In this document: positions 1-64,000 of the stretch, piece by piece
Layout: the number at the start of each line of letters is the position of its first letter
Position numbering within the stretch: position 1 is the first letter of the stretch
Notes under the pieces: generated by a model
Seen by the model: only the letters and a program-made list of their open reading frames with translations
Databases searched by the model: none
What the model was told of the DNA's origin: nothing
Source of the DNA: a virus
Length of the DNA: 64,000 bases
Direction: 5' to 3' (one strand)
Virus record (IMG/VR): IMGVR_UViG_3300025141_016680
Location: 1-64,000 of that record
Made by a program: the position numbers and the translations under genes

Positions 1-2189
1 GTGGCTGTGTAGAAGTTCTGGAAGTATGTGAGGGGTATAGCAGCCTCGAGACCGAATATCAACTCATCCGTTGGTAGTAGAAGGTAGGGAGCTTTCTGCT
101 GGAGCGTACCGGTGGCCAGATCCTCGAATCCAATCTCGGAATTACTGGATTGAAAATTAGGGTGGAGGTTATATTTGAAAGGCCCACCAAAGGGTCTGCT
201 AGTACGAGGATCAGCCATTTGAATCGAGGTACCGGACATCTTCTGTATGGGGAGCTGGGGATCTGCCTGCTCGCTATCTGATGGGTAGAATCCGTAGGTG
301 TGATCACCAAATTGTGTCACAGCGACGGTGTCCTTACCACCGACAAGACTTCCTGACTCGTACAATCTCTGGGCTCTGAATGGTTTGCATGCTGTGCCGC
401 CAGGCCAGTAATTATAGAGCTCTGCATTTCCGTTGGCGACTTGGCTGTCTGTTCCATTTCCATCAGCTGTACCTTTCATCACGTATCCAGCTGAGGAATC
501 TGGACAGTAAAAATGTCCGTGAAAGGATGCACCCACAACGGCTGGCTGAATCTCGAGACGCACAGAGCCTGTATATGTTCCAGACACCATAAAATGAGCG
601 GGTGTCAGAGAGGTCGAACCTGTGCCAGCGAGGGGATCAACAATGAACTTGTGCTTAAATGCGGGACCATTCTGGGGCTCAAACTGATAAGATGCAGATG
701 CAAATGTTGGGGCTACTGTGGCATCCTCCTCACCGCCCCAGAATCTCTGGGGCGGTGTGGGAGATACTCCATCTGACGACTGTGCCTCGTCAAACTGTGG
801 CTTGGCATTGAGCACACCTGTGTTGTAGAACGTCATCACACCACTGCAGATGAGAAATCTCTGGCTACCGGAGATCTCAAGCGCACTGTCACGCCCACTA
901 TTTCTGTGTATGATGTCATCACTGTTATTGCCGCTGTATTTTCCTCCGGCAACGGGCTGTCGCTGTTGTCTGTAGATGAAGAACACATAATCCTGCTGCT
1001 GGACCATGTTTTCTGGGCAGAGACCACGCTGGTACACAGGGACAGAATTGTCCTGTGCAGCGCCATCAGGTATGCCATCAGATCCTACCGCGTGGGATGG
1101 CTGCTGGCTTCCTGTTCCGGCAACCTGACGCTGGGCAAAGACAGGAAGCTCCACTACGATCTTCTCAAGAAGGAACGGAGAGGATATGTAATCAGACAAC
1201 TTAAGACAGTGACTTGATGTTCCGTGATATCTCGTGTCAAATGGTGCCATTCCTGTTACTGTTGGGTATCCAGCTCGTCGGAAGTTTTGGCTGGGTATGT
1301 CCAGCCTAAGTGGATCCTCAGAACCCTGACCCTGTGTCGCCTGGCAGGGTGTAAATTGGAACGGGAAGTGTGTGGCACCGGAGACCATCTTGTTATTAGA
1401 CTCACCAGTGTTTCCCTGCGCATGCCATGCCCAGTCGTAGGGAATGTTGCTGCCCATTGCAGGATCGATATTGCCCGTGTCCTCCCAGCGCTTCTTAGCC
1501 CAGTTGTAATAGGCGAATCCAGTCATATCCCTGTTATAAAATTCGCTGCTTGAAGTGAGAAAAAGATCGCCGGCGGCTGTTACTGTGCCACCGGTCTTAG
1601 AGTGCTTCGATATTCTCGTAGCGTAGTGAGCAGCGGGGGCGTCATGGGTGATGTCAAATCTTATCTGTGTCTTGTCCTTCAGTGGACTTGAGAAACCTAA
1701 CATTTGATCCTGGGAGGTTCCAGTCAGGTAAAATGGGCTTCGATCTAAGTAGATTCGACTTTCGTCAAAGGGTGTTAGAGTCTCAGGAGCTGCACCACCG
1801 GGCATGATGCTCTGGGAGATGAGATTGGGAATGAAGGCGTTGTGCGCTGATGAGGATCCAAATGCGACAATTGTGCCTGTCAGGCCTTGTATTAGCTGGC
1901 TGCCGACAGGTAGCATATTAGGATAGAGAATGTTTCCTGTTAGCTCAGTCGTTGTCCCGGTTGGCTGGTATGACGCTCCAAAAATCGGTGTGTTTGAGTC
2001 ATTGAATGTGGATGACATGAATCCCATTCTGTCATGATCACCTGTTCTTCTGATCACTGGGTATGATCCCGTTCGGTCATCCTGGATTCTGATCTCTATC
2101 CTTGGAGGTATTGTTAGAAATCTACTTTGGGTTCCACTTATGATCGTGCTATTCGCGCCACGAGGTCCCGGGTTATTAACATCACTCAT
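1..2189 (-). CDS. Large hypothetical virion protein, >729 aa, 3' end outside the window (absent from ORF track)
   Basis: Hand translation: ATG at 2189 overlaps the TGA of the upstream gene (ATGA). It reads MSDVNNPGPRGANSTIISGTQSRFLTIPP... with no stop down to base 1 (...PYLLLPTDELIFGLEAAIPLTYFQNFYTA). Rich in SG/TG motifs like its structural neighbours. Confidence 0.88.
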   Translation of the reverse strand, partial: MSDVNNPGPRGANSTIISGTQSRFLTIPPRIEIRIQDDRTGSYPVIRRTGDHDRMGFMSSTFNDSNTPIFGASYQPTGTTTELTGNILYPNMLPVGSQLIQGLTGTIVAFGSSSAHNAFIPNLISQSIMPGGAAPETLTPFDESRIYLDRSPFYLTGTSQDQMLGFSSPLKDKTQIRFDITHDAPAAHYATRISKHSKTGGTVTAAGDLFLTSSSEFYNRDMTGFAYYNWAKKRWEDTGNIDPAMGSNIPYDWAWHAQGNTGESNNKMVSGATHFPFQFTPCQATQGQGSEDPLRLDIPSQNFRRAGYPTVTGMAPFDTRYHGTSSHCLKLSDYISSPFLLEKIVVELPVFAQRQVAGTGSQQPSHAVGSDGIPDGAAQDNSVPVYQRGLCPENMVQQQDYVFFIYRQQRQPVAGGKYSGNNSDDIIHRNSGRDSALEISGSQRFLICSGVMTFYNTGVLNAKPQFDEAQSSDGVSPTPPQRFWGGEEDATVAPTFASASYQFEPQNGPAFKHKFIVDPLAGTGSTSLTPAHFMVSGTYTGSVRLEIQPAVVGASFHGHFYCPDSSAGYVMKGTADGNGTDSQVANGNAELYNYWPGGTACKPFRAQRLYESGSLVGGKDTVAVTQFGDHTYGFYPSDSEQADPQLPIQKMSGTSIQMADPRTSRPFGGPFKYNLHPNFQSSNSEIGFEDLATGTLQQKAPYLLLPTDELIFGLEAAIPLTYFQNFYTA

Positions 2190-3187
2190 CTCTTCAATCC
2201 TGCAAATGCTATTGAGTCAGTTCCCAGTATTGTTGAGCTGCCAGAATTTGCATCTAAATCAGACCCCTCTACCACTGCTGTCTCTCTAAAGATAAACCCA
2301 GATGTCGAAGACTTAAATCTCACACCAAGCGGACCTCGATCTCTAAAGCTGCCTGAGAGAGCCTGCATTATGACACTGGCGTCCGCTCCATTTCCAAGAG
2401 ATCCAGTGACCTCTTCTGGAGGATTCTGGAGTCCCATCCTTGGTGACTGGTCAAATGCATCGTCAAATGGCACCATCGCCACAGTGTGTGCAGATATGAT
2501 TCCCGGCTGAAACAGGTAGGCAAATGCTCCGTCAGAACCCGTCGGGGTGGGTATAGATCCAGTTGACATGCCCGGAATTCTTGGACCGTGTGAACCCTCT
2601 GATGACTCAAAAAATGCTGACATTGTCACAGGCTTGAATTCGATCTGCTGTGAAATTACTGTGGATTCCTTGAGTACATTCTGTGATGTCATCCCCTGGA
2701 GTGAAGCCCGGATCTCATGGGCAACAAAAGGTGCCTCTGAAGATGCATCAGAGAATGTTCCTCTTATGGCGAGAGGCTCAATTACACCGTCCATCTGACC
2801 TGGGTCGAGAAAGAAAGGTGTGCTTAGAACAACTGGATACTGCGCTGATGTGTCTCCTGCATTTATGTAATCCTTTGAATTGACAATGCCAATGATGTCA
2901 ATGTACGGTGACGTTGTTCCGTCCGGACCAGGATCCTCAAATAGCTTGGGCTGACCGTAAGTATGCTTTGGCATCTTGTGATCAAATCTTGTGCTTGCAT
3001 CACTGGGAAAATCACCGCCCATAATAATTGGACTAAGACTTTGTCTATAGTCACTAAAGCCCCTGACACTGATGCCCTGCCTAAACTGATTAACCTGATT
3101 TCCTAGTGAGCTGGAGGCAGGTGTGGCACGTGACACCACTCTGAAGATGTCATGCTTATCCCTATCATTAAACGGTACTATTGCCAC
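2186..3187 (-). CDS. Hypothetical virion-associated protein
   Basis: 333-aa ORF in the structural operon, translationally coupled to the next gene, with TGS/SGS motifs. No family recognised. Confidence 0.75.
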   Translation of the reverse strand: MAIVPFNDRDKHDIFRVVSRATPASSSLGNQVNQFRQGISVRGFSDYRQSLSPIIMGGDFPSDASTRFDHKMPKHTYGQPKLFEDPGPDGTTSPYIDIIGIVNSKDYINAGDTSAQYPVVLSTPFFLDPGQMDGVIEPLAIRGTFSDASSEAPFVAHEIRASLQGMTSQNVLKESTVISQQIEFKPVTMSAFFESSEGSHGPRIPGMSTGSIPTPTGSDGAFAYLFQPGIISAHTVAMVPFDDAFDQSPRMGLQNPPEEVTGSLGNGADASVIMQALSGSFRDRGPLGVRFKSSTSGFIFRETAVVEGSDLDANSGSSTILGTDSIAFAGLKR

Positions 3188-3201
3188 ACAAAACTCACAA
3201 T

Positions 3202-6200
3202 CTAGTTAGAATTCAGATCCCCTGATATCTCAATGATCCTCGCTCCCTTAACATCAATGTCTCTCTCAAACCCCTGAAGGTATATGTCATCAAATAAATA
3301 TCTAAACCTGTTTCTTTCAAGCACATGTGATTCGATCACAAAATTAACTCCAAGAAAATTTGTCTTTCTGGGAATTAGCTGCTCAATCAGAACAGAAAAA
3401 GATGAATCAAACCACTTAAAAAAGTCAAAGTATGATGCGATGTCAAGCTTCCTGGTCAGCCTGTTGAAATAAATGTCACTTAGATGCTCTAAATCTGGAT
3501 AGAAATCATCAAATAACAGATTTGGAGAACCGAGAGCTGAATCGAAAAAATCAAGAGATGAGAACATATTCATAATATCCTCGTCGAGAGATCTGATCGC
3601 AGAAAAATCTATACTAAATCTATTATCGTCATCAGGCTTCTCACTTGGTTGTATTTCATACATGGGAGCAGGAACCGCATATGCGCTCTCGTCCACCAGA
3701 TCTTGATCCTGAAAACTTCTTATTCTCACCTTTTGATCAGACTGTGCAATATCAAACTTTGGTGATAGAATACTATAGTTAAATGTCTCCGGGCGGACCA
3801 CACTCTTGCTTATCTCAAATCCACTTCCGCTAAAGAATAAATCATTCTGTGAGAAATCATGCAATACAATATTTCCCTTTGTATTTGATCCGGTGATGGC
3901 TTGATCTGTTGAAACATCAAGTCTTAACCGCTCGAATGCACCCGTTGGGGCTGTCACAAAGTTAAAGTTCGCCCTTGGATCATTAACACCTAAGGATTTA
4001 AAGTTTCTTGCGTGCTCTCTAAATTCTGCACCTGAAAGCCCTTTTGAATAAAACTTTATGTGGCCCATCTTTCCATTAAATTCTGTGTGGAGATTTTGTA
4101 TGTCATATTTTCCACTTTTGTCATCTGTTCCTGAGTTTAAGCAGTAGCTATTTGACGGGCTCGGTGTTATTGACTGTGATCCTATCACAAGAAATGGCCC
4201 AGATCTGTTGAATGAATTTGCTATTGCACCTGTTGCCTGGAAGAGATTACCAAGAGGAGATCCATTCGATGCCTCCTGGAATAGAGACGATGTGCTAAAG
4301 ATCTCAGCAATCCCCCCATACGACTGTCGTGCACATCTCAAAAAATATGAAGATGAGGACGGTAAGCCAATCTCATCACACCTATTTCTCCCAAATGAGA
4401 GATACCATTTATTGCCATCAAATATGTTAACACCCGTGAGAGACAGCTCAAGATGTGGCTCACTAGTTGTTTGAATTGAAGGCTTGACAAATAGCTTGAT
4501 CTCTGATCCGCTCGATGTGACACTGTTCTGTGCACCAGATAAAATTATCACATTTGCCAGAACCAGTCCTGAGCCTGCAGCTGGTGTTGATGTTCCTGTT
4601 GTGTGAATTCTGACTAAGCTTTGTGTTAAGGGATATCCGCCTCCCTGACTTGGGAACTTATAAATGCCCTCATAGGTAAAGGATCCCGATGTAAAGAATC
4701 CGTCACCGTGATCAGTAGAAATTCCGTGGATAAGCTTGCCCGTAGCAGACCTTCCATATCCTGAAGCCTTGTTTACCATTGTGCCCTTTGGCGCAGGGAA
4801 TCCTGATTCAAGTCTTGATGATGAAAGAAATTGTGATATTACATGCGGTGTTGCGAAGCTTCCAGAGCTAAGATAGCCGAAGCCTCTATGACTAGATGTA
4901 AGTGTCAGAGGGTTGTGCCCAAAGCTTCCGGAGAAATCTAGCATGGTTGAAACTTCAGATCTTTTTTGTCTCAAGTCCTGCAGAGTTCTTCTTGATGGTC
5001 CGCCATACTCTCTTATAGTAAATAAGCTATCAACATTTATGCCAGCTGCTGCCATTAAGCTTCGAATACTGTGTATAGTTCCCTTTGACTGTCTAGACTC
5101 CTTAAGATTAATTAGAATTCTCTTCCAGATCTGATTCTGAACATGTTGCAAAGAATTATCAGATAAGCTCTCTAAATTCTTAATATTTTCTCCACGAAGA
5201 AATTGTCCTAATGATGCATTTGAGTATAGAGAAGGTAAGCTAAAGCCATAGTATTTTGCAACAAACGGCAATAGTTTTTCAGCAACAGCTTCATCATCAT
5301 CATAGTCAACGTGTATGACCTTTGAAAAATGATCAATTGTTATTTTTAGCTCATCAAAAAACTTGGCCCATATTAACAAAAAAGCTGTTAATAGCTGTGA
5401 AGAGCCTATCTCTCCAGACCCAGGTATAGAATTTGCTGTAAATGGTTGCCCTAGCTGTCCATCGGGGCCGCCGGCGGGCTCTGATGCTCTCTCAAGCCCT
5501 TCATCGATCTGTCCTTCGATCAGATAGTGAACAGGGAGGAGTCTAGTAATAAGATTTGGATTCTCTCTATCATAATTGCTCGCAGTTGATAATAAAGTCG
5601 AATTAAGATTTGCTACCTTGGAAAATCCCGGAAATAAAATGGGTGATAAAGACTTGTCCTCAGCTGTCATTGGAACTGGCAGTGATCCAGTCAGTCGCAT
5701 GCTAGATGTAAAATTCGAAATCGGAGTGTGGAGAGAGTAACCCGAACTGTCAAGAACAACATCTCTTGCACCATATGAACCCGTATAAAATGGCTCATTA
5801 AATCTGAAATACAGCTTTAGTGGTTTTTGAGCAAAGATATTTCTAAGTCTTTCTGACCTCTGATTCTCTGGTCTTCGAACATTGTGAAAAAACCTAAACT
5901 CATCTAGAGCACCTGATAGTGTTTGTGTAGGTACAAAATAATCCTTCTCTGCCCCAGGTAATATGGACTTATCAACTGTTATTGAGGTGCCGGAGCCAAT
6001 CAGAAAATTCTGGTCACTTATAGATATCGGACCCATGAACCCAACGTTTGTAGAACTTGCAACAAGCGTCTGGCTGAGAAACAGCTTTATCTTTCCTACA
6101 CTGCCTCGCCTATCATATACAGCACAAATATGATTCCACCTTCCCTTATCAATTGATGCACTAGTTGCTAGCTTGACAGTACCTGAGGTCACAGCAAATA

Positions 6201-6924
6201 TCAAATCAACAGTGTTAGCTTGCGAAGCTGTGGTAGGATGAGATGTACCAGAAAGGTTAGATGCAGACAGTGCTAAGACAAAGCCAAAGCTAGAAGTGGT
6301 ACTCAAAGAGGTCGGATGAGGTGTGGAGCTTGAAACATGCTGACAGATCACTTGATTTCCACTTCCCGTCATAGCAGAAAAAAGATGTGTCTCTATTGAA
6401 AATGAACTATCTCCCACACTTAAAACAGACTCACCTGTATTCAATCTTGAAAAGCTTGGAAATCTAACTCCAGCTGCATCTACGACCTCCATGAAGGTTC
6501 CGTGGGTACCCTGGGGATCATGGCTAGATCCTGAAAACATTAGAAATCCGACATTCTTTGGAAATCTATCAAAGACATGTTTTTCAAATCCGGTTAGCGA
6601 ATCCTGGAATTGCTCTAGCTCTTTTCTAGTTCCATCAAAGGGAAATTCGTTTATTATTCGATCAAATGCAATATTGACCTTTGATTCAGCAGAATTAAAA
6701 AATGTGTGATTTTCAAATTTTGTGTAATCTAGAGGAATCTCTTGAGTCGACCTTATTCCTGCCCCTGGCGAATCGAATCTAAATGACCCAGTACTAAGAA
6801 TGTTTGTATCTCTTACTGAAGACAAAGATATCTCAGGTGAATTACTTGGCGTCGCAGTTCGTCGACTAACAGAGGGTTCAAAAAGCTTTGGACCCGGATT
6901 CAAACTTAGATTTCTCTTCGGCAT
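3202..6924 (-). CDS. Baseplate wedge-like protein with LamG/concanavalin A-like domains
   Basis: LamG-type motifs GRWNHICAVYDR and SGALDEFRFF, with a second copy around DGNKWYLSFGR and NGKMGHIKFY. P2 gpI/T4 gp7-like segment LPFVAKYYGF...KGTIHSIRSLM. Baseplate gene context. Confidence 0.6.
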   Translation of the reverse strand: MPKRNLSLNPGPKLFEPSVSRRTATPSNSPEISLSSVRDTNILSTGSFRFDSPGAGIRSTQEIPLDYTKFENHTFFNSAESKVNIAFDRIINEFPFDGTRKELEQFQDSLTGFEKHVFDRFPKNVGFLMFSGSSHDPQGTHGTFMEVVDAAGVRFPSFSRLNTGESVLSVGDSSFSIETHLFSAMTGSGNQVICQHVSSSTPHPTSLSTTSSFGFVLALSASNLSGTSHPTTASQANTVDLIFAVTSGTVKLATSASIDKGRWNHICAVYDRRGSVGKIKLFLSQTLVASSTNVGFMGPISISDQNFLIGSGTSITVDKSILPGAEKDYFVPTQTLSGALDEFRFFHNVRRPENQRSERLRNIFAQKPLKLYFRFNEPFYTGSYGARDVVLDSSGYSLHTPISNFTSSMRLTGSLPVPMTAEDKSLSPILFPGFSKVANLNSTLLSTASNYDRENPNLITRLLPVHYLIEGQIDEGLERASEPAGGPDGQLGQPFTANSIPGSGEIGSSQLLTAFLLIWAKFFDELKITIDHFSKVIHVDYDDDEAVAEKLLPFVAKYYGFSLPSLYSNASLGQFLRGENIKNLESLSDNSLQHVQNQIWKRILINLKESRQSKGTIHSIRSLMAAAGINVDSLFTIREYGGPSRRTLQDLRQKRSEVSTMLDFSGSFGHNPLTLTSSHRGFGYLSSGSFATPHVISQFLSSSRLESGFPAPKGTMVNKASGYGRSATGKLIHGISTDHGDGFFTSGSFTYEGIYKFPSQGGGYPLTQSLVRIHTTGTSTPAAGSGLVLANVIILSGAQNSVTSSGSEIKLFVKPSIQTTSEPHLELSLTGVNIFDGNKWYLSFGRNRCDEIGLPSSSSYFLRCARQSYGGIAEIFSTSSLFQEASNGSPLGNLFQATGAIANSFNRSGPFLVIGSQSITPSPSNSYCLNSGTDDKSGKYDIQNLHTEFNGKMGHIKFYSKGLSGAEFREHARNFKSLGVNDPRANFNFVTAPTGAFERLRLDVSTDQAITGSNTKGNIVLHDFSQNDLFFSGSGFEISKSVVRPETFNYSILSPKFDIAQSDQKVRIRSFQDQDLVDESAYAVPAPMYEIQPSEKPDDDNRFSIDFSAIRSLDEDIMNMFSSLDFFDSALGSPNLLFDDFYPDLEHLSDIYFNRLTRKLDIASYFDFFKWFDSSFSVLIEQLIPRKTNFLGVNFVIESHVLERNRFRYLFDDIYLQGFERDIDVKGARIIEISGDLNSN

Positions 6925-6929
6925 CTAGC

Positions 6930-8459
6930 TTACTCGACCTTAAACTTACTCGCAACATCTGAGAATACGTGGTCAAAACCTAGATCTTTGATAAGGAATT
7001 CAAAAACATATGTCCGACCTGCTTCTAGACTGCTCATAAAGAATTCAAAGTACATTCCCTCTGAGTCTGTTGACAATAGCGTCCCATTTTTAGTTGTATC
7101 GAAGGGTATTATGGTCTCTTTTGATTCAAAATCTCTCACTCGATAATGCATTCTCGTGAAGATTTCACTTACTGCTTCTATTGGTGTTTTCCTTACAACA
7201 AGATCATTATCTATATTTTCAACAAAGACACGCAATTTTACCCTTTCATCGCTTCGATAGCTATTGCGAAGATTGGTCACATTAACGAATAGTCTACCAG
7301 GAGAATTAACAAACGCACTTCTTTGAACGGAGTTTACAACCAGCGTTCCGGTCAAAAATCCAACTGTCTTATCTTGTGAGCTCCAGATCTCAGTAAAGGA
7401 AGCAGATCCAGCATTTATAATCTGATTTCTTAGTGTTCCTGACTCAAATTCTGAAATTGCGAACGTTGCAGAATAAACACCGCTAACAAAATTATTTCCT
7501 ATCTTGTGCTGTGATCCTGAGTATGCTCGTGAAAAGAATGTTGCGCTTCCTGAGCTTCCTGATGTCAATGTGACAATGACACTATTCGATCCTGTTATCT
7601 GTGTTGCTTGTGCTCCAGATAGTAAATTAGCTATTCTTCCCCTGTGAAAATTATTGAGAAAAAGTGAACCTGTCAAATCAAAAAAGAAGCTCCTATGATG
7701 GTCCTGGATGGTGTCGTCATATTGAATTACCATCTTGGGCCTGATTCTTGTATTTGACGAGTGTCTTGACGCAAACCTCTTTACAAATCTTGTATAGTGA
7801 TCTGTCTCTTGAGTCCCAGAAAACGATATCCTAAATCCATGATCTGGTATGTCACCGGCCAGTGTTCCAGACACCAGTGTTGTTACATCTATCTCTAAAT
7901 TCTCTGTTCCTACATCAAAGGACTGTATTTTGAACAGATTTACTACGGCACTGCCCAGACTGCCGCTCTCAATAATATCGATATCGCTCGATCCAAGCTT
8001 GCCAGGCTTGTCAGCTCCTGATAAGAACCATGTTTGTGCCTTCCCTGATGATATGGATGATGTAAGATAATTACAGGCATCTATATCTTCAAATGTGGCT
8101 ACATCTCGGCCAATTCCCTCATCAAATGACCGAGAAAGAGGAAATACAATAATCTTAAAATTTGAGGGTGTTGTCTGGCCCCCATAAACGTCATGCAATT
8201 TGAGCATTGCGTTAAATGAAGGATGTGATATATCAAGATCTGAGCCTGTTAACTGCTTAAGCGGGCTGAGATCAAACTTGATTAATATTCTTGAGATTTC
8301 AGTCGGTGCTGCTGTTCCAGAAATTATTGACTCATCATATAGCTTAAAGAGATCTAAGGTTCCCGCACGACCAACATTCGCATCTGTGGCGCGAAAAGCA
8401 CCATTAATAATTTTATTTGTGATGTATGTATCACTGCTTGCTGAGAGTATTCTATACAT
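6930..8459 (-). CDS. Virion structural protein with N-terminal DNRLRE-like domain
   Basis: Pattern DTYI...DANVG...SRILIKFDLS...RPKMVIQY resembles DNRLRE/CBM96-like domains. Located within the baseplate module. Confidence 0.55.
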   Translation of the reverse strand: MYRILSASSDTYITNKIINGAFRATDANVGRAGTLDLFKLYDESIISGTAAPTEISRILIKFDLSPLKQLTGSDLDISHPSFNAMLKLHDVYGGQTTPSNFKIIVFPLSRSFDEGIGRDVATFEDIDACNYLTSSISSGKAQTWFLSGADKPGKLGSSDIDIIESGSLGSAVVNLFKIQSFDVGTENLEIDVTTLVSGTLAGDIPDHGFRISFSGTQETDHYTRFVKRFASRHSSNTRIRPKMVIQYDDTIQDHHRSFFFDLTGSLFLNNFHRGRIANLLSGAQATQITGSNSVIVTLTSGSSGSATFFSRAYSGSQHKIGNNFVSGVYSATFAISEFESGTLRNQIINAGSASFTEIWSSQDKTVGFLTGTLVVNSVQRSAFVNSPGRLFVNVTNLRNSYRSDERVKLRVFVENIDNDLVVRKTPIEAVSEIFTRMHYRVRDFESKETIIPFDTTKNGTLLSTDSEGMYFEFFMSSLEAGRTYVFEFLIKDLGFDHVFSDVASKFKVE

Positions 8460-8466
8460 CTTTCAC

Positions 8467-10320
8467 CTAGACTGCTTTTCCAATTATATCATCACTGGGG
8501 AATCTCATCTCAAAAATTCCCCCAGCTGGCGGAACAATAATTCCTCTTGAAGTGGCTTCTGCAATATTTATCGTTTGTGGACTATATGATCGACCACTAA
8601 CAGTTCCTGCTAAACTGAATATCTGGATTCCCACCTGTGAAATAACACCGTCAGTATTCAAAATAAGATTTACTAAATCTGATATCACTATGGGTTGATC
8701 GATTTGAAAATTTGTCACATCCATGTATTTCTTAAGTGAAGTATTAACTCTTTGGACGGTTGACTCTTTGCTAGATGATGGGTCAACTACGATGCTGTAC
8801 CTAATGCCGATATTTATTACACTTGCATCGATGATATCAATTGCATCTGAGATCAACCTGAATTCATTTAGATAGGTTCTTAAGTTTTTCTTTAGTGTGT
8901 CAGGTGAGACCACTAGCTGTCCACTAGTATTTCTACTTATGATTGCCATAGTTGTCGCAAGCGGATTATTTCTATTTTGAATAATTCCCAGTCTGAAGAC
9001 ACGTCCAAAATTAGAGGGCATTGTATACACACGAGCGATTAGATCTTGCTTTGTTACAATTCTTGACTGTGAGTTTCTAAAGGCAAGAGCAGTCGACCTT
9101 AGCTCGTTCAGAGTTAATTCTGACTCTCCTCCAGCAGCTGGTGCTGTATTGTTCACAACAAGCGATGCTCTAACAGCAGAAACAACAGAAGAGGGTGTTC
9201 CACTGCTAAATTTATTTAAAAGATTAGAGATTTGAGTAATTGAACCAATCCCTACATTGTGAGAGATGCCACCGCCTGCCCTGTATCTAACAGTTATTGT
9301 TGTACTTCTAGGAGAAATTCCCATTGTTCTTGCGCCAAGAAGAGAGTTAGGATCAAGTGTAAATCGACTTAGAGACTTCTTTTGACCAAAAAGTGGTAAT
9401 GACACCTCACTGGGATCTGGAATAATATCATCATCAAGAGACGCACCATCGCCAGATCCAAATCTTATTGTTGTCAATCCAGTCGATCTATCTGTCGTAG
9501 AAATAAATCTATACGGTGCGGGTAGTATCTCAAGATTATCAGAAACAAGGTCATTATCAGCGCTGTCATTTCGAACCCTGGTAAATACTGTGTCCTGTGT
9601 TAGGGCTTCCACCTCATAGTATTCATTTCCCTCTGTGTCTATAACAGATACAATGTCTGAAACATTCTCTGATGATAGAGTAATTGTTCTGAAGGGTTTT
9701 AAATCGGCCCCGATTGAAAAGTTTTCCTCAATTGTCTTTCCTGATGTGCAAAGACCTGTCATTTTTAACTTAAATTTTGATGGTTGATTATTATTATTTG
9801 TTTCATCAACTATCACACTAGCCAGCAGGCTACCTGCGGCGTTTCTTTTGTCAAAATCAAGATTTTCTGTGAGCTCAAACGTTATTCCTGTGTTTGAAGA
9901 CAGAAGAGTTCCTGCAGAAATAATCGGAAGGTGTGATGAAATTGGTACCCTAGTATTGTTTAGCGTCTCTGCATCCACGACAATAGAAAACTCTACATCA
10001 ACAGTGGCCGGACTTGCACCCATTATCTTGACACCTGCTGCTCTAACAAGCCTTTCTACATTTTTATCTTCAACAGCTGTCTCAATATCGAGCTCATTAA
10101 ATTGATGATCTAGATAGAATGACATGACATCTCCAACGTAAGCTGCCATCTCTAAAAATAGACCACCCATGCTGGCCTCAGAGAAATCCTGAATCTCTTC
10201 GGGAAAATACGTCCGTGCGTACGTTAGAAGTTCTGCACGAAAAGCTTCAAAATCCTTATTTAGAAAAGATCTTGGTCTCTGCTGCTTGAGTTTCTTCTTT
10301 ATATTTCTTGAATTTGCCAT
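8467..10320 (-). CDS. Baseplate wedge subunit (T4 gp6 / P2 J-like)
   Basis: FLNKDFEAFRAELLTYA...DFSEASMGGLFLEMAAYVGDVMSFYLD, IRFGSG, VRYRAGGG, AAGGESELT...QSRIVTKQD. Confidence 0.88.
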   Translation of the reverse strand: MANSRNIKKKLKQQRPRSFLNKDFEAFRAELLTYARTYFPEEIQDFSEASMGGLFLEMAAYVGDVMSFYLDHQFNELDIETAVEDKNVERLVRAAGVKIMGASPATVDVEFSIVVDAETLNNTRVPISSHLPIISAGTLLSSNTGITFELTENLDFDKRNAAGSLLASVIVDETNNNNQPSKFKLKMTGLCTSGKTIEENFSIGADLKPFRTITLSSENVSDIVSVIDTEGNEYYEVEALTQDTVFTRVRNDSADNDLVSDNLEILPAPYRFISTTDRSTGLTTIRFGSGDGASLDDDIIPDPSEVSLPLFGQKKSLSRFTLDPNSLLGARTMGISPRSTTITVRYRAGGGISHNVGIGSITQISNLLNKFSSGTPSSVVSAVRASLVVNNTAPAAGGESELTLNELRSTALAFRNSQSRIVTKQDLIARVYTMPSNFGRVFRLGIIQNRNNPLATTMAIISRNTSGQLVVSPDTLKKNLRTYLNEFRLISDAIDIIDASVINIGIRYSIVVDPSSSKESTVQRVNTSLKKYMDVTNFQIDQPIVISDLVNLILNTDGVISQVGIQIFSLAGTVSGRSYSPQTINIAEATSRGIIVPPAGGIFEMRFPSDDIIGKAV

Positions 10321-10325
10321 TTTTG

Positions 10326-10823
10326 CTATCCAATAGTGAAGATAGTTAGACCCAATTTCTTACCAGCTATCCTAAGCTTAGGTACATTGTATGTAATCTC
10401 TATCTCAATTTTTGCTATTCCCTCATCCGGTAAAAGATCAAGCTCAACACTTGATCCTGCAATTCGATAAAATTTTGAATCAAAGGTTTCTAGCTCTACA
10501 AAGGGCATAAATTTACCAGCTGTCTGATTAATTCTCATCATTGCCTCTGCATCAAAAGAATCTTTAGCAACAAGCTCTGTTGTGAGCTCTCTAAGATTTG
10601 CACCAAAATCATATCTTCCCAGCCTCTCACCATTATTTGTCATGATTAAATTTCTAAGATTATCATGAATTGCATCGGGAAGATTGAAGTGCATCTTAAA
10701 TAGACCGGATCGACCTGTGCCGAGCTCCAGAGGAGTCTTAATTCCAATCGGAACAGGGCTTCGAGTTCTAGTAAATTTTCTCGCTGTGGTCTTGTTGCCG
10801 ACACTCTTAAAGCTTATAGCCAT
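10326..10823 (-). CDS. Baseplate gp25/GPW-like protein
   Basis: IHDNLRNLIMTNNGERLGRYDFGANL is the gp25-family signature. Directly upstream of the wedge gene. Confidence 0.88.
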   Translation of the reverse strand: MAISFKSVGNKTTARKFTRTRSPVPIGIKTPLELGTGRSGLFKMHFNLPDAIHDNLRNLIMTNNGERLGRYDFGANLRELTTELVAKDSFDAEAMMRINQTAGKFMPFVELETFDSKFYRIAGSSVELDLLPDEGIAKIEIEITYNVPKLRIAGKKLGLTIFTIG

Positions 10824-10836
10824 GGTGAACCCTCAG

Positions 10837-10846
10837 AATAAATATA
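10837..10846 (-). promoter_or_regulatory. Candidate late-promoter element TATATTTATT
   Basis: Lies 13 nt upstream of the gp25-like ATG. Related motifs precede the fibre operon and the tubulin gene. Confidence 0.4.
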
Positions 10847-11007
10847 GTGACTTAAGAAAATCTAACAACCTACTTGTATGAAAGCTATATTCTAAATTGC
10901 TATTTTGAGAATACTGTATGTCATTTGATTATAATCATATAATTTAGATTTAAACTATATAAGCGGCTCAACAACAGCACCCACTGCAGAAGTCTGGACT
11001 TTAACAA

Positions 11008-12006
11008 TTACTTTATTTGTTGCGTCACTGTTGGTGGAATTGAAGGAATATATGCGACGCCGGTTGGTGTTGGTATTGTTTCGTTTGGAGATACAAATGG
11101 AAATCCTGTTCCGGATAGTTTTGTAAAAAAAGCTGTAACAGTTGTTTTTTCAACAGCACTTGTAATTGCTTCTGCTATATCAGTTCCAATTTTAGATAAA
11201 GAAGGAGACGGCGGTATAGAATTTTGCTTCATGTCATTGTGTAATTTTGTAAACATTTCTAATTGAGCAGCTGGAGGCATCACAACCAATGCATTAACAG
11301 AAATATACCCCCCTTGACTCTCTGACCAGCTTGATAGTGACTCAATATACGAGCCGAATCCAGGTCTTATGAATACAGTCCTGTCTTCGGTCTCAGATTC
11401 ACCCAGTGTTTCTCCTGTTTCCAAATTGAAACTTTGTAATATTTCTATATCTTCTATTAAAACGCCACCTTCAATATTGACATCTAGATTTCTATCTCTA
11501 TTTTCTACAATTTCCACTACTGCATCTTCAAATCGATTTATTTCATCTGTATTAGCTGCTGTGCCTAAAGAAAAAACAGGGAGTCCATATGCTCCAAATC
11601 CAGATGTCCCTGGATCTGTAAATGAGGCAACTAAAGATGCCTCTAAAGAGACTCTCTGCTCCACAGTATCAAAGCTTCGTGCTGTAGGAAATAAAGGTAT
11701 TGCAGATAGTTCGCTTCCGACAGGTAAGAGAGGTGGGGGTAAAAGACCCCCAGAAAATGTCATATCCTCATCGACGGTCGGAACAGCCGAAGGAACGCCA
11801 GGTGGGGGTGGTGTCGGCGGAACTTTTATTGGAGATATAATTCTTCCAACCTGATCGACATCAATTTGTGCAAGCTTTACAAAAGAAAACAAAGCGTCAA
11901 CAATCTCTTTGGCAACATCGAAATAATCCATTTCATTATTTATATCAGATGCTTTTTGAAAAATCTCTTCAAGTGAATTAGCTAGATCTTGTGTGTTGAG
12001 CGACAT
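11008..12006 (-). CDS. Hypothetical acidic, proline-rich baseplate-associated protein
   Basis: 332-aa ORF directly downstream of the gp5-like gene, with a PPTPPPPGVP tract. Confidence 0.65.
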   Translation of the reverse strand: MSLNTQDLANSLEEIFQKASDINNEMDYFDVAKEIVDALFSFVKLAQIDVDQVGRIISPIKVPPTPPPPGVPSAVPTVDEDMTFSGGLLPPPLLPVGSELSAIPLFPTARSFDTVEQRVSLEASLVASFTDPGTSGFGAYGLPVFSLGTAANTDEINRFEDAVVEIVENRDRNLDVNIEGGVLIEDIEILQSFNLETGETLGESETEDRTVFIRPGFGSYIESLSSWSESQGGYISVNALVVMPPAAQLEMFTKLHNDMKQNSIPPSPSLSKIGTDIAEAITSAVEKTTVTAFFTKLSGTGFPFVSPNETIPTPTGVAYIPSIPPTVTQQIK

Positions 12007-12007
12007 A

Positions 12008-13420
12008 TCACTTTATCTTTCCGATAGTGCTTAAATTTACTTTTGCCTCAAGCTCTATAATTAGGGTGCTTGTCGCTGTTAGAAAAGAAGGATTTAAGAC
12101 TCCTGGGCCCACGCCTGTCGATACAAAGGCCGGAGCAGCAACTACTAACTCTTTTAAAAATGCAAGAAGTTTTTTGTTAAGAGTGTCACCCAAAACAATT
12201 GGCTCTGTTGCACCTCGGCCTATCTGTGTCTGATTATTAATTCCTGATCCTATCACTATCTTGGGACCATCAATCATGATGGTTCCATCGTTTAGCATTG
12301 TAATCACAGCTCGATCGCTATCAGCATCACCCTCCTTGACAATTCTTACACTTCCATCCTTTCTACTGATAATTCGAATCTGATCTGATTTTGAAACAAC
12401 ATACGCATCCTGGGACACCGGGCTTACATCTGAACCCGTGCCGGTATCTGGGTATTGTAGATTAAAATTTGTGTCGCCATCTGTCTTCATCGACACATAG
12501 ATTCGAGAGGAATCTGTCTCGAAATTAGGGTCTCCCTCAGAGAGAATTTCCGAAACTGGAGGTTTTGTAATACTGGGTGATTTATTTGTCTCAGTGTACC
12601 CTCTTGTGTTTGGAATGGTGTTTGGGTTAGTTCTTGGTGTGGCACCATCCTGACCTCGACCTGCAACTATATCGATTGTTCCCTTTCCGGTGATAGATTT
12701 ATCGTTAGTATACGCGTCTCCTGTTCTATCTTCTCCCAGAGAAATCAAGGCATTATTTGAACCCTGTAGCACGAGATCAGAGCATCTTTTTGTAAATCTT
12801 GGTACTGGCTCACCCACAAACTGACGACTGTAGGTTATAGAAGATCCTGGCTCTTTAGAGTCTATTATTCCCTTATATGGATCCAGTCCGTTCACTCTAT
12901 TGTTAGCGCTGTCTTCATTCGGCCCCAGTGGAAACTCAACCTCGTCTAAAGACAGATCTGAATTATTATAAGTGGGTGATCTATCTCGATGAGTAAAGTT
13001 TATATCTTCTGCAACAAGATCTGCTGTTATTCTACCGACCCAATATCCTGTTTCTGATAGATCACCGGTTGGGTATAGGACCCAAACCTGCTCTCCGGGT
13101 TTAACAGGTAGGCATACGTGAGGAGAGAAGAACGGATAAAAGATTCGTAACTCACCTTGTCTTGATACCATCCGGGCAACAATACAGTTTCTAGGTATCG
13201 ATGGAGCAATCTCTACATTCTGAATATTGGGAGCATTCTCCACTATGTAATTAAATTGCTCACTATTGGACGGATTTGATATAAACTCTGTCACAATTGC
13301 GATGTGAAATAGACCCGGACCTCCGAATTGACCCCAATGACGACGTTCACGTGACCTATCCTTTTCACCCAGTCCCCCTTGCGAAAGAAAATCTCTTAAA
13401 CGATCATCACTCATGATCAA
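12008..13420 (-). CDS. Baseplate hub/spike protein (gp5/gpV-like)
   Basis: OB-fold-like YPFFSPHVCLPVKPGEQVWV...GYWVGRI, SDLVLQGSNNALISLG, and C-terminal EPIVLGDTL. Baseplate context. Confidence 0.65.
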   Translation of the reverse strand: MIMSDDRLRDFLSQGGLGEKDRSRERRHWGQFGGPGLFHIAIVTEFISNPSNSEQFNYIVENAPNIQNVEIAPSIPRNCIVARMVSRQGELRIFYPFFSPHVCLPVKPGEQVWVLYPTGDLSETGYWVGRITADLVAEDINFTHRDRSPTYNNSDLSLDEVEFPLGPNEDSANNRVNGLDPYKGIIDSKEPGSSITYSRQFVGEPVPRFTKRCSDLVLQGSNNALISLGEDRTGDAYTNDKSITGKGTIDIVAGRGQDGATPRTNPNTIPNTRGYTETNKSPSITKPPVSEILSEGDPNFETDSSRIYVSMKTDGDTNFNLQYPDTGTGSDVSPVSQDAYVVSKSDQIRIISRKDGSVRIVKEGDADSDRAVITMLNDGTIMIDGPKIVIGSGINNQTQIGRGATEPIVLGDTLNKKLLAFLKELVVAAPAFVSTGVGPGVLNPSFLTATSTLIIELEAKVNLSTIGKIK

Positions 13421-13776
13421 GTTCCTATTTGATCAAAGATTTCATTCATGTCAAAGGACTTTTCCTCTTCCTTTGCTATTAACTCTGCCAGCTTAAGAAT
13501 TTGATCATTTGTCTTGCACATTCTCTCAAGATATTTTGACATGATAGGTCCAAACACTGCATGCTGTGCAGAGCTTCCCTTTGTCTCAATTAGTAAATCT
13601 GTAAAGAGAATATTTGCCTTCTCTCTATCATCGAGAGCATTCTCATAGACCTCTTTCCACAATAGCTTCTTTCTCTCCTCAGTGTTTTCAAGAGAGTCCA
13701 GAAGATCACAGAAACGATCTATCTTTTTTTCCTTGTTTTCGACCTTATCAAGTAGGTCTTCAACTGCTTTTGCCAA
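13417..13776 (-). CDS. Hypothetical helical protein
   Basis: 119-aa ORF overlapping the next gene by 4 nt. Confidence 0.7.
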   Translation of the reverse strand: MAKAVEDLLDKVENKEKKIDRFCDLLDSLENTEERKKLLWKEVYENALDDREKANILFTDLLIETKGSSAQHAVFGPIMSKYLERMCKTNDQILKLAELIAKEEEKSFDMNEIFDQIGT

Positions 13777-13784
13777 GTGTCACC

Positions 13785-14543
13785 TCAAAAAATATCAAAA
13801 TCCCCTGTCTTAACTAGGTCCTTATAATGTTTTCGAATAACAGACATGGCAACTGAAAGCTGCTTTGGATTCAAGTCAGATAAATCTCTCATGTAGACAA
13901 AAACAGCCCGTTTATTAAGCAGGTCAAGCTCTTCAATACTTTTGAATAGTGTAATGATTGCATCCATACAGGACAATTCATTTTCACCCGTTAGTTTCCT
14001 TCTTATTTCTTCCATCATCATGAATAGATTTTGAAGTGATTCTTCTTTTAATATTGACTCATCTTGGGGAGGAACAGTTTGATGTGTCTCTATTGTGCTC
14101 ATATCTCCATTTGACAGTGATGCAGTATCATCAATGCTAACATGGCGCCTGTTATTTTTTGTCTTCTTTTTGCTCTGAATGATCAGCCAGTTCTTTGCAA
14201 CAACATTAAAATATGAAAATGCCTTGGTTCCTCGCGAGGGATCAAACTTGTTAAGTGTCTCATATAGGAATGTTACGCAGTCATTTTTAAGGTCCTCATA
14301 CGAGCCGTGAGGCTTTGCGAATCCATGAATGAAAATTAAATTTTCTGCTAGCTTGTTAAAAGCCGGCAAAATTTCATCAATGTAAATTTTCTCTTTCTCG
14401 CTTTCAGATTCTGAATTTTGAAACTGGACAATGGCGTCATGAGTACCAGCATGAAAATACAGCTTAACTGTGGATTTAGATTTTCCCCTTCTTCGTCTTC
14501 TTCTAATTTTTTTCTCAGCCATTTTAATCGTTTTCCTCCTCAA
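13785..14543 (-). CDS. Phage sigma factor, region 2 only (T4 gp55-like late sigma)
   Basis: YEDLKNDCVTFLYETLNKFDPSRGTKAFSYFNVVAKNWLI matches sigma-70 regions 2.2-2.4. No recognisable region-4 HTH. The true start may be at MAEKKIRRRRRR. Confidence 0.72.
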   Translation of the reverse strand: MRRKTIKMAEKKIRRRRRRGKSKSTVKLYFHAGTHDAIVQFQNSESESEKEKIYIDEILPAFNKLAENLIFIHGFAKPHGSYEDLKNDCVTFLYETLNKFDPSRGTKAFSYFNVVAKNWLIIQSKKKTKNNRRHVSIDDTASLSNGDMSTIETHQTVPPQDESILKEESLQNLFMMMEEIRRKLTGENELSCMDAIITLFKSIEELDLLNKRAVFVYMRDLSDLNPKQLSVAMSVIRKHYKDLVKTGDFDIF

Positions 14544-14817
14544 TGACAGTCATATTTCTCGCGACCTTTAGCACAGAGTCTCGACATCTTCTAATGTCTG
14601 ACATGACCTGCCTTACTTCAACGGAGTCAAAAAAGATAGGCTTTTGTAAAATTTCACTTATTGAAGAATATCTTTTATCAAGCTCATCAAGAGATTCTTC
14701 AATTGAATCCTGCACGCTCAGTATGAACATGGCGTGCTTATAGTTAAAGTAGAGAGACACAACAAGCAGTGTGGCAGTCACCGGAACTAGTATCGTTAGC
14801 GCTATTAGTGGATCCAA
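14524..14817 (-). CDS. Small protein with an N-terminal TM helix and coiled coil
   Basis: Hydrophobic PLIALTILVPVTATLLVVSLYF. A TTG start at 14817, just past the upstream stop, is preferred to the ORF-track start at 14862. Confidence 0.6.
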   Translation of the reverse strand: MDPLIALTILVPVTATLLVVSLYFNYKHAMFILSVQDSIEESLDELDKRYSSISEILQKPIFFDSVEVRQVMSDIRRCRDSVLKVARNMTVIEEEND

Positions 14818-14821
14818 AGGT

Positions 14822-15991
14822 TCACCCAATGTGGCTATTATAAAAATTATTGTACTTTTCAATCACAGCACTTAGTGAGAACTCTGCACGGACTCGTCTA
14901 GACAGGTCTTCCGCCCACTGCTTAGGCAGCTGATGTTTATTTCTAAACTTTTTAACTTTTACTTTGAAATCTTGCTCATTAGGATCTGCCCACTTCATCC
15001 CTGGTAAAAATATCCTGTTATCTACACGATTTTCTGGTATCTCTATTAGATTATACTTTATAGGAATAAACTTTCCTAGATTTAAAAAGTCTAAGTGACC
15101 TGACCAGTTTGTTGCCATTACAGGAATACCTGAAGCTGCTGCCTCGACAAGAGGAAGGCCGAAGCCCTCACCTCGTGTTAAACTAATTAAGCACTTTACG
15201 TCAGGGCGCTTATAGATTCCTGCCATTTCGTCAGGCGATAGGTTTCCATGTATAAGGTGAATCTTTGGAAAGTCTCCCTGTCTAACCTCAGAGAGGATGC
15301 TCTTAAGTGTATTCTTTGTAATAGTTCTATCGATCATTGTTCCACGACCATGATTTGCTTTTACTATTAGACCCACACTTGGATCATCAGCAAATGCCTC
15401 ACAAAACCACTTAATGGTTAAGAATATATTCTTTCTATCGTTCCAGGGATCAGATCCGGTGAATTGACCCACTAATAAAAAGTTAAAATCAGTATCTATT
15501 GTGGGAACTTCTAGTTCAGGAATGGATTCATTATCAATTGATTCAATATAGCTTTCTGGTATTACGTGGACTCTTGTCGATGGTGAACCAGTTCTCATTA
15601 TTGTCTGGCGGGCGTGGTTGGTTGGAACTATTACTTCATCCATCGTGTTCATTCTCTTGATCCACTCCGGATTACAAACATCTGTTTCAACTACAGCAGA
15701 CATTCCAACATTTTTATTTGCAAATCTTGGATCCCACTCATCTGGAAGCTGTAGCTGGAATGACACATCAAACTTCTGATCCTTAAGATCAATTGTTCTA
15801 TCCATTATTCTTCCAACAAGCCCATCCTCAAAATCAGAATTTACCATCCAGCTGGTGTCACCCCAATTTAAAACTTGAACAAATGTTTCTATATCGTGTC
15901 GTGACTCAAGCCATCTAAAAACCTGCCTTGAATGAACACCATACCCGCTTATTGATAGTGCAGGTGCACGCAGAAGTACTTTCTTTTTCAA
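14822..15991 (-). CDS. Glycosyltransferase, GT4-like (GT-B)
   Basis: SGYGVHSR, RKNI, and the Ex7E motif in TRGEGFGLPLVEAAASGIPVMATNWSGHLDF. Confidence 0.9.
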   Translation of the reverse strand: MKKKVLLRAPALSISGYGVHSRQVFRWLESRHDIETFVQVLNWGDTSWMVNSDFEDGLVGRIMDRTIDLKDQKFDVSFQLQLPDEWDPRFANKNVGMSAVVETDVCNPEWIKRMNTMDEVIVPTNHARQTIMRTGSPSTRVHVIPESYIESIDNESIPELEVPTIDTDFNFLLVGQFTGSDPWNDRKNIFLTIKWFCEAFADDPSVGLIVKANHGRGTMIDRTITKNTLKSILSEVRQGDFPKIHLIHGNLSPDEMAGIYKRPDVKCLISLTRGEGFGLPLVEAAASGIPVMATNWSGHLDFLNLGKFIPIKYNLIEIPENRVDNRIFLPGMKWADPNEQDFKVKVKKFRNKHQLPKQWAEDLSRRVRAEFSLSAVIEKYNNFYNSHIG

Positions 15992-16006
15992 TTTTTTCTC
16001 CAGAGA

Positions 16007-17257
16007 CTAAAAGGAAAAACTTTGCCATCTCTTATAGACGTTTTTCCAATTTTGATGTAAAGAAGTAAGTGTATTATGCCAATCATCAATTGTCTTACTA
16101 TAGGCAAATTCTGATATTGCATACTCTCTCACCTTTTTCTTAAGCTTTCTTCGATCCATGTCATCAAGATCGTAAATTTTCATTATTCCATCGGCGATGG
16201 TTTCACAGGAAACATAATCCTCATAAATGTAGGGCACCTGTTGCGAGCCAACCAGGGTTTGAAGCTCAATATCAAGTGCAGCACCATTATGCGTGCCATC
16301 GCGATGATCGACAACCTGCCTTGTAAGGCCGCCTGTTTTAGCCGCAACCATTGGTACACCAGCTTGCATCCCTTCGAGTGTTGGAAGGCCAAAACCCTCT
16401 GCGTAGCTAACATTTAGACAAAAATCTGAAATGTTATAAAGGACATTCATCTTTTCAAACTCCAGTCTTTCTCTTGAGTAGAAAATATTATCTTGAATGC
16501 CAAGCATTTCTGAAGCTGAAAATAGATTGGGCCCTTCTTGATCAGTTGGTTCTGTGTGCATTATTAGTGTCGCCTTTCTATGCCCGTGCTTCTTTTCAAG
16601 ATTATCTAGAAATATTTTCCAGGCCCAGAGAACATCGTTGGGCCTTTTTCTCTTTGCATTTCTATTTACCCAAATTCCAACAAAATGGTCCTCTCGATCC
16701 TTACCAATTATTGACTTCTTGTAATTGGACTTATTTTCAGAAGGTAGTGGATAAAACATCTCATCAGGAACAGCGTGAGGTACGAAATTTGTTTTTTCAG
16801 GAAAATGCTCGCTGACCATCTCGTAAGTCAAATGAGAGTGACAGTTTATAAGATCAGTTGCTTCATATATTGGCTGATTAAAAGACGGGTATGGGTAATT
16901 GTCCCAGACGTGCCACCATGCTATTGGGCACACCTGGTGAACCTCATCTTCCATCTCAAATAGCCATATGAAAAATCTAGGATCTGTAAATATTAGAAGA
17001 ATATCAGGCTTTTCAGTGGCCAGAGTCATTCTAATTGTCTCTCTATCACCAAATCCATCAATTGGTTTAATGATAAAATCATCATTTACCACCACTGTTC
17101 TATAGTCTGAATGCTTTAGTGCTGCTCCAAACTGACGAAACGTCCATTGACCCTTTTTATTCTCAAGAAGCCCATTAATCAGATGTCGAGTTTGAGTTCC
17201 AACTCCAGACGTCGAAAGAGCATGATCAGATAATACAAGTACCTTCTTTTTTGACAT
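16007..17257 (-). CDS. Glycosyltransferase, GT4-like
   Basis: VNRNAKRKR and SYAEGFGLPTLEGMQAGVPMVAAKTGG. Confidence 0.9.
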   Translation of the reverse strand: MSKKKVLVLSDHALSTSGVGTQTRHLINGLLENKKGQWTFRQFGAALKHSDYRTVVVNDDFIIKPIDGFGDRETIRMTLATEKPDILLIFTDPRFFIWLFEMEDEVHQVCPIAWWHVWDNYPYPSFNQPIYEATDLINCHSHLTYEMVSEHFPEKTNFVPHAVPDEMFYPLPSENKSNYKKSIIGKDREDHFVGIWVNRNAKRKRPNDVLWAWKIFLDNLEKKHGHRKATLIMHTEPTDQEGPNLFSASEMLGIQDNIFYSRERLEFEKMNVLYNISDFCLNVSYAEGFGLPTLEGMQAGVPMVAAKTGGLTRQVVDHRDGTHNGAALDIELQTLVGSQQVPYIYEDYVSCETIADGIMKIYDLDDMDRRKLKKKVREYAISEFAYSKTIDDWHNTLTSLHQNWKNVYKRWQSFSF

Positions 17258-17274
17258 TTAGTATCTCCACTGAA

Positions 17275-17302
17275 ATATTACTGCTGAGAAAGCCCCAGTA
17301 AA
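17275..17302 (-). promoter_or_regulatory. Candidate sigma70-like promoter TTTACT-16-TAATAT
   Basis: Intergenic, upstream of a GGAG RBS and the ATG at 17257. The same TTTACT hexamer occurs at 61747-61752. Confidence 0.35.
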
Positions 17303-18127
17303 TCAAGTACAGTGAGGTGTATCTAGAAAGTCACAATATTTGCAAGAATTTCTATTTTTAAGAAATAACCCTCTTCTAACAGCTGAGATCATATTTCCTA
17401 CAATTTTATTTGCTCTCTCAAGAGACTTGGGACCAACTGAAACGGGAACTAGTTCGCAAATCTTTCCAAGCTTTCCACCACGCTTTAATAGAATAAACCC
17501 GCACCTGATATCTGTTAAGGGAATTCCGTGCTTTCTGGACCAGTAATGCTTATACAGAATAAGCTGTGCTGTCATCAAGATATCCTGCTTTTTATCGCGT
17601 CTCCAGCCCCATGCTCCAGCAGTTTTCCAGTCAAGGATCCAGTACTTCTCCTTTCCACGGCTATCTTTACACTTAATGATTGCATCAATGTATCCCTTGA
17701 AGTTCAGATCCCTGTTTTCAATTGACTCATATAGCATCTCTTCAGCCTCAACAGTCTCCCACTCAGAAAATGTCTCATCTAGAAATCCAGGGACTTCATT
17801 CCACATATTGCTGGCCCACTGGCACCATTCTTCAACAGGGGCATGCTTATACCAGCCAGGTTGATTTTTTACCCACTCAGGATCATCAAACCCGTTTTCT
17901 TTCCAGGCTTTTCTAATATTTTCAAGCAATCTTTCTCTAGGAATTTCTCCTGTCTTTAGAAGCATTTCACATCCTTCGTGGACGTTAGTTCCAAAGTCTA
18001 AAAAAGGTGAAGGCTCAAATGTAGCTATTTTATCAATATGGAGAAGCTTGTGGCGCCACGAACACTCACTCCAGCACTTTACCTCAGAAAAAGATATGTG
18101 CTCTTTGTTGGTTGGAAATAAACTCAT
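17303..18127 (-). CDS. PD-(D/E)XK nuclease, Cas4/AddB-like
   Basis: HISFSEVKCWSEC, FGTNVH, FKGYIDAII, ILDWKT, QLILY and C-terminal CKYCDFLDTPHC (Fe-S staple arrangement). Confidence 0.85.
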   Translation of the reverse strand: MSLFPTNKEHISFSEVKCWSECSWRHKLLHIDKIATFEPSPFLDFGTNVHEGCEMLLKTGEIPRERLLENIRKAWKENGFDDPEWVKNQPGWYKHAPVEEWCQWASNMWNEVPGFLDETFSEWETVEAEEMLYESIENRDLNFKGYIDAIIKCKDSRGKEKYWILDWKTAGAWGWRRDKKQDILMTAQLILYKHYWSRKHGIPLTDIRCGFILLKRGGKLGKICELVPVSVGPKSLERANKIVGNMISAVRRGLFLKNRNSCKYCDFLDTPHCT

Positions 18128-18149
18128 ATTTCTATTATATCACAAAGCA

Positions 18150-18998
18150 TCAATCTTTACTAGTGACAGCACCCTGAATTTCAGCCCAGTCAAAAAAATT
18201 TCGAACCTCTAAGTTTTTATCCCATGCTGCTTTAAGTACTGTTGGTGTAACACCTGCTTCTTCCATCTTATAAATCATAGCATTCAGGTCTTTTGGAAAG
18301 CACTTTCCTCCAAAGCCTAACTGATTGTCATGACCTGGTACATCAAGATGTGAGTTTCCAATTCTGCCATCTGTTATAAATCCCTCAGAGGCATCTTGCC
18401 AATCAAGATCCAAAGCATCACATATCTGCTTCATTTCATTCATAAATGAGATCTTTACTGCAAAAAAACAGTTTGCCATATACTTTATCAGCTGTGCTGT
18501 TCCTGTATCTGTCTTTACCATCCTTTTATGAGGAAATCTTAGCTTGAATAGTGACTCAACAACATTCACATCCTCTTCTTTGCCACCTAGCACAATGCGT
18601 GAAGCATTTATAAAATCCAATCTTGCTGCTCTTTCTGTAAGAAATTCTGGGCTGAATACGATTCTTAAATTGGGGTAAAGTTTTTGATATTTTTCTGTGG
18701 TTCCTGGCACAACAGTTGACTTAATTACAAATATATTATCTTTTCGCTTATTTAATTCATCAATTGTCTTAAATACAGAATCCATGATTGTGAGATCTAT
18801 TCTCCCGCCTGTTTCTGTTAGCATTGGAGTTGGAACACACACAAATATCACGTCTGCACCATTGAGTGTCTCTTCAAGTGTGTGTGTACAGAGGCTTTTA
18901 TCTGTATCATAGATCAAAATTTCATCGACATGAAGTAAAAATCCTGCAACAATTGCAGAACCAACGAATCCATTTCCAATTACACCAATAGTAGACAT
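18150..18998 (-). CDS. ugd: UDP-glucose/GDP-mannose dehydrogenase family, short form lacking the C-terminal domain
   Basis: GVIGNGFVG, FVCVPTP, IKSTVVPGTT, SPEFLTE, LIKYMAN, GFGGKCFPKD. Confidence 0.85.
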   Translation of the reverse strand: MSTIGVIGNGFVGSAIVAGFLLHVDEILIYDTDKSLCTHTLEETLNGADVIFVCVPTPMLTETGGRIDLTIMDSVFKTIDELNKRKDNIFVIKSTVVPGTTEKYQKLYPNLRIVFSPEFLTERAARLDFINASRIVLGGKEEDVNVVESLFKLRFPHKRMVKTDTGTAQLIKYMANCFFAVKISFMNEMKQICDALDLDWQDASEGFITDGRIGNSHLDVPGHDNQLGFGGKCFPKDLNAMIYKMEEAGVTPTVLKAAWDKNLEVRNFFDWAEIQGAVTSKD

Positions 18999-19292
18999 CT
19001 ATTTCCAGTCTCTAACATTCATATTTTTATCATCGATGAACAGATCATAAACAGGTTTACCAAACTTCAAATCATGATATCTTGCACCCCAGATTGCCAG
19101 CTGTGATTTTGTTAGATCAGACCAGTCTATACCTGTTCCTGTTCCTCGTGCAGTCCAATATATTACAGTATTTCCTTCTTCAAATAGCTTATTTGCCTTC
19201 TCAATATTCTCTTGAAGCGGTATTGCTTTTGCGTAATCTCTGCTCTTGGGAGTCTCACAGATAGTTTCATCAATGTCGATATAGATTATCAT
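18999..19292 (-). CDS. Small HAD-superfamily phosphatase (capsule BcbF-like)
   Basis: DIDETI, YWTARG, GKP..DLFIDDK. Confidence 0.8.
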   Translation of the reverse strand: MIIYIDIDETICETPKSRDYAKAIPLQENIEKANKLFEEGNTVIYWTARGTGTGIDWSDLTKSQLAIWGARYHDLKFGKPVYDLFIDDKNMNVRDWK

Positions 19293-20119
19293 TTTCTCAA
19301 AGTCTTCATTTTGGCAAGCTCTGAACAGGATGGACTTCTTGGACCTCCAGAGCCCATCGACTTTTCAAGATCACGAATGCCCTTAACTAATTTAACTAGA
19401 CCGGATGGCTCTACTGAACTTGACTGGTCCGACCCCCACATACTCCTGTCAAGTGTTACATGTCTTTCTATCCATGTCGCTCCCAGCCCAACTGTCGCAA
19501 ACGTTGTTACAAGACCGTATTCGTGGCCACTGTAGCCTATTTCCTTGGTAGGGTGATTGTTTCTTAACCATGTAATATATGATAGGTTCAACTCCTCAAC
19601 AGGACAAGGGTATGTGGAATTTGTGTGAAAAATAAGATCAGGACATACTTCTGCTGCTGCTTCAACTTGGCTCTCATCACTCATTCCTGTTGAAATCATT
19701 AAATAGTCACAATTTTGACGTGCATACTGACAAAGAGATATATCATTTATCAAAGCAGAAGGTATCTTCATTATACACCCTCTATCAGTGGCATATTGTG
19801 TCATAAAGTCAACTGAATCTCGATCCCACACACTTGAAAACCACTGTATATTTCTAGATTTGCAATACGCATCAATCTCATCAAATTCTTTCTGCCCAAA
19901 TTCAATTCGCCACTTGTAGTCGAGATACGTTATCTCACCCCACGGTGTTTTTCTGATTACACTTTTTTGTGCATCGGGAACACACACATCAGGATTTCTC
20001 TTCTGAAATTTTACATAATCACACCCTGCAACAGAAGCTAGATCTATTAGCTTTTTTGCAATGTCGATATCACCATTGTGATTGATTCCTATCTCTGCAA
20101 TAATATTAACTTTTGACAT
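19289..20119 (-). CDS. neuB: Nonulosonate (sialic-acid-type) synthase, no SAF domain
   Basis: IAEIGINHNGD, VKFQKR, KIPSA, ISTGM, STYP, GYSGHE, IERHVTLDR. Confidence 0.9.
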   Translation of the reverse strand: MSKVNIIAEIGINHNGDIDIAKKLIDLASVAGCDYVKFQKRNPDVCVPDAQKSVIRKTPWGEITYLDYKWRIEFGQKEFDEIDAYCKSRNIQWFSSVWDRDSVDFMTQYATDRGCIMKIPSALINDISLCQYARQNCDYLMISTGMSDESQVEAAAEVCPDLIFHTNSTYPCPVEELNLSYITWLRNNHPTKEIGYSGHEYGLVTTFATVGLGATWIERHVTLDRSMWGSDQSSSVEPSGLVKLVKGIRDLEKSMGSGGPRSPSCSELAKMKTLRK

Positions 20120-20130
20120 TGATATGATTC

Positions 20131-20970
20131 CTAGTACGGCTTATAATAAACACCAGCATTATCAATTGATAAGATATTATGTTCATTTAGTTTCTCTCTA
20201 ACATAATCTTGCAACACATACTTTTCATTTTTATTCTGTCTAACTTGTCTTTGAATTGCACCCATTGTTGACATTTCAGTAAAAAGACTTCTTACTTTAC
20301 CAAAAACAAAAAATACTGAATATCGATTTTGACCGCGTGCTTTCAGAATAGAATTTTCATAATCTGTGCCCTTATGAACGAGCCTTGGATCAAATACAAT
20401 TGCATCACCAACAGAGGCCCTGATATCAATTCCTGGATCCTGGTTTGGATATCGCTTATCAAATTTATGTAGATGTGTTCCTGGCCTCACTGAAAGACCG
20501 TCAGGATTATCCTCATGATCTTGCAAGTATAGCGCGACACGCATCATCTCATACTTTTCTGGTATTGTTTCATCTCCGTGCTTGATCTGATATACTTGAA
20601 ATGGATCGATTCCCTGGTGCTGATTTCCCTCCTTAAAGTGCTTCATCTGATTGTCCTCGTGCCAAACGCTCGAAAAATTTATGTGTGCATCAAAGTGATC
20701 ACCGTACATGATATCATCCTGCCATACATACCGCATAAAGTTATAGACATTTGGCAAATCAAAAACTGCTGTCATGTCTTTAAAATGAGGATTGTTAATC
20801 GCATTTGGAATTGCTCCTCTTCTACCTGGTGGGAGATGAGATAAGATATTATCTGAATCTTTTCTCCATTCATCAATTGTGCTAGTTAGGTTTAGCAAAT
20901 TTTCCCTTGGTACTTCATTTTTAAAGATGATGTATCCTTCTTTTAAAAAGTTTTCTTTTAAAGTTTCCAT
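20131..20970 (-). CDS. PhyH-like 2OG-Fe(II) dioxygenase
   Basis: FLKEGYIIF, WHED (HxD), ALYLQD, GLSVRPGTH, GDAIVFDPRLVHKG, RYSVFFVF. Confidence 0.75.
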   Translation of the reverse strand: METLKENFLKEGYIIFKNEVPRENLLNLTSTIDEWRKDSDNILSHLPPGRRGAIPNAINNPHFKDMTAVFDLPNVYNFMRYVWQDDIMYGDHFDAHINFSSVWHEDNQMKHFKEGNQHQGIDPFQVYQIKHGDETIPEKYEMMRVALYLQDHEDNPDGLSVRPGTHLHKFDKRYPNQDPGIDIRASVGDAIVFDPRLVHKGTDYENSILKARGQNRYSVFFVFGKVRSLFTEMSTMGAIQRQVRQNKNEKYVLQDYVREKLNEHNILSIDNAGVYYKPY

Positions 20971-21004
20971 ATTTTTCCTTCTTTTAAAGTTTCCATATTT
21001 TTCC
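20953..21004. repeat. Perfect 26-bp tandem duplication covering the RBS and start codon
   Basis: ttcttttaaagtttccatatttttcc occurs at 20953-20978 and 20979-21004. Confidence 0.95.
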
Positions 21005-21690
21005 TACCATGCTGTCCACCCCCCGTCAACTGGAATTACAGTTCCATTAATATATCTCCCACCATCTGAGCATAGCAGAGCTACTAGTCCGCAAACATCT
21101 TTTGCACTAGCCATTCTACCCATTGGAGTGTGATTGCAATATCTTTCCCTAAAGACAGGATCCATATATTCATTATCAACACCTCCAGGACAAATTGTAT
21201 TTGCAGTGACACGAGGTGCGAAGTGAGTCGCAATATATTTTGTTAATCCTGTAACTGCGTGCTTTGAAGTAACATATCCTACATGCTTAACAGATATGGG
21301 ATATATTGATTTTTTTGGTGATGTTATTCCATAAAGTGAACTAAAATTAACAATTTCAAGATCACCATGATTATTTTTTATAAACTCTCTACATACTGAA
21401 AATAGTGCTGTAACATTGCACTCATGATATGCGTTTAGATCATTTTTATCAATTTCTAAAAAATCATTAACGCACTTGACATTTTTATCCATGTGATGAT
21501 TCATTCCAAATAGATTTATAAGTGAATCAGCATTATTTTTACTGAAAAAATCTTTAACTTGATCTTCATCTGTCAGGTCTACACCTAAAGAAAGATCTAC
21601 TCTTATCACATCATAGCCACTTTCTTCAAGGTGCTTACTAACAACAGAGCCTATTAAGCCCTCTGATCCTGTTATTATTACTGTTCGCAT
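21004..21690 (-). CDS. SDR oxidoreductase (PtmA/ElaC-like)
   Basis: TGSEGLIG, NFSSLYG, YVTSK, ICPGGV, TPMGRMA, VDGGWTAW. Confidence 0.85.
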   Translation of the reverse strand: MRTVIITGSEGLIGSVVSKHLEESGYDVIRVDLSLGVDLTDEDQVKDFFSKNNADSLINLFGMNHHMDKNVKCVNDFLEIDKNDLNAYHECNVTALFSVCREFIKNNHGDLEIVNFSSLYGITSPKKSIYPISVKHVGYVTSKHAVTGLTKYIATHFAPRVTANTICPGGVDNEYMDPVFRERYCNHTPMGRMASAKDVCGLVALLCSDGGRYINGTVIPVDGGWTAW

Positions 21691-22526
21691 GTGTCCAATA
21701 TAAGGCTTGCTAGATTGTACTCACTCTTATTGTTAGTTGTATCACTATTTTCTACCCTATTGAAAAAATTTATAATTTCTCTTCTAAAAGATTCATTTCT
21801 TGGAAATTTAATACTATTAAAATCATAGATTTTTTGTTGTCCGTTTTTGTGAGTTATTTTAAGTGTGCATTCTTTATCTTCACTATCCATAATTGATGAA
21901 TATTTTACAGGTATTCCAGAACAGTCTAGCTCTGCAAAAAATGAACTATCTGCAGGAATATCAAGAATATATTGTTTTTTTCTTGATACGACTTTAAAGC
22001 TTCCAAATAGCTGGTATATTAAATCTAATCCATGACACAGTGTTAGTGCGACACCATCATGTGCAGCGTATGTGTTTCTATAATCCTCCCAGGGATGCCA
22101 ATTTGGTAAAAAGTCTGAATGGGTCCATGTGACTTCATCCACATCAGATGAATCAATCTTTTGATAAATGTCGTGATAGCGAAGATTGAACCCTATTTGA
22201 AACACTCTATCATCTCTGAGGTTTTTTAACACCTGTAAATCTTCGACTCTTGTTACAGCTGGCTTTTCAACAAAAATATGACTATTTGAAAAAGTAGAAA
22301 TATATTCTGCATGCGTGTCACTTGGAGAACATATAATTGTCACGTCTGGATTCCATGATTTTGCTTCATCACAGTCATAAAAATATTGTGCAAATCTAAA
22401 CTCTGGTCTCTCTGCTCTTCGTAGGAATCCTATTCGAAGAGACGGATCAAGATCTGTTACTATATTTGTTGCATGACGAATCCCAGTTGATCCGTGTCCG
22501 ACTATTAAAACCTTTTCTATACTCAT
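21678..22526 (-). CDS. Gfo/Idh/MocA oxidoreductase (PtmF/ElaA-like)
   Basis: IVGHGSTGIRH, IFVEKP, IGFNLRY, LPNWHPWEDYRNTYAA, HGLDL. Confidence 0.85.
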   Translation of the reverse strand: MSIEKVLIVGHGSTGIRHATNIVTDLDPSLRIGFLRRAERPEFRFAQYFYDCDEAKSWNPDVTIICSPSDTHAEYISTFSNSHIFVEKPAVTRVEDLQVLKNLRDDRVFQIGFNLRYHDIYQKIDSSDVDEVTWTHSDFLPNWHPWEDYRNTYAAHDGVALTLCHGLDLIYQLFGSFKVVSRKKQYILDIPADSSFFAELDCSGIPVKYSSIMDSEDKECTLKITHKNGQQKIYDFNSIKFPRNESFRREIINFFNRVENSDTTNNKSEYNLASLILDTCEQ

Positions 22527-23170
22527 AGAACGTAATTTGATGCTGCACCATCAAAGTTAATTGTTACACCGCTAAGATAACTGATATCATTTTCAACAAG
22601 GGCAGAAACAAATCTTCCGATTTCTTCTGGGTCTGCTGCCCTCTTCATGGGTAAAGTTCTTTCAAAGCTCTCCATGTCTGAAACTAGATTGTAAAGTCTA
22701 TCTGTCTTAATCGGCCCTGGAGCAATATTGATACAACTAATTCCTCTTTCTGCCAGAAGCTTTGACACAGACTTTAAGACACTGACGAATGCCATTCTAA
22801 AAGAATTTGACAATACTAGGTCTGGATTTGGCTCCTTTATATTAAAAGAAGAAACTAGAAAAACATATCCGTTGTCTCTTATTTTAGATTTTTGCAACAT
22901 TAGACAAAATCCTAAAAATAGCTGTCTATAATACTTGTCCCACTCAGACATCTCTATGTCAAAAAAAGATTTTGCTGGGGGACCTCCTGTATTGAGGACC
23001 AAAATATCAATCTCTCCCTGACCCTCTACAAATCTTAAGACTGCATTAGTGTCCCCTGTGTCTAAATCCTCACTAGAGGTTGCAGTTACATCATACCCTA
23101 AGCCGTCGAGCGAATTAGCAATTGCTCTGCCAATTCCTCTAGATCCTGCCAGTACTGTTGCTCTCTTCAT
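22523..23170 (-). CDS. SDR oxidoreductase (atypical)
   Basis: AGSRGIG, NTGGPP, LVLSNSFR, IAPGPIKTDR, FDG. Confidence 0.85.
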   Translation of the reverse strand: MKRATVLAGSRGIGRAIANSLDGLGYDVTATSSEDLDTGDTNAVLRFVEGQGEIDILVLNTGGPPAKSFFDIEMSEWDKYYRQLFLGFCLMLQKSKIRDNGYVFLVSSFNIKEPNPDLVLSNSFRMAFVSVLKSVSKLLAERGISCINIAPGPIKTDRLYNLVSDMESFERTLPMKRAADPEEIGRFVSALVENDISYLSGVTINFDGAASNYVL

Positions 23171-23928
23171 TCCATTCCCTTAATTTGATTTTCTATACCA
23201 GACTTAACACCCGTTCCAAGTGCCTGTGATAATTCTAATATGTTTATTACAAAATTATCAATAGAATAGATAGAAATTGCGTGATTTTCATCCGGATGCT
23301 TAGTAGAATTAAATCGAAGACCCTTAACATATACAAAAAAGTCACTTGGCTGAAAAGCGAGAGCTGTATATAGCACATTTAGGTTTTCACAATGATTTCC
23401 AAATCCCACGGGTAGATTAAATTTCTTTCTCATCTCTTTAATCATTCTTAAATTCTGATCAGCACTATGGGTCAGCTGTGTGTGTATTAGTGAGATTTGA
23501 TTTCTTTGATCTGTAAATCTCTCTAGCATTGTGTCTATGTCTTCCATCGGGCTCATACCTGTGGAAACATACACATTTTTGGTCGTATTGAGGACCTTTG
23601 TTAGCAGTTTTTTATTTGAAAGATCCTTGCTTAAGATTTTATAAAAATCAACGTCTAGGGATTCAAAAAAATCAATCTTTTTTATATCACTTATTGCAAT
23701 TCCTACCTTTTTATTACTTGATCTTATTTGAGGAATTACATTCTTATAAAATTTATCACTTAGTAAAAAAGACTGCCATTTCACCTTTTTATAGAATCTT
23801 TTCTCTCTTACTTGAAAGGTAATGGCATCAATCTTACTCTTTGAAAGACGATCAACATATGTTTTCGCATATTCTTCGTCACCCATGTGATTGATTCCAA
23901 CCTCAGCGACTATCATCCTTTCTCCCAA
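23167..23928 (-). CDS. Divergent second NeuB-family synthase
   Basis: VAEVGINHMGD, FYKILS, VSTGM and VGFGNH are present. The SxYP and EKH motifs are missing. Confidence 0.75.
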   Translation of the reverse strand: MGERMIVAEVGINHMGDEEYAKTYVDRLSKSKIDAITFQVREKRFYKKVKWQSFLLSDKFYKNVIPQIRSSNKKVGIAISDIKKIDFFESLDVDFYKILSKDLSNKKLLTKVLNTTKNVYVSTGMSPMEDIDTMLERFTDQRNQISLIHTQLTHSADQNLRMIKEMRKKFNLPVGFGNHCENLNVLYTALAFQPSDFFVYVKGLRFNSTKHPDENHAISIYSIDNFVINILELSQALGTGVKSGIENQIKGME

Positions 23929-24568
23929 TTAGATTTCTAATTAATTCTAAATCATCTTCTGTATCTACTTGAAAGCTTTGGGCGAGGGGCATTTCGACCA
24001 CACCCATATTTCCACCATATCTCACTCCAGAACTTAAAAGCTGCTCCCTGGTCGTGAGATAAAAAGCACCATTTTCAAGATAGGTTTCAGGTTTCATCTG
24101 CCTTCGAGGTCTCTGTGATGGAATCCAATCAATTGGGTCGAGTTCGAGTGACCACCGTGGAATCCAGTGCTCTCTCTGAACACTGAATACTGAGTCATAT
24201 CTTTTTTCTCTCATCATTTGTAGACCGATTTCTAGATACTCTACTTCAAGCAACGGAGAAGTCGCCTGTATAAATGCAAGCACGTCGAACTCAACATTTT
24301 CTGCAAAATGAAGTAAAGCAGCTTCACACTTTGATGTATCTTTAGATATCTCTTCCGGTCGCATTATAACATTGGCACCGAAGTCCTTGCATGCTTTTGC
24401 AATTTCTTCATCATCTGTGCTGACCCAGGTCTCATCTATTGAAGAAAATAATGAATTATTGACCGCATAAAAAACAAGAGGCTTATCATCAATAAGAACC
24501 ATGTTCTTTTTTGGAATTCCCTTTGAGCCTCCTCTTGCCAGTGTAATGGAAACAATTTTCATCACCAC
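23903..24568 (-). CDS. neuA: CMP-nonulosonate synthetase (acylneuraminate cytidylyltransferase)
   Basis: ARGGSKGIPKKN, VSTDD, QATSPL, RPRRQ, ENGAFY, VDTEDD. Confidence 0.9.
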   Translation of the reverse strand: MVMKIVSITLARGGSKGIPKKNMVLIDDKPLVFYAVNNSLFSSIDETWVSTDDEEIAKACKDFGANVIMRPEEISKDTSKCEAALLHFAENVEFDVLAFIQATSPLLEVEYLEIGLQMMREKRYDSVFSVQREHWIPRWSLELDPIDWIPSQRPRRQMKPETYLENGAFYLTTREQLLSSGVRYGGNMGVVEMPLAQSFQVDTEDDLELIRNLIGRKDDSR

Positions 24569-25275
24569 CTCCGAAGGTTTAAATACGACAAAAGAGTTGA
24601 CTTCTCCTCATTGCACATTTCTTGTACTTCTCTTAGCTGATCGAAGCTATCAACATCCACATTTGGTTGTGTCACATAACCGAGAATATTATTGCCAAAT
24701 GTCATTCCTGCTTCCAGGGTAACTTTTTGCACAACATCAAGATAGCCGTTCCCTCTGTATGTTGCAGGAAAAATCTGTCTGGGGAGATTAGTATAATCCT
24801 CCTGATGGTTGAAAGATTCAAAAAATCCTTTGCAGTACTGGCCCTCCATTTTAAACAGCTTATATGGTGTTTCATCAACTTCATGAATTGTTCTTAATCC
24901 GGTTGCATCTACACTATTTTCACAATAAAATTTAATTATTTTAGACATTAGTGAAGGATTTCTTAGAGGTGTAGTCGGTCTTACAAGTGCCACCTCAGTT
25001 GCATCTGAATTATCAAAGAAATGTAATAGAAACTCTGAATCGGGAGAAGTATCAGTTGCAAATTCTGCAGGTCTCTTGAAGGGAACTGTTGCACCATACT
25101 TTCTCGCTACATCCATTATTTCATCGTTATCTGTGGTTACTACAACTTGATCTATTTGATCACAGAGCATGCATGCAGCAATTGAATATGAAATCAGAGG
25201 ATGACCAGAAACTATTTGTATGTTCTTTCGAGGAATGCCACGACTGCCACCCCTGGCTGGGATGAGTGCTATCAC
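24562..25275 (-). CDS. neuA: Second acylneuraminate cytidylyltransferase
   Basis: IPARGGSRGIPRKN, VPFKRP, RPTTPLR, LPRQ, GNGYLD, DVDS. Confidence 0.88.
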   Translation of the reverse strand: MIALIPARGGSRGIPRKNIQIVSGHPLISYSIAACMLCDQIDQVVVTTDNDEIMDVARKYGATVPFKRPAEFATDTSPDSEFLLHFFDNSDATEVALVRPTTPLRNPSLMSKIIKFYCENSVDATGLRTIHEVDETPYKLFKMEGQYCKGFFESFNHQEDYTNLPRQIFPATYRGNGYLDVVQKVTLEAGMTFGNNILGYVTQPNVDVDSFDQLREVQEMCNEEKSTLLSYLNLRRW

Positions 25276-25276
25276 T

Positions 25277-26014
25277 TTATACGAATACCTTTGGTAAATC
25301 GTATAGACTATTCTCTGTGTTTACAAGGAAGATATCAATTTCTGCCTTGAGATCATTCATATGATGAGCATATGGAATGTAATCGTGACGGGTTCTATTT
25401 TTAGCGGTTACAATTCTACTTGAAGGAGGATGAGAATAGTTGTGGGATTGGCCTCCGTCAAAGCCAGAGAGAAATACTCTTCCTGCTCCAAAGTATTGTG
25501 CCAGCTTTATGCACCATAGCCCAGCATTAAACCACCTCTCTCCGATTACATCACCCACAGATACAGTGGTCTCTGGAGTTGGGCTACTTGCCTTGTATAT
25601 TTTATTTTTTCTTCCAAGGGATTCCCACTCATAGGTTAGTGCATTGAGATATTCATTTACAGGTATGTCTCCCACCCACACGTCTCGATGATGGAGAGGA
25701 TTCAATGCAAACTGCCTCTCATGTTCAAACTTTTCCCTATTACCATTGTGAGACTCTACCTCTGTTATTAGTTGTGATAGAATCATATGACTTGTACTTA
25801 AATCTACATTGTTCTTCTTATACCACATTATTGCAAGAGGATCATGAAGCAAATGAAGGTCATATCGATTTTGCGGTTGGCGATAATTGCAGCCCAAGAC
25901 AACTCGACTCTTTGTAAATTCTTTTCCTAGATTTTCAGATGAGGGCCCGCCGCCAACAATTACTAGATCGTCTCCTCCCAGAAATCCCTTTAGTTCACTT
26001 ATGCTACTATACAT
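25277..26014 (-). CDS. Maf/DUF115-like or sialyltransferase-like protein
   Basis: LVIVGGGPS...VLGCN...LAQYFGAGRVFLSGFDG resembles the pattern shared by Maf_flag10/MptE-like and CstII-like transferases. Adjacent to neuA. Confidence 0.6.
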   Translation of the reverse strand: MYSSISELKGFLGGDDLVIVGGGPSSENLGKEFTKSRVVLGCNYRQPQNRYDLHLLHDPLAIMWYKKNNVDLSTSHMILSQLITEVESHNGNREKFEHERQFALNPLHHRDVWVGDIPVNEYLNALTYEWESLGRKNKIYKASSPTPETTVSVGDVIGERWFNAGLWCIKLAQYFGAGRVFLSGFDGGQSHNYSHPPSSRIVTAKNRTRHDYIPYAHHMNDLKAEIDIFLVNTENSLYDLPKVFV

Positions 26015-26927
26015 TTTCTTCCATGTGATTCAATATTCTTATGCTTGAACTTTCTGTATATAGGAATCTATTTTTTGCACCCTCCTCATAGAATTCCTCA
26101 AGCATTCTGTAATTTTTATTTGGAATGTTTATCATCGGACGCTCCATCATCACAGACTCCTTAACAGCAGTTGAGTCTGTTCCAACAACTTCTTCTGATA
26201 TGTGCATTAACTCAAGGGAGGTTGGCGGAAACCATGTCATATCATAAAAGCATAAAAATTTCTCAAAATCTTGCTGCCAAAACTGATGCTTGCCTCTTGA
26301 CTTTAAGATTGGAATTTTCCCCTCAGCTACGATATTCTCACAAATCGCGTCCATGTCAAAATCTCTTCTATGTTCAGGTCTCGGATACATGATCATTGTG
26401 TATCTGTGTTCTGGATCTAATCCATATTTTTGACAAATAAGGTCTCTATCAAGAGAGATATCGTATTTTGGTGAGCCTAGAAATAGATTTTTTGGATTAT
26501 TCTGAATGTTGTTGTCAATGCAGTTTTGTGCACCCGCATTCCAGCTAGATATAGGCTTTCTAGCTGCCTCACTTACCATGTCTACAAACCATCTACTGGG
26601 AAACACGACATAGTCAACTTTATCGATGTAGCTTGGGTAGAGGCTAATATAGTCCAGCAAAACAGTCAGTGTGTAGTTGGCCATTTCTGGTCGCAATTCA
26701 CATCCCTCGATTGTTACACAAACGTCACCTGTATCGCCGTATTCCATATCATAGTGATGCATCAAAGCCTCAATTTGTGCCCTATTGTCTGGAATAGACA
26801 CTCCGTTATACTTAAATCCTTCTGTCACTTCAAAAAGAGGTGTGTGACCTCGTGACTTAGCCTCAATGGCAAGAGGCATGAAATATCTCAAAGCTACACA
26901 ATCATGAAAGGGAAATAGAATTTTCAT
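26007..26927 (-). CDS. Putative GT-B transferase (nonulosonate/glycerophosphotransferase-like)
   Basis: LFLGSPKYD and VVGTDSTAVKESVMMERPMIN. Sits next to the NulO genes. Confidence 0.5.
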   Translation of the reverse strand: MKILFPFHDCVALRYFMPLAIEAKSRGHTPLFEVTEGFKYNGVSIPDNRAQIEALMHHYDMEYGDTGDVCVTIEGCELRPEMANYTLTVLLDYISLYPSYIDKVDYVVFPSRWFVDMVSEAARKPISSWNAGAQNCIDNNIQNNPKNLFLGSPKYDISLDRDLICQKYGLDPEHRYTMIMYPRPEHRRDFDMDAICENIVAEGKIPILKSRGKHQFWQQDFEKFLCFYDMTWFPPTSLELMHISEEVVGTDSTAVKESVMMERPMINIPNKNYRMLEEFYEEGAKNRFLYTESSSIRILNHMEENV

Positions 26928-27613
26928 TTATGGCCCACAGCAAGAATCATTTTCTCTTTTGAAAACCTAATAAGCTTTCTGTCCTTTGTGTTTGCCATAT
27001 CTTTATTTTTCCACTTAAGAGAATCAGGAAGAAGTGATATAACAGGAGGAAAGATCTTCATCCAAGAATGCTTCCAGGTAAATGGTAATTGATAAAAATG
27101 CTCACAACACCTCACATCAAATCCATAAATCTTTAGACAATTTTTCATCGACTTAACAGTAAAAGGCTGGACATGTGTAAAGTCGTCATAAAAGTTTTTC
27201 ATTTGGCTAACCCAGTCAGGAGTCATGCAAATAAAAATCCCGCCTGGCTTTAAGACACGATAAGCCTCAGAGAAAAAGTTTTCTGTATTTCTCACATGCT
27301 CACACACAGATTTACTAAAAATAAAGTCAAAAAAATTATCTTCAAAAGGTAAGCTGTCTAGTTCAAAATCACATGCACATATCTTAAATTCAGAATTTTT
27401 CACTACTTCACTATCTACACCGAACCCATTTGCTGATAGTGCATTACAAAGGTGCTTTAGCTGGACCCCTTTTCCGCAACCAATATCAAGGATATTGTCG
27501 CAATCACCAGAATCCCAAAATCTATTGACCAAATAATCACATAGCTTTTCTGGATAGCTATTTTTTAAATCTTCTGGGTATATGGTTTCTAGATAGCTCA
27601 TCTTATTTAACAC
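26924..27613 (-). CDS. Class I SAM-dependent methyltransferase
   Basis: ILDIGCGKG, LPFEDNFFDFIFSKSVCEH, RVLKPGG. Confidence 0.9.
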   Translation of the reverse strand: MLNKMSYLETIYPEDLKNSYPEKLCDYLVNRFWDSGDCDNILDIGCGKGVQLKHLCNALSANGFGVDSEVVKNSEFKICACDFELDSLPFEDNFFDFIFSKSVCEHVRNTENFFSEAYRVLKPGGIFICMTPDWVSQMKNFYDDFTHVQPFTVKSMKNCLKIYGFDVRCCEHFYQLPFTWKHSWMKIFPPVISLLPDSLKWKNKDMANTKDRKLIRFSKEKMILAVGHK

Positions 27614-28232
27614 AGCTTAAGAGAATATAAAGTTGTGGACTATCCTCCCAAAGTGAAAGCATATCAACCATTACTGATTTAAACAAACCAGATAGTTTCT
27701 CAGGTGATAGAACACAGGGAACCTCATCATTGATAGCTTTTTCAAGATCATCGTAGTTCTTTTTCTTAATCCATTCTGCAAATTTTTGACATTCTGAATG
27801 CTTTAGAAAGCTGTTATGCCATAGAGTTGACCACAAAAAATTATCCTCTCCATAGCAATATTCATGCTCTTCATTCTTTACCCAACCCACCTTGTACTCT
27901 TCAAATCTCCAATGATCTCCCAGCCCCCAGTCAATTAATAGATGACCATTATCATTCAGCATTTTATAACAGTTTGCGATAAACTTTTCGGGATCTTTTG
28001 CAAAATATGCGCATCTAGTACAAATTACAGCATCATACTTTTTGTCTATATTCCATTCTTCATCATTAATATTCCAATTTCCCAATGATAAATCATAAAA
28101 ATCACGATCTAGTCCATTGACAATTCTTGAAAAATTATTCTCACCGTTAAATCCCAAAAATGCAATTGACTTCTGATCAGTCTTTGCATGAGATAAATAC
28201 CATTTAAATAGAATAGGATCTGACTTACCCAC
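27603..28232 (-). CDS. Divergent methyltransferase-like protein
   Basis: KYDAVICTR...DPEKFI...MLNDNGHLLID. Motif I is degenerate. Confidence 0.55.
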   Translation of the reverse strand: MGKSDPILFKWYLSHAKTDQKSIAFLGFNGENNFSRIVNGLDRDFYDLSLGNWNINDEEWNIDKKYDAVICTRCAYFAKDPEKFIANCYKMLNDNGHLLIDWGLGDHWRFEEYKVGWVKNEEHEYCYGEDNFLWSTLWHNSFLKHSECQKFAEWIKKKNYDDLEKAINDEVPCVLSPEKLSGLFKSVMVDMLSLWEDSPQLYILLSCVK

Positions 28233-29200
28233 TATTGCCTCTTTGATTCTTTCTCAAGGTCATATTCAAACATTAACCTAACAAGCTCTTTAAAGTCTAC
28301 CTTGGGATGCCAACCTAGCTTCATTCTAGCCTTCGATGGTTCTCCCAGCAGCAAGGGTACCTCACTTGGTCTAAATAACCTCTTGTCTATTTTGACATGC
28401 TTTTTAATATCAAGGTTTGCTAATTTGAATGTTTCCTCTAAGAATTCCCTGACTGTATGCGTTTTTCCTGTTGCAATAACATAATCATCCGGATCATCCT
28501 GTTGCAGCATAAGCCACATCGCCTCAACGTAGTCACCAGCAAATCCCCAATCTCTTTTGGCATCCAGATTTCCTAAATACAAGTCATCTTGAAGTCCCAG
28601 CTTTATTCTCGCTGCTGCCTTTGTTATTTTTCTAGTAACAAATGTCTCACCCCTTCGTGGAGATTCATGATTAAAGAGAATTCCCGAAGATGCGTGCATG
28701 GCATAAGCGTCCCTAAAGTTATTCACTAAATGGTGACTAAATACTTTTGCGCATGCATAGGGAGAGGCAGGCATAAATCTGGTATCTTCATCTTGCGGTG
28801 CTTCAGTATTTACCCCAAACATCTCTGACGAGCTTGCTTGATAAAATCTTAGGCCCTCTATTCCAGAGCACGCCTCTAACAAGCGCAGTGTTCCTAGTGC
28901 TACACTACTAATTGTTTCCTCTGGAACATCAAATGATACACGAACATGTGACTGTGCTGCAAGATTATAAACTTCATCAGGCTGATATTGATGTATTAAG
29001 CCGTGCAATCTTCCAGCATCATGCATATTGCCATATACAAGATGAAAATGTGTATTTTTCATTAGGTGATCGATTCTATCCGTGCATATCAATGAAGTTC
29101 GCCTCTTCATTCCAATCACCTCATAGCCTTTCTTAAGGAGAAGCTCTGCCAAATATGAGCCATCCTGACCTGTTACACCTGTTATGAATGCTGTTTTCAT
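28232..29200 (-). CDS. gmd: GDP-mannose 4,6-dehydratase
   Basis: [59 protein letters not shown]. Start taken at MKTAF. Confidence 0.95.
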
Positions 29201-30096
29201 TAATCTCTCCCACAGTACCATTCGTATGTTTCATTTACGCCATTTTCAAAGCTTGTAAATTCAAACTCACCGATTAATTCACGAAGCCTCTTATTGGATC
29301 CATCTTTTCTAAATTGACCGTCCAGTTTTTGATTAAACATTGCTTTTAAATTTTTACCTGATGCTTTTATCAAACAATTTGCCATCTCTTCTATGGATAA
29401 ATTTTGGTCTGGAGCAACTATTATAGGGAGGCTTGTATTGTGAGAATCAAGCAATTTTGGTATTATCTTGCAAAGATCACGTGAAAATAATTGCTGTCTC
29501 AAAGGCTTTCCTGTTCCCCATAAATCAATTGTATCTCCATCACTAGATCTAGCAACCTTTGAAATAAGTGATGCAACAAAGTGAGAAGACTCTGTATCAA
29601 AATGATCCTCTGGTCCGTAGAGGTTAGAGGGACAAAATGTTGAAAAATTTAATCCGTACTGTTCTCTATAAGCAGCTGATTGAACGTGAAGCATCCTCTT
29701 AGAAAACCCATAAGAAAAATTAGTAGGTGCTGGGGGACCGTCAAATAGGCTTTCTTCACAGAAGGGATATTGTGAAACCACATTAGGAAAAGCACATGTG
29801 CTGAGAGATGAAAGCACCCGGTTGACCCCTGCAAGATATGCGCAATGCAAAACATTATTATTAATGGTTACATTCTTGTGAAAAAAGTCAGCTTGGTTTT
29901 CTGCGTTTTCTTTAATTCCGCCTACTCTAGCAGCCAAATGAACCACTGCTTCGGGATCGATATCTTTAAACATTTGTAAGCATTCATCCTGACTGATCAG
30001 ATTATAATCTTTTGAAGACACATAAGCCCAATCCGGCTGGATAGCTTGCAAATTTTTTCCAATAAATCCATTTCCACCTGTTACAAGAACTTTCAT
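29200..30096 (-). CDS. GDP-fucose synthase / GDP-colitose synthase (Fcl/ColC family)
   Basis: [47 protein letters not shown]. Confidence 0.88.
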
Positions 30097-30104
30097 TTTT
30101 AATC

Positions 30105-30998
30105 CTAGTAGCTCATAATCATATCTTCTAGATTTGACTTCGGTTTCCAGCTTGTCTCCCTAAGTGTATCACTAATGTCTGCTAGAGTCTCTCTAACCTC
30201 AGCTGGTCTTTCAGATATTGTTTCAGCCTTTATTTGATCTCCTCCAATTAGTCGAGCTATTTCATTAATTGAATAATTTTTTCCCGTGCCAATATTGTAC
30301 GTTTTAAATTTTGTAGTTTTTAAATTCATCGCAATAATATTTGCATCTACAACATCATCAATGTATGTAAAGTCTCTTCTTTGCTCACCGTCTCCCACTA
30401 CTGTTATGGGATCACCCTTTTCAAACTGTCTTTTAAATAAGCCAATAACTGGTGCATAAGTTCCCTTTACCGGCTCTCTCGGACCGTATACGTTGAAGTA
30501 TCTTAGAACAACTGGCTGTAAGCTGTATACCTGGTAATACAATTTACAAATTTGCTCACCCATCCATTTTGATAGAGAATACGGGTTTAAGCAATCGGCG
30601 GGCATGTTGGGTGAAAAAGGTATTTTATTCTGATGGCCATACAGTGAAGATGTACTTGAATACACAACTCTTTTAACACCCTTGTCTCTTGACCATTCTA
30701 GAACTCTTTGTGTGCCCACAACATTGACCTCAAAACAACTTGCTGGTGAGCTGATGGTTGGCTGTATTCTACTTCTAGCAGCAAGATGAAAAACACAGTC
30801 TACATTACTGAACTCATCGCTACAATCTTCTTTAGAGATATCCTTTTTAACATATGATGCCTGATTATTGAAATAAAACATTTCATTTTCTGGTGCTGAT
30901 AGATCATCAATTACGATCACTTCAAAGCCCAGGCTACAAAGCCTATCGACAATATGGCTTCCGATAAATCCACAACCACCCGTTACAAGCGTCTTCAA
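30105..30998 (-). CDS. NAD-dependent epimerase/dehydratase
   Basis: TGGCGFIGSH, FHLAA, PYSLSK, LRYFNVYGP, GDGEQRRDFTY. Confidence 0.9.
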   Translation of the reverse strand: MKTLVTGGCGFIGSHIVDRLCSLGFEVIVIDDLSAPENEMFYFNNQASYVKKDISKEDCSDEFSNVDCVFHLAARSRIQPTISSPASCFEVNVVGTQRVLEWSRDKGVKRVVYSSTSSLYGHQNKIPFSPNMPADCLNPYSLSKWMGEQICKLYYQVYSLQPVVLRYFNVYGPREPVKGTYAPVIGLFKRQFEKGDPITVVGDGEQRRDFTYIDDVVDANIIAMNLKTTKFKTYNIGTGKNYSINEIARLIGGDQIKAETISERPAEVRETLADISDTLRETSWKPKSNLEDMIMSY

Positions 30999-32155
30999 AG
31001 TGATCCCTTCACAATATCGACTATTTTCGCAATATCACTCTCTGTCAGCTTATCATGACATGGAACATAGAACCCATTGTTATGGACATTTAGAGCATTG
31101 GGTAGGCTTCTTTTTTGTCGTTTCCAAAAAGGCTGCTCCTGTATGCTGCCACAAATTAGCGGACGACATTCAATGTTATTGTCAAGAAGTGATCTTGCAA
31201 TATTCTCACGATCTGGTGCTATTAATCCAAGACCCAGACATGAAACCTTTTCTGTCTCACTTGTTTGAATCCAAAGATCACCCTCTAGTAGATTTTTATA
31301 GATCTGATAGTTCTTATCTCGTTTATCTACATTTCCACTTAGCTTCTCAAGCTGTCGTCTTCCAATGAAGGCACTTAGATCTGTTGATCGTAAATTCATT
31401 CCCGGATATATGAAAGTAAAAAGGCTTTCAAACTCTGTGATGTTGTGCTTTTTGATGTGACACTGTTTAATGTCTTCGTCTAGATCTCTTAGCCATCCGT
31501 GAGATCGAATTGATAGTAAGATATTCTTAAGCTCTCTATTGCTTGTCGATACCATTCCTCCCTCTATTGTTGACATATGGTGACCAAAATAGAAGGAAAA
31601 TGAGCTCATCAATCCAAAATTTCCAACCTTTTCGCCCTGATAATATGCACCATATGCCTCACAGCAATCCTCTAATAGAATTACATCATACTTCTCACAT
31701 ATCTGTAAGATCTCTCTCATCTTATTTGCGTGACCCAGGACATGAACAATAATTGCAACAGCAGGTTTTTCTTCCTTGCAGATCTTCTCAAAATCATCAA
31801 GAGAAAGCCCTAGATCAACCTCATCACAATCACAACAAATTGGATCATATCCCAGCAGCATCGCAGGTGAAACAGTTGTAACCCAGCTTATTGAAGGAAC
31901 TACAACTTTCTTATTTCTAAGCATATTAGAATATAGCAATGCATGAAACATCATGAAATTAGCTGAAGAGCCTGAGTTGACAAAAATTGAACTCTTCTGT
32001 CCTTGCCATTCTGACCATTCTCGCTCAAAATCCTCTGTCTCTTTTCCCTTAGTTAACCTTGGGTTTTTATCTAGCCATTCAGTTAAAGCTGTCAAATCAG
32101 ATTTGTCAATTGTTTCTTCTGCAAGATTTATCATATCATGTCTCTCATAAAGCAA
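30995..32155 (-). CDS. colD: ColD-like GDP-4-keto-6-deoxymannose 3-dehydratase (DegT family, His in place of the catalytic Lys)
   Basis: FVNSGSSAN, LLEDCCE, FSFYFGHHMSTIEGG, IRSHGW, GMNLR, ECRPLICG. Confidence 0.75.
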   Translation of the reverse strand: MLYERHDMINLAEETIDKSDLTALTEWLDKNPRLTKGKETEDFEREWSEWQGQKSSIFVNSGSSANFMMFHALLYSNMLRNKKVVVPSISWVTTVSPAMLLGYDPICCDCDEVDLGLSLDDFEKICKEEKPAVAIIVHVLGHANKMREILQICEKYDVILLEDCCEAYGAYYQGEKVGNFGLMSSFSFYFGHHMSTIEGGMVSTSNRELKNILLSIRSHGWLRDLDEDIKQCHIKKHNITEFESLFTFIYPGMNLRSTDLSAFIGRRQLEKLSGNVDKRDKNYQIYKNLLEGDLWIQTSETEKVSCLGLGLIAPDRENIARSLLDNNIECRPLICGSIQEQPFWKRQKRSLPNALNVHNNGFYVPCHDKLTESDIAKIVDIVKGSL

Positions 32156-32841
32156 AATTCTATATTGTTGTTATTCTGAAGAAAGTCGATTAAATCATCT
32201 AACTGACTATCACTTAAATAATTTTTATCCCACTCACACGCGTGGTAGACTATTTCGATCTTATCTGACATCTCTAAATTTTTTATGGGTGGGTAGCAAG
32301 TTGCATAAATAACACTATCAAATTTCTCATCATGGCCCTGATAGTGTTCATCGGTATATTTTTCTTTTAATAGCGCCAAAATTTCTATTCCAAACTCTTT
32401 AGCAACCTTAAAGGAGGGTGGTGACATTCTCCATGCCGGTGGACGAAAAATTTTCTCAAACTTGTCTTGAAGACCTGCACTTTCCACAATATCAAACATT
32501 TTCTGAAATACTTCTCGAGATTGATCCTCATTAAGATCTCTAAATTCATCATTGTCTGAATTACCGGGGATTCCGTGATGAAATCCGTGATAGCCTATTT
32601 CATAGCTTTCAGAAGGTAGTGAACGAAGTGATTCACAAAACTCTGGAAAAAGATTAATTTGCAAGGGTGCCTGTGTAGACACATTGGGAGTGACTGTTCT
32701 CCAATATGAGATAGGGACAAACAATGTGAACTTTGCTTCAGGAATTACATCAAGAAGCCTCTGGCATTTTTCAAGTATCTTAAGAGATGATAATGGATGT
32801 GGTGACACATCATCGATGCTTATGTTTACTTTTGCTGGCAT
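32131..32841 (-). CDS. Polysaccharide deacetylase (NodB-fold)
   Basis: ISIDDV, EIGYHGFHH, FRPPAW. Confidence 0.8.
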   Translation of the reverse strand: MPAKVNISIDDVSPHPLSSLKILEKCQRLLDVIPEAKFTLFVPISYWRTVTPNVSTQAPLQINLFPEFCESLRSLPSESYEIGYHGFHHGIPGNSDNDEFRDLNEDQSREVFQKMFDIVESAGLQDKFEKIFRPPAWRMSPPSFKVAKEFGIEILALLKEKYTDEHYQGHDEKFDSVIYATCYPPIKNLEMSDKIEIVYHACEWDKNYLSDSQLDDLIDFLQNNNNIEFCFMRDMI

Positions 32842-33734
32842 ACTACATCCATATAGCCATCAATTACATCTTCAACAGTTCTTTGATAGGTCATCACACA
32901 TTCATGATACTGTTGATAATTTTCTGTAACTCTCTTTAGAGATTCAACCATTCCATCAAATGTATCGTAGCCCTCTCCATAGTCGGAACAATATTCTACA
33001 ATGCTTCCACCCCCTCTATGATATACCACTGGTAATCCAATAGCCAGTGCTTCAAGGACATGATTAGCTCCAGCCTCCTGGAGGGATGCAGTTAAATACA
33101 AATCACTCTCTGCAACTTTAGCTGCTACTTCCTCCATATTCAATGGTTCAATATAGGTTGAATTCTTTAATTCAAAATTAGCGGGTATTCTTCCAATATA
33201 CGTAAATTTTATATTTAATTTTTCTGCTATTTCATCTAAACCCGCATAGAAATTAAAGCCCTTTTTTTCATTTGTTGACCAATGGTGTGTAACTACTCTG
33301 GTTGCTTCTTTTAGCTCTCTGTCTCGGCGACTTTTATAAAAAATACTGTTAGGGCCATTTGGAATAACACAGTAATTTTTTTGATCATATTCAGTATAGT
33401 TTTTTGCCCACTCACTTGGAAATATTACAAAATCTGAAAAATATATCGACTGCCTTACTAACTGCGTTAATTCTGGCTTTCCATGTGTTCCACAATCACC
33501 GACACGCTGAATTATTTTTGATCCAAATCTATTCTTGTGTTCAAGATAATTCTGATACCACATACCTGAACTATTCGGTCTTGGGTCAAAGCAGAAAATT
33601 AAATCCACATTTGGCTCTAGGGAAGGAGAAATTTCAATACCCGATTGTTGTAATCTATTGTGAAGCGCTGTTACAGTTTTATTTCCGCCTCCCCAGGGAC
33701 CAGGTACAGGTCTCCTGTCAATAAAGACTCTCAT
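32826..33734 (-). CDS. Glycosyltransferase, GT4-like
   Basis: GPWGGGNK, KKGF, ASLQEAGANHVLEALAIGLPVVY. Confidence 0.85.
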   Translation of the reverse strand: MRVFIDRRPVPGPWGGGNKTVTALHNRLQQSGIEISPSLEPNVDLIFCFDPRPNSSGMWYQNYLEHKNRFGSKIIQRVGDCGTHGKPELTQLVRQSIYFSDFVIFPSEWAKNYTEYDQKNYCVIPNGPNSIFYKSRRDRELKEATRVVTHHWSTNEKKGFNFYAGLDEIAEKLNIKFTYIGRIPANFELKNSTYIEPLNMEEVAAKVAESDLYLTASLQEAGANHVLEALAIGLPVVYHRGGGSIVEYCSDYGEGYDTFDGMVESLKRVTENYQQYHECVMTYQRTVEDVIDGYMDVVCQQK

Positions 33735-35362
33735 TTATCCTTCTTTGAGACTAGCAATCCACAATCTCTAAAGTATAAGAAATCAATATTTGTTCGTAAG
33801 AAACAGCTAATAGCGTGTTCAGGAGTTTCACATATTGGCTCTCTATCATTAAAGCTAGTATTTAGTAAAATGGGAACTCCTGTTTTTTCGTTCCACATCG
33901 TTAAAAATCCATGATACCAGGGATTATCATTTTCTGTTACTGTCTGGAGCCTTGCTGTATTATCTACATGCAGCACAGCTGGTATCTTATCTAGAACTTC
34001 TTCCTTAAAGTTTAAAACAAAGCTCATATATGGACTATCAACATCTGATTCGAACCAGTTTTTAGTCTCCTCACGAAGAATAGAAGGAGCGAAAGGCCTA
34101 TACCACTGCCGATGCTTGACTTTCTCATTTATCATATCTTTCATGTGTGGGCTCCTGGGATCTGCTAGTATGCTTCTATTACCAAGTGCTCTACGACCTG
34201 ACTCCGATCCTCCTCCAAAAACAGAAACTATATTTTGATCAGCAAGAAGTTGAATTACTTCTGGATCATCTGCACTTCTTGTTACAACACTCTCTGCCTC
34301 TTTCTCGAGACAAGTCTTTATTTCTTCTTCTGTGTATGTCTTACCAAGATATGGTGTAAAGCTATCATTCCATTCTATTCTCGGATTATCTAGCACATGA
34401 TGCCAGACAAATTGTGCTGCACCAATTGGAAGACCACCATCATGAGGAGTGGGTGTAACATACACATTTTCGATATGAGGAAACCAGTCCTGTATCTTTC
34501 CCACCATTACAGAATTTAGGGATACGCCTCCAGCAAGACAAAGATTTTTAGTTGGTACCTGTGACAATATTGTCTCTAGCACATTTTTAAATAGATTTTC
34601 TGTAGCTTGTTGTAGACCGGCAGCTAGGTCAAACCTATCCTGCTCACTTTGTTCAGCAATCATGGCCCAGGGATTTAGATAGGGATGTTTTGGATCCTTA
34701 CCTGGGACCAGTGCTCCCTTAGGCTGATTTGTGGGCTTGTGTGAAGCAATTTGTAGATCCACAGTCAGCATTTTTTCAAAATCATTGACAAATCTTTCTG
34801 GATTACCCAAAGCTGCCATAGCCATAACTGATCCGGCTTGGTGGCCTCGGGGCCAGCCAGATTGTAGCTGAAAAATATATCGTGTTGCCCGGGTCCATAA
34901 TCCGCCAAGATTAATTTGAGAAATGGGAAAGGAGTGAAGATGCTGGATCTTATTGTCATTTCCTGTCCAAATTGTGAAGGCTGTTACAAAATTATTCTCT
35001 TCGGCGCCCCCGCCATCCATTGTTATAATTGTTGCCTCGGGAAGATTGCTTGAAAAGAAGGTATTTGCTGCATGTGACTTATGATGCCCTATCACATATA
35101 AATTTCCCCCATTTTCACCTATGACTTCTTTTATTTTTTGAAATGATTCATCGTAGTGTGTAGTTTTTGACACAGGTGAACACAGTGCAAGATGCTTTAT
35201 CTCAGAAAAATTCTCATAATTCTCCATCAAAAAAGACAGAGAGTCTCCGGGTGGCTCCTTCTCTCTAATAAATCTCTCATACTCATCATGACGCACGGGT
35301 CGACCGTCTTCCATAATAAAGTAAGAACAATCATGCCCTGACCAAGATCCTGCAATTTTCAT
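33731..35362 (-). CDS. Carbamoyltransferase, NodU/CmcH family
   Basis: GHD, ERFIREK, HHKSHAA, DGGG, LAGGVSLNS, RALGNRSILADPR, VKHRQWYRPFAP, LNTSFN. Confidence 0.92.
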   Translation of the reverse strand: MKIAGSWSGHDCSYFIMEDGRPVRHDEYERFIREKEPPGDSLSFLMENYENFSEIKHLALCSPVSKTTHYDESFQKIKEVIGENGGNLYVIGHHKSHAANTFFSSNLPEATIITMDGGGAEENNFVTAFTIWTGNDNKIQHLHSFPISQINLGGLWTRATRYIFQLQSGWPRGHQAGSVMAMAALGNPERFVNDFEKMLTVDLQIASHKPTNQPKGALVPGKDPKHPYLNPWAMIAEQSEQDRFDLAAGLQQATENLFKNVLETILSQVPTKNLCLAGGVSLNSVMVGKIQDWFPHIENVYVTPTPHDGGLPIGAAQFVWHHVLDNPRIEWNDSFTPYLGKTYTEEEIKTCLEKEAESVVTRSADDPEVIQLLADQNIVSVFGGGSESGRRALGNRSILADPRSPHMKDMINEKVKHRQWYRPFAPSILREETKNWFESDVDSPYMSFVLNFKEEVLDKIPAVLHVDNTARLQTVTENDNPWYHGFLTMWNEKTGVPILLNTSFNDREPICETPEHAISCFLRTNIDFLYFRDCGLLVSKKDK

Positions 35363-35366
35363 TTTA

Positions 35367-36335
35367 TTATCTTTCCTTTAATCTATTCATGTCACATTCA
35401 ACCATTCTTGTTACAAGCTGATCAAATGTTGTTGTGGGCTCCCAGCCCAGTGTATTCTTTGCCTTTGAATAATCTCCAATCAAAACATCTACCTCTGCAG
35501 GTCTCATGAATCTTGGATCTTGCTTGACATATTTTTTCCAATCGCTTATTCCTACACACAAAAATGATTTTTCTAAAAAATCCTCTACAGAATAGCATTC
35601 ACCGGTAGCAATAACAAAATCATCAGGGTTGTCCTGTTGTAGCATCAGCCATATCGCTTCTACATAATCAACAGCGTATCCCCAGTCACGCTTGGCATCG
35701 AGATTGCCTAGAGTTATATGATCTGACAAGCCTGATGCGATTCTGGCAACTCCATCTGTGATTTTACGAGTTACAAATTGCAAACCTCGCCTCTCAGACT
35801 CATGATTAAAGCAGATTCCCGAGCAATTGAACATGTCATATGATTCTCGATAATTTTTTGTAATCCAGTGCCCGTATAGTTTAGAAACTCCATATGGGCT
35901 TCTTGGGTAAAAGGGTGTGGACTCGCTGGCAGGGCACTCAACAGCCTTTCCAAACATCTCTGAGGTGCTTGCCTGGTAGAACTTAACAGGCTTCTTGTAC
36001 TCTCTTATTGCCTCTAGCATTCTAAGCACACCCATTCCTGTTACATTTGATGTGAGGCTTGGTGTGTTCCAGCTCTCACCAACAAACGATTGTGCTGCAA
36101 GATTATAAACCTCATGTGGCTCAGAATCAGAGAGTGCTCTGAGGAGTGAATTTTGATCTGTTAGGTCTCCAGAAAGAAAATTTATCTTTCCGACAAGATG
36201 ACCTGTGTTAACTCTCTCTCTAAATGAGATGCGTCTTTCAAGACCAAATACCTCGTAATCTTTCTCTAATAAGAGGTCGGCAAGATGACTTCCATCCATG
36301 CCATTTATACCTGTGATGAGTGCTCTTTTCTTCAT
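35367..36335 (-). CDS. gmd: Second GDP-mannose 4,6-dehydratase
   Basis: TGINGMDGSHLA, NLAAQSFVGESW, YQASTSEMFG, PRSPYGVSK, FNHESERRG. Confidence 0.92.
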   Translation of the reverse strand: MKKRALITGINGMDGSHLADLLLEKDYEVFGLERRISFRERVNTGHLVGKINFLSGDLTDQNSLLRALSDSEPHEVYNLAAQSFVGESWNTPSLTSNVTGMGVLRMLEAIREYKKPVKFYQASTSEMFGKAVECPASESTPFYPRSPYGVSKLYGHWITKNYRESYDMFNCSGICFNHESERRGLQFVTRKITDGVARIASGLSDHITLGNLDAKRDWGYAVDYVEAIWLMLQQDNPDDFVIATGECYSVEDFLEKSFLCVGISDWKKYVKQDPRFMRPAEVDVLIGDYSKAKNTLGWEPTTTFDQLVTRMVECDMNRLKER

Positions 36336-36408
36336 TTTTTACCCATACTATTTTTAATCTTACCATCCTCCTATGAAGTCTTTTAATTTATTTCTAAATT
36401 TGAATGAT

Positions 36409-37329
36409 TCACTTAGCAAAGACTTCACAGAACATATCAAGATACTGTTGCTTGTGAATCTTTATCTCATACTGTTGACAGTTTTTAAAGCCCTGATGAA
36501 TATCATCTTCTGATGGGATATACTTCTGTGCTAGAATATCTCCAATACAGCTTTTAGTAAGAATATTTTCAACAATTCCCACATCTGTTGAGATTATTGG
36601 AACTTTCATAGCAGAGGCTTCAAGTGCTGATTGTGGGCCGCCTTCGTACCTTGATGAAATTACGTAAAGATCACAACTTGCATACATCTTTCTTAATGTT
36701 TCAATCGATGCAAGTTCAAAATAGGTGTACTTGACTCCTGCTGATTCTAATCTTTTGATAACATACTGTCTTCTGAACCCGCCCAATAAAACATGAAGAT
36801 TATTGGTGTCTAAAGAATCAATGTAGTCACAAAAAATATCAGGACCCTTCTCTAGTTTCGGAGTTATTAGATCGCTTCCCTCTGTGTCCCTTTGGAATGA
36901 TCCGACTATATAATCATTCTCAGGTAGCGAAAGGTCCTGTCTGGCTTGCAACCTATCTTCAGGATACCATTTTGATTCATCATACCAATAGCTAATTACT
37001 TTAATTTTCTTATAGGTGAGCTTCTCGAGGTGAGACTTGGTCTTTCTATTTGGAACATGGTAGCAGTCAACAAACTGGTCTCTTATTAAGAAATCACGGG
37101 TTTTTTGTCGATTCATCTTTTCTGGAACAAAATGATGAACAGTTACTATTACTTTTTTTGACTGCAAAATGCTAGGGGATATGTGATTCCAGCACCAGCC
37201 TGCAAGCAACCAAATAACGTTAGCTTCAAGAATATTTGGTGTGGTTATCTCTTTGTTGTTCTCCCACCACTCTTGCGCAATTCGATCACAAATCCAGCTC
37301 TCATTTGGTGCAAGAACAAAAATTTTCAT
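36409..37329 (-). CDS. Glycosyltransferase, GT4-like
   Basis: KGPD and SSRYEGGPQSALEASAMKVPIISTDVG. Start taken at MKIFV. Confidence 0.85.
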   Translation of the reverse strand: MKIFVLAPNESWICDRIAQEWWENNKEITTPNILEANVIWLLAGWCWNHISPSILQSKKVIVTVHHFVPEKMNRQKTRDFLIRDQFVDCYHVPNRKTKSHLEKLTYKKIKVISYWYDESKWYPEDRLQARQDLSLPENDYIVGSFQRDTEGSDLITPKLEKGPDIFCDYIDSLDTNNLHVLLGGFRRQYVIKRLESAGVKYTYFELASIETLRKMYASCDLYVISSRYEGGPQSALEASAMKVPIISTDVGIVENILTKSCIGDILAQKYIPSEDDIHQGFKNCQQYEIKIHKQQYLDMFCEVFAK

Positions 37330-38315
37330 CAGTCTAGCAACCACTCTTGTATGTGATCATCATCCTCTTCTTCTGATTCCACTATTTCGTAAACGATCTC
37401 GTAATCTTCTCTCGATGCTGCACTAATATCAATGGGATTTTTCTTCCATTCACCAAAGTCATCTATGGGCGCATTCCAACCAATGGGCTTTGCAAGCTCC
37501 TCTATTGAATATGGTCTACTTGGTGATTCTTTCAATTGAGAGATATCCACCCACTCATAATATTGATCATTGTCAGCAGACCAATATTTTCCAAATCTCT
37601 TATTTCCCCTAACTCTTGCATTTGTTCCTCGAGGATCCGTAAAGATTCCCACACATACTGGAATCCACGGCAAATAAGTCTTCATCTTTGACGAGAATTT
37701 CTTTTCAATCTTCTCACTTAGATTTACCTCAGCATTTCCACCATGTCCTGGTGTTTCCCAGCCGCCTACAGAAGCAATGACTGACCTTCTATATCCACAA
37801 TCTCCGGCGCCGTTTACTTTAGATCGAGAGGAATCTAGACAAAAAATTGAATTATTTACTCTTATCTTTGTAAACATCGCTGCATTTAATCTTACTTTTC
37901 TTTGGCAGTCTATCAAAACCGATCCCACATCATCATTCTGCTGAAATAGGGAAACATAGTCCTTTAGCCACCCTTTTCTAATAAACTGACAATCTCCCTG
38001 GAGGGGAAATATTATATCTCCTGTTGACTCCTGAAAAATAATATTGAGGGCTTCACCAAATGCGCTGATATGGTCTACATCATTTTTTCCTATCTTGCCC
38101 TTTTCTCCCGACCTATAGTCCTGCTGATTTATTACCTTCCATCCCTTCTCACGTAGTAAACCCAGGTATTCCTGTGTTCCTGGTTCTTCGCTATTATCAT
38201 CTACACAGATAAATTCTACGTCATCATAATCTGAAACAGATTCCATCAATGACTCTGCACAACTTCTAAGATAAAAAAGTCTATTGTAGTTATTGATTCC
38301 AAATGTTACTTTCAT
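37329..38315 (-). CDS. Glycosyltransferase, GT2-like (GT-A)
   Basis: INNYNRLFYL, FICVDDNS, ESTGDIIFPLQGD. Confidence 0.8.
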   Translation of the reverse strand: MKVTFGINNYNRLFYLRSCAESLMESVSDYDDVEFICVDDNSEEPGTQEYLGLLREKGWKVINQQDYRSGEKGKIGKNDVDHISAFGEALNIIFQESTGDIIFPLQGDCQFIRKGWLKDYVSLFQQNDDVGSVLIDCQRKVRLNAAMFTKIRVNNSIFCLDSSRSKVNGAGDCGYRRSVIASVGGWETPGHGGNAEVNLSEKIEKKFSSKMKTYLPWIPVCVGIFTDPRGTNARVRGNKRFGKYWSADNDQYYEWVDISQLKESPSRPYSIEELAKPIGWNAPIDDFGEWKKNPIDISAASREDYEIVYEIVESEEEDDDHIQEWLLD

Positions 38316-38356
38316 CTAAGCTTCCTCTTGATAATTCTAAGATAAAAAAATAAGCT

Positions 38357-39268
38357 TTACACATTATCGAGTAAATCTACAAAAACAGATTTATACTTTT
38401 TTGCAACTTCAGCGATATCAAAATTTACGCTATTTTCACTTTGAATTGCTCTACTAAAATCCATCTCTGGAGGATTATAAAGTCTCACAGGAGAAAAATC
38501 CCAAAGATCTTCTTCTATTATCAGGCCAGACTCATTGACAATCTCATGTGTTCCACCTGCAGCTGAACAAACGACAGAGCATCCACTTGCTTGTGCATCA
38601 ATTACCACGTTTGGACAATGATCTAGCCATGCTAGGTGTAAGAACTTAGTAGATCGCTTAAACAGCGAGATTAAATCTTGCCATGGCATCTCTCCTGCGT
38701 ATAGCACTCTATCATGACTTACTTGAAAGTCTGGATTTTTTCCTGCAACAACCAGGCAAGCATCTTCAGGTGCAAATTCTAAAAAATAGCGTACGTTTTC
38801 TGATAGTCTTTTGTGAGGCCTCCAGGCTGATGCGCATGACCACACACCATTAAATTTATCAAGCACTGGATGCTGTATGGGTTTTATTTCTGAAATGAGG
38901 TCCAAGCATGTACCGTTGTGAATCACATTTCCATTCTGGTGCTCACCAAACCATTTCTCAGTTAGCACTTTATTGAAATTAGACTGATAAATTACTGCAC
39001 TTGCTGCATGAAATGTTTCACATATAGGTGTGTTGAGATGCTGATAATCCTGGTCCGAGTTAAAATAAATTCCATCTAGCCTCTGGACGATGGGTGCAAC
39101 CTTATAGGAAGCTGCTATGAATGATAATTGTATATCAATCTTTTGAGAATTAGAGATGTTGCTAACAGAATTTACGTCTAATTCAGTAAATGCTCTTGCT
39201 AATTTTCCAGCAAGAGCATTGGGACCTGAACTTGATTCAAAATCTACATTGTCAAATAGCACATTCAT
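38357..39268 (-). CDS. Glycosyltransferase, GT4-like
   Basis: SSGPN, RPHKRL, HLAWLDHCPNVVIDAQASGCSVVCSAAGGTHE. Confidence 0.82.
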   Translation of the reverse strand: MNVLFDNVDFESSSGPNALAGKLARAFTELDVNSVSNISNSQKIDIQLSFIAASYKVAPIVQRLDGIYFNSDQDYQHLNTPICETFHAASAVIYQSNFNKVLTEKWFGEHQNGNVIHNGTCLDLISEIKPIQHPVLDKFNGVWSCASAWRPHKRLSENVRYFLEFAPEDACLVVAGKNPDFQVSHDRVLYAGEMPWQDLISLFKRSTKFLHLAWLDHCPNVVIDAQASGCSVVCSAAGGTHEIVNESGLIIEEDLWDFSPVRLYNPPEMDFSRAIQSENSVNFDIAEVAKKYKSVFVDLLDNV

Positions 39269-40794
39269 TCTATCTTATGAATCTCACCAGAATTTTTGTC
39301 GACAAGCATTCCTTTTTTATATTTTGTGTAGCGATGGTCATTTATTTCTTCCCAAGCCTTGTCTCTTATCTTTTCTAGCTCGTCCGACGGGACAATCGTA
39401 TTGATCATATTTGCCTTTTGCCAGTGCATTTTATCAGGATCATAATCAGTTGAAAGATTTCCATCTCTCATAGCAGAGTCAAACATTGGAGTTCCTGGGA
39501 GCGGCATCACTAAAAAGAAGCTAGCAGCATCAAGACCATTATTCATGCATTCTTTAGCAAAATTAATTGTATGTATAATTTCTTCTCTTGTTTCATCAGG
39601 GTACCCTATCATGTAGTTACCTGCAATTCTTAAATTATAATCCTTTAATGCCTTTAATAGGGCAGGAATATTTGACTGCTGAATATTCCATTTGCTTGAC
39701 GCATACTTCGATATTATTCTAGGATTAGCAGATTCAAATGGCAGTGCTATATCTCTAAATCCTGCTTCTGCAAGTGTTTCTATTACTTCAAAGTCAGGTT
39801 CTCCGCTCTTTAGCAGATGAATAACATTGACTCCATTTACATCAAGAATTTCAAAATCTAAATTTCTAATCTTTTTAATTAGCTCAATTGCTCTTCTCTT
39901 CTTTCCAAAGATTGAATCATCTTCTATAAAGATTTGCTTAACTCCAAGTGACTTTAAAATATCAAGCTCTTTAAGAACTCTTTGATCAGATTTTATTCTA
40001 AATTTTCCAATAGGTCCTGACATTGTTCCCTTCCGTTCACCTGCTATATGACAGTATGTGCAGGAAAATGGACAGCCCAATGACGTCATCATTGAAGCAT
40101 ATTTTAATTCCTCATCAGGTTCAAAATGACCTCCGTGTGGCCTTCTAATTTTCCAATATCTGTCATTTGGAAGAAGGTGCCATGCTGGCAAAGGTAAATC
40201 ATCAAGATTCCATATTATATCACCTATCGCACTGCTTTGCTTTGGTGTTCCATTTTCAAGGTATGCTACCATTGGAATGTGAGTAAAGTTTCTACTTCCG
40301 CTTTCTATAGTTCTTACTATTTCTACAATTGTTTTTTCTGATTCAGAAGTGCAGATAAGGTCAACACCATTATCAAAAAACTTTTTTTGTCTATGCCTTG
40401 CATTGACACCTCCTGCAACTATAAGCTTATCAGGAAATGTTTTTTTAATAAGCCTTGAAGTATTTAAAACCATTGTCTCCTGATGTGTGAAAATAGAGGT
40501 TAAGCCGACTATATCTGAATCAGCTACTTCTTCAAGAATTCTTTCATCCGTCACGCCTGTCCGCTTCATTCCTGTGGGTAAATCAGACGAAGTGTAAAAT
40601 ACGTCGTCTAGATTATCACTTTCATTTCCTACACATGCATCAAATATTTTTACTTCTGTGCCGTTTTCTATCAGAGCTCCTCCTAGCATGGGATATGCTA
40701 AAGATCCGTTCGGCTTGCACATCATCTCGGGCCAAGTTTGCTCAGGAGGATACAAAAGTGTTACTTTGACTCTCTTTTTTGGAAAATTATGCAT
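39265..40794 (-). CDS. Cobalamin-binding radical SAM enzyme (class B methylase-like)
   Basis: DIVGLTSIF...IVAGGVNA B12-binding domain, TSLGCPFSCTYC (CxxxCxxC), FIEDDS, YMIGYPDET, PLPGTPMF. Confidence 0.9.
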   Translation of the reverse strand: MHNFPKKRVKVTLLYPPEQTWPEMMCKPNGSLAYPMLGGALIENGTEVKIFDACVGNESDNLDDVFYTSSDLPTGMKRTGVTDERILEEVADSDIVGLTSIFTHQETMVLNTSRLIKKTFPDKLIVAGGVNARHRQKKFFDNGVDLICTSESEKTIVEIVRTIESGSRNFTHIPMVAYLENGTPKQSSAIGDIIWNLDDLPLPAWHLLPNDRYWKIRRPHGGHFEPDEELKYASMMTSLGCPFSCTYCHIAGERKGTMSGPIGKFRIKSDQRVLKELDILKSLGVKQIFIEDDSIFGKKRRAIELIKKIRNLDFEILDVNGVNVIHLLKSGEPDFEVIETLAEAGFRDIALPFESANPRIISKYASSKWNIQQSNIPALLKALKDYNLRIAGNYMIGYPDETREEIIHTINFAKECMNNGLDAASFFLVMPLPGTPMFDSAMRDGNLSTDYDPDKMHWQKANMINTIVPSDELEKIRDKAWEEINDHRYTKYKKGMLVDKNSGEIHKIE

Positions 40795-41584
40795 TTTTAG
40801 TAATCCACTCGTCGACTCTTTGCCTCCATCTTAAGATAATTGGATCAGTGTGAAAATTTCTATATGATGAACGACCAACATGTGTAAATACAGGCTCTCC
40901 ATTAATTTGATGTTCCTCACCTCTCATTCCTGCAGTCATAAACTTGGATCTTTCATCATTTGAATTTATTAAAGGTAGTGCTATCCCATCTCCGCCGCGT
41001 ATCTTAATTTTAAAAGGTAGTTGCCAACCAACATCTAAGTCAATAATATCCCCAGGATCCCTTCCAAATACTCTAGCATTTGTAGAATCAATTGTTATCT
41101 GTCTTGTCTTTGCAGGAGTAAATGATATACTGCTGCACATCTGCAATGCTTTCACTCTAAACAAACAGCATATAGCATTGGGAAATTTTAGATATTTTGA
41201 TCCACTATACTCTGAGCCTATGATAACGATATCGTCATGAATTAAGCTAAGCATTTTTTCATCCCAGCTCTTTGCAAGAAAAGCGACGTCTGCATCAACT
41301 ATCATTCCAAAATCTTCTGTCATATTGCTGAATAGTAAATCGAGACAAAGTCCATGATCATGACTAGATATTGGATTATCATTTATTGCATCAATTATTT
41401 TTATCTCTGAGTCTGTGTCTACGGTTAATATTTCATCGGTATCGACACTTTTATCATTTATTGCAAGTATAAATTCAACTCTTTTTTGATCACTTACAGT
41501 CATATTTGATGACCATATTAAATGTTTAACATAGTGCTCTGAATTGATTCCACACGGAATCCCTATTTGAATTTTTGATTCCAT
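40787..41584 (-). CDS. Putative GT-A glycosyltransferase
   Basis: SHDHGLCLD, MIVDADVAF (DxD), DLDVGW. Confidence 0.6.
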   Translation of the reverse strand: MESKIQIGIPCGINSEHYVKHLIWSSNMTVSDQKRVEFILAINDKSVDTDEILTVDTDSEIKIIDAINDNPISSHDHGLCLDLLFSNMTEDFGMIVDADVAFLAKSWDEKMLSLIHDDIVIIGSEYSGSKYLKFPNAICCLFRVKALQMCSSISFTPAKTRQITIDSTNARVFGRDPGDIIDLDVGWQLPFKIKIRGGDGIALPLINSNDERSKFMTAGMRGEEHQINGEPVFTHVGRSSYRNFHTDPIILRWRQRVDEWITKNA

Positions 41585-41590
41585 TTTAAA

Positions 41591-42688
41591 CTAAAAACTA
41601 TTAACAGCTTCAACAACTGTTTTCCTATCCTCTTCTGTTAACCACCATCCGACAGGAATATTCATCATTTTTGAACAAAATTCATCAGTCCCTGGTAAGT
41701 CATCTCTTTCAAACTTTTTATACACAGAGTATCTATCATTTCTTACATGAACAACATCTGTTGCCACACCTTTGCTTGCCATATGACTCTTAAATTCATC
41801 CCTATTATCTACAAGAAGACTGTAGATCCAGCATGCAGACTCAGAATTTTTTGATCTTTTGAGCTTTTTAACACGTGAATTATTAATATTTTTATCAAAA
41901 AATGCACTATTATCCTGGTGACTTTTAATAAGCGACTTTATTGTCTTCATTTGCTCAAGCCCGATTAATGCATTTAAGTTGTTCATGTGAAACTTATATC
42001 CCCACTCTGTGACGTCCTGCTCCCATCGAGATTTTCCTGTCTTTGCAGTATACTTTCTGTCTAAACCAAACCACCTAAGGCTTTTTATCCTTTGGTCATC
42101 ATCGTGGTTTTTTGAGCAAATTGCACCGCCGTCCGCGGTTGTTAAGTGTTTTATTGCCTGAAATGAGAAGCATGTAAAATCACTATGACCCCCTATCGGG
42201 ATTCCATTGTATGTTGCTCCGAGAGCATGTGCAGCATCTTCAATTACCTTTATATCAAAATCTCTTACAATTTTATTAATTTCATCTATCTCAAATGGCT
42301 GGCCGGCCCAATGGACAGCAGAAATAGCCTTTGTTCTAGGAGTTATCTTTCTTTTAACATCACATGGGTCAATATTCCCAGTCTCAGGATCAATATCTGC
42401 CCAGACAAGCTTTGCACCAAATACAGATGCAGGCTCATTTGTTGCCATGCATGTCATAGGTGTAACAATTACCTCATCATCAGGCTGAATGTCACAAAGT
42501 CTAAACGCTAGTGTCAAAGCTGATGTGCAGCTATTGACAAGTGAACAATTTTCATTCTCAACATATTCAGAAAACTCTTTTTCAAATCTATCTGAATATT
42601 CTCCTTCTGTCACCATGCCGTTTTCAAAAAGCTTATCTATTAATGGTCCTAGTGTTCCAGGATTATGAACTTTAAAAAGATTTATCAT
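41591..42688 (-). CDS. DegT/DnrJ/EryC1 sugar aminotransferase
   Basis: VNSCTSAL, IEDAAHALG, FSFQAIKHLTTADGG (catalytic Lys present). Confidence 0.92.
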   Translation of the reverse strand: MINLFKVHNPGTLGPLIDKLFENGMVTEGEYSDRFEKEFSEYVENENCSLVNSCTSALTLAFRLCDIQPDDEVIVTPMTCMATNEPASVFGAKLVWADIDPETGNIDPCDVKRKITPRTKAISAVHWAGQPFEIDEINKIVRDFDIKVIEDAAHALGATYNGIPIGGHSDFTCFSFQAIKHLTTADGGAICSKNHDDDQRIKSLRWFGLDRKYTAKTGKSRWEQDVTEWGYKFHMNNLNALIGLEQMKTIKSLIKSHQDNSAFFDKNINNSRVKKLKRSKNSESACWIYSLLVDNRDEFKSHMASKGVATDVVHVRNDRYSVYKKFERDDLPGTDEFCSKMMNIPVGWWLTEEDRKTVVEAVNSF

Positions 42689-42908
42689 TGCTGTCTCCTA
42701 TTTTTTGACTGTACACTTTTCCATACGAAATACGATTACACGTCCTTTCAAAGAAATAATATATGATAAAACCGCTAATGTTCATGTAAAACGCATTAAT
42801 AATAGCCCTTTCTGACACATCTGACACAAGAATAATAAAGCTATTAAGTATAGCAATAATTCTCCATATCAAAGATTTTAAAAGGCTTCTAGTTTTTGTT
42901 TCAATCAT
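42672..42908 (-). CDS. DUF2061-like small membrane protein
   Basis: ETKTRSLLKSLIWRII...YYFFER pattern. Confidence 0.65.
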   Translation of the reverse strand: MIETKTRSLLKSLIWRIIAILNSFIILVSDVSERAIINAFYMNISGFIIYYFFERTCNRISYGKVYSQKIGDSNDKSF

Positions 42909-43873
42909 TGCTGTTTTCCAAATAGCTCTTCAAAGACCTTAATATTATAGTAAGTCTTATCGTCAAAGCTATATGTTGATAAGTCTATATTTCTTAAAAT
43001 TTCATTAACAGAGTCTCCAGGAGAAAACTGAGGAACGAAATCAAGCTGATCTTTTATCTTGTTATTTGTTACTTTATAGTTTCTACATTCTGGAATATTT
43101 TTAATCTCTATGTCTACAGTGATCCCATTATTTAATAACTCATCTCTAATTTCATCAGCTAAGCGGCCCATTGTGTAATTGTCATATGATACATTAAATA
43201 CACCTGTTATTTCTGGGCTTGCTTCAATTGCCCTGATGTATGCTGTGGCGATGTCACGTACATCTGTTAAAGGTCGCCATACACTAGGGTTATTTACAAC
43301 TATCTTTCCCTCTGTCAGCGCAAACTTTGTCATTGTGTTTACAACAAGATCATATCTCATTCTCTTGGAATACCCACCTACCGTTCCCTTTCTAAGAGAT
43401 ATTGGTCTAAATGTTTCATCTTCAAAGCTCATAACAGCACTCTCACCCAACATTTTTGAAATACCGTATGGAAATTTTGGAGAAACATGAGAGCTCTCAT
43501 TCATCAATTTATCAGCTGTATATCCATAAATACTGCATGAACTTGCATACACAAATCTTTGCACGCCTGCTTCCTTAGAAATAAATGCAAGATACGTTGG
43601 TGAGGATGCATTCTCAACAAAGTTCATAGATGGGTTAAAGTTTGCCATTGGATCATTTGACACACCAGCCATAAAGATGACAACGTCAAATCCAGAAACA
43701 TCGTCTGGAGTTAGTGACCTAATATCAGCATTAATTATATTTGTTTCATCTGGAAGACTATTTCCAAACCACAGTAAATCTACAACAGTAACATCATACT
43801 GTCTTTCAATTAGTTTTGGTACTAAGACTGAGCCGATATATCCTGCGCCGCCTGCAATTAGAATTTTTTTCAT
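42905..43873 (-). CDS. NAD-dependent epimerase/dehydratase
   Basis: AGGAGYIGS, VSNDP, YASSCSIYG, YGISK, RMRYDLVVNTM. Confidence 0.88.
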   Translation of the reverse strand: MKKILIAGGAGYIGSVLVPKLIERQYDVTVVDLLWFGNSLPDETNIINADIRSLTPDDVSGFDVVIFMAGVSNDPMANFNPSMNFVENASSPTYLAFISKEAGVQRFVYASSCSIYGYTADKLMNESSHVSPKFPYGISKMLGESAVMSFEDETFRPISLRKGTVGGYSKRMRYDLVVNTMTKFALTEGKIVVNNPSVWRPLTDVRDIATAYIRAIEASPEITGVFNVSYDNYTMGRLADEIRDELLNNGITVDIEIKNIPECRNYKVTNNKIKDQLDFVPQFSPGDSVNEILRNIDLSTYSFDDKTYYNIKVFEELFGKQQ

Positions 43874-44451
43874 TATTTATCCTTAAAATTAAATTTTGGA
43901 TTATTTCTATATTCAGAAAAAGACTGTGCTGCCGAATCCTTTTCTGATAATATTAAGCTGCTTTTATCAATGCCCCAGTCAATATTAAGCTCTGGATCGA
44001 GTGGGTTTATTCCGGATTCTCCATCTGAGTTATAAACTGCTGTGCACTTGTAATGTAGCACAGTGTTATCTTCAAGAGAAATAATTCCATGAGCATAGCC
44101 CGGTGGAACCCATAGTTCTTTTTTATTTTCTGCCGTTAGCATAAATGATTCATAAACTCCATACGTTGGTGATCCTTTTCTTACATCGACAATGACATCC
44201 ATGATTGCACCGCTTGCCACCTTGACAAATTTTCCCATTGGGCCGTCCCACTGATAGTGTAGGCCTCTTATTACATTCGCCCTTGATATAGAAAAATTAT
44301 CTTGGACAAATATTTCATTAAATCCCGCTTCTTTAAACGTATTCTCATTATATGATTCGTAAAAACACCCTCTGTGATCATGAAAAACCCTTGGTGTAAA
44401 TACAAAAACATCATTAAAATTTTTACTTTTTTCCTTTGCAACTTTCTTCAT
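43873..44451 (-). CDS. rmlC: dTDP-4-dehydrorhamnose 3,5-epimerase family
   Basis: DHRGCFYESY, QDNFS, RGLHYQ, DVRKGSPTYG, VPPGYAHG. Confidence 0.92.
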   Translation of the reverse strand: MKKVAKEKSKNFNDVFVFTPRVFHDHRGCFYESYNENTFKEAGFNEIFVQDNFSISRANVIRGLHYQWDGPMGKFVKVASGAIMDVIVDVRKGSPTYGVYESFMLTAENKKELWVPPGYAHGIISLEDNTVLHYKCTAVYNSDGESGINPLDPELNIDWGIDKSSLILSEKDSAAQSFSEYRNNPKFNFKDK

Positions 44452-44921
44452 TTAGAAATCTCCATCTTCATCTCAATTCTCTTAATTTTTTCTTTGCCCC
44501 TGAACACTGGGTCGGTTTTTTTGTTTGTTCTTTTAAATCCAACTTTTTCGTAGAGAGAAATTGCTCTAACATTAAATTCTAAAACGTATAAGATAAACGT
44601 CTTAAACCCAAAAGATTCTAACATAAAGTTCATAAACTTAGGGTATGCCAGCTTTGCTATTCCCATTCCCCGGTATGTTCTATGTATGTCACATCCTATA
44701 AACACACTGCTTTCATCTTCATTCCATGAAGATGTTCTAAAATACCCTACATCATTGTTATTATGAGTCAAAATATAAAATTTTGGCTTGCTTTTCCTGA
44801 ACCATTCGCGGCATTGATTAATTGTAAATCTAGTATTATCATCAAGAAAATCGGCACATTCATTTCGTATGGCAATAAAAAATTCAAGATCATCTGCACA
44901 CATTTCTCTAAAGCGTATCAT
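44448..44921 (-). CDS. GNAT N-acetyltransferase (PseH-like)
   Basis: YRGMGIAK and VLEFNVRAISLYEKVGF. Confidence 0.85.
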   Translation of the reverse strand: MIRFREMCADDLEFFIAIRNECADFLDDNTRFTINQCREWFRKSKPKFYILTHNNNDVGYFRTSSWNEDESSVFIGCDIHRTYRGMGIAKLAYPKFMNFMLESFGFKTFILYVLEFNVRAISLYEKVGFKRTNKKTDPVFRGKEKIKRIEMKMEISK

Positions 44922-45641
44922 CTACTGATCTTCTTTCTTGGCGATAAATCCTCTAGCTCTTACAAGGTTTATTGTTGAAATCTGCCTCATCTCAGCCCAA
45001 TCTCTATCATTAACTGACACAGAGTTTATGTTGTATCTATAACATACAGTGTCTATATACTTTCTCTTATTTGAAACGCTTAATATCGGCAACATTAAGG
45101 CTTGATCATATCCACGCTTGAACCATTTTAACTCTTCGTCCTTAAAATTTTTATCAGATATTTTTTTTAACAGTGCACACCTGAACGTTCTTAAATGAGA
45201 ACTGCACCATGGCCAAAAATACGGATCTACATTGTCTGGCATATCATTTGATATATTGCTTCCGTTTATATCCCATTCATGAGCAGTCCAAACAACATCG
45301 CTACCATTACTATACTCATTATTAACAATTGACACAGCATCGTTATTGCACAAAAAATCATCTCCATCAATTGTTGCGATAATGACATTATCAGCAACAT
45401 CCTGAAACAGTCTAGATGTTTCAACAATATTTCTTAATGCAAACTTTTTAACTGAATTTTTTCTACACGAAAACCTGCTGTCGTTTGTGCAAATTTCAAT
45501 CATTTTTTTCCAGGTATCATCTTCTGACATGTCATCAACCATAATACATGTCCATCGATCATCAGACTGAGACTGTAATGATGAAGCAAGCTTGTCAAGA
45601 TTTCTTTCTGCATTAAAGCATGGAACTACAAATATTATCAC
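44922..45641 (-). CDS. Glycosyltransferase, GT2-like
   Basis: VVPCFNAE, MVDDMSEDDT, TIDGDD. Confidence 0.88.
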   Translation of the reverse strand: MIIFVVPCFNAERNLDKLASSLQSQSDDRWTCIMVDDMSEDDTWKKMIEICTNDSRFSCRKNSVKKFALRNIVETSRLFQDVADNVIIATIDGDDFLCNNDAVSIVNNEYSNGSDVVWTAHEWDINGSNISNDMPDNVDPYFWPWCSSHLRTFRCALLKKISDKNFKDEELKWFKRGYDQALMLPILSVSNKRKYIDTVCYRYNINSVSVNDRDWAEMRQISTINLVRARGFIAKKEDQ

Positions 45642-47563
45642 TTTTTATCAATCCAGTTTCTTATAATCTCTGGATTACCCTGTGACAATTTCATGTGCGG
45701 GGTCTTTTTTGAAAAATCTACCTTTGTATGAAAAATCCATCCGCCCATCTCATTTGCAAGCTTTTCTGCGAAATTATCCAATTCCTCATCTGTTGTCTCA
45801 GACCAGGGCTTATTAAAAAACATATTATTTTCAGCAGTGTCAGCCTGGCTTATATTGTATAGACTTTGCCAGTGCTTCGACCAGTAATTTTTATATGTTC
45901 TTATTTTTCGCTTAATATCGAACCATGAGTAATGATGAACGCTAGGAAGATTATTTGTCATCTCCTGAAACCACATCTGATAATTGCTCAATGCTTCCTT
46001 GTCAGAAAATGCTTGATTTCTCAGTGCATCACTTTCTCCGGTGTAAAAGTTTGCAAATTCAACTCTTTCAAACGTGTCACTTCGAATATAATCACAACCA
46101 TCAGTACCAGGTAGAGAGTACATTTCTCCACTCTCATCGAACTTTCTAAGCTCTTTTGGAATGCCATGTGTGATGTGCGGTTTATTTCGACTAAATCTCC
46201 ACTTCCACGGTGTGACATCTATTCTTATCTTTTCATGCCCACCCCAGTATTCAATTACGGGTAGTGCAAGAAGGTCTATATTTTTTGGAAGAATTTTTGA
46301 TAAATTCGCAATCTTGTCATAATCGTCCTGATGAATAATCTCATCTGAATCCTGCTGCCAGCAAAATTCACCCGTGCAGAGAACTCTTGCAAATGCTTTT
46401 TGTAATCCATCAAATACTGCAAATCTTGGATGATTCCAGTCCCTTACATTCTGGTGCACAAGTAGCTTTTCGTGCTTCTCTGTCAGCTTCTGAAGCTGCT
46501 CCCAGGTCCCGTCCTTGGAACCACCATCAACAACAACTACCTGGTCACAGAAGGCAAGCATGGACTTTATGCTCTCCACAAAGGGATAATTCTGCTCAAT
46601 ACAATTCAATGTGGTAGTATATCCACTGATTGTTGGCTGATATTCGATTATCTTCTTTATTTCATTCCAAAATCTTTTTCCTGCTGACTTGAGATAACCC
46701 TCAACAGCGTTTAAGTCAGCTGTATTAAACCACTCCTCATTAATGTGCTGTACATTTTCATTTGTAATGATGTCACAGCCTAATAGCTTTGCCTCTATGA
46801 TAAGCCGTGGACATGTATCCTTTCCCTTCGGTAGAAAGACTAGCGCTTTTGCCTGTGAAAGCCTTTCAAGCATATCCTTGTATGGAAGGTCCCAGAGAAC
46901 CTCGTAGTCAAAATTCTTTTTCTTGCAAAGTGCCTCACCATCCTGTGTTCCCTTTATCCAGGATGTTGAACCTACAACAAGATACTTCTCTCGATTGACA
47001 TCCTGCGCTTTTATTCGCAAGTAATCAATCTCACTAAAGAAATCAGAGTTGAATACAGATGATAGAACGGTATTTTTAATCTGCTCAAGAAATGGAAATG
47101 CCTGATGATACTTTTGCATCTGCTGCTCTGACATCCACCAAAGAGACTTTGCTCCATAGTAAAATGCTGAAACCATCTTTCCATACATTTGATTCTGACA
47201 GTCGCACGGCATGTTCTCTGCCTGCTCATGCTTTTCTGTTGATCTATACTTACAATATTTGTAATCAAACTCAATAATTGAATAATTTAAGTTTGCAACA
47301 ATTGTTGGAATGAGATTCCAGTCCATTGATGAATAGTTTCCAAAAATCCAGTGCTTTCTTATTCCCTGTGACAGAAGTTCTGCTGTCACCTTGCTTGAGT
47401 GTAATTTAAAAACTTTATATGTCGATGAATCAATTATTGCATCAGTTGTTAATTCTGCTCCTCCAAGATGATCAGACGAGAACATATCTCCAACAAAGAC
47501 AATGTCACAGTCATCTGGTACACTTGGAGGAGGCTCTATATTAAATGGACTACGATTGAACAT
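45638..47563 (-). CDS. Bifunctional glycosyltransferase (GT4-like plus GT2-like fusion)
   Basis: N-half GGAELT...IKG...DTCPRLIIEAKLLG. C-half VVVVDGGSKDGTWE...WQQDSDE. Confidence 0.8.
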   Translation of the reverse strand: MFNRSPFNIEPPPSVPDDCDIVFVGDMFSSDHLGGAELTTDAIIDSSTYKVFKLHSSKVTAELLSQGIRKHWIFGNYSSMDWNLIPTIVANLNYSIIEFDYKYCKYRSTEKHEQAENMPCDCQNQMYGKMVSAFYYGAKSLWWMSEQQMQKYHQAFPFLEQIKNTVLSSVFNSDFFSEIDYLRIKAQDVNREKYLVVGSTSWIKGTQDGEALCKKKNFDYEVLWDLPYKDMLERLSQAKALVFLPKGKDTCPRLIIEAKLLGCDIITNENVQHINEEWFNTADLNAVEGYLKSAGKRFWNEIKKIIEYQPTISGYTTTLNCIEQNYPFVESIKSMLAFCDQVVVVDGGSKDGTWEQLQKLTEKHEKLLVHQNVRDWNHPRFAVFDGLQKAFARVLCTGEFCWQQDSDEIIHQDDYDKIANLSKILPKNIDLLALPVIEYWGGHEKIRIDVTPWKWRFSRNKPHITHGIPKELRKFDESGEMYSLPGTDGCDYIRSDTFERVEFANFYTGESDALRNQAFSDKEALSNYQMWFQEMTNNLPSVHHYSWFDIKRKIRTYKNYWSKHWQSLYNISQADTAENNMFFNKPWSETTDEELDNFAEKLANEMGGWIFHTKVDFSKKTPHMKLSQGNPEIIRNWIDKK

Positions 47564-47621
47564 TTATGGCGCTCCACAAAGAGATTTTACAGCTCAATTT
47601 AGAGAAGTTTATAAAATATTG

Positions 47622-48935
47622 CTACCCAGCATGGTAGGTGCATGCTATCAGCTTTGTAGTCTCTGACTCCTGTGACCAATCAACTGCTTCTAGTGCCTTT
47701 GCAACTGTGTAGTTGTGAAGGAGATCGTCAGATTGCTTCATACCATGACCGGCAACATTTGATGAGCAAATATAGTCACCTGTTGATATATTTCCGCCCT
47801 CAGAGCAGACAAGTATGTTTCCATCACCAACTGCGTAGACTTGATGTGATATTGATCCATCCATGTCCTCTAACTCTCCTGAGTAGACTCCGATCACAGC
47901 TCTATCATTTGCAGATGTTGTCATGCTCATATTATAGTGTATGTGTCTGTTAGTTTTTTCGATGCTATCAACCTTCAACAAAATTCCGTAATTACGAGCG
48001 TCTTCGTCCTCTACAGTTCCAAAGTGACCACCTGTAAATTGATTATATGAAACTGTGGAGCCGGTGAAAGTGATATTTCCTATCTCTGTCCCATCGCCAT
48101 CACGGAAACTCATTGCAGTGTTTGTTCCTGAGCTTCCTGTTGTCCCACAGTCTATGCGAATGCCCCTTCTGTTTGTATTATCTCCATGGTGCTTGACATA
48201 GAATCCATAGTTGTTTGTAAAGTCTGTCTGGACCTGAACTCTTCCAATACTTCCAAACGTGGTGACACCTGCTGCGCTGTCTAGAAATCCCATCTTGCCA
48301 CCGCTCACACCTGCTTGCACATAGAAGGCATGGGTATTACTGGTGGCTTCGACACGAAAATTGTTGGAACCGTTGGCTTCTTCATTTATGACAACGCCGG
48401 TGGAGTCAACATTGAGGGCTTGCGCATTTGTACTTTCGATAATTGTTTCAAAGGCAGTATTACCCTTGTTGATGTAGATTGTGTTTGCGCTAGAGTCTAT
48501 AAAAAATGCCTCATCCTCTCCATCTGTCTCAATTCTAAAGTCTACATTGGCGTTGCTATCCTGATTAAAAATTGCACCGCCTGGGCCTATTGTCATTACA
48601 ACATCATCATCGTTGTGGAATGACGCTGTGAAGTCATTCTCGCCTTTATTAATATAAAAGCTGTTTTGACTGGCATCGAGGAATAGTGCCTCATCCTCTT
48701 TATCAGACTCTACCCTGAAATCTACAATGTTGCTTCCTCCTTCGTTGACGACTACAGTTGCGGTGCCGTCGCCAGCATCGAGTGTTATGCATTCAAGAAG
48801 AGTGCCGTCATTAATTTGAGAGAGCTTCATATCGGCGTCTTCTAAGACGATACCTCCGGAAGGCTTAATCGCACCCGTCACATTCAATGAAGAGACGTTT
48901 CCAGAAACATAAAGATTGTTTGTAACTAAAGCCAT
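47622..48935 (-). CDS. Tail fibre/spike protein with C-terminal intramolecular-chaperone-like domain
   Basis: Three VxNExxxxxxFRVE-type repeats. C-terminal YNQFTGGH...VYAVGDGNILVC...GDYICSS..GHGMKQ resembles a peptidase G2/IMC domain. Confidence 0.6.
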   Translation of the reverse strand: MALVTNNLYVSGNVSSLNVTGAIKPSGGIVLEDADMKLSQINDGTLLECITLDAGDGTATVVVNEGGSNIVDFRVESDKEDEALFLDASQNSFYINKGENDFTASFHNDDDVVMTIGPGGAIFNQDSNANVDFRIETDGEDEAFFIDSSANTIYINKGNTAFETIIESTNAQALNVDSTGVVINEEANGSNNFRVEATSNTHAFYVQAGVSGGKMGFLDSAAGVTTFGSIGRVQVQTDFTNNYGFYVKHHGDNTNRRGIRIDCGTTGSSGTNTAMSFRDGDGTEIGNITFTGSTVSYNQFTGGHFGTVEDEDARNYGILLKVDSIEKTNRHIHYNMSMTTSANDRAVIGVYSGELEDMDGSISHQVYAVGDGNILVCSEGGNISTGDYICSSNVAGHGMKQSDDLLHNYTVAKALEAVDWSQESETTKLIACTYHAG

Positions 48936-48938
48936 GAT

Positions 48939-51900
48939 TTATTCCTCTATCTCCTCAAGCATCATCTTGAATCTCTTTCCTGTCTTATTGTTGACAACAC
49001 ATAGGTAATCCTCTTCCTCAACGATTGTCCAGTTGCCTCTCTCATTCTTAAGATGAAGGTCTGCTGTGTAGACGTTTGCCCATCGAGTCGCATCTGATCC
49101 TATATTGTAAACATTGTGGGTGCCTGGTAAGACATCACCGTTGAAAATTGCAGCTGTTGAGAGTGTTCCCGCTGATGACCCGGTCGGGCCGACCCTAAGT
49201 GTTCCGCTTATAACTGCATCGCCTCCGAGAACAGTTGTTCCTCTTAGTCCTGCGCTACCTTGTGAACCAACAACGCCGGTGACATATAGAATTGTATCAT
49301 CACCAGTTATTCTCGGAGCTCCGATGAGAACCTCACCTGAGGCGCTGGCTACCAGCGTATATACTGGAGGTAGTACTCCGTTAGCAACTTGATGTGCAGC
49401 TCTAAATGTACCACTTACAATGGCATCACCTCCGAGAACAGAAGTTCCTTTAACAGAGCTACCTTGTGAACCAACAACTCCTGTAACATAGAAGATCGAA
49501 TCAGTGCCTGGGGCGAATGGTTCTCCTACGAATACATTTCCATCGTGAGTAATTCTCATTCTCTCAGTGAGATCAGCATCATCATCTGTGTTTGTTGCAA
49601 ATGTGAGATTTGTATCGCGTTTTGTTGTTGTTGTTCCCGCAGATGAGTCTCTTTCTGCACGAATTGCAGCACCTATCGCATCTATATCAATCTCTGAGGA
49701 GACATCGAATGCTATTCCTGCAAACTCATCTATTCCAACAACCCTATTCTTTAGAACCAGTGTGAAGTCATTGAGTGTGTTTTCTGGCATTGACGGATTA
49801 CTTGCTGACATCTCAACCATCAGACGGCCGTAAGGTGCTCCTGTGCTCGCTATTCCGATGCCGACACGATCATCATACCCATTAACGTAAAGCATGTGTG
49901 TGCTGTTTTTAGACTCAACTCTAAAATCGACTTGTTGATCTCCATCTTCATTGATGATAACTGATGGTCTTGTAATACCTGTCATTCTCAATACATCGCG
50001 AGAAGTACCGCCATCATTAATATTAAAGATAATGTCTTTGTTTTGTGTTGTATTGTAGATGTTCCAATCACCAGAATTTCCATGAGAAAATTGTAGAGGA
50101 TAAGTTCCAGCATCTTTAAGATAGACGTCACCCCCATCTACATCTAATATGATATCCCCTGCAACATCAATAGTGAGATCGCCAGAACTTAGATCTATTT
50201 CTGTTCCGTCGATTGTAATGTTGTCGACCTTCACTCCGCCGTCGGCGGTAAGCACCCCATCGACATCAAGTGTACCGGTTATTAGCATCTCAGACACGGT
50301 GCCAGACAGATAGAGATTATTGCTTATGAGAACACTATCTGATGAAATATGTGTCTGTGTGCCCTTAATTGACCCTGTCAACGTGATGTCAGAGACATTT
50401 CCAGAGAGATAGGTTCCAGCTGGCCCGACTGATAGAATCGTGGTTCCATTAGCCTGGAGTGCGACGCTGGAAGCACCATCTAGTGTGAGTGAGCCTGTTG
50501 ACTCTATCTCTGTTGCGACAGACGACTCGATGACCTTCGATGCGCTGTTCTTAATCGTTCCAGTTAGATTGAAATCTGAAACTGATCCAGAGAAGTGTGC
50601 ATTGTCTGTGGTTGCCAGCTTGGCGACTGTGAGCAGATTAGAAGTTTTGTTGAATACGAGACCTGAATCTCCAGCAAATGCTCCACCATCATTAAATTGA
50701 ACCTGGGTATCTGATCCCGCTGGAGTTCCACCGGTTGCTGAAATTGTTAAAGCACCTGATGAACCCGTATTAATTGTGACATTTGTTCCAGCGATAAGAT
50801 ATTCAGATCCATTGGCCAAAGTTGTTAGCGATCCACTTAGTTTGTCAGCAAAGACTGAACCTGAGAGGTACATGCTATTATCGACCTTGATCGAATCAGC
50901 AGATATATGTGTCTGTGTGCCTTTAATAGATCCTGTCAGTGTGATATCAGAGACATTTCCAGAAAGATAGGTTCCGGCTGGACCAACTGACAAGATCGTG
51001 GTTCCATTTGTCTGAAGGTTGACACCTGTTTTTCCGTCTAGTGTGAGAACACCAGCTGTTGTCTCTATCTCAGTTGCCACAGAGGACTCTATGACCTTAG
51101 AAGCACTATTTTTAATAGTTCCTGTCAGTGCGAAATCTGAGAGAGATGATGAGAGATAGAGGCCGTTTGTGATACCAACACCGATGCTCACATTTCTTTG
51201 ATCATCGATAGCTATTACAGTTGTTCCATCTTCCTGAAGATTTATACCTGTCTTACCATCTAGTGTTAGAATACCCGCATCAGTTTCTATCTCTGTTGCA
51301 ACTGAAGATTCGATAATCTTGGTTGCACTGTTTTTAATAGTTCCTGATAGTGCAAAGTCTGATACAGATCCTGAAATGTGCATATTTCCGTCAAATAGAG
51401 ACGGTGCAAGTATATGCATGTTTCTTCCATGTGCACCTGAGACAAGAAGTCCCTGCTGAATGTATGCACTACCTGAAATCGATAGTGAGCCAGTTGATGT
51501 TGCATCTATCTCTGCGACAATCTTCTCTGCATAAAATGTTCCAGAGACGATAACATCGCCACCAAAAACAGCTGATCCTGTATTTGATGTGTTTCTTGAT
51601 CCCGCTGTACCGCTTACAAAGAAAAATACGTCAGATCCCACATCAGTCGTATCATATATTAACCCTAATCCTGGCCCTGCTATAGAAAGAGAGCCTGTGG
51701 AAGTTGCCTTATGACCTCTATCATTGAAGACAGTACTACTTCCGCCGCCAGCGATTCCGGTGAATGTGATAGTGTCACTGGTGGCATTTGTTGTGATTAC
51801 CATGTTTTGTGCTGCAGCAAAGGTGATTGTATCACCTGACTGATCTGCGACAACATCATCCTGTCCAGATACTGCTACTGTTCCAAATGCATTGCTTGCT

Positions 51901-54900
51901 GCACCAAGGTTGAGTGTAACTGATCCATCTGAACCTGTCGTTATGGCAAGACCACCGTGTCCAACCAGATATGGATTTCCATTTGCCAAAGTTGTTAGTG
52001 ATCCACTTAGCTTATCAGCAAAAACTGATCCTGATAGATGCAATTCACTTTGAATAGCTCCGGACACGTAAATATCAGGTGGTGCAACACCTAGCGTATT
52101 TGAACCGCTCAAATCACCAATTGTAATTGATCCTGAATTTAGCTTAATGTATGAACTACCGCTGTGCTGGAGATCAACTCCTGCTGCCCCATCCAGTGTC
52201 AGGGTGCCTATAGCTGTTTCGATCTCTGTTGCGACTGAGGACTCTATAACCTTGGCAGCACTGTTCTTAATTGTACCAGTAAGTGAGAAATCAGAGACTG
52301 AAGATGAGAGATACATTCCTGCAGGTCCAACTGATATAATTGTTGTCCCATTGGCCTGTAAGTTGACACCGGTCTTTCCATCAAGTGTAAGTGCTCCAGC
52401 ATCTGTCTCAATCTCTGTTGCGACTGAGGATTCAATTATCTTAGCGGCACTATTTTTAATTGTGCCTGTTAGGGAAAAGTCTGACACAGATCCTGAAAGA
52501 TAGGTTCCAGCAGGTCCAACTGAAAGAACTGTTGTACCGTTGGCTTGCAAGCTGACACCGGTTTTGCCGTCTAATGTAAGTGCTCCAGCAGCTGTCTCAA
52601 TCTCTGTTGCGACTGATGACTCAATGACTTTCGATGCTGAATTTTTAATTGTTCCTGTTAGAGCAAAGTCTGACACAGATCCTGAAAGATGTGCATTGTC
52701 TGTTGTGTGTAGTTTTGCTGCTGTTAATAAGTTAGAAGTCTTGTTAAATGTTAGACCAGAATCTCCACCAAAAGATCCTCCGTCATTAAACTGAACCTGT
52801 GTATCGTCGCCGCCAACTCCAAGCCCTGTGGCTGAAATTGTCAGAGCTCCGCTTGAGCCTGTGTTAATTGTGATATTTGCACCGGCGATCATGTACTCGG
52901 TGCCGTCGGCTAGTGTTGTTAGAGATCCGCTTATCTTATCTGCAAAGACCGCACCTGAAAGATGCAGCTCACTGAGAATGGCACCTGAGACGTATATGTT
53001 CGGTGGTGCAACTCCAAGTGTCTTTGAGCCACTGAGATCGCCCAGGACAATTGACCCTGAGTTGAGTTTGATGTATGCACTTCCGCTATGTCGTAATTCA
53101 ACGCCTCCGGCGCCATCTACATTAAATGATCCGCCTAGTGTCTTAATTGTGGTTCCAGCAGAAGCCTCTAGTGCAACAGCTGTATCACTCTTTATTGTTC
53201 CTGTGACAAGGAAGTCAGAGACTGATCCAGAAAGATAGACGCCCTTGGGACCAACCGAGAGTATCTGTGTTCCGTTAGCCTGGAGTGAGACGCCTGCCTT
53301 ACCATCTAATGTCAGGGCACCAGCATCTGTCTCAATTTCTGTTGCGACTGAGGACTCTATGATCTTAGAAGCACTGCTCTTTATTGTGCCAGAAAGTGTA
53401 AAGTCAGAAACTGAGCCTGAGAGATAAATTCCCTGTCCGGCGGCTCCAACTGTTACGTTTCTCTGATTATCAATAGCTATTACAGTTGTCCCATCTTCTT
53501 GAAGATTTACCCCAGTTTTTCCATCTAGAGTTAATGCACCGGCATCTGTCTCAATTTCAGTTGCGACTGATGATTCTATGACCTTGGCAGCACTATTCTT
53601 AATGGTTCCTGTGAGTGCAAAGTCTGACACAGATGATGAGAGATAAGTTCCAGCAACCCCAATAGAAAGAACTGTGGTACCGTTAGCCTGGAGATTTACT
53701 CCAGTTTTTCCATCTAGGGTTAGAGCACCTGCATCTGTTTCGATCTCAGTTGCGACTGAGGATTCTATGACCTTTGATGCTGAGTTCTTAATGGTTCCTG
53801 TGAGTGCAAAGTCTGACACAGATGATGAGAGGTAGGTTCCGGCGGGTCCAACTGATAATATTGTTGTTCCATTTGCCTGGAGAGCGACGCTAGATGCTCC
53901 ATCTAGTATGAGTGATCCTGTCGACTCTATTTCTGTTGAAACAGATGATTCGATAACTTTAGCTGCGCTATTCTTAATTGTTCCTGTGAGTGCAAAGTCT
54001 GAAACTGATCCAGAGAGGTGAATCTGTTTACCTGCTGAACCAATTAGTACATTTCTACCTGTGTCAATGACTATTACATTGGTTCCATCTTCTTGGAGAT
54101 TTATCCCAGTCTTACCATCCAGTGTCAGCGCTCCAGAATCGGTCTCAATTTCTGTCGCAACAGAAGACTCTATGATCTTAGATGCACTATTTCGTATTGT
54201 TCCTGTTATTTCTAATCCAGAAACGGATCCTGAGATGTATACACCCTCTGGTCCAACAGAGAGCATTGTTGTGCCATTTGTCTGTAGGTTGACACCGGTC
54301 TTTCCGTCTAGTGTCAGTGACCCAGCATCTGTTTCGATCTCTGTTGCAACAGATGATTCGATGATCTTAGATGTGCTGTTTCTAATTGTTCCAGTTAGCA
54401 AGAATCCTGATACTGATCCCGAAAGATAAACACCTGCAGGCCCAACTGCGAGCATCTGTGTTCCGTTGGCCTGGAGTGCAACGCTGGAAGCACCGTCTAA
54501 TGTAAGCGATCCTGTCGACTCTATTTCTGTTGCAACAGAAGACTCTATAACCTTTGATGCTGAATTCTTGATTGTTCCTGTGAGTGCGAAATCTGATATA
54601 GATGACGAGAGATAGGTTCCTGCTGGGCCAACAGAAAGAACTGTTGTTCCATTGGCTTGGAGATTTACCCCAGTTTTTCCATCTAGAGTTAATGCACCGG
54701 CATCTGTCTCAATTTCAGTTGCGACTGATGATTCTATGACCTTGGCAGCACTATTTTTTATTGTGCCTGTGAGCGCAAAGTCAGAGACAGATCCTGAAAG
54801 TTGAATCTGCTTGCCTGCTGTGCCAATTATTACATTTTGCCCGTTATCAATGGCTATAACTGTCGTGCCATTTTCTTGAAGATTTATTCCTGTCTTACCA

Positions 54901-56237
54901 TCTAGTGTAAGTGCTCCAGCTGTTGTCTCAATCTCAGTTGCTACAGCTGATTCAATTACCTTAGCAGCAGTATTCTTTATTGTTCCTGATAGAACGAAGT
55001 CTGATACAGAGCCAGAGATGTAAATACTGCCAGAGCCAACTGACATCAGCATAGATCCACTAGTCTGTAGAATGACTCCAGTTCTTCCGTCTAGTGTCAG
55101 TGCACCGGCGGCTGTTTCTATCTCAGTTGCGACTGAGGACTCAATTACCTTAGTTGCAGAGTTCTTAATCGTTCCTGTTAGTGCAAAATCTGAAACAGAG
55201 GATGAGAGGTAGAGACCTTTTGTAGCGCCGACACCGATGCTCACATTTCTTTGATCATCGATAGCTATTACAGTTGTTCCGTTTTCTTGGAGATTTATAC
55301 CTGTTTTTCCATCTAGTGTTAGGGCACCAGCATCTGTCTCAATTTCGGTGGCAACAGAAGACTCAATTACCTTAGCAGCGCTGTTCTTAATTGTTCCTGT
55401 TAGTGCAAAATCTGAAACAGAGGAAGAAAGATAAGTTCCAGCAGGACCAACAGATAAAACTGTTGTTCCATTGGCTTGTAAGTTGATTCCTGTCTTACCA
55501 TCTAGTGTCAGGGCACCAGCATCTGTCTCAATTTCTGTTGCGACTGATGATTCTATAATCTTAGATGCACTATTCTTAATTGTGCCAGTTAGTGCAAAAT
55601 CAGAGACTGAGGATGAGAGATAGGTTCCTGCTGGTCCAACAGATAGCACCGTTGTTCCATTAGCTTGGAGATTTACCCCTGTTTTTCCATCTAGTGTTAG
55701 GGCACCAGCATCTGTTTCTATCTCTGTGGCCACTGAGGATTCGACTATCTTGGCTGCAGTGTTCTTTATTGTACCAGTTAGTGCAAAATCAGAGACATTT
55801 CCTGAAATATGCATGTTTCCGTCGAACAGTGATGGTGCAAGTATGTGCATATTTCTTCCATCTGCACCTGAGACAAATAGTCCGTGCTGGATGTATGCGC
55901 TACCTGAAATTGATAGTGAGCCTGTCGATGTTGCATCAATTTCTGCAACAAGCTTCTCTGTATAAAATGTTCCGGAGACTACTACATCTCCTCCGAAAAG
56001 TGTAATGTTTCCTGGATGTGTTGTCCCTGTTCGACCTCTTCCGTCTACTGTGCCTGAAACAAACAGAAAGACATCATCGCCAACACCTTTAAACATTGAT
56101 GTTGCTGAGTATCCACCTTCCAAATTTGAGGCATCTGAGGCACTATAGATCGCAATTGATGCATGGGTTCCAGAAATTGCACCTGACGCTATTAGCTGTG
56201 AAACCCTTATTTGTTTGGCTGAAAAATCCTTTGGCAT
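48939..56237 (-). CDS. Giant repeat-rich tail fibre/whisker protein (2432 aa)
   Basis: About 20 repeats of 62-75 aa and DTQVQFNDGG knuckle-like motifs. C-terminal RWANVYTADLHLKNERGNWTIVEEEDYL resembles marine phage fibre termini. Confidence 0.75.
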   Translation of the reverse strand: MPKDFSAKQIRVSQLIASGAISGTHASIAIYSASDASNLEGGYSATSMFKGVGDDVFLFVSGTVDGRGRTGTTHPGNITLFGGDVVVSGTFYTEKLVAEIDATSTGSLSISGSAYIQHGLFVSGADGRNMHILAPSLFDGNMHISGNVSDFALTGTIKNTAAKIVESSVATEIETDAGALTLDGKTGVNLQANGTTVLSVGPAGTYLSSSVSDFALTGTIKNSASKIIESSVATEIETDAGALTLDGKTGINLQANGTTVLSVGPAGTYLSSSVSDFALTGTIKNSAAKVIESSVATEIETDAGALTLDGKTGINLQENGTTVIAIDDQRNVSIGVGATKGLYLSSSVSDFALTGTIKNSATKVIESSVATEIETAAGALTLDGRTGVILQTSGSMLMSVGSGSIYISGSVSDFVLSGTIKNTAAKVIESAVATEIETTAGALTLDGKTGINLQENGTTVIAIDNGQNVIIGTAGKQIQLSGSVSDFALTGTIKNSAAKVIESSVATEIETDAGALTLDGKTGVNLQANGTTVLSVGPAGTYLSSSISDFALTGTIKNSASKVIESSVATEIESTGSLTLDGASSVALQANGTQMLAVGPAGVYLSGSVSGFLLTGTIRNSTSKIIESSVATEIETDAGSLTLDGKTGVNLQTNGTTMLSVGPEGVYISGSVSGLEITGTIRNSASKIIESSVATEIETDSGALTLDGKTGINLQEDGTNVIVIDTGRNVLIGSAGKQIHLSGSVSDFALTGTIKNSAAKVIESSVSTEIESTGSLILDGASSVALQANGTTILSVGPAGTYLSSSVSDFALTGTIKNSASKVIESSVATEIETDAGALTLDGKTGVNLQANGTTVLSIGVAGTYLSSSVSDFALTGTIKNSAAKVIESSVATEIETDAGALTLDGKTGVNLQEDGTTVIAIDNQRNVTVGAAGQGIYLSGSVSDFTLSGTIKSSASKIIESSVATEIETDAGALTLDGKAGVSLQANGTQILSVGPKGVYLSGSVSDFLVTGTIKSDTAVALEASAGTTIKTLGGSFNVDGAGGVELRHSGSAYIKLNSGSIVLGDLSGSKTLGVAPPNIYVSGAILSELHLSGAVFADKISGSLTTLADGTEYMIAGANITINTGSSGALTISATGLGVGGDDTQVQFNDGGSFGGDSGLTFNKTSNLLTAAKLHTTDNAHLSGSVSDFALTGTIKNSASKVIESSVATEIETAAGALTLDGKTGVSLQANGTTVLSVGPAGTYLSGSVSDFSLTGTIKNSAAKIIESSVATEIETDAGALTLDGKTGVNLQANGTTIISVGPAGMYLSSSVSDFSLTGTIKNSAAKVIESSVATEIETAIGTLTLDGAAGVDLQHSGSSYIKLNSGSITIGDLSGSNTLGVAPPDIYVSGAIQSELHLSGSVFADKLSGSLTTLANGNPYLVGHGGLAITTGSDGSVTLNLGAASNAFGTVAVSGQDDVVADQSGDTITFAAAQNMVITTNATSDTITFTGIAGGGSSTVFNDRGHKATSTGSLSIAGPGLGLIYDTTDVGSDVFFFVSGTAGSRNTSNTGSAVFGGDVIVSGTFYAEKIVAEIDATSTGSLSISGSAYIQQGLLVSGAHGRNMHILAPSLFDGNMHISGSVSDFALSGTIKNSATKIIESSVATEIETDAGILTLDGKTGINLQEDGTTVIAIDDQRNVSIGVGITNGLYLSSSLSDFALTGTIKNSASKVIESSVATEIETTAGVLTLDGKTGVNLQTNGTTILSVGPAGTYLSGNVSDITLTGSIKGTQTHISADSIKVDNSMYLSGSVFADKLSGSLTTLANGSEYLIAGTNVTINTGSSGALTISATGGTPAGSDTQVQFNDGGAFAGDSGLVFNKTSNLLTVAKLATTDNAHFSGSVSDFNLTGTIKNSASKVIESSVATEIESTGSLTLDGASSVALQANGTTILSVGPAGTYLSGNVSDITLTGSIKGTQTHISSDSVLISNNLYLSGTVSEMLITGTLDVDGVLTADGGVKVDNITIDGTEIDLSSGDLTIDVAGDIILDVDGGDVYLKDAGTYPLQFSHGNSGDWNIYNTTQNKDIIFNINDGGTSRDVLRMTGITRPSVIINEDGDQQVDFRVESKNSTHMLYVNGYDDRVGIGIASTGAPYGRLMVEMSASNPSMPENTLNDFTLVLKNRVVGIDEFAGIAFDVSSEIDIDAIGAAIRAERDSSAGTTTTKRDTNLTFATNTDDDADLTERMRITHDGNVFVGEPFAPGTDSIFYVTGVVGSQGSSVKGTSVLGGDAIVSGTFRAAHQVANGVLPPVYTLVASASGEVLIGAPRITGDDTILYVTGVVGSQGSAGLRGTTVLGGDAVISGTLRVGPTGSSAGTLSTAAIFNGDVLPGTHNVYNIGSDATRWANVYTADLHLKNERGNWTIVEEEDYLCVVNNKTGKRFKMMLEEIEE
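50400..55800 (-). repeat. Intragenic coding repeats, consensus YLSSSVSDFALTGTIKNSASKVIESSVATEIETDAGALTLDGKTGVNLQANGTTVLSVGPAGT (boundaries approximate)
   Basis: 19 clear copies and 1 degenerate copy counted by hand in the translation. Confidence 0.92.
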
Positions 56238-56247
56238 CTATAAATCC

Positions 56248-56496
56248 TCAAACACCAAATGTCTTGCTTATTGCGAGCACATTTACCTCACCGCTCCATG
56301 CATTGCTGGAGGAGACTATAATTGTGCTGGCGCCGACACTGTGAATAAAAAAGTTTGGAGCATCTTGTGTGCTCCCAGTGATAATCGGTGAAATTGTGAC
56401 AACAGGGGGTTTATCAAATGCTGTCGTCAGCGTGAAGGTCCCTACCGTAGAATTAGAAAAGCTTGCAATTCCGTGCTCTAGACTGATTTTTGCCAT
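56248..56496 (-). CDS. Small beta-rich fibre-associated protein
   Basis: FTLTTAFDKPPVVTIS resembles H-lectin/gp53-like fibre tip domains. Directly upstream of the fibre gene. Confidence 0.55.
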   Translation of the reverse strand: MAKISLEHGIASFSNSTVGTFTLTTAFDKPPVVTISPIITGSTQDAPNFFIHSVGASTIIVSSSNAWSGEVNVLAISKTFGV

Positions 56497-56504
56497 ATTC
56501 TTCC

Positions 56505-56843
56505 CTATTCCGTAATTAGTATCACATGAAAGTGAACAGCACCGGTAAATTCCTGACTTGCTTCAAATGTTACAAACGTCTTCGTTACAGTGCTAATATA
56601 AATATTGACGTCGGCACCATCATTTGAATCTGTATCAACTGCGATTGCAGTGACAAAGGGAGCAGAGTCATATATTTCAGTAAATGTATGTGTGGCAGAG
56701 CTGGCAGCTGAAAAAGTTAGTGATCCTGCTTCAAGGATTGTTTCTTTCTCTGACACAAAGGAATTTATAGGCTTTCTCCGAATATACGGATAAGTTTTTC
56801 TAAACCTATTGAGGTCTCTCTTTTTAAATGTGGTTCCGGCCAT
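56505..56843 (-). CDS. Small beta-rich fibre-associated protein, probable paralogue of its neighbour
   Basis: GSLTF...HTFTEIYDSAPFVTAIA...FTGAVHFHVI. Confidence 0.55.
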   Translation of the reverse strand: MAGTTFKKRDLNRFRKTYPYIRRKPINSFVSEKETILEAGSLTFSAASSATHTFTEIYDSAPFVTAIAVDTDSNDGADVNIYISTVTKTFVTFEASQEFTGAVHFHVILITE

Positions 56844-56858
56844 GACATTAATCCCAAG

Positions 56859-56868
56859 AGTAAGTATT
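56859..56868 (-). promoter_or_regulatory. Candidate late-promoter element AATACTTACT
   Basis: 15 nt upstream of the first gene of the fibre operon. Resembles the ATATTTATT sites. Confidence 0.3.
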
Positions 56869-56870
56869 CT

Positions 56871-58160
56871 TTAAATTATTCTTGATGCCAATGTTGCCAA
56901 CTTTGACCTCTCTCCCTTGGTTAGGCCAATGTGACCCGCTAGCGGTGCATCCTTAAATTTCTCTATAACAATTGTCAATCCATTAGAGAGACTATCAATA
57001 TAAGGTGTATCAACCTGATCTGTGTCACCCAATAAAACAAGCTTAGAATTCTGCCCCACTCTCGTTATTATTGTCTTTAGCTCATGAATTGTTGCATTTT
57101 GAGCCTCATCAACAATGATAAAAGAATCATTAAATGTTCTGCCTCTGATGTGTGATAGCGGTGCTATTTCTATTTTACCCTTATCCTTCATTAGCTCAAA
57201 GTATGTTACATCAGAAAAAATTTCTCTAAAGTTATCAGCAATTGGAAACAGCCATGGGGCCATTTTTTCGTTTATATCCCCTGGGAGATAACCAATGTCT
57301 CGGCCGACAGGCTGAATTGATCTTGTGATGACAACTCTTTTGTATCTTTCCTCATGTAATCCTGATATCGCTGCAGCAAGCGTTAAATAAGTCTTTCCAG
57401 AACCTGCAATTCCTGTCAATGTAACTAATGGTAGAGATTCTCTTGTTAGAAGATCTAGGGCAAATTTTTGCTCCTTGTTTCTAGGCCTAACAGAAACAGA
57501 CTCACTCACCTCTCCACGAATTTGACAAATTTTATTTCCATGCACTGCACCTAACGCTGATTTATTTGCTGATTTTAAAATTGTAAATTCATTTGGTCTA
57601 AAATCTTCATCAAATATTGAGACGGGTAAGTGACCCTTTTCATAAAATTCATCTATTAGATCATCTGTGTCAAGCAAGATTTCAGTTTGACCTGTATAGA
57701 AGTCTCCCTCCTCAACATAGATTGCATCCTTATAATAGTCTTCTGAAGATATTCCTAATGCATCACACTTAACTCTAAAGTTTATGTCCTTTGTGACAAC
57801 AATTACAGATTGTCTTGTGATCTCAGTTAGTTTAGCTGCTACAGCTATAATTCTATTATCAGCTGCCGATGAATCGAGTCCTGCGGGTACATTTGTGCAA
57901 TGGTTTATCTCAACTCGAATAGTCTGATCATTGGATACTGTAACTCCTTCATGGAGGCTTCCTGCGCTTCTTAGTTCATCAAGAAATCGATTTACATATC
58001 GTGCATTTTCTCCAAGAAGGCCTGGTTTATCCTTAAATCTATCGAGCTCATCTAAGACAACTAGAGGGATAACTACGTCGCTTTCTGGAAATGAGTGTAT
58101 TGAACATTTGTCATAAAGCAGCACAGAGGTATCAATTAAAAATATTTTTCTTTGGTTCAT
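56871..58160 (-). CDS. phoH: PIN-PhoH fusion (PhoH2/YlaK-like)
   Basis: PIN domain FLIDTSVLL...VLDELD...DNRII...VTKDINFRVK. PhoH domain GIAGSGKT, IGYLPG, RGRTF, IVDEAQN, GDTDQVD. Confidence 0.92.
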   Translation of the reverse strand: MNQRKIFLIDTSVLLYDKCSIHSFPESDVVIPLVVLDELDRFKDKPGLLGENARYVNRFLDELRSAGSLHEGVTVSNDQTIRVEINHCTNVPAGLDSSAADNRIIAVAAKLTEITRQSVIVVTKDINFRVKCDALGISSEDYYKDAIYVEEGDFYTGQTEILLDTDDLIDEFYEKGHLPVSIFDEDFRPNEFTILKSANKSALGAVHGNKICQIRGEVSESVSVRPRNKEQKFALDLLTRESLPLVTLTGIAGSGKTYLTLAAAISGLHEERYKRVVITRSIQPVGRDIGYLPGDINEKMAPWLFPIADNFREIFSDVTYFELMKDKGKIEIAPLSHIRGRTFNDSFIIVDEAQNATIHELKTIITRVGQNSKLVLLGDTDQVDTPYIDSLSNGLTIVIEKFKDAPLAGHIGLTKGERSKLATLASRII

Positions 58161-58161
58161 T

Positions 58162-58190
58162 TTGTCAACCTAAACTATTTTGGGTATGAT
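58162..58190 (+). promoter_or_regulatory. Sigma70-type promoter TTGTCA-17-TATGAT
   Basis: Near-consensus hexamers with a 17-nt spacer, 30 nt upstream of the only plus-strand gene. Confidence 0.55.
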
Positions 58191-58220
58191 TATTAAATAC
58201 AACAACTACGGACGCAAACA

Positions 58221-58454
58221 ATGAAATGCTTTGAGGCACATGAAAAGTTTTCTTCATGCTGTGACAAGCAGTCATGTCGCTACTGGATAAACTTTAACAC
58301 TTCACAAAATTGCACACTCCTTGCATCTAGAAGGGGTCCCATGACCCTTCAGGAAATAGGGGATATATTTGGAGTTACCAGAATGCGGATATGCCAGCTG
58401 GAGAAGAGAATAATCCAAAAAATGGAAAATCTCATGGGTGAAAAAATTGATTGA
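58221..58454 (+). CDS. Stand-alone sigma-70 region 4 HTH with Cys-rich N-terminus
   Basis: PMTLQEIGDIFGVTRMRICQLEKRII matches region 4.2. N-terminal C..H..CC..C..C. Confidence 0.82.
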   Translation: MKCFEAHEKFSSCCDKQSCRYWINFNTSQNCTLLASRRGPMTLQEIGDIFGVTRMRICQLEKRIIQKMENLMGEKID

Positions 58455-58500
58455 AAGAAGCTGTTGACTCAACAGTGACTCCTAAAATTAACTATTGGAG

Positions 58501-58713
58501 TCAGGAGTCATATTTTAAATTTTGACCTCTTTCTAAGTCTAAAAATGAACATTCAATTTCTTCTGTTGACAAATCAAGATCATCCTTTAAAATCCACATA
58601 CATCTTTCTATCTGATTAGACTTTTGGGGACTAAACTTTAAGGTTATCTTTTTCTCTGTTGGGATCTCATCATCATTCTGCTTCTTTCCAATTAAAAAAT
58701 CTAATAGCGACAT
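58501..58713 (-). CDS. Hypothetical protein
   Basis: 70-aa ORF with a GAGGTG RBS. Confidence 0.6.
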   Translation of the reverse strand: MSLLDFLIGKKQNDDEIPTEKKITLKFSPQKSNQIERCMWILKDDLDLSTEEIECSFLDLERGQNLKYDS

Positions 58714-58856
58714 TAAACACCTCTATTCATCCATACCCAAAAAGCAATGCAAGTTAAAACAGGCCCTGCCCAACTAAGTACATGATAAGAAACGGCTACT
58801 AGAGAAATAACGCAAGCACCACTAAAAATTTTTTCCCTATCTGTTCTTAGCATCAT
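58713..58856 (-). CDS. 47-aa hydrophobic membrane peptide (below the ORF-track cutoff)
   Basis: MMLRTDREKIFSGACVISLVAVSYHVLSWAGPVLTCIAFWVWMNRGV*. Its stop overlaps the next start (TAATG). Confidence 0.6.
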   Translation of the reverse strand: MMLRTDREKIFSGACVISLVAVSYHVLSWAGPVLTCIAFWVWMNRGV

Positions 58857-58899
58857 GGTACATTTAATACAGCACCGGATAAAAAAGTATATGATTAAA

Positions 58900-60093
58900 T
58901 CACATACCGCCCAATAATGATATTGCTATGAGCCCTGGAACACTCTCATTTACGTAAATTCCAGAAAATAGAGTCTCGGTTCTTCCACCCACATAGGAAA
59001 GTGCTGACTCTAACTTTTTACTAACATCAGGATCTCCTGCCATTACAGAGGTTGCCACAAGTAGCATGGCACCTGTTTTGATAGATCCGGCAGGTTCAGG
59101 ACATGGGGATGACTTGATGCATCCTTGAAACAAAGCTGACCCAAGATCTCTTCTGCTTGGATCTCTTGAAATGGTCGATCCCACTATCATTCTTCCTGGT
59201 GTTCCCAGGCATCTCTCAAGATCCTTAGAGTCAAATGTCTGAATTGGTGAAGACTCTGAGGAAAGCTTTAGAACTTGCGCAATTAGCTTTGCAAAGTTTT
59301 TATTAGCTGATGGATACATGTTTAGCATTCCTACCTTGCCTCTCAGTAGCTGTAACTGTCTCTCATTATCGATGACAATGTGTGGGTGACTTTGCAAACC
59401 CTTTAATGCTGATTCATAATTTGTAGAAATTGTAGGATTGAGCAATTCTTGAGCTGAGGGCTTTGTTAGAATATAAACAACTTTTCCGCTTGCACCACAT
59501 GACTTTAAGTGTCGAGTCATGGAATTATGAAGAACAGAGCACGCACTTCCCGTTCCTCCGCCTCCACCAGCGAGAACAAATATCCAGTCAATAGAGCCTA
59601 TTCTTGTTCTAAGGGCATCCTCTAGTAGAGCACTATTTTCTCCCAGAACCTGTTGCCCAAGATTTACATCTTTTCCAACTCCGTCGGCGCCAGGAATAAG
59701 AAGAAAGTGATCAGGTGGAACTCCATCTGGTTGATCCTTAATAGTGGTATTAACCAAGATTGTTTTGCTGAATCCGAGATCTAGAAAGGCCTTTGCTAGC
59801 TTTCCACCGCCGCCTCCAACACCAATAAAGGCACACTTAATGGCACTTGCAGCAGAATTTTCTGGGAGCATTCTCTCATCATCTTCTGCGGGATCATCAT
59901 CATAAGCTTCAACAAAGTCAAACCCTAGATCATCACCAGGGTTGATGGTGTCATAAAAGCTATCTTCTTTATTTTCTTCTTTTTCAGACATGTTTTTTTC
60001 CTCTTCTGTACTTATAGGTTTCAAATCTTTTGGTGCCTCTAATCTCTTTGAAGTATGTTTATCTCCACGTAAATTTTTTATAGAGGAAGCCAT
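58900..60093 (-). CDS. Tubulin/FtsZ-superfamily GTPase (PhuZ/TubZ-like)
   Basis: FIGVGGGGGKLA, VNT, ADGVGKD, LAGGGGGTGS, IVIDNE, T7-like QTFDSKDL. Start taken at MASSIK, which has a GGAG RBS. Confidence 0.88.
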   Translation of the reverse strand: MASSIKNLRGDKHTSKRLEAPKDLKPISTEEEKNMSEKEENKEDSFYDTINPGDDLGFDFVEAYDDDPAEDDERMLPENSAASAIKCAFIGVGGGGGKLAKAFLDLGFSKTILVNTTIKDQPDGVPPDHFLLIPGADGVGKDVNLGQQVLGENSALLEDALRTRIGSIDWIFVLAGGGGGTGSACSVLHNSMTRHLKSCGASGKVVYILTKPSAQELLNPTISTNYESALKGLQSHPHIVIDNERQLQLLRGKVGMLNMYPSANKNFAKLIAQVLKLSSESSPIQTFDSKDLERCLGTPGRMIVGSTISRDPSRRDLGSALFQGCIKSSPCPEPAGSIKTGAMLLVATSVMAGDPDVSKKLESALSYVGGRTETLFSGIYVNESVPGLIAISLLGGM

Positions 60094-60118
60094 ATGGTCT
60101 CTCCATCCTATCGACTTC

Positions 60119-60127
60119 AATAAATAT
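60119..60127 (-). promoter_or_regulatory. Candidate late-promoter element ATATTTATT
   Basis: Same 9-mer as upstream of the gp25-like gene. Lies 25 nt upstream of the tubulin ATG. Confidence 0.35.
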
Positions 60128-60181
60128 GAAGCAGCTAAAGTAGTGACCTATTTCATTGCTAATGATGATAGATCAGTAAAA

Positions 60182-60549
60182 TGGTGGACCCGGCGGGAGT
60201 CGAACCCGCGTCCGAAATAGCTTCAAATTCAAGTCATTCACAGGTTTGTCTAATTTACTATCACAAACTAGAAAAGATAGTCAGCTTTCCCTGCGCTTAC
60301 TGACCTGTTGCGCCCCACCTGTTTCCAGGAAACCATTATGATTTTTTATTTTCGCAGGAATCTACCTGTTATTCGATGTTGGGTAACAAGGTCACCGAAG
60401 ACCCCGCAAATTAGGCCGCTAGGCGGACAGATTCGAAGTGATTATTGTTATTGGCAATTATCGTTTTGAAACCGCATTTTAGGTCTGCTATTTCGTGTGA
60501 CCACCTGCACTATTCTTCTCTACCACCTCGTCGAAGCCATTTCGGGCCC
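60182..60549 (-). ncRNA. ssrA: tmRNA (SsrA), one-piece, tag ANNNNHFESVRLAA*
   Basis: 5' GGGCCCG pairs with 3' CGGGTCC-ACCA with a G3-U wobble. T-arm GCGGGTTCGACTCCCGC. Resume context ATAATT-GCC. Tag ORF at 60455-60411 ends in LAA-TAA. Confidence 0.95.
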
Positions 60550-60550
60550 A

Positions 60551-60742
60551 TTAGTTATCCTTACCCACGGCAAGAGAAATCTTTACAAGATCTGCTGCTC
60601 TTTGCTTAATGAGTCTAAGACCCTTTCTAGCTCGAACACCAGCTGATTTATTTCCATTTGCATTTTTGTGAACATCAAGATCAAGGCTCTCAACCAAGAC
60701 CTTGAGCTCTTGCCATTCATTTAATAGATTAGAATCTGCCAT
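60551..60742 (-). CDS. Histone H1-like Hc1-family small protein
   Basis: KNANGNKSAGVRARKGLRLIK resembles the Hc1 core GNKAAxxRxR. Confidence 0.7.
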   Translation of the reverse strand: MADSNLLNEWQELKVLVESLDLDVHKNANGNKSAGVRARKGLRLIKQRAADLVKISLAVGKDN

Positions 60743-60744
60743 TT

Positions 60745-60988
60745 TTATAACCCCTGGTCTATCTTAATTAATCCGCTTGTTTCGTTTTTATCCTCTATTG
60801 ATGTATGAACAAGCCTTGCTATTTTATTCATTATCTCTCTATCTTCCAGCTCAAGAGATAAAAGATAGATAACTTTCTTCTTCTGAAACTCATTTACACC
60901 ATATCTCATAATTTCTTTTACTATTTCTCGACAGGTTATGGATTGCTCGACAAGAAGATCCTTTTCAGTCTTACCGTACTTCTTCATT
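60745..60988 (-). CDS. Hypothetical protein
   Basis: ORF-track entry 60745..61014. The likely start is MKKYGKT near 60987, so the 5' coordinate is approximate. Confidence 0.6.
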
Positions 60989-61462
60989 ATTTCCTCCAGA
61001 CTCGATCTCATCACGTCTCAAATACACATCAATTTTTATTTTTCCGGACTCTAAGAGAATCAGATGTTTCATTTGTGTCGATCCTGCAATTCGTTTTTTT
61101 GCAATGACTATAGGTGTATCAAAAATATCACACTCAAAATGATGTGCCACCTGCTCCCAGGTCGAAATATCACATTTATGATTGTCAAGAATGATCTGTA
61201 TATTTTCAGGTAATGTTAACCTGAGATCCTCAACAGTGATTAGAGAAAGTGTATCTTCAGACCCATAGAATAGCTCTGATTTACAAAAATCAATGATCTT
61301 GTGAATAACTCCGCAGTTATTGCACTTAGAAAACTTTTCAATGGCTTCACCATCATTGTCACACTTTGAATAAACTACAAACTTATGAAAAAGCGGCTCA
61401 TCTCGCTTTTTGAATTGCGGCAGCATGCAGTGACACTGAATTAAGTGTTTGGTGCCGATCAT
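60971..61462 (-). CDS. Hypothetical Cys/His-rich, probably Zn-binding protein
   Basis: HLIQCHC...CNNCGVIH...FCKS. Confidence 0.65.
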   Translation of the reverse strand: MIGTKHLIQCHCMLPQFKKRDEPLFHKFVVYSKCDNDGEAIEKFSKCNNCGVIHKIIDFCKSELFYGSEDTLSLITVEDLRLTLPENIQIILDNHKCDISTWEQVAHHFECDIFDTPIVIAKKRIAGSTQMKHLILLESGKIKIDVYLRRDEIESGGNNEEVR

Positions 61463-61465
61463 TTT

Positions 61466-61702
61466 TTAAGCTATGTTAAATTCATTCTTTATTTGATTGA
61501 TAGCTGCCTCGATATCAGTATATCCCATAGCAAATGCCTGTGACACTGTGGCATCAACTAATTCACTAAGGTATGCTAAATCTTTTTCACTTAGACTCAT
61601 TAGCTCGGTCTGGTTTGCCTGTGCTATGTTTTCTCGTAGCTTTGACTTTGTGAAATCAATCAAGTTGCGGACACTAGAATTAATTACAGAATCGATTTTC
61701 AT
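61466..61702 (-). CDS. Hypothetical helical protein
   Basis: 78-aa ORF with a GGAG RBS. Confidence 0.65.
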   Translation of the reverse strand: MKIDSVINSSVRNLIDFTKSKLRENIAQANQTELMSLSEKDLAYLSELVDATVSQAFAMGYTDIEAAINQIKNEFNIA

Positions 61703-61723
61703 TTTTATTCTCCAATGTTGCTA

Positions 61724-61752
61724 ATTTTAAAATTAACACACCTACTAGTAAA
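61724..61752 (-). promoter_or_regulatory. Candidate sigma70-like promoter TTTACT-17-TAAAAT
   Basis: Intergenic, upstream of the gene run that leads to the tmRNA. Confidence 0.4.
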
Positions 61753-61753
61753 A

Positions 61754-63121
61754 TTATTTATCTTCAACAAGAGCGTGTCCTATAGAAGTAATAGATCTTA
61801 ATGAAGACATACTGTTTCGAATAGCCAAGTATGCACTAGCTAGCGGAATGTATTTCTCTGTTGATTGAAATATGTCTTTAATCACCTTGTCAATTGGTGA
61901 GCTTGGTTCTTCTATGTCTATTCTTCCTGCCTCCAGACAGCCATGTCTAATAAATGACTGGTACATCCTAAGTGATGTATCTATCTGCTCAATGCATGTT
62001 CTTTCTTTGCTTATAAGATTACTTCCCACACTAATCATAACTCTTTCACCAGAGAGAGACATTATCCTCTTTTCAAACAGACTTCTCGCCTCTCCTGTTC
62101 TCTTCTCATCTTTTTCACTTTTTAAATAATCTAGCTGTCTTCTTACAGAATTTCTTGAATCAGGATTGAATACTGAAGTCTGATTTTCTGATATATGGAT
62201 GCTAGAGATCACCGGTAATTCTTCCTTGATGGCTGTGGATATTAATTCTCCCTTGTAAGAAGAAACAATATCTGTGCCGCATGTTGCAGCAATATCATTT
62301 AAAATATTAACAGTCTCCTCTGTGAGACCAACAGCGATAGGAATTACATCTAGGGTTCGTCTTTGTGTGTTTACAAAGATTGTTTGTAACACATCGGGCT
62401 TAAACTCTCTTGCAAATATTGCATAAGGCTCTTTATTTTCAGACGCTCGCTCTAGCAAGTGATGAATTTCAGAGACAGATTCTATCATTCCATCGATGAG
62501 TATAACTCTTACATCCCTTCTCTTCCAGACCTTCTTACCCATTAAAAAGTGATAGTCTACACCCACATTAAACTGGTAACCGCTTACCTTCTCAATTACT
62601 GTGTGTGACCTCTGCGACTTCTCTACATGCATTGATGTATTGGGCCCTGCAAGCTCTATTGATTTATCTAAGATTTGCTTTGTGCCCGGATCGAGATTTT
62701 GACTGCTTGTAATAGTTTTCCAAATATTTCCATCTAGTGTCTGACCGTGATTATAGATTTCTTTAAGCCAGCGTTTCTCTGTTTCTTCTAACTCACTAAT
62801 CATCTGACGATGACTGCACCCACCTGCTAAAAGTTTCATACAGGGATGAAGTGATTTTACTAAGATCTGAAAGCAAAGATTTCCGCTAGCACCAGAAATC
62901 AGCTCAGCGCTTGTGCAGGCATCAAGAATAATTGGCTGTATTAACCTATTGTGAAATCCCTTATCCTTAAAATAGATGTAAGATTGCAAAGGCTCTGTGC
63001 TAACAAAATTACCTCGAAAGATATTTTTGCTTCTATTAGTTAGCTCTAGCTTTTGAATTAGATCTACTTGTGCTAAAAGATCCCTTCTAAAAGCAGCCTG
63101 GTTTAATCCCTTTACGAACAT
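61754..63121 (-). CDS. Highly divergent GroEL/Cpn60-like chaperonin with degenerate ATPase motifs
   Basis: Collinear with the GroEL intermediate and apical domains: VEKSQRSHTVIEKVSGYQF, ILIDGMIESVSEIHHLLE, PYAIFARE..PDVLQTIFVN, ILNDIAATCG, EKRIMSLSG..VMISVG. Confidence 0.8.
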   Translation of the reverse strand: MFVKGLNQAAFRRDLLAQVDLIQKLELTNRSKNIFRGNFVSTEPLQSYIYFKDKGFHNRLIQPIILDACTSAELISGASGNLCFQILVKSLHPCMKLLAGGCSHRQMISELEETEKRWLKEIYNHGQTLDGNIWKTITSSQNLDPGTKQILDKSIELAGPNTSMHVEKSQRSHTVIEKVSGYQFNVGVDYHFLMGKKVWKRRDVRVILIDGMIESVSEIHHLLERASENKEPYAIFAREFKPDVLQTIFVNTQRRTLDVIPIAVGLTEETVNILNDIAATCGTDIVSSYKGELISTAIKEELPVISSIHISENQTSVFNPDSRNSVRRQLDYLKSEKDEKRTGEARSLFEKRIMSLSGERVMISVGSNLISKERTCIEQIDTSLRMYQSFIRHGCLEAGRIDIEEPSSPIDKVIKDIFQSTEKYIPLASAYLAIRNSMSSLRSITSIGHALVEDK

Positions 63122-63124
63122 AAA

Positions 63125-64000
63125 TCATGAATCTCTCCACAGATTATTGGCTGCAAATGTTAGCACTTCTTCTGCAGAGTATTCATTATACCCATATTCA
63201 TCAATTAATGTTTTCACCATTTCTGTGTATTTCTTTTTCTGATCTTCATCACGAGATTTGCTTCTTGTAACAATTCTTGCAATATCCTTCACAGAGGTGA
63301 TCAAATAGCCTTCAATTGCTTCCTTGAGTGGGCCGTAACTGGTATAATCCACTTTCTTACCACGTCTCATTTTTGCAAACATATAGGCAGTTACATCGCT
63401 TCTAAATCCATCTCTAGAAGATCCTACGATTCCAATTTGCTCCTCAATTGATCGCATAAAAGTTTCATCAGGATCTCTCTCTTCTCTAGTGATTTTATCC
63501 TTAACCTTGGCAGCAGTTGTGTAGCATTCAGCATTGTCAAGATAAGAATCAAATAAAGACTGCGCCTGCTCCTCATACGCTGCTATGAATGCCTTAGCAA
63601 TTTCATTCTCAAGAATGTTTAGATATTCCTCTCGAACAATTTTCTGAAGTATTTCAAGATAGAAGTCTTTCTTCTCCTCAGAAACAATTTGCTCTTTAAC
63701 TTGCTTAATCAGTGCCTCGATGACAGAATTTGGTGTCATCATATTCTTTTCAGAATCTGACAAAGCATTATCAAGTGACTTCATTATAAACCTTGTTGAA
63801 ATTCCATCCAGGCCTTCATGCATGGCTTCGTCTCTTAAATCTCTGATGTCTATTTTTTTAATTCTTCCATTCTCAATGACATCCTCGCCATTGTATATTT
63901 TCATCTTTGTTAGCAAATCACACTTTTGTGAAACTTGCAATCTTGACATAACAGAAAACATAGAAGCGATTTCAAGTGTATGTGGAGCAATATGTGCTGT
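63125..64000 (-). CDS. prkA: PrkA/YeaG-family serine kinase/AAA+ protein, 5' part outside the window
   Basis: The frame stays open to the window edge. HIAPHTLEIASMFSVMSRL, EGLDGISTRF, PDETFMRSIEEQIG, YGY. Confidence 0.9.
   Translation of the reverse strand, partial: TAHIAPHTLEIASMFSVMSRLQVSQKCDLLTKMKIYNGEDVIENGRIKKIDIRDLRDEAMHEGLDGISTRFIMKSLDNALSDSEKNMMTPNSVIEALIKQVKEQIVSEEKKDFYLEILQKIVREEYLNILENEIAKAFIAAYEEQAQSLFDSYLDNAECYTTAAKVKDKITREERDPDETFMRSIEEQIGIVGSSRDGFRSDVTAYMFAKMRRGKKVDYTSYGPLKEAIEGYLITSVKDIARIVTRSKSRDEDQKKKYTEMVKTLIDEYGYNEYSAEEVLTFAANNLWRDS

Follow-up and report, generated by a model that had tools for sequence, protein, structure and literature searches.

A conserved Ser/Thr-Gly/Ala-Ser/Thr motif that may mark sugar attachment points on the tail of an uncultured marine jumbo myovirus

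The 64,000-nucleotide stretch of IMG/VR record IMGVR_UViG_3300025141_016680 analysed here (the window) belongs to an abundant uncultured marine jumbo myovirus, and it raises the question of why tail and fibre proteins encoded on both sides of a large sugar island (Table 1) are dense in the tripeptide [ST]G[ST]. The first-pass annotation had read this tripeptide as a selected acceptor site for O-glycosylation of the virion.

Table 1. Features of the window that bear on the motif and on its possible glycosylation
Feature	Coordinates	Strand	Family match or remark
Distal tail/fibre-like protein	3..2189	-	motif-rich; 729 aa in window
333-aa tail protein	2186..3187	-	motif-rich; homologues in 24 related loci
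1240-aa peripheral baseplate/fibre protein with LamG (concanavalin-like) domain	3202..6924	-	PF13385, residues 235-352; motif-rich
509-aa protein, N-terminal DNRLRE domain then beta-sandwich domains	6930..8459	-	NF033679, residues 43-245
Baseplate J / wedge protein, T4 gp6-like	8467..10320	-	PF04865, phrog_219
Small baseplate wedge subunit, gp25-like	10326..10823	-	phrog_43, weak match
Late sigma-factor-like protein	13785..14543	-	phrog_234, weak match
Core GT4-family glycosyltransferase, second, more divergent member of the pair	14822..15991	-	PF00534/PF13692
Core GT4-family glycosyltransferase, first member of the pair	16007..17257	-	PF00534/PF13692
PD-(D/E)XK nuclease, conserved neighbour of the GT pair	17303..18127	-	PF12705
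Variable sugar-nucleotide and glycosyltransferase island	18150..47563	-	Pfam; roughly 30 kb
245-aa protein of sialyltransferase-type fold (PF01973 superfamily)	25277..26014	-	directly follows NeuB and CMP-transferase genes
641-aa protein, central GT2 domain, 330-aa N-terminus without family	45638..47563	-	PF00535/PF13704
2432-aa fibre-like protein	48939..56237	-	22 tandem repeats of 62-74 aa

Under composition-preserving shuffles, the four non-repetitive proteins encoded downstream of Baseplate J together held 46 [ST]G[ST] sites against 8.8 expected, and the remaining 49 window proteins, pooled, held 15 against 16.2. Each of the four was enriched individually, specifically the distal tail/fibre-like protein (13 vs. 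2.2 expected, z 7.5), the 333-aa protein (5 vs. 1.1, z 3.9), the LamG protein (16 vs. 3.8, z 6.5), and the 509-aa protein (12 vs. 1.6, z 8.3), the last having the greatest motif density among the non-repetitive proteins. The 2432-aa fibre-like protein was enriched as well (69 vs. 18, z 12.5), so that the reported richness of the virion proteins was borne out for five of them; however, its copies are not independent, as had been implied, and its count is inflated by the tandem repeats, each of which contains ...[ST]G[ST]-V-S-D-F-x-L-[ST]G[ST]-I-K-N..., the 69 copies representing 26 distinct sequence contexts. Earlier hand counts of 12 sites in the 509-aa protein and about one in the radical SAM enzyme used as a comparator (39265-40794; 1 vs. 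0.4 expected) were both reproduced. Baseplate J held one site against 1.4 expected, and no enrichment was found in the 437-aa protein at 47622-48935. The permuted orders G[ST][ST] and [ST][ST]G were not enriched in the motif-rich proteins, and the bias thus depends on residue order; it persisted when shuffling was confined to 12-residue windows (z = 3 to 13 under global, 30-residue-window, and 12-residue-window shuffles). The codons that encode the motifs vary, so the bias is not a DNA word and the signal lies at the protein level. Since [ST]A[ST] was about equally enriched (4.8x in the 509-aa family), the unit is [ST]-[G/A]-[ST]; a hydrophobic residue stood at -1 in 25/46 motifs and at +3 in 21/46 (background 0.30), the overall form being hydrophobic-[Ser/Thr]-[Gly/Ala]-[Ser/Thr], mostly Ser-final.

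The tripeptide is a selected, conserved feature rather than a composition effect, as had been proposed. More than 2266 homologues of the 509-aa protein were recovered; in 120 of its homologues the mean was 8.4 sites against 1.6 expected, and sites 214, 263, and 300 reached 96-98% conservation; at these three the Gly stays fixed while Ser and Thr replace one another freely on either side. Hydroxyls had a median conservation of 0.98 at motif positions vs. 0.75 at the remaining Ser/Thr positions (p = 0.0017), and exchanges between Ser and Thr were 3x more frequent at the former; it is the hydroxyl that is constrained, rather than the precise side chain. Almost the whole excess lay in alignment columns that are fixed and inherited (10 with G, 6 with A); lineage-specific sites reached only 1.17x expectation, and at several sites G, A, and S replace one another. 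In the AF2 model of the protein, which consists of beta-sandwich domains, the motifs were located in strand interiors, at strand ends, in a helix, and in coil. Bacterial DNRLRE domains showed no bias (8 vs. 7.8 expected, ratio 1.03), which, together with these heterogeneous contexts, argues that the motif is not dictated by fold. Most of the phage DNRLRE sites have no counterpart in the bacterial domains, and sites 47 and 165 fall in phage-specific insertions. Opposite site 197 the bacterial domains have V-Q-[A/G]-W, with the central small residue common to both, and site 71, where they often carry [ST]-A-[ST], is in part intrinsic to the fold. Recurrence of the motif in unrelated folds, another of the original claims, was upheld for both the LamG and the DNRLRE assignments.

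Comparison of 80 related loci revealed a step in motif frequency at Baseplate J. Upstream of this gene, 219 ORFs averaged 1.06x expectation, and its own 80 orthologues had 52 sites vs. 87.6 expected (0.59x); downstream across the clade, the ratio was 5.4x (75 orthologues of the 509-aa protein, 582 vs. 108), 4.7x (orthologues of the LamG protein, 615 vs. 131), and then 2.6x. Baseplate J therefore marks the boundary, because the bias begins just downstream of it. The 509-aa and LamG proteins are both encoded by core genes of the clade, and homologues of the distal tail/fibre-like protein, whose C-terminus is truncated by the contig end and which had no Pfam or PHROG match, were present in 35/80 loci. 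The gp25-like subunit, which was not motif-enriched, was kept in 79/80 loci, and the sigma-factor-like gene, located between the GT pair and the baseplate genes, was syntenic in relatives and has a homologue in LR756508. The 2432-aa protein had only low-complexity family matches in Pfam and PHROG.

Neither 28 proteins of phage T4, including gp7, gp10, gp12, and gp34-37, nor the tail and fibre proteins of P2 showed any motif bias, and the motif is thus not generic to phage fibres. The bias recurred, from strong to weak, in four more distant phage lineages with the GT4 pair: distant homologues of the LamG protein held 11 sites vs. 2.0 expected in Microcystis phage Mel-JY01, 8 vs. 2.4 in Flavobacterium phage immuto, and 5 vs. 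1.4 in LR756508, and motif-rich tail proteins, including further non-homologous ones, were found in immuto, Mel-JY01, and Rhodothermus phage RM378. Among the GT4-bearing phages, at least six giant fibre-like proteins of a 305-kb relative were not enriched, the protein at the giant-fibre position having 7 sites vs. 9.3 expected, and the 509-aa homologue of the huge phage LR756508 has 0 sites. Co-occurrence of the motif with phage glycosyltransferases across lineages was accordingly found as a graded association, given the unenriched 305-kb fibres and the weak LR756508 signal, among lineages that are not phylogenetically independent. The dense glycan coat envisaged over the whole particle found no support: only proteins distal to Baseplate J show the bias, RM378 has sheath, portal, and head proteins at expectation, and the giant fibres of the 305-kb relative are unenriched.

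The best candidates for the enzymes were the GT4 pair (14822-17257) rather than the "Maf-like" protein highlighted in the first-pass annotation. The pair was syntenic with the baseplate block in 32/32 relatives with enough flank. No other gene of the block was as well conserved as the first member of the pair (56-72% identity in relatives), and a search of 50,697 phage records gave orthologues of this member only in immuto, Mel-JY01, LR756508, and RM378; in RM378 an orthologue of the second member adjoins the other GT4, and the pair is located beside DNA-metabolism genes. A catalytic EX7E-type motif was kept in both enzymes, being invariant in the alignment of the first, and an R-G-E-G-F-G-L-P motif was conserved in that of the second. 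Their matches to known enzymes were generic, so the type of acceptor cannot be read from their sequences. On one side the pair is followed by a 112-aa protein (14524-14862) with one membrane-spanning segment, and on the other the nuclease gene was present wherever the flank extends that far (30/80 loci).

The island encodes two NeuB, two CMP-sugar cytidylyltransferases, a UDP-sugar dehydrogenase, three GDP-mannose-dehydratase-type enzymes, epimerases, SDRs, an RmlC-like epimerase, two DegT aminotransferases, a carbamoyltransferase, a B12-radical SAM enzyme, methyltransferases, a DUF2334 protein, a GNAT acetyltransferase, and about nine GT1/GT2 genes. Most of these are missing from related loci, which have other contents there. 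No flippase, polymerase, export machinery, or other membrane-spanning protein was found within 18150-47563, the sole hydrophobic exception being the Rossmann-type N-terminus of the protein at 18150-18998; these Pfam and membrane-segment results agree with the earlier description of soluble glycosyltransferases between virion genes. The island lies within one compact co-directional array flanked by fibre and baseplate genes (between 14862 and 56237, gaps of at least 35 bp total only 723 non-coding bases), a layout that, lacking export and polymerase machinery, suits a soluble acceptor. The 641-aa protein that ends the island beside the fibre genes was conserved only within the marine clade; its orthologue in the 305-kb relative (E 1.8e-229) adjoins the giant fibre gene of that phage, and it had no match in immuto, Mel-JY01, RM378, or LR756508, nor among solved structures.

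The "Maf-like" label stood only at the superfamily level, and the 245-aa protein has a single-domain, CstII-sized sialyltransferase fold. PF01973 matched it below threshold (E 0.046) and was found in 4/12 of its homologues, the Atlas comparison pointed to viral PF01973 clusters (score 0.95), and a profile search of the PDB recovered Cst-I/Cst-II (E 4.5e-4). Foldseek on its AF2 model (pLDDT 84.9) returned ST8SiaIII, MptE, and CstII, all ranking above Maf (5mu5, rank 15). Maf (PF01973), a flagellin nonulosonic-acid O-glycosyltransferase, shares the sialyltransferase-type fold, but is a 632-aa chain with N- and C-terminal domains that are both missing here; GT42 Cst-I/Cst-II (PDB 2p2v, 1ro7) share the fold as well. 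CstII-type enzymes extend glycans and do not modify proteins. The protein, found in only some relatives and encoded in the variable island rather than the conserved core, is a candidate nonulosonate transferase.

Our preferred reading, held tentatively and with slightly less than even confidence, is that the GT4 pair starts O-glycosylation of the outer tail at hydrophobic-[ST]-[G/A]-[ST] and that the island extends the glycan. Peripheral baseplate and fibre proteins would be O-glycosylated in the cytoplasm with the motif as acceptor, the retaining-type GT4 pair adding the initial one or two sugars. Unusual nucleotide sugars, among them CMP-nonulosonates and modified GDP- and dTDP-deoxy/amino sugars, would come from the hypervariable soluble island, which would also lengthen the glycan in a strain-specific manner, the sialyltransferase-fold protein taking part in this extension. 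Glycosylation of any virion protein, an acceptor role for the motif, and this order of the enzymes are inferred.

Several other explanations were weighed. Composition, low complexity, or chance is practically out of the question: Ser, Thr, and Gly do abound in these proteins, and repeats make up the giant fibre, but such an artefact is refuted by the global and windowed shuffles, by the unenriched permuted orders, by a Baseplate J of similar composition that lacks the bias, and by its reproduction in 120 homologues and 80 loci. The foremost competitor, which we would nevertheless sooner expect to fail than to hold, is that the tripeptide is a structural signature inherited with these tail-protein families and unrelated to glycosylation, for example a beta-strand or bulge with the small residue coreward and two hydroxyls toward solvent or a neighbouring subunit, with the GT4 pair and island acting on other virion sites, host envelope glycans, or another soluble target. 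The concentration of the excess in fixed columns with few lineage-specific gains fits this explanation and counts against an acceptor, since a sequon selected for number should turn over more; the equal enrichment of [ST]A[ST] and the G/A/S interchange are as expected if any small residue suffices, several sites lie inside predicted beta-strands, site 71 and the small residue of site 197 are common to bacterial DNRLRE domains, the giant-fibre motif forms part of a longer structural repeat, and enrichment tracks protein families, failing in the 305-kb giant fibres and the LR756508 509-aa homologue. An inherited fold accords less well with the enrichment shared by at least four non-homologous, differently folded proteins of one phage and recurring in additional tail proteins, also non-homologous, of Mel-JY01, immuto, and RM378, with its absence from T4 and P2 and from bacterial DNRLRE domains, or with the mixed secondary-structure contexts and a hydroxyl that is constrained while Ser and Thr exchange freely.

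A selected, hydroxyl-specific linear motif leaves its recogniser unspecified, and phosphorylation or another modification, binding of an assembly chaperone, or a hydroxyl ladder contacting host polysaccharide could each account for it, although we regard this as unlikely. PrkA is encoded nearby in the window, and its target sites had been named as an alternative; however, the kinase is absent from immuto, Mel-JY01, and RM378, all of which have the bias, and is therefore disfavoured. No further kinase and no dedicated chaperone turned up alongside the motif; across lineages, the one gene set observed to accompany it was the GT4 pair.

The proposed glycosylation of outer tail proteins by the GT4 pair and island resembles several known systems in part. 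Chlorovirus PBCV-1 likewise has virus-encoded soluble glycosylation machinery free of host export systems, and its B736L (PDB 3oy2) was the second-best solved-structure match of the first GT4 (E 3.9e-5), a weak sequence match generic to GT4; however, PBCV-1 is a eukaryotic virus with N-linked glycosylation of its major capsid protein. Glycosyltransferases encoded by mycobacteriophages have been reported to glycosylate the phages' own structural proteins extensively (Freeman et al., 2023, Cell Host Microbe 31:1216, as relayed in PMC12582341). Those phages and that of the window are both tailed and encode their own glycosyltransferases, but the mycobacteriophages have a couple of such enzymes, whereas the window has about 30 kb including nonulosonate and deoxy/amino-sugar pathways, its candidate targets are peripheral baseplate and fibre proteins with a short internal motif, and its host is not an actinobacterium. 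GtfA/GtfB of the accessory Sec system form an O-GlcNAc transferase of serine-rich repeat adhesins in which GtfB is non-catalytic. Their two adjacent GT-B/GT4-like genes beside a Ser-rich substrate, and conserved priming followed by variable extension, resemble the GT4 pair and the proposed scheme; however, TIGR02918 scored 15.5 bits against the window GT4s (cutoff 574.6), both of these keep the EX7E-type motif, and their candidate substrates are folded beta-sandwich proteins with dispersed sites rather than long Ser-rich repeat tracts. In the BAHT family (TibC/TibA, AAH/AIDA-I), a soluble cytoplasmic enzyme hyperglycosylates many Ser of a beta-rich adhesin, and TibC acts on Ser313 and Ser322 of TibA, which stand in ...NSGG... 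and ...TSAA... (PMC4358343). BAHT enzymes form a distinct family of iron-finger dodecamers with ADP-heptose as donor and Ser as sole target, whereas the window enzymes are GT4, with Ser and Thr as putative acceptors, and neither matched a BAHT family in NCBIfam scans; the window motif also differs from the BAHT sites in its second hydroxyl two residues on. The mapped BAHT sites are Ser followed by Gly or Ala, as in the window motif, and TibC/TibA thus sets a precedent in which a beta-rich adhesin is O-glycosylated in the cytoplasm at Ser before Gly or Ala.

The tripeptide [ST]G[ST] was over-represented four- to sevenfold, relative to composition-preserving shuffles, in five proteins of the window, whereas the remaining 49 proteins together held 15 copies vs. 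16.2 expected; these are exactly the five proteins in which the first-pass annotation had proposed an enrichment, which therefore stands. The permuted patterns G[ST][ST] and [ST][ST]G were not enriched. Local composition was rejected as the cause because z-scores of 3 to 13 remained after shuffling inside 30- and 12-residue windows, those for the 12-residue windows being 3 to 12, and a DNA-level word was rejected because the motif codons varied. Residues at positions −1 and +3 of the motif were hydrophobic at about twice the background frequency. The giant fibre consists of 22 tandem repeats of 62–74 aa with two motif copies per repeat, so its 69 copies represent only 26 sequence contexts, a correction to the abundance previously noted there. 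Within this protein, residues ∼50–160 are a near-duplicate of ∼1535–1640, as in a fusion of two fibre units, and the final ∼390 residues lack repeats.

Features of the window, with [ST]G[ST] counts observed and expected under composition-preserving shuffles
Feature	Position	Strand	Description	Observed	Expected
Motif-rich protein	3-2189	-		13	2.2
Motif-rich protein	2186-3187	-		5	1.1
LamG protein	3202-6924	-	LamG/concanavalin-like, residues 235-352 (PF13385, 31.4 bits vs. cutoff 27.6)	16	3.8
509-aa protein	6930-8459	-	DNRLRE, residues 43-245 (NF033679, 35.0 bits vs. cutoff 34)	12	1.6
Baseplate J	8467-10320	-	T4 gp6-like wedge (PF04865, 21.9 bits vs. cutoff 21.1; phrog_219, E 1.8e-17)
Small membrane protein	14524-14862	-	112 aa, one strong hydrophobic segment
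Second GT4	14822-15991	-	PF00534/PF13692 C-terminal domain, 36.4 bits vs. cutoff 26.4
First GT4	16007-17257	-	PF00534/PF13692 C-terminal domain, 43.7 bits vs. cutoff 26.4
Sugar island	18150-47563
Dehydrogenase homologue	18150-19288	-	UDP-glucose/GDP-mannose type, 282 aa
PhyH-like dioxygenase	20131-20970	-
Sialyltransferase-fold protein	25277-26014	-	245 aa, single domain
O-carbamoyltransferase	33731-35362	-
B12-binding radical SAM enzyme	39265-40794	-
Giant fibre	48939-56237	-	2432 aa	69	18
PIN-PhoH protein	56871-58160	-	N-terminal PIN nuclease domain fused to PhoH-like ATPase (PF02562, PF13638; phrog_2765)
Tubulin/FtsZ-like protein	58900-60120	-	406 aa; PF00091, 28.8 bits vs. cutoff 33 (sub-threshold)
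tmRNA	60182-60549	-	Tag peptide ANNNNHFESVRLAA
GroEL-like protein	61754-63121	-	phrog_5725
PrkA-type protein	63125-64000	-	645 aa, complete, running on to ∼65062 of the contig

The 120 top-ranking homologues of this 509-aa protein held on average 8.4 sites vs. 1.6 expected, and in no case were there less than 4. Sites 214, 263, and 300 (residues of this protein) were 96–98% conserved, with a fixed Gly flanked by Ser and Thr that exchanged almost freely; at the other sites of the family the central residue was Gly, Ala, or Ser, and [ST]A[ST] was 4.8-fold enriched, so that the true unit is [ST]-[G/A]-[ST], whose final residue is preferentially Ser. Nearly the whole excess was confined to 10 + 6 conserved alignment columns, outside of which the motif occurred at 1.17 times expectation. 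The hydroxyl was kept more strictly at motif Ser/Thr than at other Ser/Thr (median 0.98 vs. 0.75; Mann-Whitney p = 0.0017), and Ser-Thr swaps were three times commoner at motif positions. Across 80 related loci the bias began directly after Baseplate J: enrichment was 1.06-fold upstream (219 ORFs) and 0.59-fold in Baseplate J itself, then 5.4-fold in the 509-aa family, 4.7-fold in the LamG family, and 2.6-fold further downstream.

The window covers the initial 64 kb of a virus contig 98 kb long and carries all its long ORFs on the minus strand; its gene content has the hallmarks of a jumbo myovirus, specifically the Baseplate J/wedge, gp25-like, late-sigma-like, PIN-PhoH, tubulin-like, GroEL-like, and PrkA proteins and a tmRNA. 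The phage-encoded tmRNA was recovered concordantly by ARAGORN and Rfam RF00023 (107 bits vs. a gathering score of 47), the tubulin/FtsZ GTPase match may represent a PhuZ-like phage tubulin, and the GroEL-like gene is followed by that for PrkA. The T4-type late promoter TATAAATA was matched twice vs. 3.7 expected and is therefore uninformative on timing. Homologues of the 509-aa protein number >2,266, mostly from ocean metagenomes on contigs up to 285 kb; against cultured phages, tblastn with this protein gave no match at E 1e-3, and homology in Mel-JY01, immuto, and LR756508 emerged only in small local searches. By Baseplate J, the nearest cultured relatives are the Microcystis phage Mel-JY01 and the Flavobacterium “immuto” phages (∼32% identity), together with LR756508, a 484-kb uncultured phage, at about the same identity. 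The wedge assignment is supported by position in the baseplate operon and by similarity to the proteins that are annotated as baseplate wedge in immuto and Mel-JY01 (31–32% identity over 97–99% of length).

Two retaining-type GT4 glycosyltransferases are tied to this baseplate region. Both keep the E-x7-E-type catalytic/nucleotide-sugar signature: E287-G-F-G-L...E295 (an E-x7-E motif) is invariant in the first GT4 (alignment A2, 20 sequences), as is R273-G-E275-G-F-G-L-P280 in the second (alignment A3, 22 sequences). Wherever the flank sufficed, in 32 of 32 related loci, the genes ran in the order first GT4, second GT4, small membrane protein, sigma-like gene, two further genes, gp25-like gene, Baseplate J, 509-aa protein, and LamG protein, and a PD-(D/E)XK nuclease lay just upstream of the GT4 pair in loci whose flank extended to it. 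The small membrane protein is kept in 39 related loci; no other protein of membrane type is encoded between the sugar island and the baseplate genes. Across 50,697 phage records, the GT4 with the higher conservation had orthologues only in immuto, Mel-JY01, LR756508, and RM378; in RM378 both GT4 genes are adjacent and adjoin DNA-metabolism genes, and in immuto and Mel-JY01 a second GT1-like gene and GT2 genes adjoin the GT4 orthologue. The Mel-JY01 orthologue (83441-84752) is split into ORFs of 198 and 313 aa matching the N- and C-terminal halves; the GT-B enzyme may be genuinely split, or the break may reflect a frameshift or an error in sequencing. A 641-aa GT2 protein was rejected as a second universal partner, as it was found only in the marine clade and has no solved relative. 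A profile search of genome contigs with GT4 reaches close relatives alone and returned only phage contigs mis-binned into MAGs, giving no cellular context. One GT4 gene of the clade type, with 54% identity, is located at the extreme end of a 1.38-Mb Lysobacterales MAG contig (JADKCY010000003.1, 1364112-1378626) and owes this place either to chimeric assembly or to the joining of a phage with a host chromosome. Sequence does not reveal the acceptor type of the GT4s, since their top PDB and NCBIfam matches (BshA, MshA, GlgA, and chlorovirus B736L) are generic and weak.

Co-occurrence of motif enrichment with glycosyltransferases in related phages, which the first-pass annotation had set as a check, held in three lineages. 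Motif-rich proteins were found in Mel-JY01 (6 vs. 0.7, 11 vs. 2.0, 9 vs. 1.0, and 5 vs. 0.8) and immuto (8 vs. 2.4, 5 vs. 1.1, 6 vs. 1.1, and 28 vs. 10), and in RM378 six neighbouring genes held ∼23 vs. 5.9, with the sheath, portal, and head protein at expectation; in all three the biased proteins are encoded either downstream of Baseplate J or within a single tail cluster. It did not hold for the 509-aa homologue of LR756508, a phage with a GT4 orthologue, which has 0 sites (LamG homologue, 5 vs. 1.4), or for the fibres of a 305,838-bp relative, a jumbo phage of this clade that is nearly complete and had been binned in error as a Methylococcaceae MAG. This relative has the GT4 pair and a ∼13 kb sugar island, and its 509-aa (6 vs. 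1.3) and LamG (8 vs. 3.0) orthologues are enriched, but at least six fibre-like proteins of 1,130–2,178 aa are not, nor is the one that occupies the place of the giant fibre (7 vs. 9.3). Mild enrichment extends to three further proteins of this relative: the major capsid protein (6 vs. 1.8), one sheath paralogue (7 vs. 1.9), and one protein resembling gp13 (4 vs. 0.6). The association between motif and GT4 is thus graded and tracks protein families, and it rests on lineages with shared ancestry. These exceptions weaken the sequon reading, as do the generic GT4 matches and the placement of the RM378 pair beside DNA-metabolism genes. The same genome encodes two sheath-like proteins (1507 and 1068 aa) and keeps the GroEL-like and PrkA-type proteins; equal-length ORFs (1080 and 1618 aa) at both contig ends indicate that the assembly probably wraps around, with a true genome of probably ∼280 kb.

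The glycan island was recovered by Pfam as described in the first-pass annotation, and its proteins lack membrane-spanning segments. Between 56237 and 14862, gaps of at least 35 bp contain 723 non-coding bases, and the sugar-nucleotide genes beyond 18150 are mostly unshared with related loci. The radical SAM enzyme, O-carbamoyltransferase, and dioxygenase are unusual sugar-tailoring enzymes whose predicted activities suggest heavily modified sugars (C-methylated, carbamoylated, or hydroxylated). The dehydrogenase homologue has the N-terminal and central domains without the C-terminal one and may be a truncated or decaying gene; the island's longest gap, 290 bp, lies directly upstream of it. 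The protein previously labelled Maf-like shows only a sub-threshold trace of PF01973 (MptE-like/DUF115), at 13.9 bits vs. a cutoff of 34.6; PF01973 is annotated in 4 of 12 homologues, and viral PF01973 families make up the closest Atlas clusters (up to 85% PF01973). Its family profile best matched the Campylobacter sialyltransferases Cst-I and Cst-II, and its confident model (pLDDT 84.9) most resembled ST8SiaIII, archaeal MptE, and CstII, Maf 5mu5 ranking only 15th; together these identify a single-domain enzyme with a sialyltransferase fold. The label may hold at superfamily level, but the protein is not a full Maf, which has ∼600 aa and flagellin-binding N- and C-terminal domains around the central one: its alignment spans only a portion of the 5mu5 chain of 632 aa (target-normalised TM 0.22). 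Nor is it part of the conserved core. It directly follows two NeuB and two CMP-transferase genes, a gene context that suggests CMP-nonulosonate as donor, and is plausibly a nonulosonate transferase.

Taken together, the observation behind the virion O-glycosylation proposal was confirmed, and the proposal itself was supported in part. Glycosylation of the outer tail proteins at the motif, primed by the GT4 pair and extended by the island, is the reading that we consider most likely, though with slightly less than an even chance. Under it, tail genes, GT4 pair, and island would be expressed late in infection from one compact array; the GT4 pair would add the first sugars, in the cytoplasm, to Ser/Thr of hydrophobic-[ST]-[G/A]-[ST] in peripheral baseplate and fibre proteins; and the variable island would supply unusual donor sugars and then lengthen the glycan. 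PrkA, encoded nearby and earlier raised as a kinase that might act on the motif, was rejected as the responsible enzyme because it is absent from immuto, Mel-JY01, and RM378, all motif-bearing, and was likewise absent from LR756508.

In the main rival reading, which we consider somewhat less likely, the motif would instead be an inherited structural feature of these protein families, with the glycan machinery acting elsewhere. The restriction of the excess to conserved columns and its graded distribution among families sit readily with such inheritance, and the strict retention of an exchangeable hydroxyl sits readily with glycosylation. The motif is not a general feature of phage fibres: no enrichment was found in 28 large T4 proteins including gp7, gp10, gp11, gp12, wac, and gp34-37 (for example, gp34 5 vs. 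3.3 and gp37 4 vs. 4.2), or in P2 (fibre H 1 vs. 1.6). Nor was the motif enriched in the 15 bacterial DNRLRE domains alignable with the 509-aa protein (8 vs. 7.8). Site 197 aligns to V-Q-[A/G]-W in these domains, so the small residue, but neither hydroxyl, is common to both; nothing in the bacterial domains corresponds to site 214, sites 47 and 165 fall inside phage-specific insertions, and only site 71, as [ST]-A-[ST], looks intrinsic to the fold in this alignment. In the AF2 model of the 509-aa protein (beta-sandwich domains, pLDDT 69.6), motifs lie in strand interiors (165, 263, 314, and 370), at strand ends (214 and 300), in a helix (197), and in coil, a predicted placement that is not expected from a single turn type.

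In its broadest form, the O-glycosylation reading is that abundant, cosmopolitan marine jumbo phages and their cultured relatives infecting Flavobacterium, Microcystis, and Rhodothermus use a previously undescribed sequon, hydrophobic-[S/T]-[G/A]-[S/T], on which a conserved two-enzyme GT4 module primes the outermost baseplate and fibre proteins and a hypervariable island of up to ∼30 kb builds strain-specific glycans, including nonulosonic acids, as a tail “glycan serotype”; we consider this conceivable, though we would sooner expect it to fail in some part. If the motif is a real acceptor, no earlier O-glycosylation signal on phage particles would have been defined by sequence, and the protein-glycosylation system behind it would be far larger than any other encoded by a phage, in a clade whose ocean-metagenome members number in the thousands. 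Tail glycosylation would then be predictable from sequence, variable phage glycans would be suggested to tune how hosts in the sea are recognised or how the defences of hosts and grazers are evaded, and the compact soluble enzyme-plus-tag system would be of interest for glycoengineering. If the motif is purely structural, it is still a useful, unexplained marker of one myovirus baseplate lineage, and the question becomes the target of a 30-kb soluble glycan island.

Among known systems, the nearest biological precedent is virion glycosylation in mycobacteriophages (Freeman et al. 2023, as cited in PMC12582341). The accessory-Sec O-GlcNAc transferase pair GtfA/GtfB differs in that its GtfB partner is catalytically inactive, whereas both phage GT4s keep the catalytic motif, and the GtfA equivalog model TIGR02918 scored 15.5 bits vs. 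a cutoff of 574.6. An NCBIfam scan of both core glycosyltransferases and three unassigned island proteins returned no model of the BAHT family of protein heptosyltransferases, to which TibC and AAH belong; the other island glycosyltransferases were scanned with Pfam only. TibC/AAH offer the nearest mechanistic precedent for the proposed action of the GT4 pair on the motif, as they heptosylate Ser preceding Gly or Ala in beta-rich adhesins (PMC4358343).
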